A stretch of DNA of 64,000 bases from Candidatus Poribacteria bacterium (lineage in GTDB: Bacteria > Poribacteria > WGA-4E > JAJDTR01), in assembly GCA_965222225.1 (NCBI GenBank), contig CBDCTK010000002.1, positions 2,016,001 to 2,080,000 of the forward strand. Reading direction: 5' to 3'. The notes under the pieces were generated by a model. That model did no database searches and was not told where the DNA came from. It saw only the letters and a program-made list of their open reading frames with translations. This document shows positions 1 through 64,000 of the stretch, piece by piece (within the stretch, counting starts at the first letter, position 1; each line of letters begins with the position of its first letter). The position numbers and the translations under genes were made by a program.

Positions 1-142
1 TGGTCACGGCGGAAATGAACACGAACGGTCAAACGAAATATCACTTTTATCAACAAACACATTGGTCGTGGATATGGTCAAAAGCCTGTAGTGTGCGCAG
101 TGCGCACCAGCCTTTGTAAGCTGCAAAGTGGAATCGGAGGAG

Positions 143-329
143 ATTGAGCGATTGACTAACGAGAGATTATATGACTGAATATGGAATGCGATAGAGTTCC
201 CCTAGAAATCCCTTGTTAATTCCTACATTGCCACCTCTTGTTAAGGTTTGTAAGAGCTCGCTCATGCGAAGTATATTGCAGGAAAAGGCTGGTGGAATCC
301 CTATCGCAGTCATTATCCATTCCATTGAT
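143..329. repeat. Micro-element copies: 166-200 (-) nested in split copy 143-165/201-211; 295-329 (+) inside a REP
   Basis: Match to the GGAT..CTATCGC..TTGAT framework, 35 nt each. Confidence 0.85.
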
Positions 330-366
330 CGCAGTGCGCACCCTACAAATGTGCTTTTTGAGGTCT

Positions 367-423
367 GTAGGAGCGAGCTCCCGATCGCGACGTTCATATC
401 GCGAGCAGAGCTCGCTCCTACAG
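367..423. repeat. REP doublet (REPIN-like), GTAGGAGCGA family
   Basis: gtaggagcgagctcccgatcgcgac ... atcgcgagcagagctcgctcctac; related copies near 1676, 2931, 9935, 10045, 22679, 26279, 27441, 31056. Confidence 0.8.
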
Positions 424-476
424 AAAACCGAACCACGAACGTACTAATAAATTCATAATCTATTGCAAGGAGGTAA

Positions 477-1646
477 ATGATGGCGATTTCAGTATCCACA
501 GTTGCAGCGATGCTCATGTTGGGCTTACTGGCGACATCCGCCGCTCGAACTCACATTGAAGGGCACAGTCATACCCGTGCTAGCATTCACAGAGTTACGT
601 GGGGAACGGTCGATGACAAAACCGTCTACTTGTACACGCTGGATAACGGGCAGGGCATAACCGCAAAAATCACCAACTACGGGGCGCTCCTTACGGAACT
701 TCACCTCCCCGACCGCAACGGCGAGAACGCCGATGTCGCCCTCGGATTCGATACGCTTGACGGCTACCTCGCCGGTCACCCGTATTTCGGCTGCACGGTT
801 GGTAGAGTCGCCAACCGCATCGCCAACGGCAAATTCACGCTTGATGGAAAGGATTACACGCTGGCGACTAACATGGGTAGTAGCCACCTGCACGGCGGAG
901 AAAAGGGATTTGACAAAATGGTATGGGATATTGTCGAGGCGAAGGAAAACGATGCGGGCGCCTCCTTGACGATGAAATACGTCAGTCCCGGCGGTGAAGA
1001 GGGCTATCCCGGCAACCTGACGGTGACGGTTACTTATACACTGAAGGCGCGCGACCTTCGGATCGACATGCGCGCCGAAACCGACGCACCTACCATCGTG
1101 AATCTTGCCAACCATGCTTACTGGAATCTCGCGGGGCATGACGCCGGCGATATCCTGAAGCACGAATTGAGCCTGAATGTCGACAACTACACGCCGACGG
1201 ACGAAACAGTCATCCCGACGGGCGAGATTGCATCGGTGAAAAACACGCCGTTCGATTTCCGCGAATCCAAACCGATTGGGAGGGATATTGGACAGTTGCC
1301 CGGCGATGGCGGCGAGGATCCCGGGGGATACGACATCAATTTCGCTCTCAATGGCGAGGCGGGGACGATGAGGTTGGCGGCTCGCGTCAGCGAACCGAGT
1401 TCCGGCCGCAATATGGAAGTCCATACCGACGCACCGGGGGTGCAGCTCTACACCGGCAACTACCTAGATGGGTCATTTAGCGGCAAGGGCGACACCGTCT
1501 ACAAAAAACATGCGGGGTTCTGCCTTGAGACCCAGCACTTTCCGGACGCAATTAACAAAGAGGGGACACCCGGCTGGCAATCGGTTATTCTGCGCCCGAT
1601 CGAGGTCTATAGCCACAGCATTCTCTTCAAGTTCTCGACAGAGTGA
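477..1646 (+). CDS. galM: Aldose 1-epimerase (galactose mutarotase) with N-terminal signal-like peptide
   Basis: Motifs GRVANRI, HLHGG, NLANHAYWNL, GFCLETQHFPD; RBS aggaggt upstream; hydrophobic N-terminus. Confidence 0.92.
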   Translation: MMAISVSTVAAMLMLGLLATSAARTHIEGHSHTRASIHRVTWGTVDDKTVYLYTLDNGQGITAKITNYGALLTELHLPDRNGENADVALGFDTLDGYLAGHPYFGCTVGRVANRIANGKFTLDGKDYTLATNMGSSHLHGGEKGFDKMVWDIVEAKENDAGASLTMKYVSPGGEEGYPGNLTVTVTYTLKARDLRIDMRAETDAPTIVNLANHAYWNLAGHDAGDILKHELSLNVDNYTPTDETVIPTGEIASVKNTPFDFRESKPIGRDIGQLPGDGGEDPGGYDINFALNGEAGTMRLAARVSEPSSGRNMEVHTDAPGVQLYTGNYLDGSFSGKGDTVYKKHAGFCLETQHFPDAINKEGTPGWQSVILRPIEVYSHSILFKFSTE

Positions 1647-1705
1647 GATTCTGTTTGAAATCACCGCAACCGGTAGTAGGAGCGATCTCCGAATCGCGAC
1701 CGATT

Positions 1706-1787
1706 GTCGGGAATCGGAAGGGATCTCTATCGCGCTCCTTATCCAGTCGCTTGATCTCAGTTGATCGTTCGGTTGATCCCGACTTAC
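1706..1787 (+). repeat. REP (gtcggg...cccgacttac) carrying micro-element 1721-1755 and two tail remnants
   Basis: ggatctctatcgcgctccttatccagtcgcttgat + ctcagttgat + cgttcggttgat. Confidence 0.85.
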
Positions 1788-1906
1788 GGGAATGGGTGGG
1801 AATTTGGGTATGTTAATAAACACATGTGTAATTCTTAGTTGCAATGACTATAAATGTAAATTTATTCATGAAGGTTACTCAACTCATGAATCAGGAGAGA
1901 AACAAG

Positions 1907-2881
1907 ATGGAGGCATTTATGAATAGAGATTGGGATGGGGGACCGGTTCGGTATCCCGATCCGGCAATAGAAATTCTCGATCCGCGGTTCGAAGACTACC
2001 CGATCGGAAATTCGGCGGTCGAGCGCCTCTGGACGGGGTGCCGCTGGGCGGAGGGACCCGTCTGGTTTGGCGATGGTCGCTATCTCCTCTGGAGCGATAT
2101 TCCCAATAACAGAATCCTGCGCTGGACGGAGGAGACGGGTGAGGTTAGCGTCTACCGATCGCCTTCCAACAACAGCAACGGCAACACGCGCGACAAGCAA
2201 GGGCGGTTGATTACCTGTGAACACGGCGCCCGACGCGTCACGCGCACTGAGCTTGACGGCACAATCACGGTGCTGATGGACAGATTCGAGGGAAAGCGCT
2301 TGAACGCGCCCAACGATGTAGTCGTTCATGAAGACGACCACGTCTGGTTCACTGATCCGGGTTACGGGATTTTGCTGAATTATGAGGGACACCTGGCAGA
2401 GTTCGAGTTGCCGACCAATGTCTATCGGCTCAATCCGGATACCGGCGAGGCAACCGTGGTGGTAGACGAGCTTGAGAAACCGAACGGACTATGTTTCTCG
2501 CCCGATTATTCGCGGCTCTACCTCGTTGACACCGGCGTCTCGCACAAGCCGAATCATCCTCGTCATATCCGTGTCTACGATGTCCTAGACGGGGCGATCC
2601 TGACGAACGGCAGGAATTTCTGTGACATGGCACCAGGGATGTCGGATGGTATACGTTGCGACATTGACGGCAACCTGTGGGCGTCCGCAGGCTGGGATGG
2701 CGAGGGATTCGACGGGGTGCATATCTTTGCCTCGGATGGCGACCTAATCGGCAAGATTCATCTCCCGGAGGTTTGCGCCAATCTGTGCTTCGGCGGCGTC
2801 AAGAAAAATCGGCTGTTCATGGCTGGCAGCCAATCCCTTTACTCGCTCTATGTGGAGACGCAGGGGGCGCAAACGCCGTAA
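1907..2881 (+). CDS. SMP-30/gluconolactonase/LRE family protein
   Basis: EGPVW, SNGNTRD, PNDVVV, PNGLCFSPD, DGIRCD motifs; start 1907 or 1919, both with an RBS. Confidence 0.88.
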   Translation: MEAFMNRDWDGGPVRYPDPAIEILDPRFEDYPIGNSAVERLWTGCRWAEGPVWFGDGRYLLWSDIPNNRILRWTEETGEVSVYRSPSNNSNGNTRDKQGRLITCEHGARRVTRTELDGTITVLMDRFEGKRLNAPNDVVVHEDDHVWFTDPGYGILLNYEGHLAEFELPTNVYRLNPDTGEATVVVDELEKPNGLCFSPDYSRLYLVDTGVSHKPNHPRHIRVYDVLDGAILTNGRNFCDMAPGMSDGIRCDIDGNLWASAGWDGEGFDGVHIFASDGDLIGKIHLPEVCANLCFGGVKKNRLFMAGSQSLYSLYVETQGAQTP

Positions 2882-2930
2882 AGATTGGAAGGATGGAAGG
2901 GCGGAATGGAAGTTGATTGACACGAATTTT

Positions 2931-3423
2931 GTAGGAGCGATCTCCAGGTCGCGACCTCCTGTAGGGTGGGATCAAAGGAGTGAGTAGCGACTACGATAGA
3001 GATCCCCTGCCCACCATTTCTTGTAGCAATCGAGAGCGATCGGATAAGGAGCGTTCAACTGAGTGATTAACGAAGGCCATAGAAGATCTTGATAGAGATC
3101 CCATCGCGACAGAACTCCCGTGGAACTCCTCCCGGCCTTTGAAAGCGCCAGCGGCGCGACAGGTGTATAGCGCGCCATTATTCCGTCAGGGATAATGGCG
3201 CGCTATAGATAAAACGTCGGGGCAAGATGCCCCTCCTACATAAAAATGTAAGGCAGTGCCTATTCTACATATCTATCAAGAACACTCTTTCAAAGCTAGT
3301 CATAGAGCGAAAGATGAGTGTTTCTTGCTGAAAGAATCATTCCGACAGGAACGATGGTGTGCTATACACCTTCGGGATTTCTACCGCACTCGCTATTCGC
3401 TCCCTTGATCCCACTCTGGGGCT
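2931..3423. repeat. Mosaic of REP palindromes and micro-elements (2971-3005, 3054-3089, 3375-3409) plus a long hairpin at 3166-3207
   Basis: Direct reading; several GTAG/CTAC-bounded palindromes. Confidence 0.8.
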
Positions 3424-3543
3424 TGCGAAGATTGGTTTCAAGGCAAATTGTGCCATTACAAATTGGCTTTCAAACGGCTCGTATTTTAATCCAAGTCTCT
3501 CACCCAAAATCGCGGTTCACCAACAAAATCGTTCGGAGAGAAA

Positions 3544-5070
3544 ATGGCAGAAAATCGAATTAACCCTGAAAGTTCAACAGCGGAAACTGTCCCCGGCGGG
3601 TGTTTGCCGGACTGGGAGGTTCACGACCTTCCCGCGCCTCCGCCCTACCGTTTCGGGCGAACATTTCACAATATCCTGGGTCCCGGAATCATTGCGCTTG
3701 GGGGATCGATTGGCAGCGGCGAGTGGCTGCTAGGTCCCGCGATTACGGCACAATACGGCGGTAGGCTGCTGTGGATCGCGACGGTTGCCATCTTCCTTCA
3801 GTCATTCCTCAACACGGAAGCCATACGCTATACCGTTTATACAGGCGAACCGATGTTCAGTGGCTATATGCGATGCCGGCCGGGTTCGCGGTTCTGGGCG
3901 TTCTTTTATTCAATTATCGATTTCTTCGGCATCTGGCCCGGATGGGCGATGGCTGCCGCTACAGCCGTTGGCGCCGCTTGGTTGGGGTATTTGCCGGGTG
4001 ATGCGGATCAGGCGACGGTCCGGACATTTGCATATCTCATCTTCTTCGTTTGCCTTTTTATTGTTCTGTTCGGCGGTAAAATCTATAACGTCCTTGAGAA
4101 AGTTCAACTATTCATGGTGGTGTGGATTATCGGATACTTGCTCATTATTGACGTTTTTATGGTATCTCCGAAAGTTTGGTGGACGGTCATCAAGGGATTC
4201 TTGAGTTTCGGCGCACTACCCGCCGCAGATGAGGGCGGGGACGGGATTGATTGGCTGCTGCTCGGCGCATTTGCGGCATACGCCGGTAGCGGCGGCTTGG
4301 GGAATGTCACCATTACCAACTACGTCCGAGATAAGGGGTGGGGAATGAGCAGTCTCGTCGGGGCAATTCCATCCATAATCGGCGGGCATAAGGTGACGCT
4401 GTCGCATTTTGGCAAGGTATTTCGTATCACGCCTGAAAACCTTAACCGTTTCCGCGAGTGGTGGAAGTATAACCGGTTCGAGCAGTACTACATCTGGGTG
4501 GTAGGCTGCTTTTTCGGGATGGCATTACCCGCGATGCTAACCATCTCGTTCGTCCCGTCGGGGCAGGCGATTGACGAGTGGTCGGCAGCTGCATTTCAAG
4601 CGGAGGGGCTGGCGGCGAAGGGCGGGCAAATTTTCTGGTATCTCACGCTGTTATGCGGGTTTTGGGTGCTTTTTTCAACGCAGTTAGGTAACGTAGACAG
4701 CGTCACCCGCCGTTACACGGACATCATTTGGACGGGGTTCTCAAGAGCGCGGAAATTGAAAGAATCGGACGCGAAGTTTATCTATTACCCGATTCTGATC
4801 GTCTATATCCTGTGGGGTGTGGTTGCCATGTACCTTGCCAAGCCGTTTTTCATGATTTTGGTTTCCGCGACGGTTGGCGGCTACCTGCTGGTGATTACGT
4901 CGCTGCACACGCTTTACGTAAACCGGAAGTTCCTGCCTAAGGAGATTCAGCCTCCGGTCTGGCGGCAGGTTGGGCTCGTATTGTGCGCGGTATTTTATTC
5001 GATTTTCGGCACGCTAACCGTGATTCAGAAGGTGATTGTGCCCTATATCCTGCCGCTAATATTGGGGTAA
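3544..5070 (+). CDS. Nramp-like/APC-fold multi-pass membrane transporter
   Basis: LGPGIIALGGSIGSGEWLLGP N-terminal motif; about 11 hydrophobic segments. Confidence 0.7.
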   Translation: MAENRINPESSTAETVPGGCLPDWEVHDLPAPPPYRFGRTFHNILGPGIIALGGSIGSGEWLLGPAITAQYGGRLLWIATVAIFLQSFLNTEAIRYTVYTGEPMFSGYMRCRPGSRFWAFFYSIIDFFGIWPGWAMAAATAVGAAWLGYLPGDADQATVRTFAYLIFFVCLFIVLFGGKIYNVLEKVQLFMVVWIIGYLLIIDVFMVSPKVWWTVIKGFLSFGALPAADEGGDGIDWLLLGAFAAYAGSGGLGNVTITNYVRDKGWGMSSLVGAIPSIIGGHKVTLSHFGKVFRITPENLNRFREWWKYNRFEQYYIWVVGCFFGMALPAMLTISFVPSGQAIDEWSAAAFQAEGLAAKGGQIFWYLTLLCGFWVLFSTQLGNVDSVTRRYTDIIWTGFSRARKLKESDAKFIYYPILIVYILWGVVAMYLAKPFFMILVSATVGGYLLVITSLHTLYVNRKFLPKEIQPPVWRQVGLVLCAVFYSIFGTLTVIQKVIVPYILPLILG

Positions 5071-5185
5071 TCTCAAGAGGGCTTACGCAGAAAGCAAAAT
5101 CAATGATTATTTCAGGTTTCAGGCGTTTCGTAGGGAATAACGATCATTATTCCCTACAGTATCAACATGAACAAACCTTAACACA

Positions 5186-5782
5186 TCACCGCAGACAACT
5201 CTGTACAATCTCGCGGTAAACCTCCAATCCGGGTGTTTCGAGGTTCTTTACTTTCGCGAGGTCGTCCCACCGCCGCAAGTTGAGCGCATCTTCGGAATAG
5301 GGGATTCGCTCAAACGCCAACCGCTCATCGTCCGACATGACCCCGCCCTGAACTCGGAAACTCCGCTTTGACGCTTCGGATAAACCGTCGTAATATTCCG
5401 CATCTGTCGTGCATAGGTACCGCTTTGCGGGCACGTGCAATCGCACCGGCGTCGTAACCGCGTCCGGGAAAAACGGCTCCAGAAAGTTCGCGCCAACCTC
5501 CTCGTGATTCAGGTCGTGTGCCAAGAACGCTTTGTCGGCATTATGTTCGTCCAACAAAAAGTGTCCCAGATCATGTAACAGGGCGCTTGTAATCTGCGTC
5601 GGCGTGGCATCATTGATGTGAGCTTGGTTGGCGCATTGGAGCGCGTGTTCCAGTTGTGTCACGGACTCGTCGTAAAAGGATTGTCCCCTCCGTACCATAC
5701 AGTCGAACAGGATGGCAATCTTCTGGTGGCTTGTCGCGCGCGCCATGTCGTCCGCGAGCGTTTGGTCAATACTATTCTTCAT
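5186..5782 (-). CDS. phnZ: HD-domain diiron oxygenase, PhnZ-like
   Basis: TQLEHALQ, ALLHDLGH, HEEVGA, HVPAKRYL, QGG, LRRWDDLAK; overlaps the upstream PhnY-like gene. Confidence 0.75.
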   Translation of the reverse strand: MKNSIDQTLADDMARATSHQKIAILFDCMVRRGQSFYDESVTQLEHALQCANQAHINDATPTQITSALLHDLGHFLLDEHNADKAFLAHDLNHEEVGANFLEPFFPDAVTTPVRLHVPAKRYLCTTDAEYYDGLSEASKRSFRVQGGVMSDDERLAFERIPYSEDALNLRRWDDLAKVKNLETPGLEVYREIVQSCLR

Positions 5783-6563
5783 AGTTCAATACAGTCCTTC
5801 CCTGAAAATGGGCTATCTTGCTGATTTGACCCGACCTTCCCGACTCATCTGCCGCGTACTGCGAAAACGCCTGACGCTTGTCCTCGTAATACTTATCGCG
5901 CCAATCGCCATCGGAGAGGTGATTGTAGACGGCGTAGATGATGCGTCTGGGGGTATCTGAACCGTTTGCATCGCTCTTGTGGGGAATGTAGGAGCTGAAC
6001 AACAGAACATCACCCGGTTGCGTGGGCGCGGCAACCCAATCCATGCTTTCTGCAATTTCGGGAGCGATACAACCGTCCGTATCCAGCGCAATCAAGCCCT
6101 CCCGATGCCGCCCGGGCGAGAAGTACAAACACCCGTTCTCGACCGTCGCCGCATCTATTGAGATTAGGCATGTGGTGTGGTTTTTGACGAACTCGTAGGC
6201 GGGTGCATCCTGGTGGGGAGCGTAACCGCCACCGCCAGGGTATTTGTAGTTGATTTTCTCTTTGTAGAGCACGGCAGGCTCGCCTGTCAACTCCGAAATC
6301 ACCTCCGACACTTTGCCAGCCGTCAGGATCGATTTCATTCCCTCATGATACGGAGCGAAGTTTTCCGTGCGCGAGAGCCGGGTTCCGTCCGATACCGATT
6401 CGTAATGGTGCATCCACCTCTGCGGATCTTGCCCCCAGCTTTCGATTTCAGTGACCCATTGACATAGCGCGGCGACCTCGCTATCCGAGAAGAATCCGCG
6501 AATCCTAAGGTATCCGTTGGTTTCCCAAGCGTTGTGCTGTGACGGTTCCAGGTAAGTAGACAT
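5772..6563 (-). CDS. Fe(II)/2-oxoglutarate dioxygenase, PhyH family, PhnY-like
   Basis: KEKINYKYPGGGGYAPHQD plus distal His; coupled to the PhnZ-like gene. Confidence 0.8.
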   Translation of the reverse strand: MSTYLEPSQHNAWETNGYLRIRGFFSDSEVAALCQWVTEIESWGQDPQRWMHHYESVSDGTRLSRTENFAPYHEGMKSILTAGKVSEVISELTGEPAVLYKEKINYKYPGGGGYAPHQDAPAYEFVKNHTTCLISIDAATVENGCLYFSPGRHREGLIALDTDGCIAPEIAESMDWVAAPTQPGDVLLFSSYIPHKSDANGSDTPRRIIYAVYNHLSDGDWRDKYYEDKRQAFSQYAADESGRSGQISKIAHFQGRTVLNYEE

Positions 6564-6695
6564 AAAGCATGTCCTCGTTGTTGGGGTTGGATGGGGTGTC
6601 GGATTTCACAAAGATTTCGGTGTATTCAAGCATTGTGGAGTGCCGAATGCGCAGGTTACGGCATACAGAGTGTGCCTACTACTGTTTGCTGCTTC

Positions 6696-8432
6696 TTACT
6701 CCTTGTGATTGGAGGATACGAGGTCGTCCATCGGGTTTTCGATTGCTATCCGATAGTCCCATCCCCAGGTGTAATTCGCACACTTAATCATAAGGGTGTT
6801 CCAGCCCGCGCGCAACGGCAGCTCGACATGACCTGAATTTCCGTAGCCCGCACCCGAAATCCGAAATTCGTCTCCGTTTACGAAGAGGCGCCCGATGTCT
6901 TTCCATCGCACCGCCGCCAAAACCGTCCGATTCTCAGGGCTCTTGATGTAGGTCACTCCGTATCCGATTGTCCAATTCGGTTCACCAAACGCCTCGTCCA
7001 ATTTAACCAAACCGTCCTCGGCACGGTATTCCTGCCAGCTAATTTGCCCGGTTTTGCCCTGATAAGCTGAATTATTCAACTCCGGTAGAAGGTTGGCGGT
7101 GAACTGTGCCGGATATACTCCCGGGGTTGCGGGCTCTTGCGTCACGCCGAGTTCCAAGGGACCCAGAATCATCCAATGATTAAGACTGTACAAATCCGTC
7201 GGGTCAACCAGATTGATTATGTCTAACTGACCGTACAACACCTCTCCGCCGTACGCAATTGAATAGCCGTAGGTGGGGAACGGCAGCAACATGTTGGATG
7301 GGCAGGAAAGCTTCATGGTACTCCTCGCTTCCTCGCCCGGTTGGGCCTCAAGGGCAATATTGGGCGGCGTTATCCGCCAGTTCGCCTCCAAACCGAAAGT
7401 GACTTCGGCTCTCACCGGTTTTTCGAGCGTATTCTTCAACCGGAATTCAACAGTGCCGCTCGACCGTGTTTGTTTCCTGTTGACCTTGAAATCGGGCTTG
7501 AATGTGAGCAGGTTGATTAGTTTCTCTTTGAATTCCGCCGTCGAAATGTCCGCCGGATGAACGTTGCCGGGTTCAATAATCGCAACACCCACATCGTTGC
7601 CATCCACCGTCACAATGCTGTAATGGTCAAACGCGCCGAATTCTTTCGTCTCCTGCGGCGTGAAAGCTCCACCGGTCGCACCTAGAACGAAATACCGATG
7701 GTCTTCCCGCGTGTGCAGCGTCAGGTTGTGGTAGTGCCCCGCGAAAACCGTGTATTCACGTCCTGCAAGCCCCGCCTCAATCTCAAGCCACCCCGAGTCT
7801 TCATGCAGCCACGCAGGTTTGTGTAACAGGACAAACGTGTGCCGCACGTCTTTATGTTTCGCCAATTCTGTGAGGGCGTAGTCGATTTGGCGAGCGCCAA
7901 ACCAGTTTTCCCGCCAGCCATCGTCAGATTTGGGAAGACCGTGTCTTTCCTCCGTATTGAGTAGCAGAAACAGGCATTTTTTGTAGGTGAACGCCGAGTA
8001 CGTCCGCCCAAGGTTATCAACCCAGTAATCGTACATCAGACGGTTTGTGATGTCGTGGTTGCCCGGCAACGGTATAAAGGGAACGTCCAAAGCGGACTCA
8101 TGTCCCCAAAACTCTTTCCATTCCGATTCAATCCGTTTAAAGTCCATTGTGTACCCCGGAATCAGATCGCCGACCATGATGGCGAAGTCGGGTTTCAGCG
8201 CGTTGATTTCGGCGATGGCGCGGTCAAACACGTGCCACTTGTCCTCGCCGCCGCCGGTCTTGTCACCGATGATGGCAAAGCTGAACTTATCCGGATCATC
8301 CGAGAACGGACGTTCAACAATCGGGATGCGGTCCGGGAAATGCGGGGTTTCGGCTCCTACCTTCACCGCAATTGAAAGGAACACGGCGAGGAGGATTAGC
8401 ATCCTATAAACATGAATGCATTTGTAGGGCAT
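6696..8432 (-). CDS. Secreted calcineurin-like metallophosphoesterase with C-terminal beta domains
   Basis: GD, GDLI, GNHD, GHYH motifs; signal peptide. Confidence 0.8.
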   Translation of the reverse strand: MPYKCIHVYRMLILLAVFLSIAVKVGAETPHFPDRIPIVERPFSDDPDKFSFAIIGDKTGGGEDKWHVFDRAIAEINALKPDFAIMVGDLIPGYTMDFKRIESEWKEFWGHESALDVPFIPLPGNHDITNRLMYDYWVDNLGRTYSAFTYKKCLFLLLNTEERHGLPKSDDGWRENWFGARQIDYALTELAKHKDVRHTFVLLHKPAWLHEDSGWLEIEAGLAGREYTVFAGHYHNLTLHTREDHRYFVLGATGGAFTPQETKEFGAFDHYSIVTVDGNDVGVAIIEPGNVHPADISTAEFKEKLINLLTFKPDFKVNRKQTRSSGTVEFRLKNTLEKPVRAEVTFGLEANWRITPPNIALEAQPGEEARSTMKLSCPSNMLLPFPTYGYSIAYGGEVLYGQLDIINLVDPTDLYSLNHWMILGPLELGVTQEPATPGVYPAQFTANLLPELNNSAYQGKTGQISWQEYRAEDGLVKLDEAFGEPNWTIGYGVTYIKSPENRTVLAAVRWKDIGRLFVNGDEFRISGAGYGNSGHVELPLRAGWNTLMIKCANYTWGWDYRIAIENPMDDLVSSNHKE

Positions 8433-8633
8433 TAATTATTTTTCCTAGTTTCTGTTGACATTTTTGTTGGGCGTGTGTGCAATCCAAGGGAGGAACCCAA
8501 CGGGTTGGGAGACCCAACCCCTACGGATGCCGGTGGATGCCTAACCAGAGGACTTGAACCCTTCGTCCATCCTTCTAACGGGATTAAGCAGTGACCACAT
8601 GTCAATTGAACGTGCAAAGCGCAAAGAGAACCC

Positions 8634-8694
8634 GTAGGGGCGGGGATCAAATGAGCGAATAGCGAATACGATAGGGATCTTCCCGCCCCGCCCT
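8634..8694 (-). repeat. REP gtaggggcgggg...cccgccccgccct with micro-element 8646-8680
   Basis: 35-nt insert separates the two arms of the palindrome. Confidence 0.82.
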
Positions 8695-8959
8695 GACTCC
8701 ACACAAATTCGGTTGCTTTGCCCAATTTGATTATTTGGGCGAGCCTATTTATGCCTCCCCAGATTAACTGGTGACGATGATATGTCAACGGAACCTAGTA
8801 TCATTGGTATTGAAGTCGGTTATCTTCAGCGGCACATGGCTTCATACTCAATAGATGTCGCGGAATTGTGGCGTTGGTATGGATTTTCCATGACGTGATG
8901 CCGGGTGAATAACTCGCATGGGCATACTGCTCCGGCAATTCGCGCGCTGCGTATGCACT

Positions 8960-9613
8960 TCACAATGCGACTTCTACCCTTTGCCATGCAATCCTTCCCT
9001 TGCACTGCGGACAATGGCCCGTTCTGGCGCGCCGGGTCAAGCGCTGTCGTTTCCATTCTTTGCCACAACCGCACTGTCCGCGCCAGCGCGGGGGCGTGTG
9101 ATCGACGTGGTGACAGCGTTTCGCCGTGCACCCAATCCGCCGCGCCACAGTTTTCCACTCCTCGTTGTGGCCATGATTCGGTCCGGCGATTGCGTGGGCG
9201 ATCTCGTGCAGAATCGTGTCAACAATCTCCGCTTTGGATGCCTTCAAGCAGTATGTTACGGAGAGCGCAATCAACTTTTCTTTGTACCTACATACACCGC
9301 CGCGGACAGGGGCGAGATCGAACGCAAACTTCCACCCTTTTTTGAGACCGCTCACCGTTTCGTGTTCTCGGATAAGGTGTAACCCCAGGGTTTCAACCTC
9401 TTTGAGTGGCATAGCGGACTCACCCGCCAGCGCTACGCGTGTCAAGGCGTCGTACGGGACGTTCCATAGCCCTTCGTGCTGTGTCCCTACCCGTGCCCAC
9501 CGTGACAGAAGTTTTTGGACTGTACCTTCCAGCGCGCCTGTCTTTGTTGTGAATGATACTCTTGTCCCCGGCGGGAATGCGGCTCCCGGGAACTCGGAGG
9601 TCACGATGCGCAT
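8960..9613 (-). CDS. SprT-like zinc metalloprotease domain protein
   Basis: HEIAH motif followed by HGHNEEWK and a C-terminal CxC...CxxC zinc ribbon. Confidence 0.78.
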   Translation of the reverse strand: MRIVTSEFPGAAFPPGTRVSFTTKTGALEGTVQKLLSRWARVGTQHEGLWNVPYDALTRVALAGESAMPLKEVETLGLHLIREHETVSGLKKGWKFAFDLAPVRGGVCRYKEKLIALSVTYCLKASKAEIVDTILHEIAHAIAGPNHGHNEEWKTVARRIGCTAKRCHHVDHTPPRWRGQCGCGKEWKRQRLTRRARTGHCPQCKGRIAWQRVEVAL

Positions 9614-9656
9614 GAATGCTTGATTCCTGCTCTGACAATGTCTCCATTGAAATTAC

Positions 9657-9758
9657 GATTTACGCAGTTGAATATTCTACGGTTCGCAGTGGGATTGTCG
9701 AACTGCTGGAGCAATCTTAGTTCCGGCACGGGTACAAACCGAACCGCGTAATCCCTAA
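9657..9758. mobile_element. Candidate MITE of about 100 bp
   Basis: Imperfect inverted ends gatttacgcagtt / aaccgcgtaatcc; the same end motif occurs near 425, 26227-26250 and 31136-31158. Confidence 0.4.
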
Positions 9759-9934
9759 CTATTATCGCACAATTTTCCGCATATTACCCTTAAAAAGTTT
9801 AGGAATAATGAGTGGATAATAGGAGGTAGCCTCATTTATAGAAGGGTGGAAGATTGGAAGGGACATAGATAAACGCGGACAGGAAAGAGAAAGGGAGAGG
9901 GGAATCCGGGATTTGACGATTCCGCCCTGCAACT

Positions 9935-10070
9935 GTAGGAGCGATTAAGCGAACGAACAGGGAGCGCGATAGTAAATCCCGTGCGATAGGGATCCTAACG
10001 CGATAGAGCTCCCATAGAGATCCCTCTCCCGGTCGCGACCTCCTGTCGCGAGTAAAACTCGCTCCTACAG
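9935..10070 (-). repeat. REP doublet with micro-element 9944-9979 and three stacked head remnants
   Basis: gtaggagcg[36-nt copy][..gcgatagggatcc][..gcgatagagctcc][catagagatcc]ctctcccggtcgcgac. Confidence 0.82.
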
Positions 10071-10435
10071 TGGACGTGCAATGATGGGGGTTCCATATTC
10101 GATTTAATGATTGGCGATCCCAATCCTTTTTTCGGGGCAAAGGAACAGAATCGTTACAAGATCGAAAAACAATATTCACACAATCGTCATCTGTTTGTAA
10201 CAAGCCCCTGTTATCATCCAAGGCGTTGAGGAAGTAGCATCATCATCCGTGCCGCTGTTATGCGGCTGACCGTGGCTACCGATTACCGAGCCGGAATGCT
10301 GCTGTGTGATGCGGATTTGGCAATTCAGACCTAGCACGTGAGGGGCGCGCCGAGAAGAGAAGCACAATGCTAGTCTCAATGGCTCAGAGCATAAAACACT
10401 CAACGCTGCGCTGAATTGAAAAGGAGGTTCAATTT

Positions 10436-10798
10436 ATGGCTAAAATGCCATCATGGATAGAAGCAAGCCCAACGGCATTGACGTGGCAGGAGTCGAGGTC
10501 GATTTTTGTTCTCAATGTATGGGTGCTTCCACTGTGGTTGTCGTATAGGAACAGACCTCGGCAGAGCCGGATTGTTGCCTATATCAAGCAACATAAGCCG
10601 GACTATGTCCTTCTTCAAGAGGTGTGGTGCTCACACGATGTAAATTGGTTAGAGAAACGGATGCCCGAATTTCAGGTGTTTCGATCCGGTCAGAAGCGCC
10701 GCCTAATAAATAGGGGCGGCTTGGATTGCGGCATGAGCGTTCGGGGCGCAGTTGCCGAGGGAGAGCACAAGGAGAGTGGCGGCAACGATAAAGCTTAA
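10436..10798 (+). pseudogene. N-terminal fragment of an endonuclease/exonuclease/phosphatase (EEP) family protein
   Basis: RBS aggagg; LNVW...PDYVLLQEVW...GGL motifs, then similarity is lost and the frame stops at 120 aa. Confidence 0.5.
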
Positions 10799-10824
10799 CA
10801 AGCTGAGGATGAAGGTTAGGTATC

Positions 10825-11892
10825 TCATTTTTGTTTAACGGTGCCCCAGGTGGTGGCGGATTTGCCGTGGGGTTGCACGACCGAGATTGTGGCGCGGAAG
10901 ATGCCTTCTCGGGTGAGGGCATAGAGTTCGGATTGATGGGAGACGAGCGCACTAACTGTAAGCCACTGCAGACCTGCGGGAATCCATGTGTCCGAGCGTG
11001 CATCAAACATGTAGACGCCGTGATCATAAAGTCCGGCAAACAGACTGCCGCGGATTACAGCCAGGCTTGTTAAACTGGGCGCGTGGTCTAGATACCCATC
11101 GGAATCGCTTGGAAGCCCTACGATGCGATACTCCCAAGGGAAGGGGAGTCCTTCTTCGTTCCATCGTGCAAAGCCTTTGCCTCCGGCGACGTATAATCGA
11201 TCATTGAACACCGCCCAGTCGTGCGCCGGGTGGTGTCCGAAACGGGGAATAGATTCCCACGTGTGGCCGTTGTCAGGGGAACGGAACATGCTGCCATCCG
11301 ATTCGCTCCAGAGATAACCATCGAACTCAGTCATCGACAAGATACTACGGGCTATTGGCCAGTCGGGCGCTCCCCACGCGTCTTGGCGCACTATCCAGTC
11401 GTCTATTACGCCGTGCCATGTCTCACCTCGGTCGGTCGATGTATACGTACCCAAGCACGTCACAGTGATGACTGTGCCAGAACTGGTGACGAGGATTTGC
11501 TCAACGCGTCCGTATTGGTCGAGTTCTTCGTATAGGGGCAATCCGTCGTTTATGGGCTTCCATGTCTCGCCGAGATTGTCGGAGCGAACTACGCCGTTGC
11601 CATGTGTTCCTGCATACACGGTATTTTGATGGATTGCAATTGCAGTACACGTGTGTTTAACTTCGCTTGAACCCCAGGTGTAACCGTCATCGAGGGAGAT
11701 GTATACGCCATTCCATGTCCCGGCGTAGAGTCGGCGTCCATCGGTTTCAAGTGCGTTCACGCGCCCCATGGGCTGCGCGACAGTCAGTTGAGTCCACTCG
11801 GCGCGGATATTCGCATCCGATTCGTTCGCCAGCATAGTCGTTGTTACTAAGAAAATGAACGCGGTTCGCATTAAACGTCGAGTCCATATCAT
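10825..11892 (-). CDS. Secreted beta-propeller (BNR/Asp-box repeat) protein with KSATTWG tail
   Basis: Repeated SxDxGxTW boxes; C-terminus QPHGKSATTWGTVK. Confidence 0.75.
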   Translation of the reverse strand: MIWTRRLMRTAFIFLVTTTMLANESDANIRAEWTQLTVAQPMGRVNALETDGRRLYAGTWNGVYISLDDGYTWGSSEVKHTCTAIAIHQNTVYAGTHGNGVVRSDNLGETWKPINDGLPLYEELDQYGRVEQILVTSSGTVITVTCLGTYTSTDRGETWHGVIDDWIVRQDAWGAPDWPIARSILSMTEFDGYLWSESDGSMFRSPDNGHTWESIPRFGHHPAHDWAVFNDRLYVAGGKGFARWNEEGLPFPWEYRIVGLPSDSDGYLDHAPSLTSLAVIRGSLFAGLYDHGVYMFDARSDTWIPAGLQWLTVSALVSHQSELYALTREGIFRATISVVQPHGKSATTWGTVKQK

Positions 11893-11948
11893 TGGATTTC
11901 CTCCCTAAGAACTGATGGCTATCGGATTGACTGCGTTAGTAGAGTGCG

Positions 11949-11964
11949 CGCAAGTTATGTACCA
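11949..11964 (-). promoter_or_regulatory. Candidate sigma-54 -24/-12 promoter
   Basis: Minus strand TGGTACATAACTTGCG (GG-N10-GC), about 57 nt upstream of the 11892 start. Confidence 0.45.
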
Positions 11965-12359
11965 CTCCCATAAGCTGCCCCGACTTGGCACTACCCCGCG
12001 AATTTCATCGGCATTGTCCTCCGATGTGTCATGGAGACGCAATGGCGTTTCGTGTTTTCGTGTCTAAAAAGTGAACGCCGATGTTCATTTTTTGTACAGG
12101 AGGGGCATTGACAGTTCTCGCAACCGTGCCTATGTCCTACAAATCTGGTAGAGCATCTGTGTCGACCTACCTTCCACCTTTCTTCGGCTAGGAAATCGTA
12201 GGATAGTCTGACGTTGCTCAGCGTCAGGACAGGTTGCAACGCAGTTTAACCCTACTCCCATGCCACAGATGCACACGCTGCCTTGGCGAACTCACAAGTT
12301 CAAGTCGTTGCGTGTCCCGAAAACTTGGAATTTGGCTTGTGCTCCTGTACGGCGGCAGA

Positions 12360-12376
12360 TTGGCAGGAAATTTGCT
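12360..12376 (+). promoter_or_regulatory. Candidate sigma-54 -24/-12 promoter
   Basis: TTGGCAGGAAATTTGCT (GG-N10-GC) upstream of the LamG triplet. Confidence 0.5.
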
Positions 12377-12467
12377 GTCTGTTAGGAAAATCGGCTTCTA
12401 GCGCCAAACACTATGAACGTGGATCGCTCGGCACACCTACATGAAACATAAAATGGGAGGAATCGAA

Positions 12468-13373
12468 ATGCAGGGGATTACACTAGCAAACACTCAATCA
12501 GCGGGAATCATGAGATTCAGGACAGCGTATTCATTCTGTGCTCTGGCCTTGATTGCATTGATATTTGTCGCGCCAAGAGTAGCCGCTTTACCTGAGAAGG
12601 TTCCCCGCGACGTGTTGAAACTGCGCCCGGACGGGTATGTCTACGCCGATTACTCCGGCGTCTTCGATGACGCTGAAGGCGAAGGCATTACGGTTGAGGC
12701 GTGGATATATTTGACGGAGCGTCCACAAGATGGAGATTATCAAGATCCCGAGAGACGGTGGATTATTTTTGCCAAGCCCTTTAGCTATTTCGTTGCTATC
12801 ACCGGAAGGGATTTAGGCTCTGGCCTCGATCGGCGTTACCCGGAAGGTACCGTATACATCGATTTTGGAGTACAGCGTCAGCGCGGTGGCGGCTTGAGTT
12901 CGGGAATTTTGAGCCGTATAATTTTGCCCCACGATGTCCCATTGAAGCGTTGGGTACATATTGCCTATCAGATTGCCGTGAAAGGAAATAGTACACAATC
13001 GATATCGTATTTTGATGGCGGAGGGAGCGGAGGCAGCTTTGGGAGCGCCATGGGGCGCACCGATGCGCCGCTGCTAATTGGCGGGAGCAAACGAAATGTG
13101 CGGGGATGGGGAGGCAGATATGGATCCATTTTAGGCTACATTGACGAAGTTCGGGTTTCCAAGGGGTTCCGTTACGGCGAGGCGGCAAGGAGAAAAATCC
13201 GTCCGAAGAGACGATTTCGGGAGGACGGGCGTACGATAGCGCTCTGGCACTTTGATGAAGGCCTCGGCGCGACGCGTTATGCAGATTCCTCCAGCAACGG
13301 CTATACGCTCCGAGCGGGCGGTTCGCTTGCCTTTGATTCACGCGGAAAGCTGGCGGCTACTTGGGAAACATAA
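12468..13373 (+). CDS. Secreted LamG-like jellyroll protein, paralog 1
   Basis: TVEAWIY, WVHIA, GYIDEVRVS, ALWHFDEG, KLAATW tail; start could also be 12441 or 12510. Confidence 0.8.
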   Translation: MQGITLANTQSAGIMRFRTAYSFCALALIALIFVAPRVAALPEKVPRDVLKLRPDGYVYADYSGVFDDAEGEGITVEAWIYLTERPQDGDYQDPERRWIIFAKPFSYFVAITGRDLGSGLDRRYPEGTVYIDFGVQRQRGGGLSSGILSRIILPHDVPLKRWVHIAYQIAVKGNSTQSISYFDGGGSGGSFGSAMGRTDAPLLIGGSKRNVRGWGGRYGSILGYIDEVRVSKGFRYGEAARRKIRPKRRFREDGRTIALWHFDEGLGATRYADSSSNGYTLRAGGSLAFDSRGKLAATWET

Positions 13374-13392
13374 AACGTTAGGAGGTGTCACC

Positions 13393-14250
13393 ATGAAGGG
13401 CATGTACGTATCAGTCATTTGCTGGCTGATTATAGTTGATCACGGCTTCGCTGTACCGGAAGGCATACCCCTCGATGTGTTCAAAGCACAGCGGGACGGT
13501 TATCTCTACGCGGATTACCCGGGCGTCTTCGATGACGCTGAAGGCGACGGCATCACGATAGAAGCGTGGATTTATTTGACCGATAAACCGAAAGATGGGG
13601 ATTATTGGGACACAAGCGAGGGACATTGGTTTATCATTGGCAAGCCCGGCGGCTATTTCGTTACTATCACCGGTAGGGATTTAAGCCTTTCTATTCAACA
13701 GAGAGATCCGGAAGGCACTGCATATGTCTATTTTGGAGTACAGAGCACGGATGGCAAGGGTTCGGCAAGTTCGGGGGGTCAGATTCGTCCCCGCGATTTC
13801 CCGTTGAGACGTTGGGCGCATATTGCGTTTCAGTTGGTGGTGAAACGAGATGGCACCCATGACTCCACGTTTTTTGACCGCGAACTCTTCGGGGGATTCA
13901 GCACCTACATACGGATGGGACGCGTGGCAACGCCGCTAATGATCGGCGGCGCCACGCCTGTAACCTTCAGAAACGGACTTCCGTGGGGCGACGGTTATGA
14001 ATCTATGAAAGGCTATATTGACGAGGTACGTATTTCGAAGGGACTACGATATGAGACAAAGGGGAAGGCATTAATCCGTCCGCGGGCGCGGTTTCGACTA
14101 GATGAGCAGACGATAGCGTTGTGGCACTTCGATGAGGGGCCTGGGTCACGCATTTACCGGGATTCGTCCGGCAACGATTATCATCTCTTCCCCGGCGGTT
14201 CGCTCGCTGTTCATTCACTTGGAAAACTGGCGGCTACTTGGGCAAGCTGA
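13393..14250 (+). CDS. Secreted LamG-like jellyroll protein, paralog 2
   Basis: RBS ggaggtg; TIEAWIY, GYIDEVRIS, ALWHFDEG, KLAATW. Confidence 0.8.
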   Translation: MKGMYVSVICWLIIVDHGFAVPEGIPLDVFKAQRDGYLYADYPGVFDDAEGDGITIEAWIYLTDKPKDGDYWDTSEGHWFIIGKPGGYFVTITGRDLSLSIQQRDPEGTAYVYFGVQSTDGKGSASSGGQIRPRDFPLRRWAHIAFQLVVKRDGTHDSTFFDRELFGGFSTYIRMGRVATPLMIGGATPVTFRNGLPWGDGYESMKGYIDEVRISKGLRYETKGKALIRPRARFRLDEQTIALWHFDEGPGSRIYRDSSGNDYHLFPGGSLAVHSLGKLAATWAS

Positions 14251-14269
14251 AACGGCAGGAGGTGTCACC

Positions 14270-15175
14270 ATGAAGGGAATATACGTATCAGCCATTTGCT
14301 GGCTGGTTATAGTTCATCGCGGCTTCGCCGTACCGGAGGGCATACCCCCCGATGTGTTTAAAGCGGGGCGGGACGGCTATCTCTACGCCGATTACCCGGG
14401 AGTCTTCGATGATGCTGAAGGTGAAGGTATCACGATTGAAGCGTGGATTTATTTGACTGATCGACCGAAAGATGGGGATTATTGGGACACGAATGAGGGG
14501 CGTTGGTTAATCCTTGGCAAGCCCGGAAGTTATCACGTTTCCACCACGGGAAGAGACCTGGGCTCACCCATCTGCCCGGATGCCCAGGAGGGGTTAACCT
14601 ACATGTGGTTTGCAATTGAGCGAGCGGCCGGCAATTCTTGGGGCGCATCGAGTACTGGGCTTCCAATCGCACCCGAAGAATTCCCGTTGCGTCGCTGGGT
14701 GCATTTTGCACATCAGATAGTGGTGAAACAGGACGACATCCACAAAATCCTATTCTACGGCACCGTTCCATCTTACGACCGCAAAAACTGGTCGGGCGAT
14801 CGCAGGCGCCTCATGGGTCGCGAAAATACCCCTCTAGTTATTGGCGGCCCCAAACCTCTGCCACCCAATTACAAATGGGAATGGGATAAGCGCTTCGAAT
14901 CCATGAAGGGTTATATCGACGAAGTCCGCATCTCCAAGGGCGCCTCCTATGGCGACGAAATAGGTGCGGAAATTCATCCAAGACGCCGGTTTCGGGCGGA
15001 TGGGCGGACTATAGCGCTGTGGCACTTTGACGAAGGTCCCGGTGCGCATTTCTATCGGGATTCCTCTGGCAACAATTATCACCTGTTCCCCGGCGGTTCG
15101 CTCGCGGTCGAAGCGCGGGATAAACTGGCTACTACCTGGGGCAGTTTGAAACGCCGCGCTCATGAAATGAAGTAG
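14270..15175 (+). CDS. Secreted LamG-like jellyroll protein, paralog 3
   Basis: RBS aggaggtg; same motifs; intact KLATTWGSLK tail. Confidence 0.82.
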   Translation: MKGIYVSAICWLVIVHRGFAVPEGIPPDVFKAGRDGYLYADYPGVFDDAEGEGITIEAWIYLTDRPKDGDYWDTNEGRWLILGKPGSYHVSTTGRDLGSPICPDAQEGLTYMWFAIERAAGNSWGASSTGLPIAPEEFPLRRWVHFAHQIVVKQDDIHKILFYGTVPSYDRKNWSGDRRRLMGRENTPLVIGGPKPLPPNYKWEWDKRFESMKGYIDEVRISKGASYGDEIGAEIHPRRRFRADGRTIALWHFDEGPGAHFYRDSSGNNYHLFPGGSLAVEARDKLATTWGSLKRRAHEMK

Positions 15176-15528
15176 CTGGGTTTCACGGTGTTCAAACCAA
15201 CCTACGGACTATGTTGATTTGAGGATTTCTATCGCTAGTGCGATTGGATTTATTATCGCAGTAAAGCCCGTTTGAAACATAATTAGAAGAGTCATCTTCC
15301 TACATTTTAAGTATTATTCTCTGTCGCCCCGCTGGGGCTTAGGTGCGCGGAGGTTTCGGTGTATCTATACACCTCTCGCACCGCTGGCGCTCTCCGAGGC
15401 TGGTGGGCAGTGCCCACCCTACAACTAGAATTGGCTATCCGGTCCCAGCGGTTAGAGAGTGCCCTGAATGGTCGGAGGCGTACGGAGGGGTTAGGGGATG
15501 CGCCGGGCGGTTATTGGTTGGCGCGGCG

Positions 15529-18359
15529 TCACTTCAGGATAACCATCTTTCGGGTAGTGGTCGATTCGAGGGTTATCAACTGGTAGAAGTAGGTTCCCGA
15601 TGCAACCGGCTCTCCGCCATTATTGCGTCCACCCCAGTATGCGGCGCGCGATTTGCCAACGTAGAATCCGGCGCCTTGGAAGCCAAGTTCAAAATCCCGA
15701 ACGAGTGTTCCCGTCGGGGTGTAGATACGGATGGCGGCATGGGTATCAATCGCCAACTGGTACGGCATCCAGGTCTCTGGATTGAACGGATTCGGATAGT
15801 TGGGTAGCAACGCGGTGGTTATAGGTATCATGTCGTCCGGTGTCAGCCGCAACTCGGTGAAGGCGCGACGGATATCTCTCGCGTCAAGTTTGTGGTGCAG
15901 CGTGCGAATCAGCTCGCCACTCCCGCCGCGGACTTCAATAATCAAGGTATCGCCAACGGCAGCGACCATTTGGCGGTTCATATCCGCCCAGACAGCGTGC
16001 AATCTCCCCACCTCAACGACATCGACCTCTCCGGTGCGCTGGTTGTGTACGGTTAGCGATATGCCGTCAAGCCCTTCAAGCCGCGCGTGGAGCACCAATG
16101 CCCAGACCCCCGAAGTCTGGCGCGGAGCGGGTGCGTTTTGCCATGCGCGACCGGTGAATGCGGCGACCTTCGATTCGGTCACGTTGACGATGTAGCCCTT
16201 GCCACCTTCAATCGGGAAGCCGCCACCGGGAGAGTTTGCCGTGAATCCGATGAACTTGCCAACCGATGGGTTGTACTCAATGACGGTTGTCGCGCCAAGT
16301 TTTTCCATGAAGGATCGGGCGGTGTAGGGTTCATCCGGCATCAAGGGTAGACTAATCATATTCAACCCTGCGCCGAGTTGTGTCTCAAATGTGTTCGTGA
16401 TTGCTGGTGGGGCAGCCAAGCTGTCCGCTCGAAGTGCGAGGTTCTGAATGCGTTCATCGCTTTCGGCGCCGACGTCGGCGATCGAATACGGGGTTTCAGA
16501 GAAGTTCGCCGCGAGGTATTCCACAAATGCATCCTGCTCTCTGCCCGGAGCGACAAAGTCGGCTTGTCCGCCGGATTGTTCCTCTGTCATCACGTCGGGC
16601 AGGTCGACGCGATTCGTATCGGGGTAGTTCGGGTACGGATAGTCGTCGCCGCCATCGGCGAGGAAGTCGAGCGTGACGATGCGGAAGGTTCGGCCCTCAT
16701 CGCCGACAACCCCGCCATTTTGTGCGACGACATCAGTCGGATTTCCGTTGGAATTGGTGATGACGAGCGATCTGACCCTTGCAGCTGCTGGCTGTGACAC
16801 GTCGTAACTGAAAGCCAGTCCGCCGACCTGAGGAAACTGCCCGGTGTTCACGCCCGGCTGCGCTTCGGTGATGGCGTGTTCAACCACCTCAAGGAGTTGC
16901 GCCGCCGTTAGCGTCAAAAGACTTAGACCGTTGTTGAACCGGATCGTATTTTCGATGTCGAGCTGCGAGATTTCGCCTTCGGCTTTGCCGACGAGCGCGT
17001 TCCCGGGCGGTGGAAGTTCACCCACACCCACGGTGACGCCGATGGAGGCGCGGATGCCGCCCCCGTTTTTGAGGGAGGCGACCACGGTCGGATCGACCCG
17101 CCGAGCGGCGTCCAAGTTGGCATCGGCGGTCAGGTTGCCGAGGTTCGTTTCCTCCGCCCGCACCGCCCCGCGTCTGCCTTCCAAGTAGACGCTTGTACTC
17201 CCGAAGATATTTCCATCCTTCGTGATAACCACGTTACGAACCGCCTCGGTGATTGCAACGACTTGCGGCGCGGGGTCGGCGTCCCCGGTATCCGTAACCC
17301 CAACCTCGTCCGTAGCAAACACTCCGCTTACTTCAGGGTCGATGGAATCCGGTATCAGAACGCCAGCCTCGTCAAAATCGAGGACAAGCCGACCAACGTA
17401 TTTGTAATCGCCATCCGTACTGACGATTGCCACGGGTTCCTCCGCCGCGGAAGTTGTCAGAATCGGATAAACCCCGGCGGCGGTGTCGCCGTCGCGCAGG
17501 CGGTCGGTGGCGTCCGCGAGCAGCGTGTTCGAACCGCCGGAAATGATGATGTCAACGCCGTGCAACAGCGGCGCCAACGCCTCATCAATGGAAATTCGCT
17601 GAAGGTGACCGGTGAGAATAATCACCTTCACGCCGGTCGATTTCAGGTCGTTAACGGCTGTTTGGATAATTCCGCCAGCCCCGGAATATCTTCCCGGTTC
17701 TCGGGCACAATTCCGACATCACCCGGCGATGATATGGTTCGGAGCCATGGCGTCGTTGCGCCGACAACACCTATTTTTTCGCCTGAAGGGGTGGTGATGA
17801 CCGCGCTCTTGCTAAGACTGTTGGGAATCGCGATCGCCTCTTGCCCGGCGTCGACGACAAGCGGGGCGAGGGCGCTATCGAGACTGAAATCCAAGTTTGC
17901 GCTCAGGAACGGGAACGCCGTGCCGACGTAGCCTATGCCATCAGCTTGGATTAGCCCGGCGATTGCACTAGTGCCCAAGTCAAATTCATGGTTGCCAAGC
18001 GCCGATGCCATGAAGCCCATGGCATTGAGCATCAGGATGTCCGCGCGCCCTGACCCCTCTCGCCCCAAGACATCGCGAAGGCTCGGGTCATTGCCCGCCG
18101 CGAAAAACGAGCCGGGGATATAGGTGTCGCCCGCTCCGATGATAACGGTGTTCTCCTCCTCGGCTTTGAGCGCGTTCAGTACGGCGGAGAAGCGGGGGGC
18201 GTTTTCGAGCGCTTCGACGCCGCTTTCAAGGTCGGCTGCGTGGAGCAGTTGAAGCGTGAAGTGGGCAGGGGTGTCCTGAGAAAACGCAGGGCTGACCGGG
18301 ATTAGCGCCGAGAAAATGATACAAACGGAGATTGAAATAGCGTGTTGCTTAGAAAGCAT
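15529..18359 (-). pseudogene. Secreted 5'-nucleotidase (metallophosphoesterase plus 5'-NT C domain) with FlgD/T9SS-like C-terminal domain, split by a 1-nt frameshift near 17672
   Basis: ORF 17643-18461 (LHAADLE, GNHEFD) and ORF 15529-17631 (NGGGIR, FPQVGG, NYPNPFNPETW) join if one G is restored: GCG GGA ATT ATC CAA. May be a sequencing error. Confidence 0.75.
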
Positions 18360-18894
18360 TCGGAAATACTCCTTTGATTTATCTAGGGCAGTTGGAATCT
18401 GGTGGCAGAGCCGTTCTTGGTCGTACGGGTTGTCATTTGGCTTGAAGACAAGATGAGACAAAGGGTAACACGGAGATTGTGTTTTTGCAACTTACATCAT
18501 TTGATTTACATACGATACCAGACGGATGTTACGGGAGGTTGTCGCTTTCATGACTTTTTCATGCCAATGGGAGGGGGAGGATAAACTTCCGAAAAAAAAG
18601 CGCTGCTATGAACCGGTCGTGGAGTGAGGGAGAGAAGAAGGGAAGGGGGGAAGATTGGAAGGGACGCGGATTAGCATGGATGGGGCAAGAGGAGAAGGGA
18701 GATTGGGGATTTGGTGGCCGAGGATTGTGCGTAGGGCTTACAGAGGAAGAAACCGAATTTTCAAGCGAAAACTTGGTTTCGTGCAGTACGTTAGGTTGGG
18801 TTGAACGGCTAAAAACAAACGACAATTAATGCTATATGTTAGTGAGACCTGACCTCCAGGTCTGCTGCCATATACCGATTTGGTTTAACCCAAC

Positions 18895-19335
18895 CTACGT
18901 ACTGTCAACGCCGTCAGCCTTGACACTTGTCCGTTCTCTAACTTCCGCACGGAGATCGTTTGCCACGCCGTCTATTTTGTCTATCACTTGCATTATGTCC
19001 CTATGATGCGCCCGTGAATTGGCATCTATCTTCTCATCGAGTCGGGTGAAGCCAGCGTCCATCTTCTCATCGAGTCGGGTAAAACCAGCGTCCATCTTTT
19101 CATCAAGTTTCAAAATATCGGAGCGGAACTGCCGCATATCCTCTCGGAGTTCCTTCATCACCGCTTGAATTGAGACTGCTACCAAGTTTATCTGTTCTTG
19201 CAGTCTATCATCAGCTCTGTTCATCTCTGCTCTCGTCGCCACTGATGTTGTGATTTTCCACCAGAGCGCGCCAATCCCGATTAGCACTCCAATCAGCGGT
19301 ATGACCGACGGTACGATGATTTTGATCCATTCCAT
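18895..19335 (-). CDS. Hypothetical membrane-anchored coiled-coil protein
   Basis: RBS gagga; N-terminal TM helix; heptad-rich body with tandem LDEKMDAGFTR. Confidence 0.65.
   Translation of the reverse strand: MEWIKIIVPSVIPLIGVLIGIGALWWKITTSVATRAEMNRADDRLQEQINLVAVSIQAVMKELREDMRQFRSDILKLDEKMDAGFTRLDEKMDAGFTRLDEKIDANSRAHHRDIMQVIDKIDGVANDLRAEVRERTSVKADGVDST
19028..19107. repeat. 33-bp coding tandem repeat, about 2.4 units
   Basis: atcttctcatcgagtcgggt(g/a)aa(g/a)ccagcgtcc repeated. Confidence 0.85.
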
Positions 19336-19697
19336 CAGATTCCTCGTTCGTTTTAGGCCTGCGATTTTTTTGACTATAGCACCTTCTCCGCCGATTGTCA
19401 ATCTGCATCGCTCGCAATTAACCTGATTTGCCTGTAATATTCTGCCAGATTTAACGTTTTTGCAGTCTCAAAGGGCAAAAAAAAGCTGAATCGGAGTCAA
19501 TAATATGCTTACAAGGCAAGTATGGGATCTTTTGTCGAATTTTGGATTCGATGATTGAAGATTCTCTAGAATCAGGTAGGATTGTCACGGGGTTTAGGTC
19601 TTGGCAACCTGATGGGATTGGTGTATAATAGGCGTTATCGTGGAACACATTGAGTTGTGAGAAATGAATCGTATTTGTGGTGGAGGAAGACGGTTTA

Positions 19698-20567
19698 ATG
19701 GGCGAAATCTATTCTCCCGGTCGGCGTTTTCGTGATGCGTTATCCGTAGAATGCCCGTTGCAGATTGTTGGCGTTATCAACGCTTATGCCGCAATCATGG
19801 CGGAACGTGTGGGGTTTCGAGCTATCTATCTCTCCGGATCGGGGGTGGCAAGCGCGTCTTACGGTTTGCCGGATTTGGGCATGACCACGCTAAATGACGT
19901 GCTGGAGGATGTGCGTCGGATTACGAACGCGACCGAACTGCCGTTACTCGTGGATGCGGATACGGGTTGGGGCAACGCGTTTATGATTGCGAAGACCGTT
20001 CGCCAGATGATTAGGGCGGGTGCCGCCGCTGCCCATATTGAAGATCAGGTGAGCGCCAAGCGTTGCGGTCACCGCCCGAACAAGGAAGTTGTAAGCCCGG
20101 ACGAGATGGTAGACCGAATCAAAGCCGCCGTGGATGCGAAGACGGATCCGGACTTTGTTCTCATGGCGCGGACGGATGCGCTCGCCATTGAAGGGCTTGA
20201 TGCCGCTATCGAACGTGCGTGCCGATACAAAGATGCCGGAGCGGATATGATTTTTGCGGAAGCCGTTACCGAGTTGGAGCAGTACCGAAAGTTTGCAGAC
20301 GCGGTCTGCCTTCCGATTCTGGCGAATATAACGGAGTTTGGCAAAACCAATCTTTACACAACGGAGGAACTCAGGGGCGCCGGAGTGAGTTTGGCGCTTT
20401 ATCCGCTGTCCGCGTTTCGCGCGATGAATGCCGCCGCGCTCCGTGTGTTTCAGGCGTTGCGGGATGAGGGGACGCAAAAGCGCGTGGTTGATATGATGCA
20501 AACGCGAGACGAATTGTACGAAATCCTCAATTATCATGAGTACGAGCGGAAGATTGATCGGTTTTAG
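19698..20567 (+). CDS. prpB: 2-methylisocitrate lyase
   Basis: [35 protein letters not shown]. Confidence 0.95.
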
Positions 20568-20615
20568 AGGAAGAACGGGGAATTGAGGATTTAACAAACG
20601 CAGGTCGTGTTAGGG

Positions 20616-20713
20616 GGATTACGAAGGATGGTGGGCAGGGGGATCTCTATCGCAGTTGTTATTCACTCCTTTGATCCCACCCTACTATCGCCCTCCCTAT
20701 CCGGTCGGTCGAT
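20616..20713 (+). repeat. Three-layer nest: micro-element containing a REP containing a micro-element (20641-20675)
   Basis: 20616-20622 plus 20686-20713 rejoin into a 35-nt copy. Confidence 0.75.
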
Positions 20714-20775
20714 CGATGTCGGATATGGAATGGACTGATTTACAGGGCGACTTTTGTTGTCGCATGAGGTAAACA

Positions 20776-21897
20776 ATGCAAGCAAAAAAGGCAGGTGGTT
20801 TGGCAGGTGTCACCGCCGGTGAAACGGCTATTTGTACCGTGGGTAGAGAAGGGATAGGCTTGACCTATCGCGGGTATGGTATCGACGATTTGGCTGAGCA
20901 CGCGAGTTTTGAGGAGGTCGCTTACCTGCTCATTCATGGCAAGTTGCCCACACAGTCGGAACTGGATGGTTACCGAGAGACGCTGATTGGCGCACGGGGT
21001 TTGCCGACGGGGCTGAAAACGGTGCTTGAACAGTTGCCGGGCGATGCGCATCCGATGGATGTGCTGCGTACAGGTTGCTCGGCGCTGGGGACGATTGAGC
21101 AGGAAACGGAAAGCACAAACCAGTCTCATATTGCCGATCGGCTTGTAGCTAGTCTCCCGTCAATGTTGCTCTATTGGTACCATTTTCATGAGAGCGGGGT
21201 ACGTATCGAGGTGGATACGGATGACGACACGACCGCCGGGCATTTTCTGCATCTGTTGCATGGTCGGGAGGCTGACGAGTTGCAACGCTGCACGGTCGAT
21301 GTGTCGTTGATTCTTTACGCGGAGCACGAGTTTAACGCCTCGACTTTCGCGGCACGTGTCGCCGCCGCCACACTCACCGACTTCTATTCGGCGGTCTCCG
21401 GCGCCATCGGCGCGCTCAGGGGACCGTTGCATGGCGGCGCCAACGAAGCGGCGATGGCGTTAATCGAACAGTTCGGAACGCCGGACGAGGCTGAAACTTC
21501 TGTCCTAGATATGCTCGCGGCAAAGCAGCTCATCATGGGGTTCGGGCACCGGGTGTACACCGTTTCGGATCCGCGCTCGGACATCATCAAAGGATGGTCG
21601 CGAAAACTCTCCGAAGCGAGCGGAGATTTGACGTTGTTTCAGGTTTCCGAGCGGGTTGAAGAGGTGATGCGGCGGGAGAAGAAGTTGTTCCCGAATCTTG
21701 ATTTCTATATGGCGTCCGCGTATCATCTCTGCGGGATTCCAACGCCGATGTTTACGCCGATTTTTGTCATGGGCAGGATAGCGGGCTGGGCTGCGCATAT
21801 CATTGAGCAGCGGAGCAACAATCGTTTGATTCGGCCGGGGGCGGAGTATATCGGTCCGGACCCGACGGCTTACGTACCCATCGGGGAGCGGGAATAG
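20776..21897 (+). CDS. prpC: 2-methylcitrate synthase
   Basis: EHEFNASTF, GPLHGGANE, GFGHRVY, PNLDF; follows prpB. Confidence 0.92.
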   Translation: MQAKKAGGLAGVTAGETAICTVGREGIGLTYRGYGIDDLAEHASFEEVAYLLIHGKLPTQSELDGYRETLIGARGLPTGLKTVLEQLPGDAHPMDVLRTGCSALGTIEQETESTNQSHIADRLVASLPSMLLYWYHFHESGVRIEVDTDDDTTAGHFLHLLHGREADELQRCTVDVSLILYAEHEFNASTFAARVAAATLTDFYSAVSGAIGALRGPLHGGANEAAMALIEQFGTPDEAETSVLDMLAAKQLIMGFGHRVYTVSDPRSDIIKGWSRKLSEASGDLTLFQVSERVEEVMRREKKLFPNLDFYMASAYHLCGIPTPMFTPIFVMGRIAGWAAHIIEQRSNNRLIRPGAEYIGPDPTAYVPIGERE

Positions 21898-21983
21898 CGC
21901 GGCGGGAATGGAAGGAGGGAAGAGCGGATTGGCGTGGACGGACGGAATCGTGGATTTGGTGATTGTCGATTTGATTCTACAGT

Positions 21984-22078
21984 AAAGGCTGGTAAGAGTT
22001 CTATAGGACCTCTATCGCACTCGCTAATCGCCCATTTGATCTGCCTTGACCGTTATTCACTCGCTTGATCCCAACCTA
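21984..22078 (+). repeat. Degenerate REP with micro-element 22006-22040, one head and two tail remnants
   Basis: Direct reading. Confidence 0.75.
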
Positions 22079-22208
22079 AAAGTTTGATTGTTTTATTGGC
22101 TTTTTTGGATTCGTTGTGTTATACTTAATGGTTAGTTCGGACTTTGTATGAAGGTTCAATGTAAACGCTAAAACTTGTACCGAATGAATTTTTAGGAGGT
22201 AATCGGAG

Positions 22209-22478
22209 TTGTCCCATAGAAAATCTGGAGTAAAACATGTTCGTGCGGATAAGAGAAAAGCGGAAGTAAATAGAAGGCGAAAGGTGACGCTGAGAACGAC
22301 GTTAAAGAATGCCGAAGCTGCCATCGCAGCCGGGGATTCGGAAGTCGCCGAGGGACTGTATCGTCAGGCTTCCGGGCGCCTTGACAGGGCGGCACAGAAA
22401 GGCGTAATCAAGCGAGGCACAGCGGACCGCCGGAAGTCACATCTTGCGCAGAAGTTAAACGGCATGAGCGCCGACTGA
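22209..22478 (+). CDS. rpsT: 30S ribosomal protein S20
   Basis: 89 aa basic protein, KSGVKHVR...LDRAAQKGVI...RRKSHL; TTG start with RBS aggagg. Confidence 0.9.
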   Translation: MSHRKSGVKHVRADKRKAEVNRRRKVTLRTTLKNAEAAIAAGDSEVAEGLYRQASGRLDRAAQKGVIKRGTADRRKSHLAQKLNGMSAD

Positions 22479-22514
22479 GTATTGAATTTTTCAGGTCGGT
22501 AGAGGTATCCACCC

Positions 22515-22551
22515 AAAAAGCCCCCAACTCGGAAGAGTTGGGGGCTTTTTT
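22515..22551 (+). terminator. Rho-independent terminator, probably bidirectional
   Basis: AAAAAGCCCCCAACTC-GGAA-GAGTTGGGGGCTTTTTT after rpsT. Confidence 0.85.
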
Positions 22552-22742
22552 CATTGCGGTTTGTAGGCTGGTGAGGGACCAGTCGGACACGAGATGAAAA
22601 GAATGGAGGTGGGCGATTGGGAGAGTGAAGATTGTTGCGGCAAACCAAGTGCAAAAGTGAGCTTGGCCCGTGACAGGAGGTCGCGATCCGGAGATCGCTC
22701 CTACAGTATGACTATAATGGTGTCAATCGAGTCTATACAATG

Positions 22743-22865
22743 CGGGGCAAGATAATCGCTATCGATCAGCCGACTGGATAAGGGGGGATCAAGCGAATGA
22801 ATAATGAGTGCGATAGAACTCCCATAGAAAATCCTGCTCGCTATCCGCTCGCTGGATCCCCTACA
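22743..22865. repeat. REP (cggggcaagat...cctac) holding three nested micro-elements
   Basis: Inner 22788-22822 (-), middle 22765-87/22823-34 (-), outer about 22754-64/22835-57 (+). Confidence 0.8.
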
Positions 22866-22979
22866 GAAACTAACTCCTGCGATTGGGGACGCATTGCAAA
22901 TCGTAGGGGTTGGGTTTCCCAACCCGTTGGGTGGGGTGTTCGCATTGGTAGAGGGGTCTCGCTTAAACGTCAACACACC

Positions 22980-23786
22980 CTACTTTTTCCATGAATTGTG
23001 CCAGACGAGGGTGTTCTGGTTTTCATCGTTCAGGAGATCGCCGATCTTGAGGGAATTGAAGAGGTCTTTCCGTAGGATATTACGTTTGCCGTTAAAGGTG
23101 CACCCATCGGGCATGAAGGCGCATGTCATGGCGCGGCGCGGGGTTATGGTCATGTTGGCGCCCGCGGCGTGCGCCATCAACCCGTTATGCCAGACGATCG
23201 AGCCGGCGGGGCAGGGCACCGGTTGCGGCTCAATGTTGCGCCATTCCGGATAAATCGTGAAGAGTTCGCCGATGTTTTGACCGATGCCGCAGTTCTCAAA
23301 ACGCGCGGTGAGGTGGCTGCCGGGAATGTACCACATACAGCCGTTGGCAAGTGTCGCATCATCCAACGCCACCCAGCAAGAAATAGCCTTCCGTGAATCG
23401 AACGACCAGTACGGGACATCAAGGTGCCATGCGGTCGGATTGCCGTGAGGCGGTTTGATAAGCGCTTGATCGTGCCAGATTCGAATCCCTTCCACTCCCG
23501 CCAGCGCCGCTCCCATCCGTCCAAGCCGGGGATTATGAATCAAATCTCTCATGCCGGGGTGTGTGTCGGCGAGCCGGAGGCACTGCGTAAAGACCCGGGC
23601 ATAAAAGTCGTCGGGCTGCATCTGGTTCGTCATAACATCAATGGAATTCCCCAACCGATCGGCGACGGCTTCGTCCGTGCATTGACGCCACTCCTCCAGT
23701 TCGCCAGCGTCGAGGAAATTCTCAACCGCGATTGATCCGTTGGTTCGGTAGAATTCAATCTGTTGACCTGTCAGTTCGTCCTTCAT
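22980..23786 (-). CDS. Phytanoyl-CoA dioxygenase (PhyH) family protein
   Basis: WHLD, ALDDAT..NGC..IPGSH, HAAGAN. Confidence 0.88.
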   Translation of the reverse strand: MKDELTGQQIEFYRTNGSIAVENFLDAGELEEWRQCTDEAVADRLGNSIDVMTNQMQPDDFYARVFTQCLRLADTHPGMRDLIHNPRLGRMGAALAGVEGIRIWHDQALIKPPHGNPTAWHLDVPYWSFDSRKAISCWVALDDATLANGCMWYIPGSHLTARFENCGIGQNIGELFTIYPEWRNIEPQPVPCPAGSIVWHNGLMAHAAGANMTITPRRAMTCAFMPDGCTFNGKRNILRKDLFNSLKIGDLLNDENQNTLVWHNSWKK

Positions 23787-23970
23787 AAGGTGTCATTTGC
23801 CCTTAACGTAGTTCGACTTCGTATACTTAGCTCGACTTTGTACATCTAGGCCGAATAACAGACGATGGCAACCAAGCGTTGAAGAAAAGCAGGGGAGATT
23901 TTAGCCATCTGGTCTTTTTAGTTGACTATTGAAAAAGTCGTCAGCGGTTTCTGAGATCATGCAACCTGTA

Positions 23971-24023
23971 AGATCTCTATCGACTTGGGATCTTCTATCG
24001 CGCTCATTATTCATTCGCTTGAT
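23971..24023 (+). repeat. Micro-element 23988-24023 plus a head remnant
   Basis: ggatcttctatcgcgctcattattcattcgcttgat. Confidence 0.85.
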
Positions 24024-24030
24024 CCTTGCA

Positions 24031-24924
24031 TTAAAGGAAGAACGGGTTTGACCACGCCTTCTTGCCTTCCTCATCGACGATTTCCACGCGGACATATTTC
24101 ATGCCGCTCGGCACAGGGTACTCCGCCTCGGTTAGGCTTTCGCCTTTCGGAGCGAGGATACGCCGCCCGAGATTGCATTGTCCTTTGAATATGATGGACC
24201 GGGCGGGGGAACATTTGACAACGACTTTTTGTTCGCGGGCGGAGTCGCCAACCAGATCGAGATTCACAATTTCGGGACCGAGCGTCGAATAGAAGGCGCC
24301 GGTGCGGAAGGCATTCATGATCGCGTCGATTGTGAGCTCAGCCGCTTTTACCATAACCCAGGCGTGGAAGCAGTCGTGTTCAGTACCGTGCGCATCGTCG
24401 GCGGCAATGCCAAAGACAGGTCCAAGCCGATCTAGCACATCGTCCCACGCCTGTTCGGAGAATCCTTTCCCGCAGGCGCCCATACAGGTGTCGTTGTAGA
24501 CTTCGACGGCGAAGTAGCCGTTGAGTTGCTCGTAATCCTGAATCGTGTGTCCGCACCAGTACGGGTGGCAGAGCACGGCTTCCCCGCCTTGGGCTTTGAT
24601 TTCGGCGAGGACATCGTTGGGGTGGAGTTCGGCACAGTTGATACGTTCGCGGAGGTTGATGCCGACGATGTGATAGGTTCCACCTCCGTATGGATTATCA
24701 GGATGAACTTCGCTGCCGGAGATGGCGAGGAAGTTATCACGGCTGTAAGGGGATACGTCGTTGACTTTTCGGTGATCGGTGAGCACGAGGAAATTGTATC
24801 CGGCGTCACGGTAAGCGGCGAAGCGTTCGTCCATCGGAATCCTGCCATCGGATTCGGTGCTGTGACTGTGTGTGTTCCCTCGATACCATTGTCCGGACTG
24901 TTTGAACGGGTTTAGATTCTCCAC
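24031..24924 (-). CDS. PHP-domain metallohydrolase (CehA/McbA-like)
   Basis: GNTHSHSTESDG, LTDH, CHPYW, ADDAH, AWSNP; GTG start with RBS aggag. Confidence 0.78.
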   Translation of the reverse strand: MENLNPFKQSGQWYRGNTHSHSTESDGRIPMDERFAAYRDAGYNFLVLTDHRKVNDVSPYSRDNFLAISGSEVHPDNPYGGGTYHIVGINLRERINCAELHPNDVLAEIKAQGGEAVLCHPYWCGHTIQDYEQLNGYFAVEVYNDTCMGACGKGFSEQAWDDVLDRLGPVFGIAADDAHGTEHDCFHAWVMVKAAELTIDAIMNAFRTGAFYSTLGPEIVNLDLVGDSAREQKVVVKCSPARSIIFKGQCNLGRRILAPKGESLTEAEYPVPSGMKYVRVEIVDEEGKKAWSNPFFL

Positions 24925-25131
24925 AGGGCGTCTCCTTTTTTGTGATGTAGATTCTCATCTTAGCACACGGGGGTGGAAATGAGAAGGGGAAAAAGGGGAA
25001 GGATGGAAGAGAAGCAGTGGTCAGTGACCAGTAAAACCAGGGGCGAGCAGTGTGTGAGAAGGGAGCGAGATTGGAAGGGAAGTGGTGGGCGGGTCAAGAT
25101 GGCGCGCCTATCGAAGTTCGGCAGGGCAAGA

Positions 25132-25220
25132 AGATTTCTATCGATCAAGGGAGCGACCAGCGACTGCGATAGCCAATCCCGCGCGGATAGCCCATCCTGC
25201 TCATTGTTCAGTCGCTTGAT
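25132..25220. repeat. Nested micro-elements: 25144-25179 (-) inside 25132-43/25198-220 (+)
   Basis: Outer halves rejoin to 35 nt. Confidence 0.82.
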
Positions 25221-25225
25221 CCCGA

Positions 25226-26050
25226 CTACGGGTTGACTGCGTCTCTTGCCAAGTGGGGGAAGAGCTGGTCATGGATTTCCATTGGCTGGCGGAGGTGAAC
25301 CATTCGATTCTCGTCGGCGGTGTCTATCATGGTGGGATAGTATATGCCGGCTCCGGTTTTGAGCTTGTAACCGCCCGGCGAATGTACGCTGAGATAGCGG
25401 CGCGCGAATTCGAAGTCTTCGGGTGTTTTGGCGCGGCGGGTGCAATTCATGGTGAACATGCGCCTGCGATTTCCGCCGCCGAAGGAGGCGTGGTAGAGAT
25501 CGTGATTGAAAACCACAACATCGCCCGGATTGGTCTCCATGGCGACGCTGTCGGGGAAGTCCGTGGGCGGGACGCCGAAAAGCTCAAGTGAGTTATTGAC
25601 ATCTATCTTCCCCGTGCGGACGAAGTGATCGGGCTTGTGGCTGCCGGGAATGAAACGCAGCGCCCCCGTGTCGCGGGTGAGCGGATCCAAATAGAACGCA
25701 ATCTTGGCGGCGAAGAGCTGCCCCCAGCTTCCGTCGGGGTGCCAGCCGGTGTTGCCGCTGTAGTAGTTTCCGTCGCCGCCACAGTAGTTGAAATCGTCTC
25801 CCAGAATGCTTCCGATAAGGTCGAGTATCATGGGGAGATCGAGCAACGCGCACATGTCGGGTCTATGTTCAATGGGTTTTAGGAACATGGTGCGGCGCGA
25901 GCCGTCGTGGTCTCGTCCGCCGCCGCAGTTTTGGATTGACCATTCAAATCTTTCGATGATTTCGTCTGTCTCTTCAGGTGAGAACAGTTGCGGGATCAGC
26001 AGGTAACCAAAGGTGTCGAAGAATCTCAGTTGCTCTTGCGTCAGTGGCAT
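25226..26050 (-). CDS. PhyH family dioxygenase
   Basis: WHPD, GALRFIPGSH, PGDVVVFNH..H. Confidence 0.85.
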   Translation of the reverse strand: MPLTQEQLRFFDTFGYLLIPQLFSPEETDEIIERFEWSIQNCGGGRDHDGSRRTMFLKPIEHRPDMCALLDLPMILDLIGSILGDDFNYCGGDGNYYSGNTGWHPDGSWGQLFAAKIAFYLDPLTRDTGALRFIPGSHKPDHFVRTGKIDVNNSLELFGVPPTDFPDSVAMETNPGDVVVFNHDLYHASFGGGNRRRMFTMNCTRRAKTPEDFEFARRYLSVHSPGGYKLKTGAGIYYPTMIDTADENRMVHLRQPMEIHDQLFPHLARDAVNP

Positions 26051-26350
26051 TTTTTGTTACCTCCTAGAAGAAGGGGATTGGAAAGGTGGAAGCGTGGAAG
26101 GTTGGAAGGGTGCCTTCCGCGCCGGCTTGGATTTTCTGGAGCGGGAAAATGGAAGCGGAATATTTGGGTTTCACGGGGTTCAACGCAACCTACGGGCTAT
26201 AGTCATTACAGCTAAGAATTACACATTTAGGACCCACATTGTTCGGTTTGCAGTAACGTAATTTACTGCACGTCTTCTGTAGGTGCGAGCTCTGCTCGCG
26301 ATAAGAAGTCGCGACCTGGAGATCGCTCCTACAAAGACCCATACCTGTCG

Positions 26351-26421
26351 GGATCTCTATCGATCAACTGAGTGGATAGCGAAGGCGATAGAAAATCCTA
26401 CTCGCTATCCACTCGTTTGAT
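26351..26421. repeat. Nested micro-elements: 26363-26398 (-) inside 26351-62/26399-421 (+)
   Basis: Outer halves rejoin to 35 nt. Confidence 0.85.
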
Positions 26422-27238
26422 CGGGCCGATTGGGCCAGACGAGCGGGGTCTGAGATTCGTCGTCGAGGACGTCTCCGATATTGAGTGCGGCTACCTGCTC
26501 ATCGGACAGAACGTTTTGGATACCGTTGAAGGTCACCCCATCCGGCATATAGATGCAGGTCATCGCTCGGCGCGGATACGGCGTCATATTCGGGCCGGCG
26601 GCATGGGCAGTGAGTCCGTTGTGAAACCCGGCAGATCCAGCCTTCATCTCGGCTGCCACAGGATCAATCTCTCTGAATTCGGGATATTCGTCGAAGAGAG
26701 CACCCATATTCGGGCCAAAATGCCCTTTTTTTTCATAGTTGGTCATCTTGTGTGAGCCGGGCAGATAATACAGGCAACCATTCTGAAGCGTCGCATCGTC
26801 CAAGGCAATCCAAATGGAGATGGCGTCAGGAGAGTGAAATGACCAATTGGGATCATCCACGTGCCAGGATGTGGGGTTGTCCCAGGCGAGTTTCTGTAGT
26901 GTCTGATCGTGCCACACCCGGATGCCGTCAATGCCAGCGAGTTTGCAAAGCATTTTCCCCAGCTCGGGGTTCAGAAAGTGCCTTTTGACGGCGTCATTGA
27001 TTTTCCACAGGTTGACTCGCTGCAGAAAGACCCTTTGGTTAAACGGCTTCACCTCTTGGAAGAGCGCTTTGTTGCTTTTTCCTCCGTCCGCAATTCTGTT
27101 GCTCCCCATCTGCGTCACGGTTTCACTGACAGCGAAGCACATTTCCTGCAGCTCGTCGGAGGTGAGAAAGTCTTCGAGTATGAGCCAACCCTCGCGCTGA
27201 TAAAGTTCAACTTGTTGGGATGTCAATGCTGTTTTCAT
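26405..27238 (-). CDS. PhyH family dioxygenase; last codons and stop lie within a micro-element copy
   Basis: WHVD, ALDDAT..NGC..LPGSH, HAAGPN; clear paralog of 22980-23786. Confidence 0.88.
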   Translation of the reverse strand: MKTALTSQQVELYQREGWLILEDFLTSDELQEMCFAVSETVTQMGSNRIADGGKSNKALFQEVKPFNQRVFLQRVNLWKINDAVKRHFLNPELGKMLCKLAGIDGIRVWHDQTLQKLAWDNPTSWHVDDPNWSFHSPDAISIWIALDDATLQNGCLYYLPGSHKMTNYEKKGHFGPNMGALFDEYPEFREIDPVAAEMKAGSAGFHNGLTAHAAGPNMTPYPRRAMTCIYMPDGVTFNGIQNVLSDEQVAALNIGDVLDDESQTPLVWPNRPDQTSG

Positions 27239-27489
27239 CTTAATGCCTCCAAATTACAGATTATTGAAAATCGACTTAGCATGTCTACTGCTCAAGCCAA
27301 CAGGCAGTCAATAAATACCTGTGGTAGCAGGTATGAAACCTTTTCTGAAGCGGAATCCGGTTTTCCAAGTGGTTTGCTTGATAAGTGTTTAATGCAAGTC
27401 AAGAGGTCGAGACCGGGCGACTGCTCCTACAGGGACGCGCAGGTCGCGATTCGGAAATCGCTCCTACCAGTTAGCGTAAGGCGGTTTAC

Positions 27490-27541
27490 GGCACACGGGG
27501 GTTTCTATCGCACTCCTTATTCAGTCGCTTAATCCTACTAC
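27490..27541 (+). repeat. REP ggcacacgg..cctactac with micro-element 27499-27533 replacing 6 nt
   Basis: Compare the intact repeat at 6660-6682, ggcatacagagtgtgcctactac. Confidence 0.8.
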
Positions 27542-27553
27542 TTTGAAACGATG

Positions 27554-28405
27554 TTACCTAGGTTTCTTTATATGTGCCCACGTTGTGACGAGTTTTCCGG
27601 GCGTAGAAACGGCTAACGTATCAGCCAATCCCTCCTCGGTGAGTTGTTGGAGATCTTCCTCGGACAGCGCAACCTTAAAGACGGCAACATCGTCTACCAT
27701 GCCGTCCAAATAGTGTTCGTCACGTGGTTTTGCCGTTCTTCCAATGTTTAGGGGCGCCCCTTTTGCATTTCCTGCCTTGATCGAGGTCGTCCAGTCTTTC
27801 TCGCCAATCAGTTTTCCGTCATAGAACATCCGCATTTTATTTCCGCTACGTCCCATCGCGTAATGATGCCACTCCATATACTTATAGCGCCCAGGGACTT
27901 GGGGGCCCATATCTGTACCACCGCCGCCGCCGCCGCCGCAACCGATACAAAAATGAAAATATAATTGTTCGCCGGCGCAACAATGCCTTAACCTAAACCA
28001 CCATCCATCCCAGAATACCGCATCCAAAAGTGCAGATGTGTAGCCCATGATGTTGTAACGTCTGTCTTTTCCTCGTTGGTCCATAAGGACGTAGGCAGCG
28101 ATGGTAAAGTCATCGTCTCCAAATGCCCAAGCATCATTGGCGTTCGGCACCTCGACATAACCATCCTCGCCGTCCAGCACTATGCCGCCGCCAAACTTCC
28201 CCTTTCCCCAAGTGGCACCGCCCTTGAGTGTCGCAATGTTCCCATTACGGCTGAGATCAACACTTCGCTTTCCTTCACCCTCATCAAAGCTCAACGCGAC
28301 TACGGCGCTCCTGATATTTATCTCGGCATCGCCGGTTTCCATCATCAGACTGAAGGAGGCAATTGCCACAGTTACCATGAGTGACGCAATAGTTAGACAT
28401 TTCAT
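27554..28405 (-). CDS. Secreted LamG-like jellyroll protein with KLVTTW tail
   Basis: SFDEGEG, GKFGG, WHHYA, GMVDDVAVF, PGKLVTTWAHIK; RBS gaggtg before 28405. Confidence 0.82.
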   Translation of the reverse strand: MKCLTIASLMVTVAIASFSLMMETGDAEINIRSAVVALSFDEGEGKRSVDLSRNGNIATLKGGATWGKGKFGGGIVLDGEDGYVEVPNANDAWAFGDDDFTIAAYVLMDQRGKDRRYNIMGYTSALLDAVFWDGWWFRLRHCCAGEQLYFHFCIGCGGGGGGGTDMGPQVPGRYKYMEWHHYAMGRSGNKMRMFYDGKLIGEKDWTTSIKAGNAKGAPLNIGRTAKPRDEHYLDGMVDDVAVFKVALSEEDLQQLTEEGLADTLAVSTPGKLVTTWAHIKKPR

Positions 28406-28833
28406 TGGTTCACCTCGCCAAATTACGGTTCGTTCCCGTATGCCTTCATGTGCTTCGGTCATTTCGAGGACGAACCAGTGATTAAATGTATAGAGATTCA
28501 GCAAATGTAAAGTGCTAACGCGAACGGCAACATGCCTGAACAAAAAGTGAAAGCAGTTGGAGCGGAAATAAATACGGCTCTTCCCAAGAAACCGTGTTGA
28601 AGAAATCGATCCCCACTGCTGCTGAATTCACGTGGCTTGTCTCCAAAAACTCGGGGTTTCAAGTGATTTGCACTTAATCTTGACATGAACTTGCAATGGT
28701 TCTCAAATTTACGATGTTACATTTTATCACGTCCTTACGCAAAACCGCAAGAAGTACCAACATTCCATTCGACCCACGAACCATAATCGCCGAAATGACC
28801 GATGTTGCGCACCATCTTGCGGTCACGTATCGC

Positions 28834-30642
28834 TTACTGCACCGGCAGTACCTGAGAGGCGATAAACCGTTTGACCTCGTGCATTGGTGCACCCCCCGAT
28901 TTGAGGTGTTCCCGTTGGAAGAAGGGGTACTTGCTCTCCGCGGCTTCGTCGTCGGATTCGCGCGGGGTGATATCGACTACCGTGTTGCCCCGCAACGACA
29001 CGGTGTAGCGGGTGCCGCAGATGGTATACTGTTCGGTGGTCTCCGGCACCGGAAATTCGACGCGAATCTTCTCGCCACCGGCAAGATGGTCGAACAAAAT
29101 GTTATTGCCGACACGGTGCAAACCAATCGCCTTATCCTTCACGTAACAGGCAAGCTGCGCTACGTCGATCCACCTCGGGAGCCGCACTTGAACTGCCCTG
29201 GCTTGCTTGTTATGGATGGCGACCTTGCCTTGGAAAGGCAGGTAACTGTGGATGTCCATCCACGGCGCCGCCCGATTGAGGAGCATATTCACGGTGGCTA
29301 CGCCGTTGGAAAATCGCGTTATGCCTTCCCACGCGGTATATAAAGCGCGGTTCCCGTTGGCGGTACAGCATCCAAAAACGGAGGAATGCGGGTTCACGAG
29401 TAGCTTTGCTTGCGTGAAACCGCCCAGAAATTGCCGATGCACTTCATCGTATGCGTCGCTGCCACAGGCACGCCGCATGCGCTCTATATCCGTCACCTGT
29501 AATTCCACGAAATGGTTGCGAACGATGCTGTCTATGTCATCCCAATAGTCGCCCAGCCCGGCATCCGTGAGTCGAATCGCGAGAATCAGCGTATCCGCAA
29601 CCCCGCAGCCTTCATTCTGCTCCAGACTCCACTCTGCATCCCTTCCCATCATCGGCTTGATCCAGCCGGGCATGAAGCCTAGCCGAATGACGCCGTGGCG
29701 ACGTGCATGTTCGTAGCCTTCCCGGACAACTTGCGAGAGCGCTGAATCGTTTTCGGTAAGGGCAAAATGTAGAAGGGTTTCCAGGAAACCCATATTCCCG
29801 TGGAAATGTCCGGTAAACTGACCATGTTCATGCGGCGGGACGCTCGCATCGTCAGCCTCATGGCTCCAGAGCGCCGGCTTCAGGCAAAACTTGATTAGCT
29901 TTCGTGCACAAGCGAGCGCCTCTTGATCACCGGTCATTTGGTAACACTGCACGAGTGCCTTGATCGAGCCAGAATGCTCAAACTTGACAGTGCCTTCCTG
30001 TCCCTGCGAGTCGTGTATCGGTTCGTCGGGCGGCGAGTAGGGGAGATATCCGGGTGCGTCGCCGCTACCACGCAGCGTCCAACGCCACACGCCTGACGGA
30101 TCCAGGCTGCATTCAGGGGGGATATAGGCGTACTCACCACAGTCAATCGATGCTCGTTTCAGCCCTCGCCACAGTAGGTGAAGCCAGGGCATCCACAAAT
30201 CTTCGCCGTCAAGCCCGTGTCGCAACGCCAATGCCTGCGCCAATATACCGTTGAACATCGGGTAGGACGTGTTAGGCGGGGGGCCATCGCCACTAATGGG
30301 ACAATAGAGCAAACCGTCCGCTTGAATTTGCTTGAGGAATGCCCTCCACGCTTCGGTCTCCACCGCGAGATTTAGATCGCTTCCGCACATTAACCGGATG
30401 AGCGGCAATGTCCGTAGGAACTTGGGTGTCAGCCAGTTAGGTGGGCCAATCATTGGCGGCTGATGGCTGAAGCGAAATGTCTGCGTTATGGCATAGCCTT
30501 CGTCGGGGCGGAAATTCGTCAATGCGTTAACAGCTAGCGCCGCGCGTTCCGCCAAATCGAGCGTATCGGGGACGGTAGTCGTATAGTGCTCGCCGGGCGG
30601 GGCAGCAATGGCGGGTTCATGATGATTCGTGGTTTCTAGCAT
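28834..30642 (-). CDS. Hypothetical protein, possibly an (alpha/alpha)6 GH127-like glycoside hydrolase
   Basis: 602 aa; GHFH, EGC and GCCTANG motifs plus a C-terminal beta domain (VRLPRW) resembling GH127/146. Confidence 0.5.
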   Translation of the reverse strand: MLETTNHHEPAIAAPPGEHYTTTVPDTLDLAERAALAVNALTNFRPDEGYAITQTFRFSHQPPMIGPPNWLTPKFLRTLPLIRLMCGSDLNLAVETEAWRAFLKQIQADGLLYCPISGDGPPPNTSYPMFNGILAQALALRHGLDGEDLWMPWLHLLWRGLKRASIDCGEYAYIPPECSLDPSGVWRWTLRGSGDAPGYLPYSPPDEPIHDSQGQEGTVKFEHSGSIKALVQCYQMTGDQEALACARKLIKFCLKPALWSHEADDASVPPHEHGQFTGHFHGNMGFLETLLHFALTENDSALSQVVREGYEHARRHGVIRLGFMPGWIKPMMGRDAEWSLEQNEGCGVADTLILAIRLTDAGLGDYWDDIDSIVRNHFVELQVTDIERMRRACGSDAYDEVHRQFLGGFTQAKLLVNPHSSVFGCCTANGNRALYTAWEGITRFSNGVATVNMLLNRAAPWMDIHSYLPFQGKVAIHNKQARAVQVRLPRWIDVAQLACYVKDKAIGLHRVGNNILFDHLAGGEKIRVEFPVPETTEQYTICGTRYTVSLRGNTVVDITPRESDDEAAESKYPFFQREHLKSGGAPMHEVKRFIASQVLPVQ

Positions 30643-30716
30643 ACGGTTTTATGCCTTCTACAAGGGTTGGCTATTTAGCTATTCCTGTATTAGTGGTTTT
30701 CTCGCCGAGTGAATAG

Positions 30717-30802
30717 GGTAAGTGTTGGGTGTCGGTAGCTAACATTGTCTGAAGTGTGATTCATGGGATTTTGGGATTACCTTGATTGTAGGCGTTTAGT
30801 GG
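30717..30802. repeat. About 86-bp direct repeat, copy 1 (copy 2 at 32715-32800)
   Basis: ggtaagtgttgggtgtcggt.gctaacattgtctgaa..gtgattcatgggattttgggattaccttgattgt. Confidence 0.9.
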
Positions 30803-30873
30803 TTTATTCGCTAAGAGAGGATACGATAAAGTGTTCAGTTGCCAGTAGTGATTCTCCAGCCAACCCCCTTAGG

Positions 30874-31044
30874 GGAGTTGTATCAGGAACTCCTATCGCA
30901 GTCAATGTGGGATCTCTATCAGAATCTTCTATCGCGCGGGATTTACTATCGCACGCACTATGGGATTTGCTATCGCCTTGGGATCTCTATCGCGGTCGTT
31001 ATTCACTGCCTTGATCTATCCGCTCAGTTGATTGGTCGGTTGAT
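30874..31044 (+). repeat. Deep stack of micro-elements: six heads, one intact copy (30981-31015), two tails
   Basis: Seven GGA..(C/G)TATC starts followed by three TTGAT ends. Confidence 0.85.
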
Positions 31045-31201
31045 CCTACGGAGTGGCGAGTAAAACTCGCTCCTACAGAAGACACGCAATAAATGAAGAT
31101 CCCATCTTCGATTTGACGATCAAAGAGCGCTACTGCAAACCGAACTGCGTAAATCCTATGTGTTTAATTCTTAGTTGCACTGACTATAGTAGTGACTTGG
31201 G

Positions 31202-32671
31202 TTAGTACGCCACTGAAGTCAAGATCTCGTGTACAATGATTGGGTTGTCTGTCTTATCTAGCTCGGAATTGCACCAGACAGTTAGGTCGTTGCGTCCCAC
31301 GTTCATGATGCCGGAGGGTACTTCTGCCGAATAACAGCCGTTCCGGGGCTGCAGGTCTAGCAGCGTATGGTTGAGGCGCATCCAGACCTTTGCGTCAGTG
31401 CCTCCGCCGGTGGTCAGTGCATGAATCCGGAAGTGCGCGTCGGGATTATTCGCGTCGGGTCCCATCTTCAGAGGTAATCTGCGTTCATGGATGTCCAACG
31501 GAATGGGAAGCGGAGCGATCTCGGAAGCCTGACTGAACATTCCTGCAACTGCGAGCGGTTCGATGCCGTAGAGCTTGTCGTTGCCGACAAGCTCGGCAGG
31601 ATCGCCAATTTCCTTCAGTGGCGCATATACGCGCTTGTTATCCAATCCCCGCACATCTACGTGGGTGAAGAAGTTAAAAAGATAAATACCATCGACTCCT
31701 TCGTGCCACCACCAGGCGGCGGCTCCACGGATGTATTCCTGCCATGCGTAAGGCTGCGCCGCTATCTCGGGGCACCACCGGAGAGGAGGTCTGGCACAGA
31801 ACGAAGGATAGACGGACACCCCGTAACGCTCGCCCACGGCTTTCCAGCCCTCTAGATTGAATGTGAACGGCATTAACCCCATGCCGGCAACCAAGACATC
31901 CACCAGCCCCTGCGACAGCCAGGTTTCGATGTCCTGTCCAAGGAGAAGGGAGCTCTCAATGGAATCCATCACACGCACCACCAATGTGTATGGACGATTA
32001 CGTTGGCGGGCGATAGCGTTCAACTCAGAGCGTACGCTCCGCACGAAGTCTGTCATGAGCGGGGCAAGTTCGCGTTCTCTGCCCAACGGGAAGTTCCAGA
32101 TCCAGCGCGAAAAGTCCAGCTCGTAGCCGTCGAAGTCGTGGGCGGCGGCATTGCGGCGGATGAAATTAAGCCGGTGTTCTCGCACTTCGGGGCGCTCGAA
32201 GTTGAAGGCGGTACGCAACATACGCTCGACATGTTCTTCGGGTAGATTGCGGTCGTCGGACTTACCGATTAGGTATTCCGGATGTTCCGCTTTTAGGGGA
32301 TCGTTGGTTTCCTCCAGGTCAAGCTCATGGTCGTGCAGGTCGTTCATGCGAAGTGAACCCCAGATTTCCATGCGCTTGGCGTGGCAGGCGTTGATGATGA
32401 GATCGGTCGCGCGCTGTGATGTACCGAGGGCAGGCCAGATAGGGCCACGGTGTTTGGGGCCCCAGATCGGTCCCCACGGGGGATCGCAGCCGTTTCCGAC
32501 ACACCAGACGTATGTGTCGACGTGCGTGTCGAAGGTAGGCGTGGTTCTGGCGTCGATGAACGACTGCTCATCCGTGATGTTGTACCAGTGTTTGCGGCTG
32601 CGCTGGTTTGTTTGTTGATAGGCGTCGTCGTTGTAGATGAGGCGTCGTTGGCGGTCTCTATCGAATAGCAT
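31202..32671 (-). CDS. Putative TIM-barrel glycoside hydrolase (GHL10-like)
   Basis: LIYNDD, SLRMNDLH, FDGYELDFSR, DGIYLFNF. Confidence 0.55.
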   Translation of the reverse strand: MLFDRDRQRRLIYNDDAYQQTNQRSRKHWYNITDEQSFIDARTTPTFDTHVDTYVWCVGNGCDPPWGPIWGPKHRGPIWPALGTSQRATDLIINACHAKRMEIWGSLRMNDLHDHELDLEETNDPLKAEHPEYLIGKSDDRNLPEEHVERMLRTAFNFERPEVREHRLNFIRRNAAAHDFDGYELDFSRWIWNFPLGRERELAPLMTDFVRSVRSELNAIARQRNRPYTLVVRVMDSIESSLLLGQDIETWLSQGLVDVLVAGMGLMPFTFNLEGWKAVGERYGVSVYPSFCARPPLRWCPEIAAQPYAWQEYIRGAAAWWWHEGVDGIYLFNFFTHVDVRGLDNKRVYAPLKEIGDPAELVGNDKLYGIEPLAVAGMFSQASEIAPLPIPLDIHERRLPLKMGPDANNPDAHFRIHALTTGGGTDAKVWMRLNHTLLDLQPRNGCYSAEVPSGIMNVGRNDLTVWCNSELDKTDNPIIVHEILTSVAY

Positions 32672-32714
32672 GTGTACCCGATCCTTTTAAATGGTCTATT
32701 TTCTAAGAGTATAT

Positions 32715-32800
32715 GGTAAGTGTTGGGTGTCGGTCGCTAACATTGTCTGAACCGTGATTCATGGGATTTTGGGATTACCTTGATTGTCAGTGTTTGGTGG
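32715..32800. repeat. About 86-bp direct repeat, copy 2
   Basis: Matches 30717-30802 with about 7 substitutions. Confidence 0.9.
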
Positions 32801-32851
32801 CTGATTGTCTGAATCGCGGATTAGGTTCGGCTAAGCGATATCTCTCGTAGA

Positions 32852-32941
32852 GTCGGGCTAGAAAGGATTTCTATCCGGATTTTCTATCACCCTCCCTGTC
32901 CGGTCGGTTGATCGCTATTCGCTCGCTTGATCCCGACCTAC
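32852..32941 (+). repeat. REP gtcgggctagaaa..cccgacctac with micro-element 32877-32912 nested in a second split copy
   Basis: Direct reading. Confidence 0.82.
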
Positions 32942-33063
32942 CGGGGTCATGGAACTATTACGGACCTCAATGTCCCCGTGTCAGCAACAAATTTCTCCCC
33001 GACGCACTTAGACGCATTTTTGGGCTTGCACGACAGCCCCGGCTACTGAAACTGTCCACTGGG

Positions 33064-34341
33064 TTACTGATAAAACCACTCCAATGGATAGATTCGCAGT
33101 ACACGTTCACTGGTTAAGCGGGCCTCCCCGCCTTGCTGTGCCATCCAACCCCGGGAGTAGGTGACATAGACCTTGTCGGCGGCAAAGCAGATGTTAGGAT
33201 AGTAGATGTTCGCGTAATCATCGGGTAGAGTGCCGATATAGTCTTGGGCTCGCACCGGTCGAACAGGATATTCGGCAGGGATGCGCTCGACATCCTCCAA
33301 CCCGGCGCTAAGCTCGAGAGTTTTGAAGTTCTCCCAGGTTGCACCACTGTCTCGGGATATTGCGGCTGATAGCCGCCCCCGGAGATATCCTCGGCGTATC
33401 TCTGCGTGGGAGACCTGATTCCATACACAGATTAAGTCACCTGTCCGGGGGATGCGGCGCAGCCGCGGGGGTGAGTAGGAGCTTGCTAACTCGGTGGGCT
33501 TGACCGCACTCCACGTCTTGCCATCGTCCGCGCTATAACTGTGGAGTATCCTGCCAACGGTCGAGCGAGCGAAAAGTAACACGCGGAGATTGTTGGTTTC
33601 AGCCACCGAGGGCTCATCACAGGGCGTCACTCCACAATTGCCATTGACCACACCCTCGAAATCAAACCAACCCATCAGGCACCCGTATTCCTTAAAGGGA
33701 CTCCACGTCTGCCCTTGGTCGTCGGAGTAGTAAACGAAGGCAATCTCCATCTGGGGGCAGTGACCTTCTCCCTCAACAGAAGCCGGCAGCCCTCTCCAGG
33801 TTCCCCATGCCTCACATTCCGGCACGCGTGACGCGCCGCCTATCGGCAATCCCAAGCCATCGTCGGGATGGTAGCCTCCCAGTACCGTTCTTCGAGGGCA
33901 CAGCATCCTGCCGCCGGACAGCTGGATTATAGTGTCGGACAAGCCGTGTCGAGCAGTATCCAAGGGAATTTGGCGAGGCGCGTCCCATGTTTCTCCTCGG
34001 TCCTGTGATATCCATATGTGGTCGTTACTCGTGAGAGCTATAGCCCCTGAATTGAGGCAGGTCAAGCCGTTTCCACTCACGCCATCGCCGAATGAGCGCG
34101 GCTCGCTCCACGTTTTGCCTTCGTTTGCGGAGTCGCTTCCATTTTGCGCCAGCAGGCTTCCATCGGGTAGCTCCACAAGGCTGCTGACGCCGGTACCGAT
34201 AATTTCGACCACTCCTTCGGGAGGTGGCTTGCGCCAGACTGGCTTGGTTGCTGCCTGTTCAGCGGTTTTGCCGCCAACGGAATTGTATACTAGAGCGCCC
34301 AAAAAATTTGATATTTGCATGGTATGATTTTTCTTGGTCAA
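33064..34341 (-). CDS. Sialidase-family (BNR/Asp-box) protein
   Basis: Five Asp-box-like repeats (SQDRGETW, SDDQGQTW, SADDGKTW, SRDSGATW), CDEP, YYP; start uncertain (34341 or 34320). Confidence 0.75.
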   Translation of the reverse strand: MTKKNHTMQISNFLGALVYNSVGGKTAEQAATKPVWRKPPPEGVVEIIGTGVSSLVELPDGSLLAQNGSDSANEGKTWSEPRSFGDGVSGNGLTCLNSGAIALTSNDHIWISQDRGETWDAPRQIPLDTARHGLSDTIIQLSGGRMLCPRRTVLGGYHPDDGLGLPIGGASRVPECEAWGTWRGLPASVEGEGHCPQMEIAFVYYSDDQGQTWSPFKEYGCLMGWFDFEGVVNGNCGVTPCDEPSVAETNNLRVLLFARSTVGRILHSYSADDGKTWSAVKPTELASSYSPPRLRRIPRTGDLICVWNQVSHAEIRRGYLRGRLSAAISRDSGATWENFKTLELSAGLEDVERIPAEYPVRPVRAQDYIGTLPDDYANIYYPNICFAADKVYVTYSRGWMAQQGGEARLTSERVLRIYPLEWFYQ

Positions 34342-34422
34342 GTTGCTATCGGTAAACTTAGCGTCGGTGTTTCTCCTGCCGCCTTGTTTTCAATCCGGGG
34401 ATAGCGGTCATTAAAAGTTAAG

Positions 34423-35669
34423 GGACTTAGTAGTTAACTGCTTTTTGGTCGATTTGCTTGCTTTTCTCTTCTTAATGTACAATAACTTTAGACAGTGTTC
34501 GGAATCTTGATTCACACTAAAATACATCTCTATAAGAGAGAAATGGAGGCATATCATGTTGACCAAGCGTTTGTACATGCTCGCGGGAGCATTGCGGGTT
34601 ATCTGCGGGATTTTAATTTCCAACACTATGGGATTTTCAGCACACCATGATGTTGTCGTTGACAGAATATACCGATAGCCAAACAATTCATGTGGCTCAG
34701 GTGAAGCATTCATCAAAAAATCTTATGAAAATCTCATCATCTTTTCTGCGATTATATTTCCAGCAAGACTCCATGATATACAGTGGCAGCCACTTCTTGC
34801 TGTAGTGATGATGCGTTCCGTAGAATGACCTCTTGACACAAGCCCAAAACGACTCGATGGTGTTGGTGTGAGTTACGCCGTCCTCAGAAACATATCTCTC
34901 TTGGTGATGGATAACATGTCTTTCGATATCTTCGTCCAGACTATTGTAAGAGCGAAATTCATCAGTCATAAGAATAGACTCATCGGGTGAGACATTGCTA
35001 AGGATGAATTCTCTGATATTTTCACCAGATAGAACCTTCATGAATTTAGCAACCACCCGACCGCCTCTCTCGACTACGCCGATGACGGGAGATTTATTTG
35101 TGCCTCTACCTCTCTTAGATTTTGCTCTGGGTTTGCCGCCGACATAGGTTTCGTCCGCTTCAACTATCCCTTTCAGCAATTCATCACTATCACTCATTTT
35201 CTCACGGAGGCGCATTGCCATATACCAAGCGGACTTTTGATTCATGTCCAAGTCACGAGCAAGCTGACAACTCGATATGCTTTTCTTGGCATTGGAAAGA
35301 ATTGAGATAGCCAAAAACCATTTCTGGAGAGGTATCTTGGTACCATGGAAGATGGTTCCTGCTGTAGCCGAAAAGCTAGATTCACAATCGTAGCAATTCC
35401 AACCAGTAGTAATGTCGTTTTTGTTCTTGCGTCCAACTTTTTCACTGCCACAGTGGATACAGCAAACACCGTCCTTCCAACGTTTTTCCTCTATAAATCT
35501 GAGACAAGATTCTTGATTTGGAAACTCTTTCATAAGATTCAAAATGTCCATAGCAAACTCCTACGAGAAGAATAGTCACTATGGACATCTACGTGTGACG
35601 AAAAGATTTACGACAGGGTACCAAGTTTTATGTTTGTCGTCAGTCTAAAAGCTACAAGCTACTAATTCC
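34423..35669 (-). mobile_element. IS1595-family insertion sequence; ends tentative
   Basis: AT-rich block containing a transposase; imperfect inverted ends GGACTTAGTAGTT (34423) and GGAATTAGTAGCT (reverse of 35657-35669); no clear target duplication. Confidence 0.6.
34697..35551 (-). CDS. IS1595/ISXO2-like DDE transposase
   Basis: N-terminal CxxC...CxxC zinc ribbon, VEADETYVGG, MTDE, HTNTIESFW. Confidence 0.92.
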   Translation of the reverse strand: MDILNLMKEFPNQESCLRFIEEKRWKDGVCCIHCGSEKVGRKNKNDITTGWNCYDCESSFSATAGTIFHGTKIPLQKWFLAISILSNAKKSISSCQLARDLDMNQKSAWYMAMRLREKMSDSDELLKGIVEADETYVGGKPRAKSKRGRGTNKSPVIGVVERGGRVVAKFMKVLSGENIREFILSNVSPDESILMTDEFRSYNSLDEDIERHVIHHQERYVSEDGVTHTNTIESFWACVKRSFYGTHHHYSKKWLPLYIMESCWKYNRRKDDEIFIRFFDECFT

Positions 35670-35897
35670 GAATTTATAAGCAAAGCCGGCACAGACTCCT
35701 CCGATTGTCTTCCTTTCTGTAATACGCACGAACTTTGGATGGCCTGCCGCTGTTTTCGGCGAGGTATCGGCTGGGCCGCGTTTGTCTAGAAAATTGGCAA
35801 CGACCAGGAGGACAACAAGAAAAAACAGTCCGAATATGATAGGGATCCAATAAAGTGTATGAAGATTTAAGAAACTGTCCCAAATATCCATATTCAT
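35652..35897 (-). pseudogene. PspC-domain membrane protein truncated at the IS end
   Basis: ERKTIGGVCAGFAYKFGI is a PspC start and is followed at once by a stop at the IS boundary. Confidence 0.6.
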
Positions 35898-35962
35898 CGT
35901 TTCCTTCCAAGAACTCGGTGCTTTCAATCGTGTGCCGCAGCGCAGTTTGATTCGAAAGACGA

Positions 35963-38005
35963 TTACTGAGAAATCTGTTCCACGGTGAATCCGTTCCAGA
36001 CCCAGTGGTTGTGCATCCCTGCTTCCGGTACACGCTGGTTCGGTCTAAAGATAATTTGGGTAAGGCGCTCGTCAGTCACCGCAATCTCGTAGGTATGTTC
36101 AACGATTTCGTTCCCGGACGGGACAATTAGTTTCTTAATCACCTGCTTGCCGTTGGCAAGTAAGTTCACCTGATGTCCCCGATCTTCGGCCGAACAGAAT
36201 ATGTTCGTCACGCGATATGTCCCGTTTGGTAAATCGAGCTTAAACGCCGCATCGTGCCTATCCCAGACGGAATCTCGGTAGTCCGGAGAAAGTTCGTCAT
36301 TCCCCCTGTGATGACTGTGCGGTGACTGGGTTTTCCAACCGAATCTGCCCCTGTCGTAGCGGAGATCCTTGTGGACAGCGTGACAGCCTTCAGCCGTTTG
36401 TCCCTCGGGATGTTGCATGTCGAACCGAATTATCTTGTGACCATCGGCGGTTTCACTCCAGATTGACAGGTCGGGGGACTCCGCCATTTTCCGCCGGAAG
36501 AGCATGAGGTTCTTGGTCTCGTGGATGAGGTCAAAATCTCTCTTGAGATCGTCAAATTTTTCCTCGGGTGGTAGTGCCCATGCAACAGTGTAATCCTCGC
36601 GCCCACCATAGGTGTGTTGGTGCAAACGGTTGATTGGAAAATAGTCAAAATTTGCCTCGTAATTCACTAAATGGCACACATCCTCGGCGTATACTCCGTA
36701 GAGTGCCGTTGAATGGACGAACGGTGAGACATACTTTACCTCTCCAAGTGCGTCGGACTTGTGCCAGTTATTGCCGCGCACGCTGTATGTTGAGTGCGGT
36801 TCGATTAGACGTGCTCCTGACACGAGTTCTGCGATTTCCGGGCTGAGTCGGGCTATGTCATAGGTAGTGCGCCCAAGATGTAGCAGGCAGATGACAATTA
36901 CAGCTGCCGCAAATCCGTAGCGCAGCCATTTCCACATGTCGGCGACGAGCCACGGGGCAAGCATTAAAAGAATGTAGAAGTGTATCCGGTCGTTAATCCA
37001 GCCTCCCGGACCAAACCCCCACGGCGCCTTGATGAACATGATTGTGAAGACAATCGCGATGACCAAAAACACATCGCTATTTCGTATCCACTGTCTTCGG
37101 ATAATCCGATACACTAAAGAAGTGACAATTGCAAGTCCCAGAATCACGAGCAGTAAATGATGTACTCTTATGTGCCAATCGGTAAAGTAGACGATTGACT
37201 TAACGCCCCAAAAGTAGTCCTTTATCCACTCCATCCCTCTATGGTGACCGCCTTGATGGTCACTAAGGCTCTTAAGGTAGTAGTCCGCTAGGACAAAATA
37301 GACGGGAATCATGTATAGCCCGAACCGCAACAGCGGCTTCACGCCCGCCCAAAAACGCTCTGCGATACCTGCGACACCCTCCTTCCGTGCATACCAAGCG
37401 TCGGCGATAGCAGCGAATCCCCAAAGGCAACCCGCAGCTAGAGACAGACCTATTAACAGCAGACCGTAAGAAGCAATATGCGAAAGATAGGTGAGCAGCA
37501 GTAGAATGTACAGAACAATGAGATGATTCACACGGATGTCGTCTTTGTGTCGCCACCAGTATCCGAAACTGAAAAAGAACAACGAGGTGCTTAGGGCAAA
37601 GTTGTAGAATCCCATGAAGAGGAGATAGTTGTAGGTGAAAAGGAAGCCGAGCCAAGCAAAAACGAATCCGCGTTTATGGACTGCGTCAAGGAGATAGAAA
37701 AATGAGATTGGAACAAGACCAACCGCCAAGGTGAGAAGGATTTTCTCGGCAACGATGGGCGGAAAGACATAGAGGAAGGCGGCGAGCATGAGATGCGACA
37801 ACCAGTTTGGAAAGATAGTGATGTTCAACTTCCAAACATCACGCATTGTATAATTCTCGTGCTTGTGATGCTCCTTCAATGTGAGCGCGTTGTAGATGTG
37901 GCTAGGCCCATCTTGTGATGGGAAATACGTGAAAATCCAAAGCGGTAAAAGATGCAGGATGAGTAAGAGGACAAAAAGGGATTTCCAATTCATCAGTTTC
38001 AACAT
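35963..38005 (-). CDS. Multi-pass membrane protein (GT-C glycosyltransferase-like) with soluble C-terminal domain, copy A
   Basis: PSQDGPSH after TM1, GFYNF, about 12 TM segments; near-identical to the neighbouring gene. Confidence 0.6.
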   Translation of the reverse strand: MLKLMNWKSLFVLLLILHLLPLWIFTYFPSQDGPSHIYNALTLKEHHKHENYTMRDVWKLNITIFPNWLSHLMLAAFLYVFPPIVAEKILLTLAVGLVPISFFYLLDAVHKRGFVFAWLGFLFTYNYLLFMGFYNFALSTSLFFFSFGYWWRHKDDIRVNHLIVLYILLLLTYLSHIASYGLLLIGLSLAAGCLWGFAAIADAWYARKEGVAGIAERFWAGVKPLLRFGLYMIPVYFVLADYYLKSLSDHQGGHHRGMEWIKDYFWGVKSIVYFTDWHIRVHHLLLVILGLAIVTSLVYRIIRRQWIRNSDVFLVIAIVFTIMFIKAPWGFGPGGWINDRIHFYILLMLAPWLVADMWKWLRYGFAAAVIVICLLHLGRTTYDIARLSPEIAELVSGARLIEPHSTYSVRGNNWHKSDALGEVKYVSPFVHSTALYGVYAEDVCHLVNYEANFDYFPINRLHQHTYGGREDYTVAWALPPEEKFDDLKRDFDLIHETKNLMLFRRKMAESPDLSIWSETADGHKIIRFDMQHPEGQTAEGCHAVHKDLRYDRGRFGWKTQSPHSHHRGNDELSPDYRDSVWDRHDAAFKLDLPNGTYRVTNIFCSAEDRGHQVNLLANGKQVIKKLIVPSGNEIVEHTYEIAVTDERLTQIIFRPNQRVPEAGMHNHWVWNGFTVEQISQ

Positions 38006-38139
38006 GCTTTTTCCTCTGTCTCCATGCACCTTAACTTTCGGAAACTGAAAGCGAACTATTTCCCGCAAGGATAGCATCTCTTTTGCCTTTTAACTAGCAC
38101 AAGTCGTTATATAGGTTCGACTTTTGATGCAAATCGCTA

Positions 38140-40182
38140 TCACTCGGAAATCTGTTCCACCGTGAATCCGTTCCAGACCCAGTGGTTGTGCATCCCCGCT
38201 TCTGGCACACGCAGGTTCGGTCTGTAGATAATCTGTGTAAGATGCTTGTCGGTTACCTCAATTTCGTAGGAATGTTCAATGGTTTCATTCCCGGCCGGGA
38301 CAATCAGTTTCTTAATCATCCGCTTCCCGTTGGCAAGCAAGTTCACCTGATGCCCCCAATCTTCAGCCGAACAGAATATATTCGTCACGCGATATCTCCC
38401 GTTCGGAAGGTCGAGCTTAAACGCCGCATCGTGCCTATCCCAGACGGAATCTCGGCAGTCCGGTGAGAGTTCGGCATTGCCCCCGTGATGGCTCTGCGGC
38501 GACTGAGTCTTCCAGCCGAATCTGCCGCTCACGTAGCCAAGGTTCCTGTGGACAGCGTGATAGCCTTCAGCCGTCTGTCCCTCAGGTGGCTGCATGTCGA
38601 ACTGAATGACTCGGCGACCGTCGGCGGTTTCACTCCAGAGAGACGGGTCGAGGGCTTCAGCCTGCTTCCGTTGAAAAAGCTTGAGGTTCTTGGTCTCGTG
38701 GATTAAGTCGTAATCCTTCTTTAGATTCTCGAATTTCTCCCCAGGCGGATATGCCCATGCGATAACGTAGTCCTCACGCCCGCCGTAGGTATGTTGGTGA
38801 AAACGGTTGATTGGAAAATAGTTGTGTTTTGCCTCGTAATTCGCCAGATGGCACACATCGTCGGCATAAAGCCCGTAGTAGGCCATGGAATGGCCGAATG
38901 GTGCGACGTATTTGACGCTTCCAAGTGCGTCGGACTTATGCCAGTCCCGGACGCGCATTCCGTATGTCATGTGCGGTTTGATGAAATGCGCCCCGGACGC
39001 TTGTTCTGCGATTTCCGGGCTGAGTCGGGCTATGTCATAGGTAGTGCGCCCAAGATGTAGCAGGCAGATGACAATTACAGCTGCCGCAAATCCGTAGCGC
39101 AGCCATTTCCACATGTCGGCGACGAGCCACGGGGCAAGCATTAAAAGAATGTAGAAATGTATCCGGTCGTTAATCCAGCCTCCCGGACCAAACCCCCACG
39201 GCGCCTTGATGAACATGATTGTGAAGACAATCGCGATGACCAAAAACACATCGCTATTTCGTATCCACTGTCTTCGGATAATCCGATACACTAAAGAAGT
39301 GACAATTGCAAGTCCCAGAATCACGAGCAGTACATGATGTACTCTTATGTGCCAATCGGTAAAGTAGACGATTGACTTAACGCCCCAAAAGTAGTCCTTT
39401 ATCCACTCCATCCCTCTATGGTGACCGCCTTGATGGTCACTAAGGCTCTTAAGGTAGTAATCCGCTAGGACAAAATACACCGGAATCATGTATAGCCCGA
39501 ACCGCACTAGCGGTTTCAGCCCCGCCCAAAGTTGCGCTGTTATCCGCGCCACCCCCTCTCTCCGGGTACGCCAAGCGGCTGCGACAGCGGAACCTCCCCA
39601 AAGGCAACCCGCAGCTAGAGACAGACCTATTAACAGCAGACCGTAAGAAGCAATATGCGAAAGATAGGTGAGCAGCAGTAGAATGTACAGAACAATGAGA
39701 TGATTCACACGGATGTCGTCTTTGTGTCGCCACCAGTATCCGAAACTGAAAAAGAACAACGAGGTGCTTAGGGCAAAGTTGTAGAATCCCATGAAGAGGA
39801 GATAGTTGTAGGTGAAAAGGAAGCCGAGCCAAGCAAAAACGAATCCGCGTTTATGGACTGCGTCAAGGAGATAGAAAAATGAGATTGGAACAAGACCAAC
39901 CGCCAAGGTGAGAAGGATTTTCTCGGCAACGATGGGCGGAAAGACGTAGAGGAAGGCGGCAAGCATGAGATGCGACAACCAGTTTGGAAAGATAGTGATG
40001 TTCAACTTCCAAACATCACGCATTGTATAATTCTCGTGCTTGTGATGCTCCTTCAATGTGAGCGCGTTGTAGATGTGGCTAGGCCCATCTTGTGATGGGA
40101 AATACGTGAAAATCCAAAGCGGTAAAAGATGCAGGATGAGTAAGAGGACAAAAAGGGATTTCCAATTCATCAGTTTCAACAT
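38140..40182 (-). CDS. Multi-pass membrane protein (GT-C-like), copy B
   Basis: Tandem paralog of 35963-38005, offset 2177 nt. Confidence 0.6.
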   Translation of the reverse strand: MLKLMNWKSLFVLLLILHLLPLWIFTYFPSQDGPSHIYNALTLKEHHKHENYTMRDVWKLNITIFPNWLSHLMLAAFLYVFPPIVAEKILLTLAVGLVPISFFYLLDAVHKRGFVFAWLGFLFTYNYLLFMGFYNFALSTSLFFFSFGYWWRHKDDIRVNHLIVLYILLLLTYLSHIASYGLLLIGLSLAAGCLWGGSAVAAAWRTRREGVARITAQLWAGLKPLVRFGLYMIPVYFVLADYYLKSLSDHQGGHHRGMEWIKDYFWGVKSIVYFTDWHIRVHHVLLVILGLAIVTSLVYRIIRRQWIRNSDVFLVIAIVFTIMFIKAPWGFGPGGWINDRIHFYILLMLAPWLVADMWKWLRYGFAAAVIVICLLHLGRTTYDIARLSPEIAEQASGAHFIKPHMTYGMRVRDWHKSDALGSVKYVAPFGHSMAYYGLYADDVCHLANYEAKHNYFPINRFHQHTYGGREDYVIAWAYPPGEKFENLKKDYDLIHETKNLKLFQRKQAEALDPSLWSETADGRRVIQFDMQPPEGQTAEGYHAVHRNLGYVSGRFGWKTQSPQSHHGGNAELSPDCRDSVWDRHDAAFKLDLPNGRYRVTNIFCSAEDWGHQVNLLANGKRMIKKLIVPAGNETIEHSYEIEVTDKHLTQIIYRPNLRVPEAGMHNHWVWNGFTVEQISE

Positions 40183-40429
40183 GCTCAATTCCTCAGGTTC
40201 CACGCACTGTAAGTTTCAGAAACTCAAATCGAACTCCCGCGAGTGCAGCGCCTCTCCGCGCTCAGGGCATACTAAGCCCACCAACCAACGCTTGGTTAAC
40301 CAACCGGACAGGGAACATTTCTGGTTTTTTGCGTGCGCTTGGCCATTGTACTGACGGGTGGAATTACGCATATCCAATGACATGTTGTCGCTATGCCTAT
40401 CGGAAATTGGGCGCTCGGATAAGGCTGGT

Positions 40430-41623
40430 TCAGAGGTGACGAGGCTGAAAACACTTCCGATACAGCGCTACAATCTCTTCTTTCGTCGGGTGGCGGGGAT
40501 TGTTAGCAGGACTTCCGCTAGCGAGTGCATCCAATGCCATCTGATCCGCCACAGCTTCAAACTCGTCCCGATTAATACCAATCTCCCCAAATCGCGGCAT
40601 TCGAAGGTCGTTGATTAAGCGTTCAGCGCTTGCGATTGCTGCGTCCGCCTGACGCATCAGAGATAATCCGTCAATTGGTTCACCCATCGCGCGAGCAATG
40701 TCGGCAAAACGGTCCGGAGCCCCAACTACGCTGTATTCCATAACATCAAGCAGCAAGACAGCATTGGATAAACCGTGGTGAACGTGGAAATAAGCCCCGA
40801 TTGGTCGGGACATTCCGTGCACGAGCGCCACAGAAGAATTGCTAAATGCCATGCCAGCGATTGACGCTGCGATCATCATTTCAGTTCGTGCCTTGATGTT
40901 TTCGCCATCCGCCCAAGCTTGACGCAGTGAACCCGAAATCATGCGGATTGCTTTCAACGCTAGAGCATTGGTAATGGGTTGCGCTCGCTTGGAAATGTAG
41001 GCTTCAATCGCGTGGGTCAGCGCATCCACTCCTACCGCACTGGTCAAATGCGGCGGAGTGGTCAGTGACAAGAGCGGATCTACTATTGCGACCTGTGCCA
41101 TCAGACATGGGCTACTGAGCATCATCTTCACGTTGTGCTCGGTGTCGGTGATGACCGTTGCTTTTGTGCACTCGCTACCGGTGCCTGCCGTGGTGGGAAT
41201 AGCGATGAGGGGAGCACCGGGGTTGGGAATCTTGTCCACTCCCATGAAATCGACCAACTCACCGTCATTGGTTAGTTTAATTGCGATACCCTTGCCACAA
41301 TCGATCGCACTTCCGCCGCCAATGCTTATGATGAGTTCGCACCCTTCGTCCCGATACTGTTCTAGTCCATCGTTGACGTTCTGCAGAGTCGGATCGGGCG
41401 TGACATCCGAGAAAAGCGATGCAGCAATACCAACGCCCCGAAGTCGGCTTACAAGCTCATCGGCGTATCCCAGTTTAACGATTCCAATATCGGTCACGAC
41501 CAACGCGGTACGGGCGTCCAACCGTTTTGCCTGTTCGCCTGCTTGCTCAGCGGCGCCAATTCCGGTGATAACAGTCGCCGGAATCATAAACGACGCTGTC
41601 GCTGGCGGTAGTTGGTTCATCAT
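40430..41623 (-). CDS. Iron-containing alcohol dehydrogenase
   Basis: GGGSAIDCGK, PTTAGTGSE, DALTHAIEAY, HG...HHG. Confidence 0.92.
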   Translation of the reverse strand: MMNQLPPATASFMIPATVITGIGAAEQAGEQAKRLDARTALVVTDIGIVKLGYADELVSRLRGVGIAASLFSDVTPDPTLQNVNDGLEQYRDEGCELIISIGGGSAIDCGKGIAIKLTNDGELVDFMGVDKIPNPGAPLIAIPTTAGTGSECTKATVITDTEHNVKMMLSSPCLMAQVAIVDPLLSLTTPPHLTSAVGVDALTHAIEAYISKRAQPITNALALKAIRMISGSLRQAWADGENIKARTEMMIAASIAGMAFSNSSVALVHGMSRPIGAYFHVHHGLSNAVLLLDVMEYSVVGAPDRFADIARAMGEPIDGLSLMRQADAAIASAERLINDLRMPRFGEIGINRDEFEAVADQMALDALASGSPANNPRHPTKEEIVALYRKCFQPRHL

Positions 41624-41644
41624 CTGCAGGATTGAATTTCAAAT

Positions 41645-43210
41645 CTAGTGGAGAAAGTGCCGAACGCCAGTCAACACCATAGCCATATCGTAGCGGTCTG
41701 CAGCATCAATCACCGGTTGATCGTTCACCGATCCCCCCGGTTGAATAATCGCACTCACTCCCGCCGCACCGGCTATTTCGACCCCATCGGGAAACGGGAA
41801 ATACGCATCTGACGCAAGCACCGATCGCTTCGCCCTTGCCCCCGCCTTGCGTGTGGCAATAATACATGAATCGACACGGCTCATCTGCCCGGCGCCTATT
41901 CCGACGGTCTTGGTGCCCTGCGCTAACAAAATACAGTTTGATTTGACATGCTTGCAGGATTTCCACGCAAACAAGAGCGATTCAATTTCTGAATCGGTGG
42001 GCGTGCGTTTGGTGACAACCTGCAACTCCCTCGGTTCAATCTCGTACCGATCACGGTCCTGAAGTAGTAATCCGCCGATTACATTGCGTGCCTGTTTGAC
42101 AGATGCGTGTTGTGATAACGTTCCCGTTGCCAAAATCCGTCGCTGTTTCACACGAGACAGAGCTTTCAATGCCTGTTCGGTATAGCTTGGCGCAATTATT
42201 GCTTCAACCTTTATCCCTGCCTTGGCGGCTTCCCGAATGGTGTTTGCCGTCTGGATTGTCACCTTGCGGTTCATACCGATTATACTACCGAATGCGGAAG
42301 TTCTATCGCATTCGAGCGCGTCGTTGAAGGCTTGCACCAAGTCCCCGCCGGTGGCTAACCCACACGGGTTATTGTGTTTAATAATCGCACATGTTGGAGC
42401 TTCAAAATCCTTGACGATCTCCAACGCGGATTCCAGATCGAGGATATTGTTAAATGAAAGCGGTTGACCACTTAGTTGCTCCGCCCACGCCGCACACGGC
42501 TCGGGCGACGTTTCAGTACGATAAAACGCCGCCTCTTGATGCGGGTTCTCGCCATAGCGAAGTTCCTGGACTTTTTCGTAGCGAAGATCCAAGACTTCGG
42601 GAAATTCACAGTCGGGGACATCTAAAGTGGTGAGATAGTGTGAAATCGCGGCGTCGTAACGAGTGATATGTTTGAAGGCTGCTTTTGCCAACCGAAATCG
42701 TGTTTCGAACGACAAACTGCCACCGTTCTCTCGAAGTTCATCGATAATATCGGGATATTGAGCAGGATTTGTAATCACGGCAATATCCTGATAGTTCTTC
42801 GCCGCCGCACGGATGAGCGTTGGTCCGCCGATGTCGATATTCTCAATCGCTTCTGCGAGTTCGACCCCCTCGCGTTGGACCGTCGCTTCAAACGGATAGA
42901 GGTTGGAAATAATCAGCTCTATAGGTTCAATGCCGTGCGCAGAAGTTTGCGCAACGTGCTCCGAATTGTCTCGAACCGCAAGTAGACCACCGAAAATCTT
43001 TGGGTGAAGCGTTTTTACACGCCCGTCCAGTATTTCGGGAAAACCCGTGTAGTCTGAGATTTCGCGAACCTGAACCCCGGCTCCGGTAAGGTAACTGGCG
43101 GTCCCACCGGTCGATAAGAGTTCGACGCCGTTCTGTGCGAGGATTTGGACCAGACTCAACAGGTCAGACTTGTCAAAAACGCTAATTAACGCGCGTCGAA
43201 TCTTTTCCAT
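41645..43210 (-). CDS. purH: Bifunctional AICAR transformylase/IMP cyclohydrolase
   Basis: GRVKTLHP, IDIGGPT, LRYGENPHQ, GAGQMSRVDS, QPGGS. Confidence 0.97.
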   Translation of the reverse strand: MEKIRRALISVFDKSDLLSLVQILAQNGVELLSTGGTASYLTGAGVQVREISDYTGFPEILDGRVKTLHPKIFGGLLAVRDNSEHVAQTSAHGIEPIELIISNLYPFEATVQREGVELAEAIENIDIGGPTLIRAAAKNYQDIAVITNPAQYPDIIDELRENGGSLSFETRFRLAKAAFKHITRYDAAISHYLTTLDVPDCEFPEVLDLRYEKVQELRYGENPHQEAAFYRTETSPEPCAAWAEQLSGQPLSFNNILDLESALEIVKDFEAPTCAIIKHNNPCGLATGGDLVQAFNDALECDRTSAFGSIIGMNRKVTIQTANTIREAAKAGIKVEAIIAPSYTEQALKALSRVKQRRILATGTLSQHASVKQARNVIGGLLLQDRDRYEIEPRELQVVTKRTPTDSEIESLLFAWKSCKHVKSNCILLAQGTKTVGIGAGQMSRVDSCIIATRKAGARAKRSVLASDAYFPFPDGVEIAGAAGVSAIIQPGGSVNDQPVIDAADRYDMAMVLTGVRHFLH

Positions 43211-43562
43211 GATTATCAAATTGTGCTTCTAAATTGTTGGAGCATAGTGAAACCGTAGGTACATAGCCTCCTAGCCGTGAGCAGCTTGCTACATCGGGCA
43301 CTCGGTATAGTTTCGACAAGGACCTTCAGCACAAGGCAAGCAGCTAGCGAAGGATTTTCTAGACCGGGACTACCTGACACAATCACACACAATGAGTGGA
43401 AAGCGCAATCAATAAAACGCTTTCTCTCATGCATATAAAGACATGCATATAAAGAAATGTGAGGCCCCCGAGCATGGCATCCTTGTCCGCGGGACGGATA
43501 ATTAAACAAACGACGCTAGGTTCCCATCACTTCCCGACAGCCCGATGTGACTCGTTATACGG

Positions 43563-43793
43563 TTATTGGGCTTCAATCGCGGAAGTAATCTGACCCGTCG
43601 TAGGAAATTCACCTGTGTCTAGCTTCGAATAAATCAAGTTCCCATTAAACGTGACTTCAAAGCATCCGCCACCACTAGGCACAAGAGCAAGTTCCTTTAC
43701 ATCGGTTCCATATTTATTGAGTAAGTCGCTCGTCATACTGACGGCTCTGGGCAAATAGTTTCAGGCGGTGCAATATTCAATTCTCAGTTCCAT
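43563..43793 (-). CDS. Rdx/SelW-family selenoprotein (CxxU) with in-frame UGA at 43761-43763
   Basis: MELRIEYCTA-U-NYLPRA...LVPSGGGCFEV...YSKLDTGEFP; RBS aggagg; missed by the ORF track as two pieces. Confidence 0.88.
43728..43745 (-). promoter_or_regulatory. Candidate bacterial SECIS hairpin
   Basis: GC-CGTCA-GTA-TGACG-A-GC beginning 15 nt after the UGA, with G in the apical loop. Confidence 0.5.
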
Positions 43794-44107
43794 TTTTATC
43801 CTCCTATGAATTTTGGCTTCATTTTGGAAAGCATAGAGGGAAGATTTGATTGATTCCCATGGCATTAATTTTACAAGAGAATTGAACGCTGCGCAAGTGT
43901 TTTTTCGGGCGCGGAGAGGACTACTTGGTGACGGGTAACCGTTTATTGTTAGGGAAAGCGGGGCGACGTGCTCTACCGCCATTTAGATGCGACTACGCCT
44001 GAGTCCGTGTTTCGGTTGTTTTTTTTGGGAGCAATCATCTATAATAACAAATGGCAGGCGATTGTCCTCAAGTAGAAGCATATTCTGGTCGGAAAAAAAA
44101 TCAAACG

Positions 44108-45511
44108 ATGGAACTTTTTGAAGCGGTTAGTCCGCTTGATTTTAGATACTACGGCGGCAACGACGAGTTTATGCGGCGGCTAATACCGTACGTATCCGAA
44201 TCTGGTTACGTGAGATATCAGGCGAAAGTTGAAGCAGCGTTGGTGCGCACACTTGCCAACCACGGAATCTGTTCGCACGAATGCGCGGATGAAGTTGAGG
44301 GTGCGGCGGAGGAAATAACTGCCGAAGAAGTCTATGAGGAGCAGACGCGAATTCGACACAATATTCGTTCGCTTGTCAATGTAATACGGCGACGGATCAG
44401 CCCTGAGGCACGTCCTTATGTACACCTGTTTGCAACTTCAGCGGATGTACTCGATACCGCAACTGCATTGCGATTTAAGGATTTGACTCAACAAATTATT
44501 CTGCCGGATTTAATCGGGCTTGAAACACAACTTATCCAACTGGCGCGCGAGCACGCGGAAACAGTGCAGATTGGGCGCACACATGGACAGCATGCGGAAC
44601 CCATTACTTTTGGGTATGCGCTTGCACTTTACGTCAGCCGAATTGGTAACAGGATTGAGTTAATAGATCAGGCAAGCCGGAATCTACGCGGTCAGTTTTC
44701 CGGAGCGGTCGGTGCGTTCAATGGCTTATCATTGATCAGCCAAAACCCGGAAGAGATTGAGGCAGATATGCTTGCACAACTCGGCTTAAAGGCATCGGAC
44801 ACGCATACCTCAACACAATGCGTTGAACCGGAATTTATCTCGGATCTGGCTTACGCCATCACGTCGGCGTACACGATTCTTGCGAATTTCTCAGACGATA
44901 TGCGGCATCTCTATCGCACGGAAATTGCGGAGGTCGGCAGAAAATATAACCCGCAGCTCGTTGGATCTTCGACGATGCCGCACAAGGTCAATCCGGAAGA
45001 GTTTGAAAATGTGAAGAGTCTTTGGAAGGCGTTCGTACCACGCATGATGACCGTGTTCATGGACGGCATATTGGAGCACCAACGCGATTTAACAAACTCG
45101 GCGTCGAGTCGTTTCCTGACCGAATTGTTCGCAGCTTTTGACTACTCAATCTACCGTTTGAAGCGCGCACTGGACGAGTTAGAAGCTAAAACTGACAATA
45201 TGCGGCGTAATCTTGAAATGAGCGCTGGAGACACGATTGCGGAACCAATTTACCTGTTGATGGCGTATTACGGATTTCCAGATGCTTATGATTATACTCG
45301 TAAGTTGGTCGCTCAGGTGCATGAGACAGGAAAAAGCCTGACGGACCTCCTGTGGACAGACGAAACGTTCAAACTGGTTCTCGAAAAATTGACGGAAGAA
45401 CAACGGGAAGCACTTCGAGATCCGACGAAATATATTGGCGCATCCATTCAACGTACGCACGCCACGTGTGATGAATGGGAAAAGCGAATCCAGCAAATAC
45501 CTCGGGTTTGA
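44108..45511 (+). CDS. purB: Adenylosuccinate lyase
   Basis: SPLDFRY, GRTHGQHA, GSSTMPHKVNP, HQRDLTNS. Confidence 0.9.
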   Translation: MELFEAVSPLDFRYYGGNDEFMRRLIPYVSESGYVRYQAKVEAALVRTLANHGICSHECADEVEGAAEEITAEEVYEEQTRIRHNIRSLVNVIRRRISPEARPYVHLFATSADVLDTATALRFKDLTQQIILPDLIGLETQLIQLAREHAETVQIGRTHGQHAEPITFGYALALYVSRIGNRIELIDQASRNLRGQFSGAVGAFNGLSLISQNPEEIEADMLAQLGLKASDTHTSTQCVEPEFISDLAYAITSAYTILANFSDDMRHLYRTEIAEVGRKYNPQLVGSSTMPHKVNPEEFENVKSLWKAFVPRMMTVFMDGILEHQRDLTNSASSRFLTELFAAFDYSIYRLKRALDELEAKTDNMRRNLEMSAGDTIAEPIYLLMAYYGFPDAYDYTRKLVAQVHETGKSLTDLLWTDETFKLVLEKLTEEQREALRDPTKYIGASIQRTHATCDEWEKRIQQIPRV

Positions 45512-45569
45512 GTGCCGATTCTCGTTTGGATCCAACCGAATTCTTTAACCTACATCCTTTGGACATGCC

Positions 45570-47477
45570 ATGACATGCCTCCACGTTATTTCCCTCCTAC
45601 TGATTCTTATTTCTCTCACTAATGGCAGGGCTATCGCTGCGATAGACCTGTACATCACTCAGCCTACTCACAATTTCACTACCACGAATCAGACTCTGGT
45701 GGTTGAAGGAGGTGTTACCTCGTCAGAACAGAACGAAATCATTGTTACAATCAACACGCCAGCAGGTGTTTCCCGTCTCTCATCAATCAGACCCTTGATT
45801 CACGCTGTCACGATGGATTTGGGTAATGTTCGGCAACTTCAAGCAGTCTTGATTCGCCCATCTATTGACCAAGCAGCCCCAACGGGGCCACAACGCATCT
45901 TCCTCACCGTTTCTCAAGATGGCACGCTATTCACCGAAGGTTACTTTGATGTTGCGGCGAGCTTAGATCCCCTCCTAGATCGGATTGTTGTGAATTTTCC
46001 GAACCCAACTGCCGCACGTTTCATTCGGATGGAACTGCTTGAAGGATGGGCGCCCGACAGAATCTTGATTGAATCGCTTGAATTCCTTGGTGATGATAAT
46101 CAAATAATCCGGCCAAGTATTAGTTCTGTATCAATCCTGCTTGACCGAACACTGGGAGCGGACATCCTTTTTTCGATTGAACTTCTCCTAAGCGAGGGCA
46201 AAAATGAGATTTCCGTTGTTGCCGCACCACTTTCCTCGCAAACCGAAGGACAAGATATTGAGACGATTTCGGTGCGATACCTTGCGGACCTTCAGAGCGT
46301 TATACCCAACGAGAATCGATTTGCGCTAAGCGATGGCGATCGAGCAAGCATCTTGGTTCCGGTTGACGCATTAGATCCCAACGTTAAAAAGATACAGTTT
46401 TTTCGTGAACCGCCGAATTACTTTGACCGATTTGACTATCAGGACAACACTCGCATTGCTCGAGGTACCTTGCCCGTACTCGTTTATCGTTTTGAAGTGT
46501 TGAAACGGGAAAACTTCGAGGTTGAAGCGACAAGTTCCCTCTCGAGTCAGCCGCCGATGTTGGCTGTGGATGGTATCTTAGAACCGCCGTCTACTTGGAT
46601 GGCAGGACTTGTCCCGCTTCCAATCCACCTGACGGTGGATCTGGGCGATTTTCATACCCTAGGTCAAATTGCAGTTCACTCCAATGTGGTTGACAATCGC
46701 TCTTTTGGTCCGCAACGTGGGACAATATTGGTTTCTAACGACAATCATGATTTCAGGGATGTATTGGATGTTCCAGCGTTCAACGATGGAGCCACAGTCA
46801 TCGAAATGCCAGCCCATATATCATGCCGGTATGTCCGCTTACTGATTACCGAGAGCATGCAGGCAAATAATGTACAATTGAACGAGGTACAATTCTTCGA
46901 TGCGTTCGGTTCAAAGATATCGAGATTTGTGGAATTCAAGCAGCTTCTGCTCGAACGCCCCGCTTTATTGGAATTCAGCTATGATCGTGCGGATTTGGAG
47001 CGCGCAGGTGTGAACCGAGAAGCCGATTTGCGGGTGTTCACATGGAATCCATCAACACACGAATGGCAGCTTGCCGGTGGTGAGGTTGACCCTGCTCGCC
47101 AAATAGTGCGCCTAGAACTCAATTATATTACCCAATTTGCGGTGTTCCAAGCGGTACCGCCACCTGAGCTTGTAGCCCGTTGGAGCCTGAACCCGTTCTC
47201 TCCGGACGGCAATGGCGTCGCGGATATCACACGATTGATGATTCCCAATTCTCGTGAAGTAGACGATGACAAACGCGAGCTCGTCGTCGAGATTTACGAT
47301 TTGCATAGTAAACTGGTTAAAACCTTGATAAATCGTTCGACTGTCATTTCAAATTCGATAAGCATTGAATGGGATGGAACAGACCGAACGGGGCGCTCCG
47401 TAGACATTGGCCCCTATATTTATCAAGTTCGTATGGGTTCGCAGATTAGCAACGGAGTCATTGTTGTCGCAAAATAA
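45570..47477 (+). CDS. Secreted discoidin/F5-8 domain protein with C-terminal FlgD/gliding-motility-type domain
   Basis: Signal peptide; two discoidin-like repeats (VDLG...CRYVRL); NPFSPDGNG...WDGTD...GPYIY tail. Confidence 0.65.
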   Translation: MTCLHVISLLLILISLTNGRAIAAIDLYITQPTHNFTTTNQTLVVEGGVTSSEQNEIIVTINTPAGVSRLSSIRPLIHAVTMDLGNVRQLQAVLIRPSIDQAAPTGPQRIFLTVSQDGTLFTEGYFDVAASLDPLLDRIVVNFPNPTAARFIRMELLEGWAPDRILIESLEFLGDDNQIIRPSISSVSILLDRTLGADILFSIELLLSEGKNEISVVAAPLSSQTEGQDIETISVRYLADLQSVIPNENRFALSDGDRASILVPVDALDPNVKKIQFFREPPNYFDRFDYQDNTRIARGTLPVLVYRFEVLKRENFEVEATSSLSSQPPMLAVDGILEPPSTWMAGLVPLPIHLTVDLGDFHTLGQIAVHSNVVDNRSFGPQRGTILVSNDNHDFRDVLDVPAFNDGATVIEMPAHISCRYVRLLITESMQANNVQLNEVQFFDAFGSKISRFVEFKQLLLERPALLEFSYDRADLERAGVNREADLRVFTWNPSTHEWQLAGGEVDPARQIVRLELNYITQFAVFQAVPPPELVARWSLNPFSPDGNGVADITRLMIPNSREVDDDKRELVVEIYDLHSKLVKTLINRSTVISNSISIEWDGTDRTGRSVDIGPYIYQVRMGSQISNGVIVVAK

Positions 47478-47633
47478 CCTTGGCCAATTTGTGTGAAAAA
47501 ATAGATTTTCTGTTTTATGTCACGATTTCCCAGATATTCGGTCGCGAATTTTCTCAATAATGCTGCGTCCGTCGTTTATGAACAGGAGAGAGTCCATGGC
47601 GCTCCGCGACGGATGGTATGAAGGAGAAAGCCT

Positions 47634-47927
47634 ATGAACACCGACGCCCAAACCACAGAAATCAGGAATCTTGTTGAACAAACACATGACATGGTAATCC
47701 AGATTGCCAAAGACCAGAACCAGATGCGTGGTGAGCTATAGCAGATTAATGAACGACTTGCTTCACTAGAGGGACGCATGACAGCTCTTGAAACTCGAAT
47801 GAGTAATCTTGAAACATGGATGAGTATGGAACTTCGAGATGTCTTCAAGTGGCTCCTTGGAATGATGATTTCGGTATGGATCGGAGTAATTGCCGCCCTC
47901 ATCATCCAATTTCTGAAGACAGGTTAA
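47634..47927 (+). pseudogene. Small coiled-coil protein with C-terminal TM helix, interrupted by in-frame TAG at 47739-47741
   Basis: RBS aaggag; MNTDAQ...RGEL*QINERLASLEGRMTALETRM...WLLGMMISVWIGVIAALIIQFLKTG. Confidence 0.6.
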
Positions 47928-47929
47928 TA

Positions 47930-48889
47930 ATGAGGAGTTGGTTCGATCGAATATCTAGTCATTTGTTCGCATTTAATTCAATCGTATGTCTACTTCTCTT
48001 TCTCGATCTCTTAATCTCCACAATTCATGCAGCCTTCGACGATCAGTTCATCGGCGCTCGCGCGTATGGAATGGGCGGGGCATCAACCGCAGTCGCAAAT
48101 GAGGCGGACGGTTTATTGGTTAACCCCGCGTCAATCTCTAACACCTCCGGACAGCAGTTCTCGGCAACAATGGCATTGTTGCATGTTGGCCTGAGTGACG
48201 AGACAAGTATTACGCAGAATCTGGTTGCCTACGCCAATTCACACCCCAAACGAGGCGCGGTTGGACTGTTGTGGAAACGTCTAAACGTGAGCCAATTATA
48301 CGCCGAAAATTATGTCATTTTGGGTGCGAGTAAGAGCTATCGAATTGGCAGCGGGGGCAACCGTCACTTTTCGATTGGTGTTTCCGGCAAGTTGCTCAAT
48401 TGGGAGACGGTACCGACTCTAGGTACAAACGGCGTAGTGCTTGAAGATTTGCCCGGGCGAAGTCAATTGAGTGTTGATATGGGTTTCATTTTTCGGTCGT
48501 CGCCGAATATTCCTATCGCTGTATCGGTACAAAACTTGAATTCACCTGACATTGCGTCATCATCGTCGCCGACAAACGAAAACCTGCCGCTACAGACAAC
48601 GCTCGGCATCGGCATTCTGCGCAGAAACTCCACCTGGGGCATGGATCTCGTATTCAGCAGGCATGAAATCGACGTGAGAGTTGGGCTGGAATATCGACTT
48701 CATGGCGACAAGCTACTGGTGCGGGGTGGATTCAGACTTGAAAATTTGGCGTGGGGAACGAACCTAACAATCGGTGCCGGTTTTAGACCAAGAGAGAGGA
48801 TGCGCATTGATTATGGGTTCGTTCTGCCCAATAGCGGTATCCAAGCAACTTTCGGCAGTCATCGGTTCAGCATTGTCTACGATTTCTAA
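47930..48889 (+). CDS. Outer-membrane beta-barrel, PorV/PorP-like
   Basis: GARAYGMGGA...NPA N-terminal motif; alternating beta strands; ends HRFSIVYDF. Confidence 0.65.
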   Translation: MRSWFDRISSHLFAFNSIVCLLLFLDLLISTIHAAFDDQFIGARAYGMGGASTAVANEADGLLVNPASISNTSGQQFSATMALLHVGLSDETSITQNLVAYANSHPKRGAVGLLWKRLNVSQLYAENYVILGASKSYRIGSGGNRHFSIGVSGKLLNWETVPTLGTNGVVLEDLPGRSQLSVDMGFIFRSSPNIPIAVSVQNLNSPDIASSSSPTNENLPLQTTLGIGILRRNSTWGMDLVFSRHEIDVRVGLEYRLHGDKLLVRGGFRLENLAWGTNLTIGAGFRPRERMRIDYGFVLPNSGIQATFGSHRFSIVYDF

Positions 48890-51203
48890 GACGCTCTTAA
48901 TCTCGATTATTCCCTTTGCCGCGTTTTGGCTTTGCTGTACGAGCATGTTTTCGCCTGCAATTGCTCAGCAAACCGACCCTCTTGGAAATCAGGTTTTCGA
49001 CAAGAGCGGCAAGGAACTCTACAAGATGCAGGCTACTTTTGGCGTACTAGAGGGAGACTCTGTTTTGCGTCGCGATGCCGAATTTCGGAAAAAGACAAGT
49101 AATCGCAATTTTTTCACTTTCGACATTCCCGCTGAAAACGTCAATCACCAACTGACCGTTGGTAATTTCCTGACAAAGTTTTCCAGCTTCACGCTGAACA
49201 AAGAACTCTTTGACGCGGCCCGGTGGAACATCACGGTACCACGTGTTGGTGGCGGCATTTCGGCGTTTGTCGCACGTGTAACAAACAATACGTTCTCCAT
49301 TCTAGGGGAGCGAACGACGCCAATCGAGGACGTTGATATCGAAAGCACGTCAGATTGGTTCATGACGGGTATGCGTGCCGAGGCGAATCTCGGCGCATAC
49401 GATTTTCGATTGGGGGCGTATCCTGAGGTAACCGTGCCATTGCCTCGCGTAGGGGTTAACTATGTGAACCGTTTTTTTACGAACTATGACCTCACGCGTG
49501 CGAACAATCCGCTACGAGGCATCACCATCAGCAATCCACCAACCGAGTTGTTTCTTCGCTTTAGTGATGCTTCACCAGAAAATTCGGGAGGTGCACGGGT
49601 TTTTCATGTCCGTGTTTTTGTCGATGGTGTACTGGAGTACAACGTGGCGGCCGGGCAGGAACCGCTAGGAATCTTAGTTCTACCAAACGATAGCAAACGC
49701 GATGCCCGTTCGCGATGGGTTGATGGCGAGGGCACATTTACCTATAGGTTCTCCCTGTTTAACCCGCAGGAAATCACGCGGGTGCAATTTGAAGTCGATA
49801 TCGCCAACGACTATCGCGTAGATTTGTCAACAGACAATCAGAATTTTCAACTAGAGCTAAGCGCCGCAGGCAATGTCGGCGACAGTTCAAATCGTGAGAT
49901 GCGTCAATTCGACTACGGCACCCTTACAGATGAAACCGCCATGGGTTTTGACCTGCAAACCACATTGGCGGGCTTTGCAGTCGAAGCGGAATGTGCTTGG
50001 TATACTCAGACACGGCAGTACCCACTAATCGCGGGAAACCGGAGCCAACGGCGCGCGAACGCTTGGTTTGTCGACATCAATCGAAACTTTGGGCCCATCA
50101 CTTGGCGAAGCGAATACACGCGAATCGCGCCTTTTTTTACAGCTGAAAATTTCGTGGACGATAATGACAATGAGGACCGATACGCCGACTCACGTGAGCC
50201 TGAAATCCTGCTGTCGGGAAACACCAAGGATGATATAGACGGCGATCGAATCAAAGATTGGGACGACGATTTTCTTCTGTTCTTCGCAGACCCGCCCCGC
50301 TTTCGCTTGGGCTTGAATCGTGAATCCATTGATTTCAACAATAACGGCGAGCCTGATAACCTTGAGGATGATGATAAACCCAACTACCGTTTCGATTATG
50401 ATGAAGGTTCGTATGGGCATAACACCTATTTCAAGGTCAATCTTCCCTTTGCGGATGGGCTCTCAATCATTCCCGGGTATTATGTTAAGCGTCTCATCCT
50501 TGAACATAAGAGTGCGAAAGGATTCTACAATGTTTTGTCCTACGCGCCCGAGCCGATTCCCCACTTTGGAACTGTTCTTTTTCGCTACACACTTCGGCGT
50601 TCCCGTGATATTATACCCGACGATGTCGTGATCCGGAGCACGGGAGAACGAATTAAGGATAACCTGGCGCTCCAAAACTATCTCGGCAATATCTTTACTA
50701 TGATTGTTAACTATCAAAACATAAAGAATCTGATGCTCACCAGCAAGTTCAAATATCAGCGTGACAACCTATTTCACACTCGGCAACGCGTTATCGACAC
50801 TGCTCTAATCAATCAGATTCGTTACGATTATGAGGTTCTAGACGACCTGACGATTGCACCCGCTTTTCGAAGCGACCGATCCATCGGTTACACTGTCCCC
50901 TTTGAAAAGGAAAGGTCAATTGATGTCCTGCGGAATGCCTATATCGTGACGTTGACCCATCAAGTTGCGGCGCAGTTGCAGTTGAGCGCTGGTGCCCAAT
51001 ATCTTACATGGCGAGATCTCAACGATTCCCGCAACGATTTTGACCGCACCGTAGGCTTTTTTGAACTTGTGTTGCAGGGTGATGCCTTTGGTCAGAGAAT
51101 GGGACTTCTCATTACCTCGGATTATGTTATTCAGAACTTCCTTGTTCCTCTCGGCGGAGGGGAACGACGAACAAACATTGGAATCTCATTGTTCCTACTG
51201 TAG
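48873..51203 (+). CDS. Large hypothetical outer-membrane protein with acidic Ca-binding-like loops
   Basis: Signal-like N-terminus (TTG start inferred), DxDGD/DxNNNG loops, beta-strand C-terminus. Confidence 0.55.
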   Translation: MSTISKTLLISIIPFAAFWLCCTSMFSPAIAQQTDPLGNQVFDKSGKELYKMQATFGVLEGDSVLRRDAEFRKKTSNRNFFTFDIPAENVNHQLTVGNFLTKFSSFTLNKELFDAARWNITVPRVGGGISAFVARVTNNTFSILGERTTPIEDVDIESTSDWFMTGMRAEANLGAYDFRLGAYPEVTVPLPRVGVNYVNRFFTNYDLTRANNPLRGITISNPPTELFLRFSDASPENSGGARVFHVRVFVDGVLEYNVAAGQEPLGILVLPNDSKRDARSRWVDGEGTFTYRFSLFNPQEITRVQFEVDIANDYRVDLSTDNQNFQLELSAAGNVGDSSNREMRQFDYGTLTDETAMGFDLQTTLAGFAVEAECAWYTQTRQYPLIAGNRSQRRANAWFVDINRNFGPITWRSEYTRIAPFFTAENFVDDNDNEDRYADSREPEILLSGNTKDDIDGDRIKDWDDDFLLFFADPPRFRLGLNRESIDFNNNGEPDNLEDDDKPNYRFDYDEGSYGHNTYFKVNLPFADGLSIIPGYYVKRLILEHKSAKGFYNVLSYAPEPIPHFGTVLFRYTLRRSRDIIPDDVVIRSTGERIKDNLALQNYLGNIFTMIVNYQNIKNLMLTSKFKYQRDNLFHTRQRVIDTALINQIRYDYEVLDDLTIAPAFRSDRSIGYTVPFEKERSIDVLRNAYIVTLTHQVAAQLQLSAGAQYLTWRDLNDSRNDFDRTVGFFELVLQGDAFGQRMGLLITSDYVIQNFLVPLGGGERRTNIGISLFLL

Positions 51204-51296
51204 GAACAAGCACCTCGTGTGGGGTGAACGGAATGGATAGACGGCGACACGCGTCCACATTGATCGCGTCTGGATATTAAAAAAGGAGGAAATTAA

Positions 51297-52304
51297 ATGC
51301 AACAACAACCGTGGGAGCCAGAACAATTTAACCAATACATGAGCAATGTCTCAAGATGGTTTTCGGGATCCAACAAGTTTCTCTATTTGCTTATCGTCGG
51401 AATCGTGCTGTTGGTGTGGTTGGCAACGGGCATATATATGGTGCAACCGGGTCAGGAAGGTGTGGTGCTTACCTTCGGCAAATTTGTAAATATTACTGGT
51501 TCCGGACTTCACTTTCGTTTGCCCTGGCCCATTCAGAGTGTAACAATTGTGAATGTCGAAAGCATCCGTCGCGCAGAAATTGGATTCCGAACCACAGATC
51601 GGGACCGAAAGCGTGAGGTCCTTAGCGAGGCCTTAATGCTGACGGAAGATGAAAACATCGTCCAGGTTGAACTCTTAGTTCAATATCGCGTTGCCAGTTC
51701 GCGCGACTTTGTCTTTAATGTTCAAGATCCGGAACAACTCTTGCTCACCAGCGGCGAAGTGGCTTTACGCAGTACCGTGGGGCAGATGACCGTTGATGCG
51801 GTCATTACCGAAGAACGCGCTCGTGTTCAGGATGACACGCGAACTTTCCTGTCACGGCTGATGGCTGACTACGGAACCGGCATCCAGATAACTGACGTGC
51901 GTCTTCAAGTGGCGGACCCGCCGAAAGAGGTTCGTGATGCCTTTCAAGACGTGGTTCGCGCTCGTGCCGATAAGGAACGCCTCATCAATGAATCCCAAGC
52001 TTACCAAAACAACGTCGTTCCCAAAGCGCGCGGTGAAAAGCAACAGGCGATCGAGGAAGCCACCGCGTTCAAAGAGGAGCAGGTACTCCACGCCACTGGT
52101 GACGCTAATCGTTTTCTATCCGTTCTGAAGGAATATCGTTTAGCTCGGCAAGTGACGCGGGAGCGGTTGCACATTGAGGCATTGGAAAACATTCTGAATC
52201 AAGTCGAGTTGATTTTGGTTGACGATGATGTTGGTAAGGGAGTCTTACCGCTCTTGCCACTTTCCAATCTAAACAGTTCAAGACCATCCGAAGGAGGAAA
52301 CTAA
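51297..52304 (+). CDS. hflK: FtsH modulator HflK
   Basis: SPFH domain, GLHFRLPWPI, MLTEDENIV, VVPKARG, VTRERL. Confidence 0.93.
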   Translation: MQQQPWEPEQFNQYMSNVSRWFSGSNKFLYLLIVGIVLLVWLATGIYMVQPGQEGVVLTFGKFVNITGSGLHFRLPWPIQSVTIVNVESIRRAEIGFRTTDRDRKREVLSEALMLTEDENIVQVELLVQYRVASSRDFVFNVQDPEQLLLTSGEVALRSTVGQMTVDAVITEERARVQDDTRTFLSRLMADYGTGIQITDVRLQVADPPKEVRDAFQDVVRARADKERLINESQAYQNNVVPKARGEKQQAIEEATAFKEEQVLHATGDANRFLSVLKEYRLARQVTRERLHIEALENILNQVELILVDDDVGKGVLPLLPLSNLNSSRPSEGGN

Positions 52305-52305
52305 G

Positions 52306-53175
52306 ATGAATACCCGAACGCTTGGCATTACTGTTATCCTGCTGATAGCTCTAGCCGTAGTTATTAGCCAGACTCTATTCGCCGTGGATGAGACTGAGCA
52401 GGTTATCATCCTCCAATTTGGCAATCCCGTTGCAACTGTCCGGAGTCCGGGCCTGAAGGTAAAATCACCGTTCATCCAAAATGTGATTTTCTTTGAGAAA
52501 CGTATTCTTTCCAGCGATGCACTTCCGCAGGAATATCTGACTACCGACAAAAAACGGCTCGTGGTTGACCACGTCACCCGCTGGAAAATCCTCGACCCGC
52601 TCCTGTTCTTCAAAGCGGTAACGACAGAGGCGGGCGCACGAGCACGTCTTGATGACATCGTCTTCTCCGAACTTCGGCGGGAACTTGCAACTTTTAACTT
52701 TGTTGATGTTATCTCTCGAGAGCGCGAGAATATTATGGAACGGGTTGCCCGCTCCGCGACCGAAAAGGCGGCAGAGTATGGAATCGGCGTCGTTGATGTG
52801 CGCACGAAAAGGGCCGATTTGCCGGAAGAAGTGGAGCAGAGTGTCTTCAACCGAATGATTGCTGAGCGTAAACGGGAATCCAACCTATTCCGAGCCGAGG
52901 GCAATGAGCAAGCCAACATCATCCGCGCCCAAGCAGACCGTGACAGCACCGTCATTGTGGCTGAGGGCTACGGCGAGGCACAGCGCATTCGTGGTGAGGG
53001 TGAAGCAGAGGCCATCCACATATACGCTGAAGCCCTAGGTCAGGATCCTGAATTCTACGCCTTTTCACGACGCCTTGAGGCATACGGAACCGTGCTTAAG
53101 AGTGGTGACAAGGTCGTCATACCAGCGGACTCCGAGTTCTTCCAATTCCTGCTAAATAACGGACTGCGGAGATGA
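52306..53175 (+). CDS. hflC: FtsH modulator HflC
   Basis: VILQFG, TTDKKRLVVD, RMIAER, DPEFYAFSR. Confidence 0.93.
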   Translation: MNTRTLGITVILLIALAVVISQTLFAVDETEQVIILQFGNPVATVRSPGLKVKSPFIQNVIFFEKRILSSDALPQEYLTTDKKRLVVDHVTRWKILDPLLFFKAVTTEAGARARLDDIVFSELRRELATFNFVDVISRERENIMERVARSATEKAAEYGIGVVDVRTKRADLPEEVEQSVFNRMIAERKRESNLFRAEGNEQANIIRAQADRDSTVIVAEGYGEAQRIRGEGEAEAIHIYAEALGQDPEFYAFSRRLEAYGTVLKSGDKVVIPADSEFFQFLLNNGLRR

Positions 53176-53263
53176 GAAAGTTGGAAAAATCGAGAATCTG
53201 CCTCAGCCGATTTCACCTCCCGATCACTTGCTATTCCCATTTCTGAAAGAAGGGACTGAGGAC

Positions 53264-54220
53264 ATGATCAAATCATTGCCGTTACACGACGCACCCAACG
53301 AGGTTACGTCGTGCATTTCAGGCAAAGAATCAGTTCGGTATTCAGCCAAACGGCGGCACCCGCCCTGGATTAGAGCACGGGTGCCGTCTGGCCCAAACTT
53401 CGCCGATCTCAAACATTTGATGCGAGAATTGAACCTGCACACCGTCTGCGAGGAAGCACGCTGTCCGAATATCGGGGAATGTTGGGAAAACCGAACGGCT
53501 ACCTTTATGATTCTGGGTGATGTATGCACGCGACGTTGCATGTTCTGCGCGGTCACGAAAGGCAAGCCTGGAGGCGTCGTTGACCACGATGAACCGCGGC
53601 GAATCGGGGCAGCTGTTGGGGACCTCAAACTAGAGCATGTGGTGATTACCTCCGTGAACCGCGATGATGTTCCCGACGGAGGAGCTAGCATTTTTGCGGA
53701 GTGCATTCGTGAATCACGCCTGCACAGCCCGGGTTGCACTGTCGAGGTGCTTATTCCTGACCTTGAAGGGAATCGGGAGGCGCTCGCCGTGATTATCGAC
53801 GCCCAGCCCGACCTTTTGAACCATAATACCGAGACAGTGCCGCGTCTTTATCGAAGAGCCCGTCCTCAGGCGAACTACCAACAAACTCTGGACCTGTTAC
53901 GGCGAGGCAAAGAGATTGATCCCACTATTGTCACAAAATCGGGATTGATGGTCGGTTTGGGGGAATCCGTTGATGAACTGCTAGACACCATGCGAGATAT
54001 TCAAGCATCCAACTGCGACATCCTTACGATTGGACAATACCTTTCGCCTACATCTCGGCATCTCCCGATTCAGCGCTATTATACACCAGCAGAATTTGAA
54101 GAGTTGAAAGAGGCCGGTATGGAGATGGGGTTTCGCCACGTTGAATCTGGCCCCCTCGTTCGGAGTTCTTACCATGCTGGAGAACAAGCACGGTTGAGCA
54201 TGACAGGAACAGGTAGATAG
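53264..54220 (+). CDS. lipA: Lipoyl synthase
   Basis: CEEARCPNIGEC, CTRRCMFC, VRSSY. Confidence 0.96.
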   Translation: MIKSLPLHDAPNEVTSCISGKESVRYSAKRRHPPWIRARVPSGPNFADLKHLMRELNLHTVCEEARCPNIGECWENRTATFMILGDVCTRRCMFCAVTKGKPGGVVDHDEPRRIGAAVGDLKLEHVVITSVNRDDVPDGGASIFAECIRESRLHSPGCTVEVLIPDLEGNREALAVIIDAQPDLLNHNTETVPRLYRRARPQANYQQTLDLLRRGKEIDPTIVTKSGLMVGLGESVDELLDTMRDIQASNCDILTIGQYLSPTSRHLPIQRYYTPAEFEELKEAGMEMGFRHVESGPLVRSSYHAGEQARLSMTGTGR

Positions 54221-54318
54221 CGAATACTCACGGTTTTTAAATCTCCCGCTCCAGCGGTGCAACATGTGATTCTGAAAAAGCGATCGGTGATGGTCAATAG
54301 GAGACGCAAATCCACCTT

Positions 54319-54349
54319 GAAACCGAGCTTTTGGTAAAAACTCGGTTTC
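54319..54349. repeat. GAAACCGAG..CTCGGTTTC hairpin repeat family, also at 18749-18780 and 62220-62250; may act as a terminator
   Basis: Inverted repeat with T/A-rich inner arms, located after gene 3' ends. Confidence 0.6.
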
Positions 54350-54640
54350 TTATTCTCCTCCAAAACGATAACGTGATCCGCATTAATAGGTGCACAATAC
54401 CGATTCTATATGTTTTGTAACGCTCAGATAGCCCGCTGACACTTGCACACCTTCGCAATTTTCGCATATGTTTTATCCTGTGCAAAATTGAACCCTTTGT
54501 TGTTTTGTCTTCTTAACGTATTACGATCAACTGACCGAACAGGAAGGGTGATAAAACTCCCATCACGCATTAACGACTGTAGACCATCTCCTAGACTAAT
54601 ATCTATTTTTGCATATCCACAGAGAAATACGAGGTAAATC

Positions 54641-56404
54641 TTGAGCATCGTTGCCCATGTGACCCATGAAGCAATTCAGAAGGTGGGATGGATCGGAGCG
54701 GTAATACAGGGCCTCCTCACGACACGGCAGTACAACCGAAGTATTGAAAGGACATTTCTCATTGGCCCTCTTCATGACACGGACGTGGGCGAAGATGAGC
54801 GTTTGGGAGAAGGCGGTGAAGTGTTATACTCATCTTCTATGGGAATCCGCAAAGCGCCTTATGCCGATGCACTGCAACAAATTGAGGAAACCTATCGCGT
54901 CGCAATCGTTTACGGCAAATGTCGACTTGTGGACGATGAAAGTGGCATCACTATCTTCCCGGAAGTAATTTTAGTCAACGTTTCCTACATCCACCCGGAA
55001 TATTTGAGTTCGTTCAAGTCACGGCTCTTCGAGCGATTCTCTATCGAATCCGGACGTTACGACGACATCTGGGAATATGAGGAATATGTTCGACGCGCAG
55101 AACCGGGATATTGTACCTTACGTGCACTGATTGGCGAAGATACCGAGACGCCGTGTTTCGTGATTGCGCACGAATTCATGGGAATGCCCCTGGGCCTCAA
55201 GACAATTCTTGAGGGGCAACCCAACATGAAGACAATTTTTTACGCCCATGAAGTCGCAACCGTTCGGCCAATTATTGAGAATCATACCGGACACGACACC
55301 ATGTTCTATAACGCACTACAGCGTGGATTGGACGAAGGTAAATCTATTCGGGATGTGTTCGGCGATCAGTTCTGGTATTACAAGCACGCGCTCATTGACA
55401 AGGCACACCTTTGTGACAACATTTTTGCGGTGGGCGATCTCGTCGTACAAGAACTTCGCTTCCTAGCCCAGCCTTTTTTCGATGCATCAATAGACCTAGT
55501 TTACAATGGGATTCCTAGTGCGCGCTTGAATCTTTCCGAGAAGTTGAAATCCAAGCATCGCTTACAAAAATACGCCGAGAACCTGCTTGGCTACACCCCC
55601 GACTATGTATTCACACACGTAACCCGCCTAGTAAGAAGCAAAGGGCTTTGGCGCGATTTGCAGTTGCTAAGGCACATGGATAACCTTCTCGCATCAATTG
55701 GAAAAACTGCCGTGCTGTTTATCCTTTCGACGGAAATTGGCAGCGGCAGATCAAGCGAAGAGGCGCATTTTATGGAAGCGGAATACGGTTGGCCCGTGCG
55801 TCATCGGATTGGTGCTCCCGACCTGGTTGGAAGCGAGGTTGATATGAACAACGGCGTCACTGCTTTCAATTTCGATTCAACGGCAATCAAGGTTGTTTTT
55901 GTCAATCAATTCGGTTGGAGTAGAGAGCGTTGCGGGGTCAGGATGCCCGAAGATATGGAGTTCATGGACATCCGGAAGGGATCCGATGCCGAATTCGGAC
56001 AGTCCATCTACGAACCCTTTGGCATCGCGCAGGTTGAGCCGTTAAGCTTCGGCGCGATTTGCGTGCTAAGCAATTCCTGCGGTTGTTGCGGTTTCGTCCA
56101 GCGTGTGACCGATGGCGCCGATGTACCAAACGTCATCATTGCCGACTATACCCATCTTAATTACCTGTCAGATTCGCTAGAAGGCTTATTGGCGATAGGA
56201 GCCGCCGAACGAGATAAGATCGAAGCCCACAATAGTTGGGACATTGCGGCAAAATTGGTAGGACGCTTGCCGCGCAACGACCGCGATGCTGACGAAATGA
56301 TTCAGCGGGGTTCTGAAATTGCCGTTAAGATGAGTTGGGAAGTCGTCGTTGAGAACTATTTCTTGCCCGGCTTGCAGCGAGCGCTTGATAGACACAAAAC
56401 CTGA
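54641..56404 (+). CDS. GT-B glycosyltransferase related to GT3-type glycogen synthase, possibly inactive
   Basis: HEAIQKVGWIG (cf. KVGGI), AHEFM, SIYEPFG; convergent with glgB. Confidence 0.6.
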   Translation: MSIVAHVTHEAIQKVGWIGAVIQGLLTTRQYNRSIERTFLIGPLHDTDVGEDERLGEGGEVLYSSSMGIRKAPYADALQQIEETYRVAIVYGKCRLVDDESGITIFPEVILVNVSYIHPEYLSSFKSRLFERFSIESGRYDDIWEYEEYVRRAEPGYCTLRALIGEDTETPCFVIAHEFMGMPLGLKTILEGQPNMKTIFYAHEVATVRPIIENHTGHDTMFYNALQRGLDEGKSIRDVFGDQFWYYKHALIDKAHLCDNIFAVGDLVVQELRFLAQPFFDASIDLVYNGIPSARLNLSEKLKSKHRLQKYAENLLGYTPDYVFTHVTRLVRSKGLWRDLQLLRHMDNLLASIGKTAVLFILSTEIGSGRSSEEAHFMEAEYGWPVRHRIGAPDLVGSEVDMNNGVTAFNFDSTAIKVVFVNQFGWSRERCGVRMPEDMEFMDIRKGSDAEFGQSIYEPFGIAQVEPLSFGAICVLSNSCGCCGFVQRVTDGADVPNVIIADYTHLNYLSDSLEGLLAIGAAERDKIEAHNSWDIAAKLVGRLPRNDRDADEMIQRGSEIAVKMSWEVVVENYFLPGLQRALDRHKT

Positions 56405-56598
56405 ACCAGGAGTTTTCACAATTCGCCATAATCCCTCAACACCCTCACATAGGAACTAAGTTCGACTTTGTACATTTGTAGGTGCGCACTGCGTACCAGC
56501 CTTTCGCCCTATGGGAGTTACAGGTTTATAGTAAGCGACGACAGAAACACGCTAAAGCCTCTCCTCAAATGGCCAAACACGACCTTACCGGCTATTAT

Positions 56599-58653
56599 TC
56601 AAACAGGATCTAGCACCTGAGCAGTACGAGCCGGGAGATAAAGCTGAATTGACTGATTGCGACCATGAATCGGATCATTCTGCTTGGGATAGATCGTACC
56701 CTCATCAACTAAACCGTGCCCTTCAAATGCCTCGTTATCCGAGTTCAGAACCAGTTGATAGTTGATCGGATCTGGTACTGGTACCCGTAGATCCGCGTAT
56801 GATTCACTTGGATGAAAATTAAACACAAACACCAAAGCGCCTCGCCGATAAACTAACTGCTTTTTTTCCTCATGAGACATAAGGGATTCAATAAGAGAAT
56901 CTTCTAGCAAATTGTACTGAAGATCGATATTTTGCATCGCCCTGTCAAAGTTGTTCAACCCTTTGTATCGCAAAATCTCCTGATCGACTAAACTCCACTG
57001 CCGACGAGCATAATGGTGCGAATAGTTGTTTTCCGGGCGAGGAAAATCAATCCACTCCGGGTGACCAAATTCATTTCCAATGAAATTTAGGTAACCCTCG
57101 CCTCCCAAAGAGAACGTAATGAGGCGAATCATCTTATGCAACGCAATCCCACGATCCGTCACAAGGCTAGGAGTAGACAAACTCATATTCCAGTACATCT
57201 CTTTGTCCATCAACCAGAACGCGATAGTCTTGTCTCCCACTAGCGCCTGATCGTGGCTTTCCGCATAGCCGATGTGCTTCTCATGTGCTCGCCGATTTAG
57301 AAGCGTATGATAAATCTCCGACATGTTCCACTGTTCATCTGTTGTTTCTTCCTTGAGCAGTTTAATCCAATAGTCGGGTATACCCATCGCCAATCGATAA
57401 TCAAACCCTAAACCGTCCTCTTTTACCGGGCGTGCCAATCCCATCATCCCGCTGACATCCTCGGCAATTGTAATCGCCGCGTTGTTGACCCCATGCGCCA
57501 CCTCGTTGGCAAGCATCAGATAAGCCAATGCGTCGTTGTCCACATTGTCGTCAAAGTAGTCATCGTAATTTGAAAATCCCTTGTTCCCATGATCGAGATA
57601 TAACATGCTGGTCACGCCATCGAATCGAAAACCGTCAAACCGATACTCCTCCGACCAAAAACGGACATTGCTGAGCAGAAACCGTTGAGCTTCGTAATTG
57701 GCGTAGTCAAAGCAAAGCGAATCCCACGTGGGATTTTGTCCTCTCGCCCCTGCATGGAATTACTGATAATCGGTGCCATCGAAGCGATTCAACCCTTCGT
57801 GCACGTTCTTCACCGAATGACTGTGGACGAGATCCATTATTACCAATAAGCCCATGCCGTGCGCGGTGTCAATCAGCTCCTTGAGTTCTTCCGGAGTGCC
57901 AAATCGGCTCGACACGGCAAAGAAATTGCTTACATGGTAGCCAAAACTCCCTTAATACGGATGCTCCATCACAGCCATCAACTGAAGGGCGTTGTATCCC
58001 AGATTGGCGATGCGCGGCAGGACGTTCTGCGAAAATTCGAGGAATGTGCCGACCCTGCCCTCTTCTTGTGCCATACCGACATGGGCTTCGTACAGGCGCA
58101 ATCCTCCCGTCCATTTTGGCGGCGTATTCTTCCATTCGTAGGATTCGGGCGGATTCCAATACTGTCCGGTGAAATTTGGGGTACCGTGTTCCTGAACCAC
58201 GCGTCGTATGTTAGCGGGAATCCGATCGAGCCCACCATCGGCTGAACCGACATGGACTTTTACCTTGCTCTCATGTGTCAACCGATTCCCATAATGAGAA
58301 TTGTGTAAGAAGATTTGCCAGACGCCGTAGTCATCACGTGCTAGCGGATGTGAGTCTCGATTCCAATCGTTGAAATCACCGATTAATGCCAAGTAATCTG
58401 CACCCGGTGCCCATTCACGGTACCAAACGCCGTTCTGTCCATTCATCTCGCCACGATTAAATCCAAAATACCGATGCCCTAGGCTAATCGGTCCCATTAG
58501 GCCTCTACAATCTTCTTCATCTATGCGCTTTCTGAAACGCTGGTAGTGGGCAAAGCGTTCTCGCAATTTGTCCGAGTAAGGCTCCAACCACGGATCGAGT
58601 TTAATCAGACCTGTTCCGCTATTCCACGTTTGGGCCTTATTTTTATCTTTCAT
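56599..58653 (-). pseudogene. glgB: 1,4-alpha-glucan branching enzyme (GH13_8 type) with two in-frame TAA stops
   Basis: One continuous frame: YREWAP, YEAHVG, MEHPY*GSFGY (57952-54), DYQ*FH (57760-62), GFRFDGVTSM, AEDVSG, YAESHDQ, GNEFGHPEW. Confidence 0.9.
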
Positions 58654-58904
58654 GGCATGTCACCGGCATACTACAGCATTGTGTGGTTGATATTATAACC
58701 CACGTGGAATCTGTGAACAAAATGAAAAATTTGACGCTTTTCCGCTTCAATTGTTTGACTCGAGACGGGTAAGTCGTGGTCAGGATTTAGCTTGACTCAA
58801 CCGATTGAGCAATCATATAATAGCCATGCGTCACGGGAAATGCGACTTAGAGAAGCTACCTGTCGACGTGATTCTCTCAATCCGAGAATCTGAGGAGAAA
58901 TGCT

Positions 58905-59915
58905 TTGGAGGAGTTGCAAACTAAACGCCGGTTAGCCTTGAGCCTCGATCTAATCAAGCTGCCAAGGAGTTGTGAAGAAAAGGCATTTTCACAAGCTGTA
59001 GTTGAAGGGCTATCCAAACCGCAAAAGAGTCTCCCTTGTCGATACTTCTATGACTTGGCTGGATCCAAGTTATTCGAGCAGATATGCGAGTTGCCGGAAT
59101 ACTATCTTACACGCACCGAGCAGAAGATTTTCGAAGATAACTCGACCGATATTATCAACGCCCTAGATTACGAACTGGCAATTGTAGAGTTTGGCAGTGG
59201 CAATTCCGTAAAAACCCGCCTGTTGATTAACGCGGCGTTGAATCGTCAAAACCATCTGCACTATATTCCCATTGATATTTCTTCCAGTTTTTTGAAAGCC
59301 TCCTCGCAGGCCCTGCTCGGTGAAATCGATCGGCTCTCGATTACAGCAATCGCAGCCGAATATGCTGACGCCATCCCGATTATTCCCGACCCGCAAGAGC
59401 CTCGCTTGTTTCTTTTCATAGGCAGCAATATCGGCAACTTCAATCGTGCCGAAGCAGTCTCGTTCATCACAAAGATTCGCAAACAGATGCACTCTCAGGA
59501 CAGACTGCTGATTAGTTTCGATTTAGTGAAAGCGTCCCATATCCTCGAAGCCGCGTATAACGATGCAGCCGGAGTCACGGCAGCATTTAACAAAAACCTT
59601 CTGACGCGAATCAACCGTGAACTTGGGGGTACTTTCGCACTCTCCAAGTTCGATCATTTTGCCCCCTTCGTCAAGTTGGATTCCCGCATTGAGATGCGTT
59701 TAATCAGTCGGTGGTCTCAGCGCGTCTACATTAACAATCTTCAGCGAGAATTTACCTTTGAACGGGATGAGTATATTCACACCGAAGATTCACATAAATA
59801 CACGTTTGAGAGTTTCACGGAAATATGTCGCGTTGCCGGTCTTGAAATTCAAAACCAATGGCTCGACAAGCATGAATGGTTTGCGGTTGCCCTACTAAAA
59901 CCGAGGGGAATATGA
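58905..59915 (+). CDS. egtD: L-histidine N-alpha-methyltransferase
   Basis: KSLPCRYFYD..GSKLFEQIC.LPEYY.TRTE, EFGSG, AYND..GVTAAFN, TEDSHKY. Confidence 0.9.
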   Translation: MEELQTKRRLALSLDLIKLPRSCEEKAFSQAVVEGLSKPQKSLPCRYFYDLAGSKLFEQICELPEYYLTRTEQKIFEDNSTDIINALDYELAIVEFGSGNSVKTRLLINAALNRQNHLHYIPIDISSSFLKASSQALLGEIDRLSITAIAAEYADAIPIIPDPQEPRLFLFIGSNIGNFNRAEAVSFITKIRKQMHSQDRLLISFDLVKASHILEAAYNDAAGVTAAFNKNLLTRINRELGGTFALSKFDHFAPFVKLDSRIEMRLISRWSQRVYINNLQREFTFERDEYIHTEDSHKYTFESFTEICRVAGLEIQNQWLDKHEWFAVALLKPRGI

Positions 59916-60646
59916 TTCAACTAAACAATGCCAGTAAGCGATTTGGGGATACGATTGCACTCCATCCCACAAGTTTGATGATAGAACCAGCCAAGACAAC
60001 GGTGCTGATTGGTCCCAGCGGGTGCGGGAAATCCACAATCCTTAGACTGATGAACGGTCTGCTGCAACCGACAACGGGGAGCGTGGAATTTGAGAGACAG
60101 CGCGTTTCGAAGGACAACGTTCTTGAGTTGCGCCGACGGATGGGTTACGTCATTCAAGACGGGGGTTTGTTCCCGCATCTTACGGCGTCCCAAAATGTTA
60201 CGCTTATGTCAAAACATCTTGGCACCCCCGCTGACGAGACGCAACAACGCTTGAGCGAACTTTGTGAGTTGAGCCATTTTCCCGAAGACGGTTTAAGTCG
60301 TTATCCTGTGGAACTCTCGGGTGGACAGCGGCAGCGCGTCAGTTTGATGCGAGCACTCGTGTTAAATCCGGATTTGCTTTTGTTAGATGAACCGCTGGGT
60401 GCGCTGGACCCGATGGTGCGCGCCTCACTCCAAACCGAACTCAAGGCGATATTCCGGAGCCTTGGCAAGACGGTAGTGCTCGTTACCCACGATATGGCGG
60501 AGGCAGCCTATCTGGGAGATCAGATTGTATTGTTGAAAGAGGGACGGATTGTCCAAGAGGGCACTTTGGACGACCTGCGAGAAAGACCGTCCGATAAATT
60601 CATCTCGGAGTTCATTACGGCACAAAGGAGCTTGGTCCAGTTATGA
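59912..60646 (+). CDS. ABC transporter ATP-binding subunit, osmoprotectant (OpuC/OsmV-like) family
   Basis: GPSGCGKST, GYVIQDGGLFPH, LSGGQ, LLDEP; ATGA overlap with egtD. Confidence 0.9.
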   Translation: MIQLNNASKRFGDTIALHPTSLMIEPAKTTVLIGPSGCGKSTILRLMNGLLQPTTGSVEFERQRVSKDNVLELRRRMGYVIQDGGLFPHLTASQNVTLMSKHLGTPADETQQRLSELCELSHFPEDGLSRYPVELSGGQRQRVSLMRALVLNPDLLLLDEPLGALDPMVRASLQTELKAIFRSLGKTVVLVTHDMAEAAYLGDQIVLLKEGRIVQEGTLDDLRERPSDKFISEFITAQRSLVQL

Positions 60647-62193
60647 AGCTACGTTCCGCTAAGTTCACTTTCCTGCCAGGCTGGATCAAGAGTTCAAGGG
60701 TTCGGGAGGCCGTTAATGCGTTGCCTATCGCAAAATGTCTTGCAGTGATGTTCATCCTCATTCCCCTGGCTGCGAATGCCGAACAGATTCAGGTTGGTTC
60801 CAAGAGATTCACGGAGTCATACGTTCTAGGCGAAATATCGAAGCGCCTGTTGGAAAATGCCGGATTCACCATCGAACACAAACAGGGCATGGGTGGCACC
60901 ATCATCGTTTGGCGAGCGTTGACAAATGGTGACATCTCCATGTATCCCGACTATACCGGTACGGTTCAGGAAACAATCCTGAAGTCAAAAACGCCGCTGA
61001 CATCGGAACAAATGCGAGCGGCGCTCGCCGAACACGGCATCGGAATGACTGAGGAACTCGGATTCAACAATACGTATGCGTTCGCTATGCGCCGTGAAAC
61101 GGCGGAATCCCTCAACCTTCGCACGATAAGTGATTTGAAACAGCATCCGAATCTGAAACTCGGATTTACACATGAATTTCTGAATCGAAAGGACGGTTGG
61201 GAACCGCTGAGTAAGCACTACGGCTTACAGATGAGGCCCCGCGGAATGGAACACTCGTTGACATACGTCGCCCTCAACAGTGGCGATATTGACCTCACCG
61301 ACGCTTACTCCACCGACGCGAAGTTGGGAGAATACGACCTTGCGGTTTTAGAGGATGATTTGGAGTTTTTTCCAAAGTATAACGCAGTCTTCCTGTACCG
61401 ATTGGACACCGATCAGAAAGCCATTTCCGCTATTCAAGCGCTAGGGGGAACCATTGGTGAAGCTCGGATGATTCAACTCAACGTGGCGGCGGAACGTATG
61501 AAAGACTACACCCGCGCCGCCGCGCTATATTTCGAGGAAACCGAAACAAGCGCGAACTCCAAGATTTCGCAGTTTTTTTCTAAGATTGTCCCTCTCACCG
61601 GTGAACACCTGACGTTGGTGGCCATCTCAATGTTTCTTGCCGTCATTATCGGCATTCCGCTCGGGATACGCGCGAGTCGACCGGGACTCGTCAGCCAATT
61701 CATCTTGGGGCTGACCGGCATTATTCAGACCATCCCCTCAATTGTGTTGTTAGCCGTTCTTATCCCCATCTTAGGCACGAGTATGCGCAACGCGATTGCC
61801 GCGCTTTTCCTGTACAGTTTGCTTCCAATTGTACGCAACACGACAGCCGGACTGCAGGATATTTCTACACCGATTCGAGAGTCCGCCGCTGCCCTTGGTC
61901 TCGAGCCTCGCGTCCAACTAACAAAAGTCTTCCTACCGATGGCATCCCGATCAATTCTCGCAGGGGTAAAAACAAGCACGGTCATTAACATCGGTACCGC
62001 AACCCTTGCCGGATTTATAGGCGCCGGAGGGTATGGAGAACTCATTCTTAGCGGGATCAATCTAAACGCCACCGATGTCATATTGCAAGGCGCTATTCCT
62101 GCCGCACTTCTCGCCTTGCTGTCGCAATTCCTCTTTGACATCCTTGACGGCGCCGTAATTCCTAGGGGATTGCGCTTGAAAGCATCTGCGTAG
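60643..62193 (+). CDS. Fused betaine-type substrate-binding protein and ABC permease
   Basis: GSKRFTESY, YPDYTGT, GFNNTY, YSTD, then permease TIPS, LPIVRNT, GAGGYG. Confidence 0.88.
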   Translation: MKLRSAKFTFLPGWIKSSRVREAVNALPIAKCLAVMFILIPLAANAEQIQVGSKRFTESYVLGEISKRLLENAGFTIEHKQGMGGTIIVWRALTNGDISMYPDYTGTVQETILKSKTPLTSEQMRAALAEHGIGMTEELGFNNTYAFAMRRETAESLNLRTISDLKQHPNLKLGFTHEFLNRKDGWEPLSKHYGLQMRPRGMEHSLTYVALNSGDIDLTDAYSTDAKLGEYDLAVLEDDLEFFPKYNAVFLYRLDTDQKAISAIQALGGTIGEARMIQLNVAAERMKDYTRAAALYFEETETSANSKISQFFSKIVPLTGEHLTLVAISMFLAVIIGIPLGIRASRPGLVSQFILGLTGIIQTIPSIVLLAVLIPILGTSMRNAIAALFLYSLLPIVRNTTAGLQDISTPIRESAAALGLEPRVQLTKVFLPMASRSILAGVKTSTVINIGTATLAGFIGAGGYGELILSGINLNATDVILQGAIPAALLALLSQFLFDILDGAVIPRGLRLKASA

Positions 62194-62378
62194 CTTGATG
62201 GCGTAGAGTCATCTCTCCTGAAACCGAGTTTTTCTTCAAAACTCAGTTTCTCCCTTGCAATTCTGTATCTGTGGGGCGGGATTGACAATCGCTAAATCGT
62301 CGATTGCCCTTCTTACTGACCATCAGCCTCTGAACGTGCCATGACGGCCCTCAAATCATCAGCGTAGATTTTCAATTA

Positions 62379-63095
62379 CTATCTTGCAATCATCTTCCGT
62401 ACCCCATTTTCATACCTCACATCATAATCCCCGTCCGGAATGGGAAGAGCCCGTAAAGCCAATTCCCCATACGTAACCAACGGCTCGGTGACCAATAGCA
62501 ACTCATCCAAAGATTGTTCCGGCGTTTTGTCCGTCGTGTCAATCACGACCATTTTGCGGGTTTTCGTGAATATCGACTTCTCGACCTCTTCCTCGAACCG
62601 CCGCTTGATTTCCGGAATATCCGCCTCATTGATAATCTCGTATTCGTGAGGACTTGCCTTCATTCGTTCACGAATCGCTTCATCGCTCGCCGTGACGTGA
62701 ATCAACACCACGTCCGGCAGATGCATTTCATAGACCTCGGCTTCATACTTCGGCTGGGCAAGATAACCGTAGTTTTCGTAGTACGGGCTGTCGGGGTCTT
62801 TGCCGTAGATTTCGGAGTAGATTGCTTCTTCAATATACCAACCCGAAATCATCGGATTCGTACAATCCCTGATGATTCCAATATGATAGTTAATCTGCAT
62901 GCGCTGCATGCGTTCCTTCACGTCATCTGGGAAATCAAGCATGAGCGCACGTGATTCGGGGCTTAATGTTCGGTCGGGAATCGTGAAATGATCGTCGTCG
63001 TGCGTGGGCAACTTCAACCGATAATAGTATTCGGTCAACAGGTCAATCAGCGTCGATTTTCCGGCATACTCAATACCAACAAAGAAACTTCGCAT
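62379..63095 (-). CDS. Hypothetical P-loop (NMP-kinase-like) protein
   Basis: N-terminal GIEYAGKST. Confidence 0.6.
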   Translation of the reverse strand: MRSFFVGIEYAGKSTLIDLLTEYYYRLKLPTHDDDHFTIPDRTLSPESRALMLDFPDDVKERMQRMQINYHIGIIRDCTNPMISGWYIEEAIYSEIYGKDPDSPYYENYGYLAQPKYEAEVYEMHLPDVVLIHVTASDEAIRERMKASPHEYEIINEADIPEIKRRFEEEVEKSIFTKTRKMVVIDTTDKTPEQSLDELLLVTEPLVTYGELALRALPIPDGDYDVRYENGVRKMIAR

Positions 63096-63606
63096 AACCT
63101 AAATTCCTCACTTTCGATTGTTCAGGAAAAACGTCAAGTGTACGGAAAACAGTTTAACACAACGCTGGGTACCTGTAAAGCGTCTCATTCAGGGAATTGC
63201 ATCCGATTGTTGCGGACGCCCCTGCACCGTTCCATAATTATAATTGTAGAGGACGACCCCCGTGCCGTGCCGTGAATCTCGGTACGCAGCCTGAGGTCAA
63301 TGGCCAAAGACGAATTTCGACCAAAGTAAACCATCGTTCCACGTTTCGACAAATTCGTTGTGTGGTGACGTAGGTTGGGTTGAACGGAACTTATGAGAAA
63401 CTACCACTATTACGTTACGATTACTAGGTTCAACTCTGCCTGAAATTTACCCGCACAGTGAAACCCAACTCCTGATAGACTGCGTTGTTTCATTGTGGAG
63501 TTGAGTTTCACCAGCTCCTTACTGTCTTTGATAAGGATTCGCTTTTCAGCACACAACCCCACCTAATGAACTTTTTAAACAATTTTTTAATCTTAAGTAG
63601 GTTCTC

Positions 63607-64000
63607 ATGTTAGAAGAACGCCTTCACTCATCGTCCATATTCCGGTTCCAAAATCTTTCTAAGCAGAGTGGGGTAGACCACTTTGTTTCGACCCGCATCG
63701 GCGGATTGAGTCGCCCACCTTACGAATCTCTTAATTTGGGATTTCATGTCGGAGATGACCCTAAAACCGTCCTAACAAATCGTGAACGTCTGGCATCCAA
63801 TATCAAGCTCCCTCTCTTCGATTTTACAGTTGCGAGACAGATTCACAGTGGTACGGTGGCAATCGTGACGGAGCAAATGAGAGGCTGCGGCGCGGCTGAC
63901 CTCAATACGGCAGTTGAAGCGACAGATGGGATGGTAACGGCTGTTCCCCGTCTTTGTCTAGCGGTTCTTTCGGCGGATTGTGTGCCGGTGCTCCTCTTCG
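63607..64000 (+). CDS. pgeF: YfiH/PgeF family purine nucleoside phosphorylase (laccase-domain), partial at window edge
   Basis: Translated by hand: STRIGGLS...SLNLGFHVGDD...NR...QIHS...DGMVT...SADCVPVL. Confidence 0.88.
   Translation, partial: MLEERLHSSSIFRFQNLSKQSGVDHFVSTRIGGLSRPPYESLNLGFHVGDDPKTVLTNRERLASNIKLPLFDFTVARQIHSGTVAIVTEQMRGCGAADLNTAVEATDGMVTAVPRLCLAVLSADCVPVLLF

Follow-up and report, generated by a model that had tools for sequence, protein, structure and literature searches.

Dispersed, mobile-like sequences of 21–27 nt, the SDRs of heterocyst-forming cyanobacteria, were reportedly described by Elhai et al. in 2008 and are said to lie within other repeats, as SDR5 does within HIP1; no enzyme is known for them. 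HUH/Y1 enzymes of the IS200/RAYT superfamily are known to read mismatched hairpins. For classical REPs, no direct view of singlet insertion events has, to our knowledge, been shown. Cyanobacterial SDR elements are mentioned in PMC5861425, and binding by E. coli TnpA-REP requires the mismatched bulge (C:A, A:G) of the REP hairpin (PMC3479197). PMC6006769 describes a lagging-template preference of IS608 and Y1 subclasses whose repeats are atypical, fold weakly and lack GTAG.

Here we describe an element of 35–36 nt (35 ± 1) that two genera of Poribacteria living as sponge symbionts carry at about 1000 copies in each genome. With a probability of roughly 60%, we read it as a non-autonomous, REP-like, single-strand mobile DNA (a "nano-element") whose movement depends on a nuclease acting in trans, probably of the HUH/Y1 type. 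Its nearest known kinds are REPs and, provisionally, the cyanobacterial SDRs.

Like REPs and REPINs with their RAYTs, the element lies in the 20–40 nt range, is an imperfect palindrome with functionally conserved mismatches, occurs in hundreds to thousands of extragenic copies, is lineage-specific and leaves no target duplication; it forms inverted doublets in genus g4, and REPs of the present genome share its replication-strand bias. Unlike them, it lacks a foot of the GT[AG]G or CGTC type, it flanks no cognate RAYT, since each Y1 gene examined pairs with another repeat family, it parasitizes REPs in one insertion orientation, and its singlet insertion events are directly visible. With the peel-and-paste elements IS200/IS605 and with PATEs it shares the lack of terminal inverted repeats and of target duplication, a hairpin-defined, strand-specific and replication-linked character, and insertion beside a short target, which for the element is G or GA. 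It differs in being one hairpin of 35 nt rather than distinct left and right ends spanning >100 nt, in a very loose target specificity, in occasional small target losses where the IS200/IS605 reaction is exact, and in a folding strand mainly on the leading-strand template; a transposase gene between two element ends was never found. Integron attC sites are likewise structure-coded, sequence-variable imperfect hairpins recombined as folded single strands with a strand bias relative to replication, whereas the element has no R''/R' boxes (RYYYAAC/GTTRRRY) in its consensus, no cassette array and no attI, measures 35 nt against 57–141 nt, and is dispersed over about 1000 intergenic sites. The comparison with SDRs is provisional: both are very small dispersed mobile-like units found within other repeats, but the element belongs to another phylum, has another sequence and a longer unit, and is shown here to form a covarying hairpin whose G.A mismatches are conserved, to obey an orientation rule and to be biased towards one replication strand. 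Identities as MITE, attC or CRISPR were rejected, as the initial annotation had proposed; its wider statement that the element fits no category goes too far, given that the element falls within a broad definition of REP-like repeats and resembles the very small cyanobacterial SDRs.

Copies in the window and across the genome

The window, the whole stretch of 64,000 nucleotides analysed here, contained 28 matches to CTATCGCNNTCNNT with at most one mismatch, against 3.83 expected, and none of 100 shuffles reached 28. The 17 sites of the initial annotation were all among them, on both strands, and each was placed as listed by motif scan, by sequence and by a covariance model (R1) built in this analysis. 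R1 gave 22 matches in the window, comprising these 17, four degenerate or split copies and the copy at 54523–54562; the intact repeats cited as empty counterparts were found as well (Table 1).

Across the genome, a 29-nt core matched 1238 times with up to four substitutions, 1037 times with up to two and 627 times exactly, while the reversed genome yielded 8 matches, each with 3–4 substitutions. Flanks carried almost no information beyond positions −8 and +31, so the element is sharply bounded. Positions outside four pairs were conserved at >95% (about 1000 copies, two genera), 956 of 1037 copies lay outside crude ORFs, and the base after TTGAT was C in 89% of genome-wide copies, in line with the "almost always" of the earlier description.

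Table 1. Element copies and empty target repeats in the window (strand refers to the folding, G/A-rich strand)
Feature	Positions	Strand	Evidence
Copy, annotated site 166	163–202	+	R1 49.5 bits; motif match
Copy in REP1 (GGCTGGTG^CGCAGTGCGCACCCTAC)	293–332	−	R1 50.3 bits
Copy, then 3' host-copy fragments (TTGATC pile-up to 1780)	1719–1758	−	R1 57.5 bits; sequence
Copy in REP2 (GTAGGGTGGG^...CCTGCCCACC)	2968–3007	+	R1 51.7 bits; sequence
Degenerate copy, annotated site 3054	3051–3090	+	R1 28.5 bits
Copy in REP-X (CTATACACCTTCG^CCCACTCTGGGGC)	3373–3412	−	R1 51.2 bits; sequence
Copy in GGGGCGGGG/CCCGCCCC palindrome	8643–8682	+	R1 52.5 bits; sequence
Copy with tail-fragment pile to 10025	9941–9980	+	R1 48.7 bits; sequence
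Copy in REP2	20639–20678	−	R1 56.4 bits; orthologue alignment
Truncated copy directly after REP2	20683–20713	−	R1 30.9 bits, model positions 4–34
Copy	22004–22043	−	R1 43.9 bits
Innermost copy, nest 22750–22870	22785–22824	+	R1 56.3 bits; sequence
Split/degenerate host copy, nest 22750–22870	22825–22860	−	R1 19.6 bits
Copy	23987–24026	−	R1 54.3 bits; region lengths
Inner copy, inverted, at CTATC^G of host copy	25141–25180	+	R1 45.4 bits; sequence
Degenerate host copy	25184–25223	−	R1 23.1 bits
Inner copy, inverted, in host copy 26350–26424	26360–26399	+	R1 51.5 bits; alignments
3' part of interrupted host copy	26389–26424	−	R1 22.1 bits
Copy in REP GGCACACGG^CCTACTAC	27497–27536	−	R1 52.6 bits; alignment
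Innermost copy, onion-like nest 30893–31045	30979–31018	−	R1 53.1 bits; sequence
Copy, then 3' fragment and REP foot	32876–32915	−	R1 47.6 bits
Further copy, beyond the annotated range	54523–54562	+	R1 34.4 bits
Empty REP1, target family (also 56478–56501)	88–112		sequence
Empty REP GGGGCAAGATGCCCC-TCCTAC, target family	3217–3240		sequence
Empty REP, GTAGTAGGCAC family, target	6655–6685		sequence
Empty REP-X doublet 15321–15391 and empty REP2 15398–15422, target families	15321–15422		sequence

A covarying imperfect hairpin

Covariation proves a conserved imperfect hairpin. The folding strand is the complement of the annotated motif, 5'-ATCAA-NN-GA-NN-G(RAU)A-NN-GA-NN-GCGAT-3' followed by the tail AGARATCC(C), and its four variable dinucleotides make up two covarying helices in which four base pairs vary freely provided pairing is kept. 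Also conserved are an A.C mismatch and purine–purine mismatches, among them a tandem G.A/A.G pair. Among 1002 distinct copies, the Watson–Crick share was 93% for pair 11–19, 90% for 8–22, 70% for 7–23 and 83% for 12–18; the main non-Watson–Crick class on the annotated strand was A.C (24% and 14%), equivalent to a G.T wobble on the opposite strand, which the hairpin tolerates. For 26 copies from the two genera, paired cells reached 97.3% versus 75.1% in shuffles, and the covariation score was 0.677 versus 0.233 shuffled, a value attained by 0 of 500 shuffles, with slid controls at ≤0.138.

Under RNA nearest-neighbour energies, the G/A-rich strand folded better in 94% of copies (mean −4.6 vs −1.9 kcal/mol), and 861 of 1037 copies took the proposed fold. 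With DNA energy parameters, neither strand beat shuffles (10 folds, z −0.40 to +1.30). The hairpin had been overlooked by eye because it is thermodynamically weak under DNA parameters; the earlier remark that there was no strong hairpin needs correcting, since the element is not structureless.

Insertion into repeats and into other copies

For 128 of the 1037 copies, the joined 11+11-nt flanks formed an exact 22-mer present elsewhere in the genome; removal of 35 nt from the copy at 293–332, for instance, gave a 22-mer with 36 occurrences elsewhere. The removed length in the 128 resolved cases was 35 nt in 34, 36 nt in 38 and 34 nt in 7. Placement was unique in 70 of them, which therefore contain no microhomology. 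No target duplication was seen. In orthologous and paralogous comparisons, junctions lost 0–4 target nt, and at times 1–4 target bases were lost or replaced. On the folding strand, the insertion point lay 3' of G or GA. The targets fell into at least five unrelated repeat families, which bears out the view of a micro-element inserted into several REP families, with small losses and no duplication at its junctions.

REPs are targets, as first described, but the main home is the element itself: other copies were the most frequent target, and about 57% of copies lay in or beside another. Nested copies numbered 177 in direct and 35 in inverted orientation, a further 382 adjoined fragments, and break points in host copies clustered at positions 3–9 and 15/16. 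In the nest at 30893–31045, 5' fragments flanked one side of the innermost copy and 3' fragments the opposite side. Orientation relative to the asymmetric strand of the host repeat was near-fixed, at about 230:7. The REP foot stood on the right of some 104 copies in REP1/2, 44 in REP3 and 82 in REP-X, and the inverse arrangement counted 3, 2, 2 and 0. Each target site held 5–21 distinct element signatures, which argues for many independent insertion events.

Replication-strand bias

Element orientation followed GC skew (70:30 overall): the ratio was 263:127 where skew was positive and 114:313 where it was negative (p ~6e-32). The bias held whichever way flanking genes pointed, and orientation was unrelated to that of the genes, with 295 in the same sense and 340 in the opposite one. 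Empty REP1 and REP2 had the same skew bias (76–80%), so the element may simply owe its own bias to the targets. For the most part, the folding strand is found on the C-rich strand, which serves as leading-strand template; this is the opposite of IS608, and a survivor-bias argument is needed to accommodate it.

Turnover and distribution

The element turns over fast between sister species. Between G005 and G000 (anchors ~88% identical), 9 of 72 G005 copies (12.5%) in 35 syntenic regions were matched in G000, and 26 copies in those regions were present in G000 only. A site beside tnpA was filled in G000, G001 and G005 and empty in G002, G009 and G004; window site 27499 is filled, with empty orthologous sites in G005 and G009, and cases 116 and 25 likewise paired filled with empty orthologues. 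Site 20639–20678 held the same copy in G005, a different copy in G002 and none in G001, G009 and G003. The intergenic region around the copy at 23987–24026 measured 256 nt in the window versus 24–39 nt in G001, G002 and G003. In G005, an inner copy unlike that of the window occupied the corresponding point of the host copy at 26350–26424 (case 71), and the nest corresponding to 30893–31045 was different and simpler. Across the few sites bridged by contigs of three other strains (~99.7% identity), no 35-nt unit had been gained or lost. These empty orthologous sites and the small shared fraction support the proposal of a mobile element, with mobility on the time scale of species divergence.

The element was abundant in 10 of 10 g1 genomes and 4 of 4 g4 genomes and nowhere else, which makes its abundance specific to two Poribacteria genera. 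Outside g1 and g4 it was absent or, in 8 genomes, present at 1–21 copies per genome; in the four of these examined, copies were scattered (G010) or limited to a few small contigs. The majority of genera in the phylum lack it.

Proposed mechanism and candidate enzymes

The strand-specific wobbles, the fixed orientation on palindromic targets and the GC-skew bias speak for a single-strand mechanism. The element would move as single-stranded DNA exposed at replication forks, where a hairpin-recognising nuclease/ligase acting in trans would cut and rejoin it; an HUH/Y1 enzyme of the IS200/RAYT superfamily is the likeliest type. Of the two forms that the initial annotation had suggested for a mobile oligonucleotide, single-stranded DNA thus gains ground and cDNA remains unsupported: the only RT-like gene scored 26.8 bits by hmmscan, under the 29.6 cut-off, and was present in 5 of the other 9 g1 genomes and in 1 of 4 g4 genomes, often interrupted by stop codons.

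The sole intact conserved candidate is a single-copy, subclass-1.2-like Y1 protein of 157 aa (G000:C2:3080258-3080728). Its flanking repeat is REP-X in every genus and never the element, with which REP-X shares the box YCTATCGC. Homologues occurred in 9 of 9 g1, 7 of 7 g6, 5 of 10 g3 and 2 of 4 g4 genomes, and g6 and g3 lack the element. The RAYT at L002 was present in 3 of 41 genomes, and two further RAYTs of this genome are broken. An association with RT, RAYT or TnpA genes did not emerge: among the genomes compared, no Y1 gene, RAYT or reverse transcriptase tracked the element. Searches for Y2, MobA/MobL and Rep_trans families found none; the Y2 control matched nowhere, so the Y2 blank is weak. 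A conjectured capture at RAYT nicks would not on its own account for insertion into other copies of the element.

Alternative explanations

Insertion might instead be templated, with no dedicated enzyme, if a fork stalled at a hairpin and its nascent strand copied one of the ~1000 copies and returned. The hairpin-prone targets, the small losses and the constant rebuilding of TTGA|TC, TTG|ATC or TTGAT|C at junctions, readable as 1–3 nt of microhomology, are in its favour. We nevertheless think it unlikely, given borders too exact for such a process (79 of the 128 resolved cases measure 35 ± 1 nt), the 70 of 128 cases without alternative placement, an almost invariant orientation on near-palindromic targets and conserved mismatches that suggest a protein reader. 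Somewhat less probable still is an RNA hairpin motif, with a tandem G.A and a GNRA-like G-RAU-A loop, that either functions within transcripts or is propagated by reverse transcription of an RNA intermediate. Tolerance of G.U wobbles and sheared-G.A motifs are typical of RNA, the fold is supported by RNA and not by DNA energy parameters, and some copies are covered by RNA-library contigs, which is not proof of transcription. Against this, orientation is tied to GC skew and independent of flanking genes, Rfam gave no match to the element, either at the gathering threshold or with E relaxed to 1, and the lone RT-like gene is sub-threshold, patchy and often interrupted.

We give about the same low credence to a host-selected site, for example for a nucleoid, replication or repair protein, whose mobility lies in the past. 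The strong conservation outside the four pairs, the tracking of the replication strand and the almost wholly intergenic placement would suit such a site; nest build-up, however, destroys earlier copies, sister species have just 12.5% of copies in common, and most genera of the phylum do without it. That the element never moved, being an old module of composite repeats whose "empty" forms are precise deletions, is highly improbable: comparison of paralogues by itself cannot separate insertion from deletion, but the 35-nt unit has hosts in five or more unrelated families and interrupts its own copies at several points, with many signatures per site, the empty forms are perfect palindromes, and nests differ species by species. 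An adapter, barcode or assembly error is scarcely conceivable; nothing was found in its support, and the element is carried by 14 species-level genomes, among them chromosomes assembled from long reads and Illumina bins of other groups, in intergenic, strand-biased copies with covarying pairs. Adapter or barcode identity was rejected on these grounds.

As a mobile DNA, the element is among the smallest seen, and its precise insertion into palindromic repeats and into its own copies preserves, in nature, a trace of the way in which such repeats move.

Copy number and borders of the element

The window corresponds to G000:C2:2016001-2080000, part of a 5.70-Mb, two-contig genome (G000). A search of the window with CTATCGCNNTCNNT, allowing up to one mismatch, returned 28 matches against 3.83 expected, a number reached by none of 100 dinucleotide-preserving shuffles. 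All 17 copies named in the initial annotation were among the pattern matches, on both strands, and the intact "empty" repeats that it cited were found in their places. Across G000, the 29-nt core CTATCGC..TC..T.T.C..TC..TTGAT gave 1238 matches with up to four substitutions (627 exact, 285 with one and 125 with two); the reversed genome, used as a control, gave eight, each with three or four substitutions. The 1037 copies with at most two substitutions were used as the counting set, and since they were chosen with that pattern, conservation at its fixed positions is biased upward.

Sequence information fell to about zero beyond positions -8 to +31, counted from the C of CTATCGC. The C said to follow TTGAT almost always is present in 89% of the 1037 copies. 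Nearly every copy lies in a unique context (1030/1037), and 956 lie outside crude ORFs; ORFs of at least 120 aa contain the remaining 81. Coordinates of individual features are collected in the table.

Table. Insertion targets, individual sites and other features of the window and genome. Window positions are given as such; C2 denotes the 5.6-Mb contig of G000; G002, G005 and G009 are other genomes compared.
Feature	Location	Description
Target: REP1		Two sites, both TGCG^CAC on the folding strand
Target: REP2
Target: GGAG^ATCGCTCCTAC REP
Target: REP-X
Target: GTCTGAATC...GGATTAA family
Target: the element itself		Several positions
Onion-like nest (example)	window 30893-31045
Filled/empty site	window 27499	Filled in G000; empty in G005 and G009
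Filled/empty site	C2:5278865	Empty in G000; filled in G005
Re-occupied site	window 20641	Different copy in G002
Re-occupied sites	windows 26363 and 30981	Different copies in G005
Copy in apparent coding sequence	orthologue in G005 of G000:C2:657696	Element copy in place of part of an apparent coding sequence
Tandem array	G000:C2:4056543-4056695	Five 38-nt units, each an element copy plus a CTACAAGA-type tail; variable pairs differ among the units; looks like serial insertions at one junction, not duplication
Head-to-head doublets, genus g4	L119 ~1635-1760, 5490-5555, 6290-6416	Around a 19-nt imperfect palindrome, located in the short gaps between genes of a cytochrome oxidase / ABC transporter cluster
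157-aa Y1 gene (L001/L006; orthologues L015-L027)	G000:C2:3080258-3080728	Sole intact, widely conserved Y1 gene in G000
RAYT loci L003 and L004	G000:C2:3088937-3089269 and G000:C2:3727739-3727966	One with a TAG stop, one with a frameshift; their GTAG REP families are still abundant in G000
AT-rich IS, 1.28 kb	window 34409-35686 (G000:C2:2050409-2051686)	~45 genome copies; encodes a 284-aa IS1595-family transposase (DDE_Tnp_IS1595, 126 bits, plus zinc ribbon)
Two adjoining ~2.09-kb segments	window 35970-40235 (G000:C2:2051970-2054057, 2054147-2056235)	Each with a similar genome copy (self-BLAST, one HSP each); may be a tandem duplication
High-depth segment	window 15492-16155	Contig depth 10-100x that of neighbouring bins in 4/4 runs; RNA-library contigs omit 385-390 nt (15792/15795 to 16181/16183) within a 700-aa ORF; probably a repeated domain common to other organisms

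The element encodes a covarying hairpin

Positions of the motif that had been written as NN, in a description that saw no strong hairpin, proved not to be random. Among 1002 distinct copies, the pairs with the highest mutual information were 11-19, 8-22, 7-23 and 12-18, which share one symmetry centre and are Watson-Crick in 93%, 90%, 70% and 83% of cases, respectively. The chief exceptions read A.C on the strand on which the motif was first written (the motif strand; 238 copies at 7-23 and 136 at 12-18), while G.T on that strand amounts to ~1-2%. Since these A.C exceptions are G.T wobbles on the complement, the G/A-rich strand is the structurally constrained one and is referred to here as the folding strand. 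On it, the conserved T.C/C.T oppositions read as mismatches between purines. A tandem G.A/A.G, usually set within 5'-YGAR-3', lies between the two variable helices, with single A.G and G.A oppositions beside it, a G-RAU-A loop and an ATC/GAT foot.

In an alignment of 26 sequences from two genera, 97.3% of the cells were paired, compared with 75.1% in shuffles, and four of the seven pairs showed double changes. The covariation score was 0.677, a value reached by 0 of 500 shuffles, against 0.233, and no slid control scored above 0.138. Under RNA nearest-neighbour energies, 94% of copies were stabler on the G/A-rich strand (mean -4.6 kcal/mol, against -1.9 for the other strand and -2.5 for shuffles), and 861 of the 1037 copies adopted the proposed fold exactly. 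Folding with DNA parameters gave no gain over shuffles on either strand (z-scores of -0.40 to +1.30 in ten folds, five copies on both strands). The imperfect hairpin is thus proven by covariation, though it is thermodynamically weak in the DNA model, a combination suggestive of a stabilising protein, or of sheared G.A pairs whose contribution the DNA parameters leave out.

Insertion into palindromic repeats and into the element itself

For 128 of the 1037 copies, the 11-nt left and 11-nt right flanks joined to an exact 22-mer found elsewhere in G000. The removed segment measured 35 nt (34 cases), 36 nt (38 cases) or 34 nt (seven cases); where it was longer (41 nt in 19 cases, for example), the copies were arranged in tandem or nested. 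Only one placement was possible for 70 of the 128. The borders behave as a sliding window of fixed length (-8..26, -7..27 or -6..28), so that the junction is always TTG|ATC, TTGA|TC or TTGAT|C. Read on the folding strand, the target ends in G, GA or GAT immediately 5' of the element. No target duplication was seen at the resolved junctions, as had been described from the window, and terminal inverted repeats are absent from them; the small target losses described there do sometimes occur, with an observed size of 1-4 bases in place of 0-6.

By simple flank rules, nesting inside a host copy of the element accounts for 177 copies in direct and 35 in inverted orientation, 382 further copies adjoin element fragments, 189 have a REP foot alone within 22 nt, and 254 fall into a class "other", many of them in REP-X, one of the palindromic families that take insertions. 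In 100 fully resolved nests, the host copy is broken at positions 3-9 or 15/16, with inverted inserts at positions 5/7. Repeated nesting gives onion-like arrays, in which 5' fragments of successive hosts lie on one side and their 3' fragments on the other. Stems of 6 bp or more, perfectly paired between the 16-nt flanks, were found at 8.7% of sites, compared with 3.1% of random intergenic junctions, a weak enrichment since most copies lie inside stems or other copies.

The variable positions could in principle act as a guide to targets, and certain element signatures do accompany particular targets. These cases are explained by co-amplification of REP::element composites, and the top 30 column pairs held no strong mutual information between variable positions and flanks; we therefore rejected this possibility.

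Orientation follows the target strand and the local skew

In near-palindromic targets, the orientation of the element is almost invariant. The REP foot CYTAC follows the motif strand in ~104 copies in REP1 and REP2 (whose patterns overlap in this count), 44 in REP3 and 82 in REP-X, and the inverse foot arrangement was found in 3, 2, 2 and 0 copies; stricter patterns gave 150 against 1. Each target site carries 5-21 distinct element signatures, which argues for many independent events and not for one amplified composite. The folding strand and the GTAG strand of the REP consequently coincide, with near-invariant orientation; the latter is the strand bound by RAYT nucleases in E. coli (PMC3479197).

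Orientation is also associated with local GC skew. Where skew is positive, the motif strand lies on the G-rich strand in a ratio of 263:127, and where it is negative the ratio is reversed (114:313), giving an odds ratio of 5.7 (p ~6e-32), an association that held for both co- and anti-oriented flanking genes. No link to gene direction was found (295 copies same, 340 opposite). This strand bias points to replication, not transcription. Empty REP1 and REP2 show a like skew bias (76% and 80%), so the bias may be the element's own or inherited from its targets. Along C2, the skew changes sign many times in 250-kb bins, which suggests many inversions or assembly joins, and repeat orientation tracks the local sign.

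Distribution and turnover between genomes

Across 176 genomes from 31 genera of the phylum, the pattern with up to one mismatch was found in bulk only in two genera. All 10 genomes of g1 carry 620-1357 copies each, and all four of g4, a genus of a different family, carry 210-223 each; g2 has four copies, and no bulk occurrence was detected elsewhere in this set. A covariance model run across 41 relatives, with 150 candidates scored per genome, gave a like picture. Three genomes (G066, G125 and G146) have a few copies on one to four small contigs each, probably through binning contamination. The g4 element has a RAARA tail in place of GGGATYT (locus L119).

In a one-genome-per-species collection, at least 101 stretches matched, and all of the matches listed came from Candidatus Poribacteria. 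The records include both long-read chromosomes and Illumina bins, which excludes an assembly artefact as well as a library adapter or barcode with random placement. No match was found among phage records and IMG/VR contigs.

The initial annotation had proposed a search for empty orthologous sites in relatives, and clean filled/empty pairs were found. The tnpA-adjacent CACCTGTCGCCCC is intact in G002, G009 and G004 and interrupted, with loss of CG, in G000, G001 and G005. One nested copy occurs in G000 and is missing at the orthologous site in G005. At some sites, different species carry different copies between conserved flanks, with all four pairs changed and compensated. In 35 syntenic element-bearing intergenic regions compared between G000 and G005 (anchors ~88% identical), a copy was counted as shared if it lay on the same strand with at most two differences at the nine variable positions. 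By this measure, 9 of the 72 copies in G005 were matched in G000, and 26 were peculiar to G000. The shared copies are nearly identical, so no hypermutation is involved. The pattern between species is one of gain, loss and re-occupation of hot sites. In strains of ~99.7% identity, represented by Logan contigs from three DNA runs (X3, X5 and X9) and an RNA library (X15), the short-read contigs break at the element, and no 35-nt indel was seen at the few sites where they bridge it.

Candidate enzymes

A comparison of the element's presence with reverse transcriptase (RT) or RAYT/TnpA genes had been proposed; none of the candidate genes examined here tracks it. Among the five Y1 (HUH) loci of G000, the 157-aa protein exceeds the cut-off of 55 for the NCBIfam IS200 model, at 65.8 bits, and stays below that of 80 for the RAYT model, at 30.6 bits. 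Its motif YIKNQEAHH matches Y---Q--HH, the signature of TnpA-Y1 subclass 1.2; the cited sections of a 2018 survey characterise this subclass as low in copy number, lacking IS200-type ends and found mostly in Cyanobacteria and Bacteroidetes (PMC6006769). The gene is single-copy in G000 and is flanked on both sides by inverted doublets of REP-X, a GCCCC-NNN-GGGGC hairpin, at 14 loci in g1, g3, g4 and g6. This arrangement is REPtron-like, and those sections of the survey do not report one for subclass 1.2 (PMC6006769).

Inverted flanking copies at first favoured the 157-aa Y1 as the cognate enzyme of the element, a candidacy that we rejected on two counts: the flanks are REP-X, in which the element is only nested, and homologues also occur in genomes without it (7/7 in g6 and 5/10 in g3, both element-free); in g4, which carries the element, 2/4 genomes have one. 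The protein may therefore be necessary, but it is not sufficient. The box YCTATCGC, common to REP-X and the element, reads hairpin-GCGATAG on the folding strand of both and may be a lead to the enzyme, though only a lead. The other Y1 candidates fare no better. The L002 RAYT occurs in 3 of 41 genomes, those at L003 and L004 are broken in G000 and have REPs of their own, and the g4 Y1 genes likewise have their own REPs. Among the five G000 and eight g4 Y1 loci, every intact gene has a different repeat family at its flanks, and the element is present there only as a nested insert. An RT-like 670-aa protein occurs patchily, and its gene is often disrupted. Searches of G000 with MobA_MobL and Rep_trans gave no match, nor did Y2_Tnp, for which the control was silent too. 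Self-comparison of G000 revealed no long multi-copy element with these ends; its only abundant IS is the 1.28-kb, 45-copy IS1595-family repeat, which is unrelated to the element.

Comparison with known systems

The element resembles REP/REPIN-RAYT systems in being a short (20-40 nt class), imperfectly palindromic, high-copy, extragenic repeat, and under a broad definition it is REP-like. It differs in having GATCAA at the folding strand's 5' end in place of a GT[AG]G or CGTC 5' foot, and no single-copy cognate RAYT flanked by the element (a REPtron); both the GTAG foot and the REPtron are defining traits of REP/RAYT systems. Occurrence of REPs within other palindromes has been noted before (PMC3733652). 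Miniature IS200/IS605 elements insert with neither target duplication nor terminal inverted repeats, at a defined short target on one strand; insertions of the element showed no duplication and a single orientation, yet the target is only G/GA^ with occasional loss of 1-4 bases. The element has a single hairpin, unlike the distinct left and right subterminal hairpins of an autonomous tnpA IS. Unlike a MITE, it lacks terminal inverted repeats and target-site duplication. The R''/L''/L'/R' boxes of integron attC sites, with GTTRRRY, are absent from its consensus, and its copies are dispersed, not in cassette arrays. CRISPRs consist of regularly spaced identical repeats with unique spacers, whereas the element's copies all differ and are nested or dispersed. 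The earlier view that the element fits none of the MITE, REP, attC or CRISPR categories accordingly stands for all but REP. Rfam 15 gave no match at the gathering score in the window and none on the element at E <=1 in window 20500-27600.

SDR elements of the Nostocaceae, at 21-27 nt and thus under 30 nt, are reportedly mobile-like and nested in other repeats. Compared by that description, the element is like them in nesting within other repeats, in its absence from orthologous sites and in lacking duplication, and unlike them in its length of 35-36 nt; by this analogy, they appear to be its closest counterpart in behaviour. They are mentioned in a citing paper (PMC5861425), and atypical repeats that may bear on the comparison are tabulated in Table S1 of PMC6006769. 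A literature search found nothing on repeats of Poribacteria.

Discussion

The element is a sharply bounded, structure-coded unit of 35±1 nt that inserts strand-specifically into hairpin-prone repeats and into itself, turns over fast and is confined to two genera. The evidence is unusually clean; the element is unlike MITEs, attC sites, CRISPRs and Rfam families. We infer that it moves as single-stranded DNA, on which a nuclease/ligase that recognises hairpins would act in trans.

HUH/Y1 enzymes act on single-stranded DNA hairpins. In the cited parts of the respective papers, binding by E. coli TnpA-REP is abolished once a C:A/A:G bulge is corrected (PMC3479197), and some Y1 subclasses have weakly folding repeats without GTAG (PMC6006769). 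Together, these properties make such enzymes the natural candidates. The IS200/IS605 model leaves several misfits: most copies have their folding strand on the template of the leading strand, small target losses occur, target specificity is very loose and a cognate gene is lacking. As a speculation, survivor bias could account for the strand preference, if copies with the active strand on the lagging template were excised or deleted more often.

The boldest reading, which we consider less likely than not, is that the element would represent a new class of mobile DNA, a gene-less, end-less 35-nt hairpin that transposes as single-stranded DNA. It would be a hyperparasite invading the nuclease-bound strand of REPs and of itself, mobilised via several hijacked resident Y1/RAYT nucleases or an unknown enzyme. 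We hold this reading tentatively, at a probability of roughly 0.3. If true, the element would be the smallest transposable unit yet defined and would directly record the cutting and pasting of REP-type hairpins.

There is as yet no settled account of the multiplication of REP-type hairpin repeats: according to the cited parts of earlier work, E. coli RAYT cuts REP DNA in vitro, and repeat movement is still unreconstructed (PMC3479197, PMC6006769). The element supplies hundreds of nucleotide-resolved before/after sites for one 35-nt hairpin, together with rules for strand and target (3' of G or GA), an order of nesting and a rate of turnover, so that oligonucleotides and candidate Y1 proteins are directly testable. 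Its design of variable stems and fixed mismatches is a compact form of structure-coded recognition that could serve single-stranded DNA tools. Repeats can themselves be parasitised by smaller repeats, and in these uncultivated sponge symbionts such parasitism reshapes most intergenic regions.

Follow-up and report, generated by a model that had tools for sequence, protein, structure and literature searches.

The question raised by this locus is how a repeat of fewer than 40 nt comes to lie inside other copies of itself, layer within layer, and whether it is directed there by a single site in its own sequence, as a preliminary description of the same DNA proposed. The spread of repeats this short is, to our knowledge, still unsolved, with work on REPIN/RAYT and on the SDRs of cyanobacteria constituting the main attempts. 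The window analysed here is a 64-kb stretch of the 5.7-Mb genome of a Candidatus Poribacteria bacterium, in which the dispersed repeat has a high copy number.

The element is 37 nt (short-head) or 38 nt (long-head) in length. Whole-genome search yields 1066 nhmmer matches at E<1e-3, of which 931 are full-length, and it is extragenic except for 63 of these full copies, which fall within ORFs of a rough ORF set. Its 14-nt head reads GGGATCT-CTATCGC on the pyrimidine-rich strand, and its 23-nt tail holds a small interrupted hairpin and terminates in TTGATC. Of 218 copies of the long-head subfamily, 214 begin with A or G, regardless of context. Rfam covariance models give no matches at the gathering score in the window, and none at E<=1 in 22600-27600.

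The tail hairpin is the only one in the element, the head being unpaired. It is made of two 2-bp covarying steps with a constant TC/TC between them and a 5-nt loop inside; on the opposite, purine-rich strand the constant segment becomes tandem G.A. (What this means for the individual columns of 924 aligned copies is that 16-30 are 92% Watson-Crick and 19-27 are 93%, with three pair types, while 20-26 are 84% with a further 115 C.A, and 15-31 are 69% with 237 A.C.) Since A.C and C.A are frequent and G.T amounts to just 1-2%, the wobble pairs belong to the purine-rich strand. A formal covariation count, using 69 distinct copies drawn from several genomes, 500 shuffles and slid controls, finds 97.5% of cells paired versus 79.7 +/- 1.1 in shuffles (none of the 500 reaches the observed value) and 86 double-change cells versus 20.3, with slid controls 15-49% paired. 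New here is the hairpin itself, covarying and, when read on the purine-rich strand, carrying G.A mismatches in tandem. All four stem pairs are intact in 784 of the 924 copies (85%), and the 216 stem signatures through which this pairing is kept may be the record of recognition by shape. Predicted DNA folds are weak (-0.2 to -2.2 kcal/mol, z-scores near 0), and folding of the purine strand with RNA parameters gives z-scores of -0.2 to -1.3.

Nesting has been analysed by excising each copy in silico and scoring the rejoined flanks with a position weight matrix (PWM) from the 924 copies, with a working cut-off of 25 bits; 400 random genomic sites, serving as the null, reach a maximum of -9.7 bits. 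For 222 of the 931 full copies, excision brings back an outer copy. The restored copies measure 34-36 nt, in line with the 34-37 nt first described, and inner copies indeed occur in both orientations, 197 the same as the outer copy and 25 opposite. Among these 222 outer copies 39 are nested again, including the three-layer locus at 22743-22865 of the window. The nested share of copies, 23.8%, compares with 3.1% of non-ORF bases occupied by the element, which supports the conclusion that it inserts into itself far more than the non-coding share predicts.

Copies and nests in the window are collected in Table 1. Six breaks had been named there, and for four of them rejoining is unambiguous, at 54.3 (26362/26399), 45.9 (25143/25198), 34.5 and 32.4 bits, the last two being the inner excisions of the three-layer locus: removal of 22765-22834 restores layer 1 (break 22764/22835) and removal of 22788-22821 restores layer 2 (break 22787/22823). 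In contrast, breaks 165/201 (14.2 bits) and 3053/3090 (5.1 bits, the outer tail having decayed with an indel) lie above the random null but below the cut-off. The piece excised at 25143/25198 is 54 nt long and includes an extra 18-nt head-like fragment at 25180-25197.

Table 1. Copies of the repeat and parts of nests in the 64-kb window.
Feature	Position	Strand	Remarks
Degenerate inner copy of decayed nest	165..201	-	PWM 31.0
Solitary full copy	294..330	+	nhmmer
Solitary full copy, near-consensus	1720..1756	+	nhmmer
Full copy	2970..3006	-	nhmmer
Inner copy of decayed nest	3053..3089	-	outer head 3090-3102, 15.9 bits; outer tail ~3029-3052, decayed
Full copy	3374..3410	+	nhmmer
Full copy	8645..8681	-	nhmmer
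Full copy, long-head type	9943..9979	-	nhmmer
Full copy	20640..20676	+	nhmmer
Full copy	22005..22041	+	nhmmer
Triple nest, layer 1 (outermost), head	22752..22764	+	within REP of GCGGGGCAAG...CCCTACAG kind
Triple nest, layer 2 (inverted relative to layer 1), tail	22765..22787	-	rejoining
Triple nest, layer 3 (innermost, intact, oriented as layer 2)	22787..22823	-	nhmmer 38.8 bits, PWM 54.8
Triple nest, layer 2, head	22822..22834	-	rejoining
Triple nest, layer 1, hairpin/tail	22835..22858	+	break after model position 13
Full copy closing a ~150-nt larger repeat	23988..24024	+	nhmmer
Outer copy of 25131-25221 nest, head	25131..25143	+	45.9 bits after removing 25144-25197
Inner copy of 25131-25221 nest, opposite orientation	25143..25179	-	nhmmer
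Outer copy of 25131-25221 nest, tail	25198..25221	+	rejoining
Outer copy of 26350-26422 nest, head	26350..26362	+	54.3 bits after excision
Inner copy of 26350-26422 nest, long-head, opposite orientation	26362..26398	-	nhmmer, PWM
Outer copy of 26350-26422 nest, tail	26399..26422	+	first base T = complement of inner 5' A
Full copy	27498..27534	+	nhmmer
Full copy, innermost of multi-layer nest in genome-wide parse (C2:2046980)	30980..31016	+	nhmmer
Full copy, long-head type	32877..32913	+	nhmmer

Iterative excision across the genome gives a histogram of breakpoints that is far from uniform (chi-square 1675, 29 df, 222 nests), as the preliminary description anticipated. The break after CTATCG (model position 13, at the head/hairpin boundary) accounts for 110 of the 222 nests and for 23 of the 25 in opposite orientation, and is the main hot spot. 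Further breaks cluster at model positions 16-19 (66), 22-23 (21), 26 (5) and 32-33 (10), so that the original notion of one site, with four or five additional points now evident, is too strong. Insertion at positions 16-23 divides the hairpin of the outer copy. That the element carries its own preferred target is true of position 13, but 178 of the 931 copies sit at five fixed points within other REPs, of at least four classes, and the target is therefore not solely the element itself. Copies also adjoin unique DNA, and left flanks share no single word (the commonest 5-mers among 924 are TCTAT, 82; TATCA, 48; and GCACG, 46).

A shared breakpoint could also signify common descent instead of target preference, if a few composites (head-head-tail-tail blocks) arose once and multiplied whole. 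Some composites have been re-copied as units. Of the 14 nests at position 23, 11 cluster together and lie within a ~150-nt larger repeat; the triple nest recurs in two paralogous stretches, one of 115 nt at 93% identity and one at 84%, both of which also parse as triple nests; and 33 of the 222 nests duplicate others when <=4 mismatches are allowed in inner and outer part alike. The proposal that each locus records successive insertions in order is on this account not supported in its original form. On the other hand, the 222 nests fall into 189 clusters, and at position 13 there are 104 distinct inner/outer stem-type pairs in 110 nests; because these pairs nearly all differ, most nests are separate events. 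One pair of paralogues differs by exactly one insert, with an identical outer copy filled in one and empty in the other (exactly 36 nt), and other species use the same hot spot at different loci. Whole-composite multiplication is for these reasons an improbable source of the common breakpoint.

The junctions are regular. Beyond the insert the outer copy resumes at position 15 (109 nests), 19 (33), 20 (17), 21 (17), 26 (21) or 38 (10), and the outer copy has lost 1-3 nt in 196 of the 222 nests, with no loss in just 6. In opposite-orientation nests T follows CTATCG in 20 of 23 cases genome-wide. The T itself had been described correctly from the window, but not the 1-nt replacement that it was taken to imply: the T belongs to the inner copy, as the complement of its 5' A, since long-head copies start with A or G almost without exception, and what the outer copy loses at this junction is GC.

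An account that dispenses with transposition altogether has ~11-nt low-complexity modules reshuffled as replication slips or switches template, or as boxes recombine unequally. Each element does contain three box-like repeats (TATCGC, TATTCGC and TGATCGC) at a spacing of ~11 nt, and breakpoints fall at boxes. Moreover, 109 of 202 copies lying behind a head-like left flank are without a recognisable outer tail; arrays are thus sometimes unbalanced, contrary to what pure nesting predicts, with runs of 11-17-nt heads ahead of one full copy and with extra tails. However, inner and outer stems differ from one another and yet are internally complementary, which local slippage cannot yield, the 25 opposite-orientation nests require an inverted foreign copy, and direct repeats leave the 97.5% pairing of the covariation count unexplained. 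Copies at fixed points of unrelated REPs and beside unique DNA are likewise foreign to module shuffling, which we rate as still more improbable than the multiplication of composites.

The element's distribution is narrow. In a scan of 176 genomes of the phylum, all 10 of the host genus and all 4 of a second genus have it in abundance; of the remaining 162, five have <=13 exact-pattern matches each and 157 have none. Other Poribacteria assemblies show nesting as well, in 80 of 279 copies; position 13 accounts for 44 of these 80 nests and for 9 of the 10 in opposite orientation. No presence/absence polymorphism has been seen among close strains. The nest at 26350-26422 lies at the orthologous place in three species (this one and two others), and at least this one nest is older than the species splits; one of its stems is changed on both sides, from CT/AG here to GG/CC in genome G005.

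Retention of a nest with such a compensated stem is also what might be expected if copies, including nested ones, were host-selected RNA or DNA motifs (for example transcript-end or protein-binding sites), functional locus by locus instead of spreading selfishly. The intact pairing of most copies across many stem signatures can be read in the same way, as can the wobble asymmetry, which points to a single folding strand. Several properties do not fit: orientation is independent of the direction of neighbouring ORFs (135 versus 179 and 121 versus 139 in co-directional contexts), the element content of orthologous intergenic regions varies widely from species to species, nests at positions 16-23 break the outer hairpin, predicted folding is weak, and the window has no Rfam match. 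Of the explanations weighed here, selection for a function at each locus seems to us the least probable.

Orientation tracks GC skew and not the direction of genes. Of 928 copies, 630 have their pyrimidine strand on the G-rich one (p 4e-28; GC skew is a proxy for replication, and patchy in the assembly), as do 352 of 538 after thinning to one copy per 2 kb. Spearman correlation of orientation with GC skew is 0.56, versus 0.07 with gene-strand bias.

As to the enzyme, HUH/Y1 nucleases would be the best candidate class. The genome holds five Y1_Tnp matches, and RAYT-like and IS200-like genes are present. The IS200-like gene is present in 10 of 10 genomes of the host genus (this one and 9 of 9 others), with element copies within ~200 nt of it at 5 of 6 host-genus loci examined (9 genomes with a match). 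It is also found in 7 of 7 genomes of an element-free genus and in just 2 of 4 of the second element-bearing genus, and the repeats that flank this gene belong to a different REP. Two RAYT-like genes occur sporadically (3 of 41 and 5 of 41 genomes), and a RAYT fragment (C2:3560265-3560543) has element copies on both sides; neither neighbourhood nor phyletic pattern singles out a cognate RAYT. For the E. coli REP nuclease, those parts of PMC3479197 compared here state that stem mismatches are required for binding, that cutting is defined by a dinucleotide, and that the covalent intermediate could be joined to any 3'-OH.

Comparison with known systems places the element near, but not within, several of them. 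It resembles the IS200/IS605 family and its miniature derivatives in a presumed single-strand logic with recognition of a hairpin, in leaving no target duplication, and in a replication-linked bias of orientation, which is known for IS608 and ISDra2 and is seen here as the link with GC skew. Those elements, however, have hairpins at both ends and insert 3' of a fixed 4-5-nt word without loss, whereas this one has a single hairpin, in its tail, no fixed left-flank word and a loss of 1-3 nt. In eukaryotic nests (the 'Russian dolls' of LTR retrotransposons and MITEs, and twintrons) layering gives relative order. Here, too, inner copies are on average less decayed, with 0.63 mismatches versus 0.88 in outer copies (p 0.03) and 3.86 versus 3.57 stem pairs (p 6e-4), both comparisons being biased by differing selection thresholds. 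Eukaryotic nested elements, on the other hand, range from 100 nt to many kb, have known enzymes, and are mostly driven together by density and not by a self-encoded hot spot. The SDRs (small dispersed repeats) of heterocystous cyanobacteria (Elhai et al. 2008, Genome Res 18:1484) are reportedly 21-27-nt mobile repeats with a common predicted hairpin, found within other repeats; they differ in phylum, length and sequence. SDRs are also named in PMC3116915.

The closest likeness is to REPs and REPINs: the element is short, extragenic and present in >100 copies, its hairpin is imperfect and mismatched, its stem varies with pairing kept, and RAYT-like and IS200-like genes accompany it in the genome. 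REPs inserted within other small palindromes are described in the relevant portion of PMC3733652. The element nevertheless lacks a GTAG/CGTC tag (neither motif, nor its complement, is in the consensus of 73 aligned copies), shows strong strand asymmetry with little palindromic character, and has a single hairpin instead of a doublet, its opposite-orientation nests being interleaved and not hairpin doublets. Hot-spot self-nesting with loss of 2-3 nt of target is not described in those parts of the REP/RAYT literature that were compared. We know of no IS200/IS605 or REP chemistry that predicts so regular a loss.

On balance we lean, without great assurance, towards a REP-like, non-autonomous element that moves as single-stranded DNA and has a hot spot for insertion in its own sequence. 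Weighing against this are the weak predicted fold, the regular target loss, the unbalanced arrays, the distribution of the Y1-type genes and the age of the one orthologous nest examined, and no polymorphism among close strains speaks for present mobility. The element would move, or would formerly have moved, as one discrete single strand that is processed at the replication fork and recognised by shape, not by stem sequence. The TC-3' end of the pyrimidine strand always lies just after a target C, in place of GC, TC or CGC, and target loss is therefore 2 nt for long-head and 3 nt for short-head inserts. Preferred targets are hairpin repeats, among them the five fixed points in the four other REP classes, and the strongest is the GC at element positions 13-14, which is identical on both strands and is the sole self-site used in both orientations. 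Repeated insertion would give two-layer, three-layer and deeper nests, probably in the order outermost to innermost, and a nested composite retains intact ends and can itself be re-copied.

A more specific proposal is that the chemistry is one undescribed for bacterial repeats, in which a 37/38-nt single strand, recognised by its G.A-mismatched mini-hairpin, enters hairpin DNA at the fork, by copying or by ligation, in place of a (C)GC/TC word, one junction being fixed by that word and the loss being set by the head type of the insert. This we consider unlikely; were it true, the element would be the smallest self-homing mobile DNA known, and its nests a built-in stratigraphy of its activity.

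Hundreds of junctions join two sequences that are each known, so that gains and losses can be followed to the base, and any mechanism is constrained to account for a junction after the target C, loss of 2 or 3 nt according to insert type, use of both orientations just at the palindromic GC, and a replication-linked orientation bias. Should its enzyme come to light, an insertion unit of 37 nt that carries no cargo and prefers certain sites would be of interest for DNA-insertion tools. For the sponge symbionts themselves, the layers of the nests may provide a relative time order usable for dating bursts of activity in their genomes.

The element is a dispersed repeat of 37 nt (short-head form) or 38 nt (long-head form), with a 14-nt head and a 23-nt hairpin tail. 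An iterated nhmmer search seeded with an inner copy from the window returns 1066 matches at E<1e-3 in this 5.70-Mb genome (two contigs, 50% G+C), 931 of them full-length copies that do not overlap, or about one copy per ~6 kb. Information content drops to zero outside the 37 columns. On the pyrimidine-rich strand, the unit consists in order of GGGATCT, CTATCGC, N2, TC, N2, TATYC, N2, TC, N2 and TTGATC. The long-head type, with one added base ahead of CTATCG and a starting A or G, makes up 218/924 copies.

By a weight-matrix test, 222/931 copies are nested in another copy (197 share its orientation, 25 are inverted relative to it), and in 39 of these 222 nests the outer copy is itself nested again. 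Since the element constitutes 3.1% of non-ORF DNA (by a rough ORF map), a nested share of 23.8% represents an approximately eight-fold enrichment. (The test scores outer copies rejoined after in silico removal of the inner copy, using a matrix built from 924 copies, by which real copies score 33-57 bits. Removals are tried within +/-5 nt of each full copy's ends, and the best 37-nt window across the joint is scored, with cut-offs of 25 bits overall and 5 bits per side; the null, 400 random genomic sites, has a maximum of -9.7 bits.) It replaced strict iterative excision with nhmmer re-search at E<1e-3, which restores 65 outer copies and no third layer, too low a count, since 1-3 nt are missing from rejoined copies. 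A mismatched-flank control yielded 108-127 apparent nests among 930 and was discarded as a null, since roughly one flank in four is half of an outer copy. The six breaks that the preliminary description had named all exceed the random null (four are strong, two decayed), and the three layers that it had read at one locus in the window are confirmed by the weight-matrix parse.

Nesting extends beyond this genome: 80/279 copies in other Poribacteria assemblies are nested, and in six other species the orthologous intergenic regions carry the same signature, a complete copy with a partial one after it. Contigs of four sequencing runs over window 20000-33500 are broken at every copy; the joints listed link different copies and none bridges a nest, and one 986-nt run contig is identical to window 21829-22814 (zero differences). 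No empty site was found in the closest species, whose interval aligned to window 22540-22985 is unrelated sequence. For the gene beside the 26350 nest, the best metagenome loci are 40-58% identical, so that no close strains are among them.

Breaks are not distributed uniformly along the outer copy (222 nests; chi-square 1675, 29 df). In an ungapped parse, 110/222 (87 same-orientation and 23 opposite) fall after position 13, that is, at CTATCG^, which is the exact boundary of head and hairpin module. The remainder fall at positions 16 (31), 17 (12), 19 (22), 22 (7), 23 (14), 26 (5), 15 (4) and 32-33 (10), with a few singles. Thus, the site originally proposed as the only target for self-insertion is the dominant one, and other positions are also used. 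In other Poribacteria assemblies, 44/80 nests break at position 13, as do 9/10 opposite-orientation nests.

The outer copy loses bases at the junction: none in 6/222 nests, one in 66, two in 62 and three in 68 (raw parse). When the inner copy is taken as complete, the first outer base past the insert is at position 15 (109 after frame correction), 19 (33), 20 (17), 21 (17), 26 (21) or 38 (10), and the outer base immediately ahead of that point is C. After frame correction, long-head inserts replace GC (13-14) or TC (17-18, 24-25) for a net gain of 36 nt, and short-head inserts replace CGC (12-14, 18-20) for a net gain of 34 nt. One pair of paralogues displays such an event, the filled member being the same copy as the intact one with exactly 36 bases between T23 and T24. 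Inserts in both orientations are confined to sites whose replaced word, GC, is self-complementary; TC sites have same-orientation inserts only.

The T in place of C after CTATCG, previously taken for a 1-nt replacement at opposite-orientation junctions, is present in 20/23 such nests. Its same-orientation counterpart, at outer column 13, is A in 21/39 and G in 17/39, and solitary copies have GC at that place in 660/~704 cases. Long-head copies, nested or not, have A or G directly 5' of GGAT in 214/218 cases, implying that the odd base comes from the inserted copy and that GC is missing from the outer one. No simple model tried accounts for every junction class. Models based on a duplicated GATC target, on a core dinucleotide for a serine recombinase, on cutting at G^C with an insert of 35 nt, or on two cuts side by side all left at least one class unexplained.

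Most nests are separate events, as judged by the 189 clusters into which the 222 nests fall (with up to 4 mismatches allowed in both inner and outer parts) and by the 104 different inner/outer stem-type pairs among the 110 nests at position 13. Nests can also be re-copied: at position 23, 11/14 belong to one cluster, located where a larger repeat of ~150 nt ends, and the triple nest of the window has paralogues at 93% and 84%. (The ~150-nt repeat is itself dispersed, with a dozen or more copies that are 76-91% identical and end in CAACCTGTC. The 37-mer nearly always comes after it, often as the same nested composite; two paralogues have another ending, without the element.) The 26350 nest has an orthologous nest in genome G005 and a decayed one in G009, and is therefore older than these species. 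Its inner stem carries a double change between species, CT/AG versus GG/CC, which arose either through compensatory evolution or because another copy took its place at that site. The outer-copy tail of this nest overlaps the last codons of a 277-aa ORF. Inner copies are slightly closer to consensus and better paired than outer ones, as layering predicts, a result that the selection thresholds also favour. A head/tail census, which is noisy, does not distinguish 5' from 3' truncation.

Coordinates of elements, nests, repeats and genes (window, C2:2016001-2080000; C2, the 5.6-Mb contig; L-numbers, loci)
Feature	Position	Strand	Remark
Near-consensus copy	window 1720-1756	+	
Inner copy	window 26363-26399		search seed
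Triple nest	window 22743-22865		three layers
26350 nest	window 26350-26422		double stem change
Nest compared with it	L014 1950-2045		double stem change
Outer-copy tail of 26350 nest	window 26405-26422		overlaps ORF
277-aa ORF	window 26405-27238	-	
GTC/GCGATC-stem REP	window 22680-22706		first copy
GTC/GCGATC-stem REP	window 26308-26334		second copy
~150-nt repeat	window 23825-23985		
~150-nt repeat paralogue	C2:5627811-5628019		example
~150-nt repeat paralogue	C2:5050461-5050669		example
~150-nt repeat paralogue	C2:2961534-2961739		example
Intact paralogue	C2:4130160-4130300	-	
Filled paralogue	C2:5627930-5628040	+	
REP of IS200-like gene	L126 1440-1500, 1990-2030		inverted
REP of IS200-like gene	L133 1420-1500, 1990-2120		inverted
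247-aa RAYT-like gene	C2:2563965-2564705		L122/L140
247-aa RAYT-like gene	G005:C1:3780663-3781403		L141
RAYT fragment	C2:3560265-3560543		

The element also inserts at fixed points in other repeats: flank sorting and simple patterns assign 178/931 copies to REP points, and 531/931 copies are unclassified. The points after GGCTGGT and after GCGCAG are both within a REP of the GGTGCGCAGTGCGCACC kind, that after GGAGA is in a REP of the GTCGCGAYC..GATCGCTCCTAC kind, that after GGGGCAAG is in a third kind, and that after CCTGTC is in a REP of the GCCCC..GGGGC kind. At each, the replaced bases end in C (GC, TGC, TC). The window contains two copies of a REP composed of GTC, a 6-bp stem (GCGATC/GATCGC) and then TCCTACA; it belongs to the REP classes, at least four in this genome, that offer the 37-mer fixed insertion points. 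Some arrays are unbalanced: 109/202 copies with a head-like flank upstream are without a recognisable outer tail, and arrays also hold runs of short heads or extra tails. Decay of nests may account for these, or they may be side products of insertion.

The tail contains a covarying hairpin with G.A mismatches, a structure absent from the preliminary description. Among 924 copies, covariation joins the four variable dinucleotides into two hairpin steps of 2 bp each: columns 19-27 are Watson-Crick in 93% (G-C, A-T and C-G all being frequent), columns 16-30 in 92%, columns 20-26 in 84% (with 115 C.A) and columns 15-31 in 69% (with 237 A.C). G.T amounts to just 1-2% on the pyrimidine strand, which places the tolerated wobble on the other, purine-rich strand; there, the constant TC/TC reads as tandem G.A. 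All four pairs are intact in 784/924 copies, which carry among them 216 stem signatures, 41 of these with at least 5 copies each. For 69 distinct copies from several genomes, chosen by a pattern that leaves the stem positions free, pairing is found in 97.5% of cells versus 79.7 +/- 1.1 in shuffles (0/500 of which reach 97.5%), with 86 double-change cells versus 20.3; slid controls give 15-49%. Thermodynamic folding by itself does not support the hairpin. Under RNA parameters, an interrupted hairpin of 3+2+2 bp is predicted for 3/4 purine strands; in it, ATC of the 5' GATCAA is also paired to GAT of GCGATAG. An Rfam search gave no match to the element.

Element orientation bears no relation to the strand of neighbouring ORFs. 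It follows local GC skew (Spearman 0.56 in 100-kb bins, versus 0.07 for gene-strand bias): the pyrimidine strand lies on the G-rich strand for 630/928 copies (352/538 after thinning), and the element's own composition would shift the skew oppositely. IS608-type elements use single-stranded DNA at the fork. The link of orientation to skew and not to genes makes such DNA the probable substrate here too, although the skew is patchy and serves as a proxy. Along C2 the skew has many sign changes and does not resolve into two replichores, indicating either a strongly rearranged chromosome or assembly inversions.

The HUH class would be an attractive source of the enzyme. According to PMC3479197, the REP nuclease requires mismatches in the stem to bind, a dinucleotide determines where it cuts, and any 3'-OH could resolve its covalent intermediate. 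Y1_Tnp matches number five in this genome. They comprise an intact 157-aa IS200-like gene (NF033573, 65.8 bits; REP-tyrosine model 30.6 bits, below its cut-off of 80), intact 247-aa and 124-aa RAYT-like genes, and two broken ones; the three intact genes lie at C2:3080258-3080728, 2563965-2564705 and 3727643-3728014. Element copies are near the IS200-like gene at 5/6 loci examined from this genus. Its flanking REP is its own and of a different kind, both here and in an element-free genus, and the gene is present in 10/10 genomes of this genus (including this one), 2/4 of the other element-rich genus and 7/7 of the element-free genus, a distribution that does not follow the element. The other two intact genes are sporadic among the genomes scanned; the phyletic patterns of all three do not match the element's distribution. 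(The IS200-associated REP is an inverted pair with the tag ACATGTC or ACCTGTC and the stem GCCCC/GGGGC; in this genome, one is itself split by a 37-mer.) Between two species with 80-91% identity in their shared genes, the 247-aa gene has 99% identity, and it is found in 3/41 relatives, which suggests recent transfer. A RAYT fragment has an element copy on each side, an arrangement of little weight at the prevailing copy density.

The element is abundant in only two genera, of different families, and is rare or not found in the other 162/176 genomes of the phylum. This patchy distribution, with near-absence in between, fits horizontal spread or repeated loss. Exact pattern matches number about 110-126 per genome in g4 (genomes G012, G015, G021 and G027) and 280-760 in this genus. 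A scan of viral contigs gave 0 matches to the element.

REP/REPIN elements and the very small repeats (SDRs) of cyanobacteria are the element's closest likenesses in working terms. It lacks the REP tag and has neither the ends nor the targets of IS200/IS605, and is therefore not filed as a member of either class. A literature search on Poribacteria repeats and self-nesting micro-repeats, in sources represented mostly by listings and abstract openings, found nothing. As far as literature searches show, the family, its G.A-mismatched hairpin, its hot spots in REPs and in itself, and its regular target loss have not been described for Poribacteria; they are of interest to specialists in mobile DNA.
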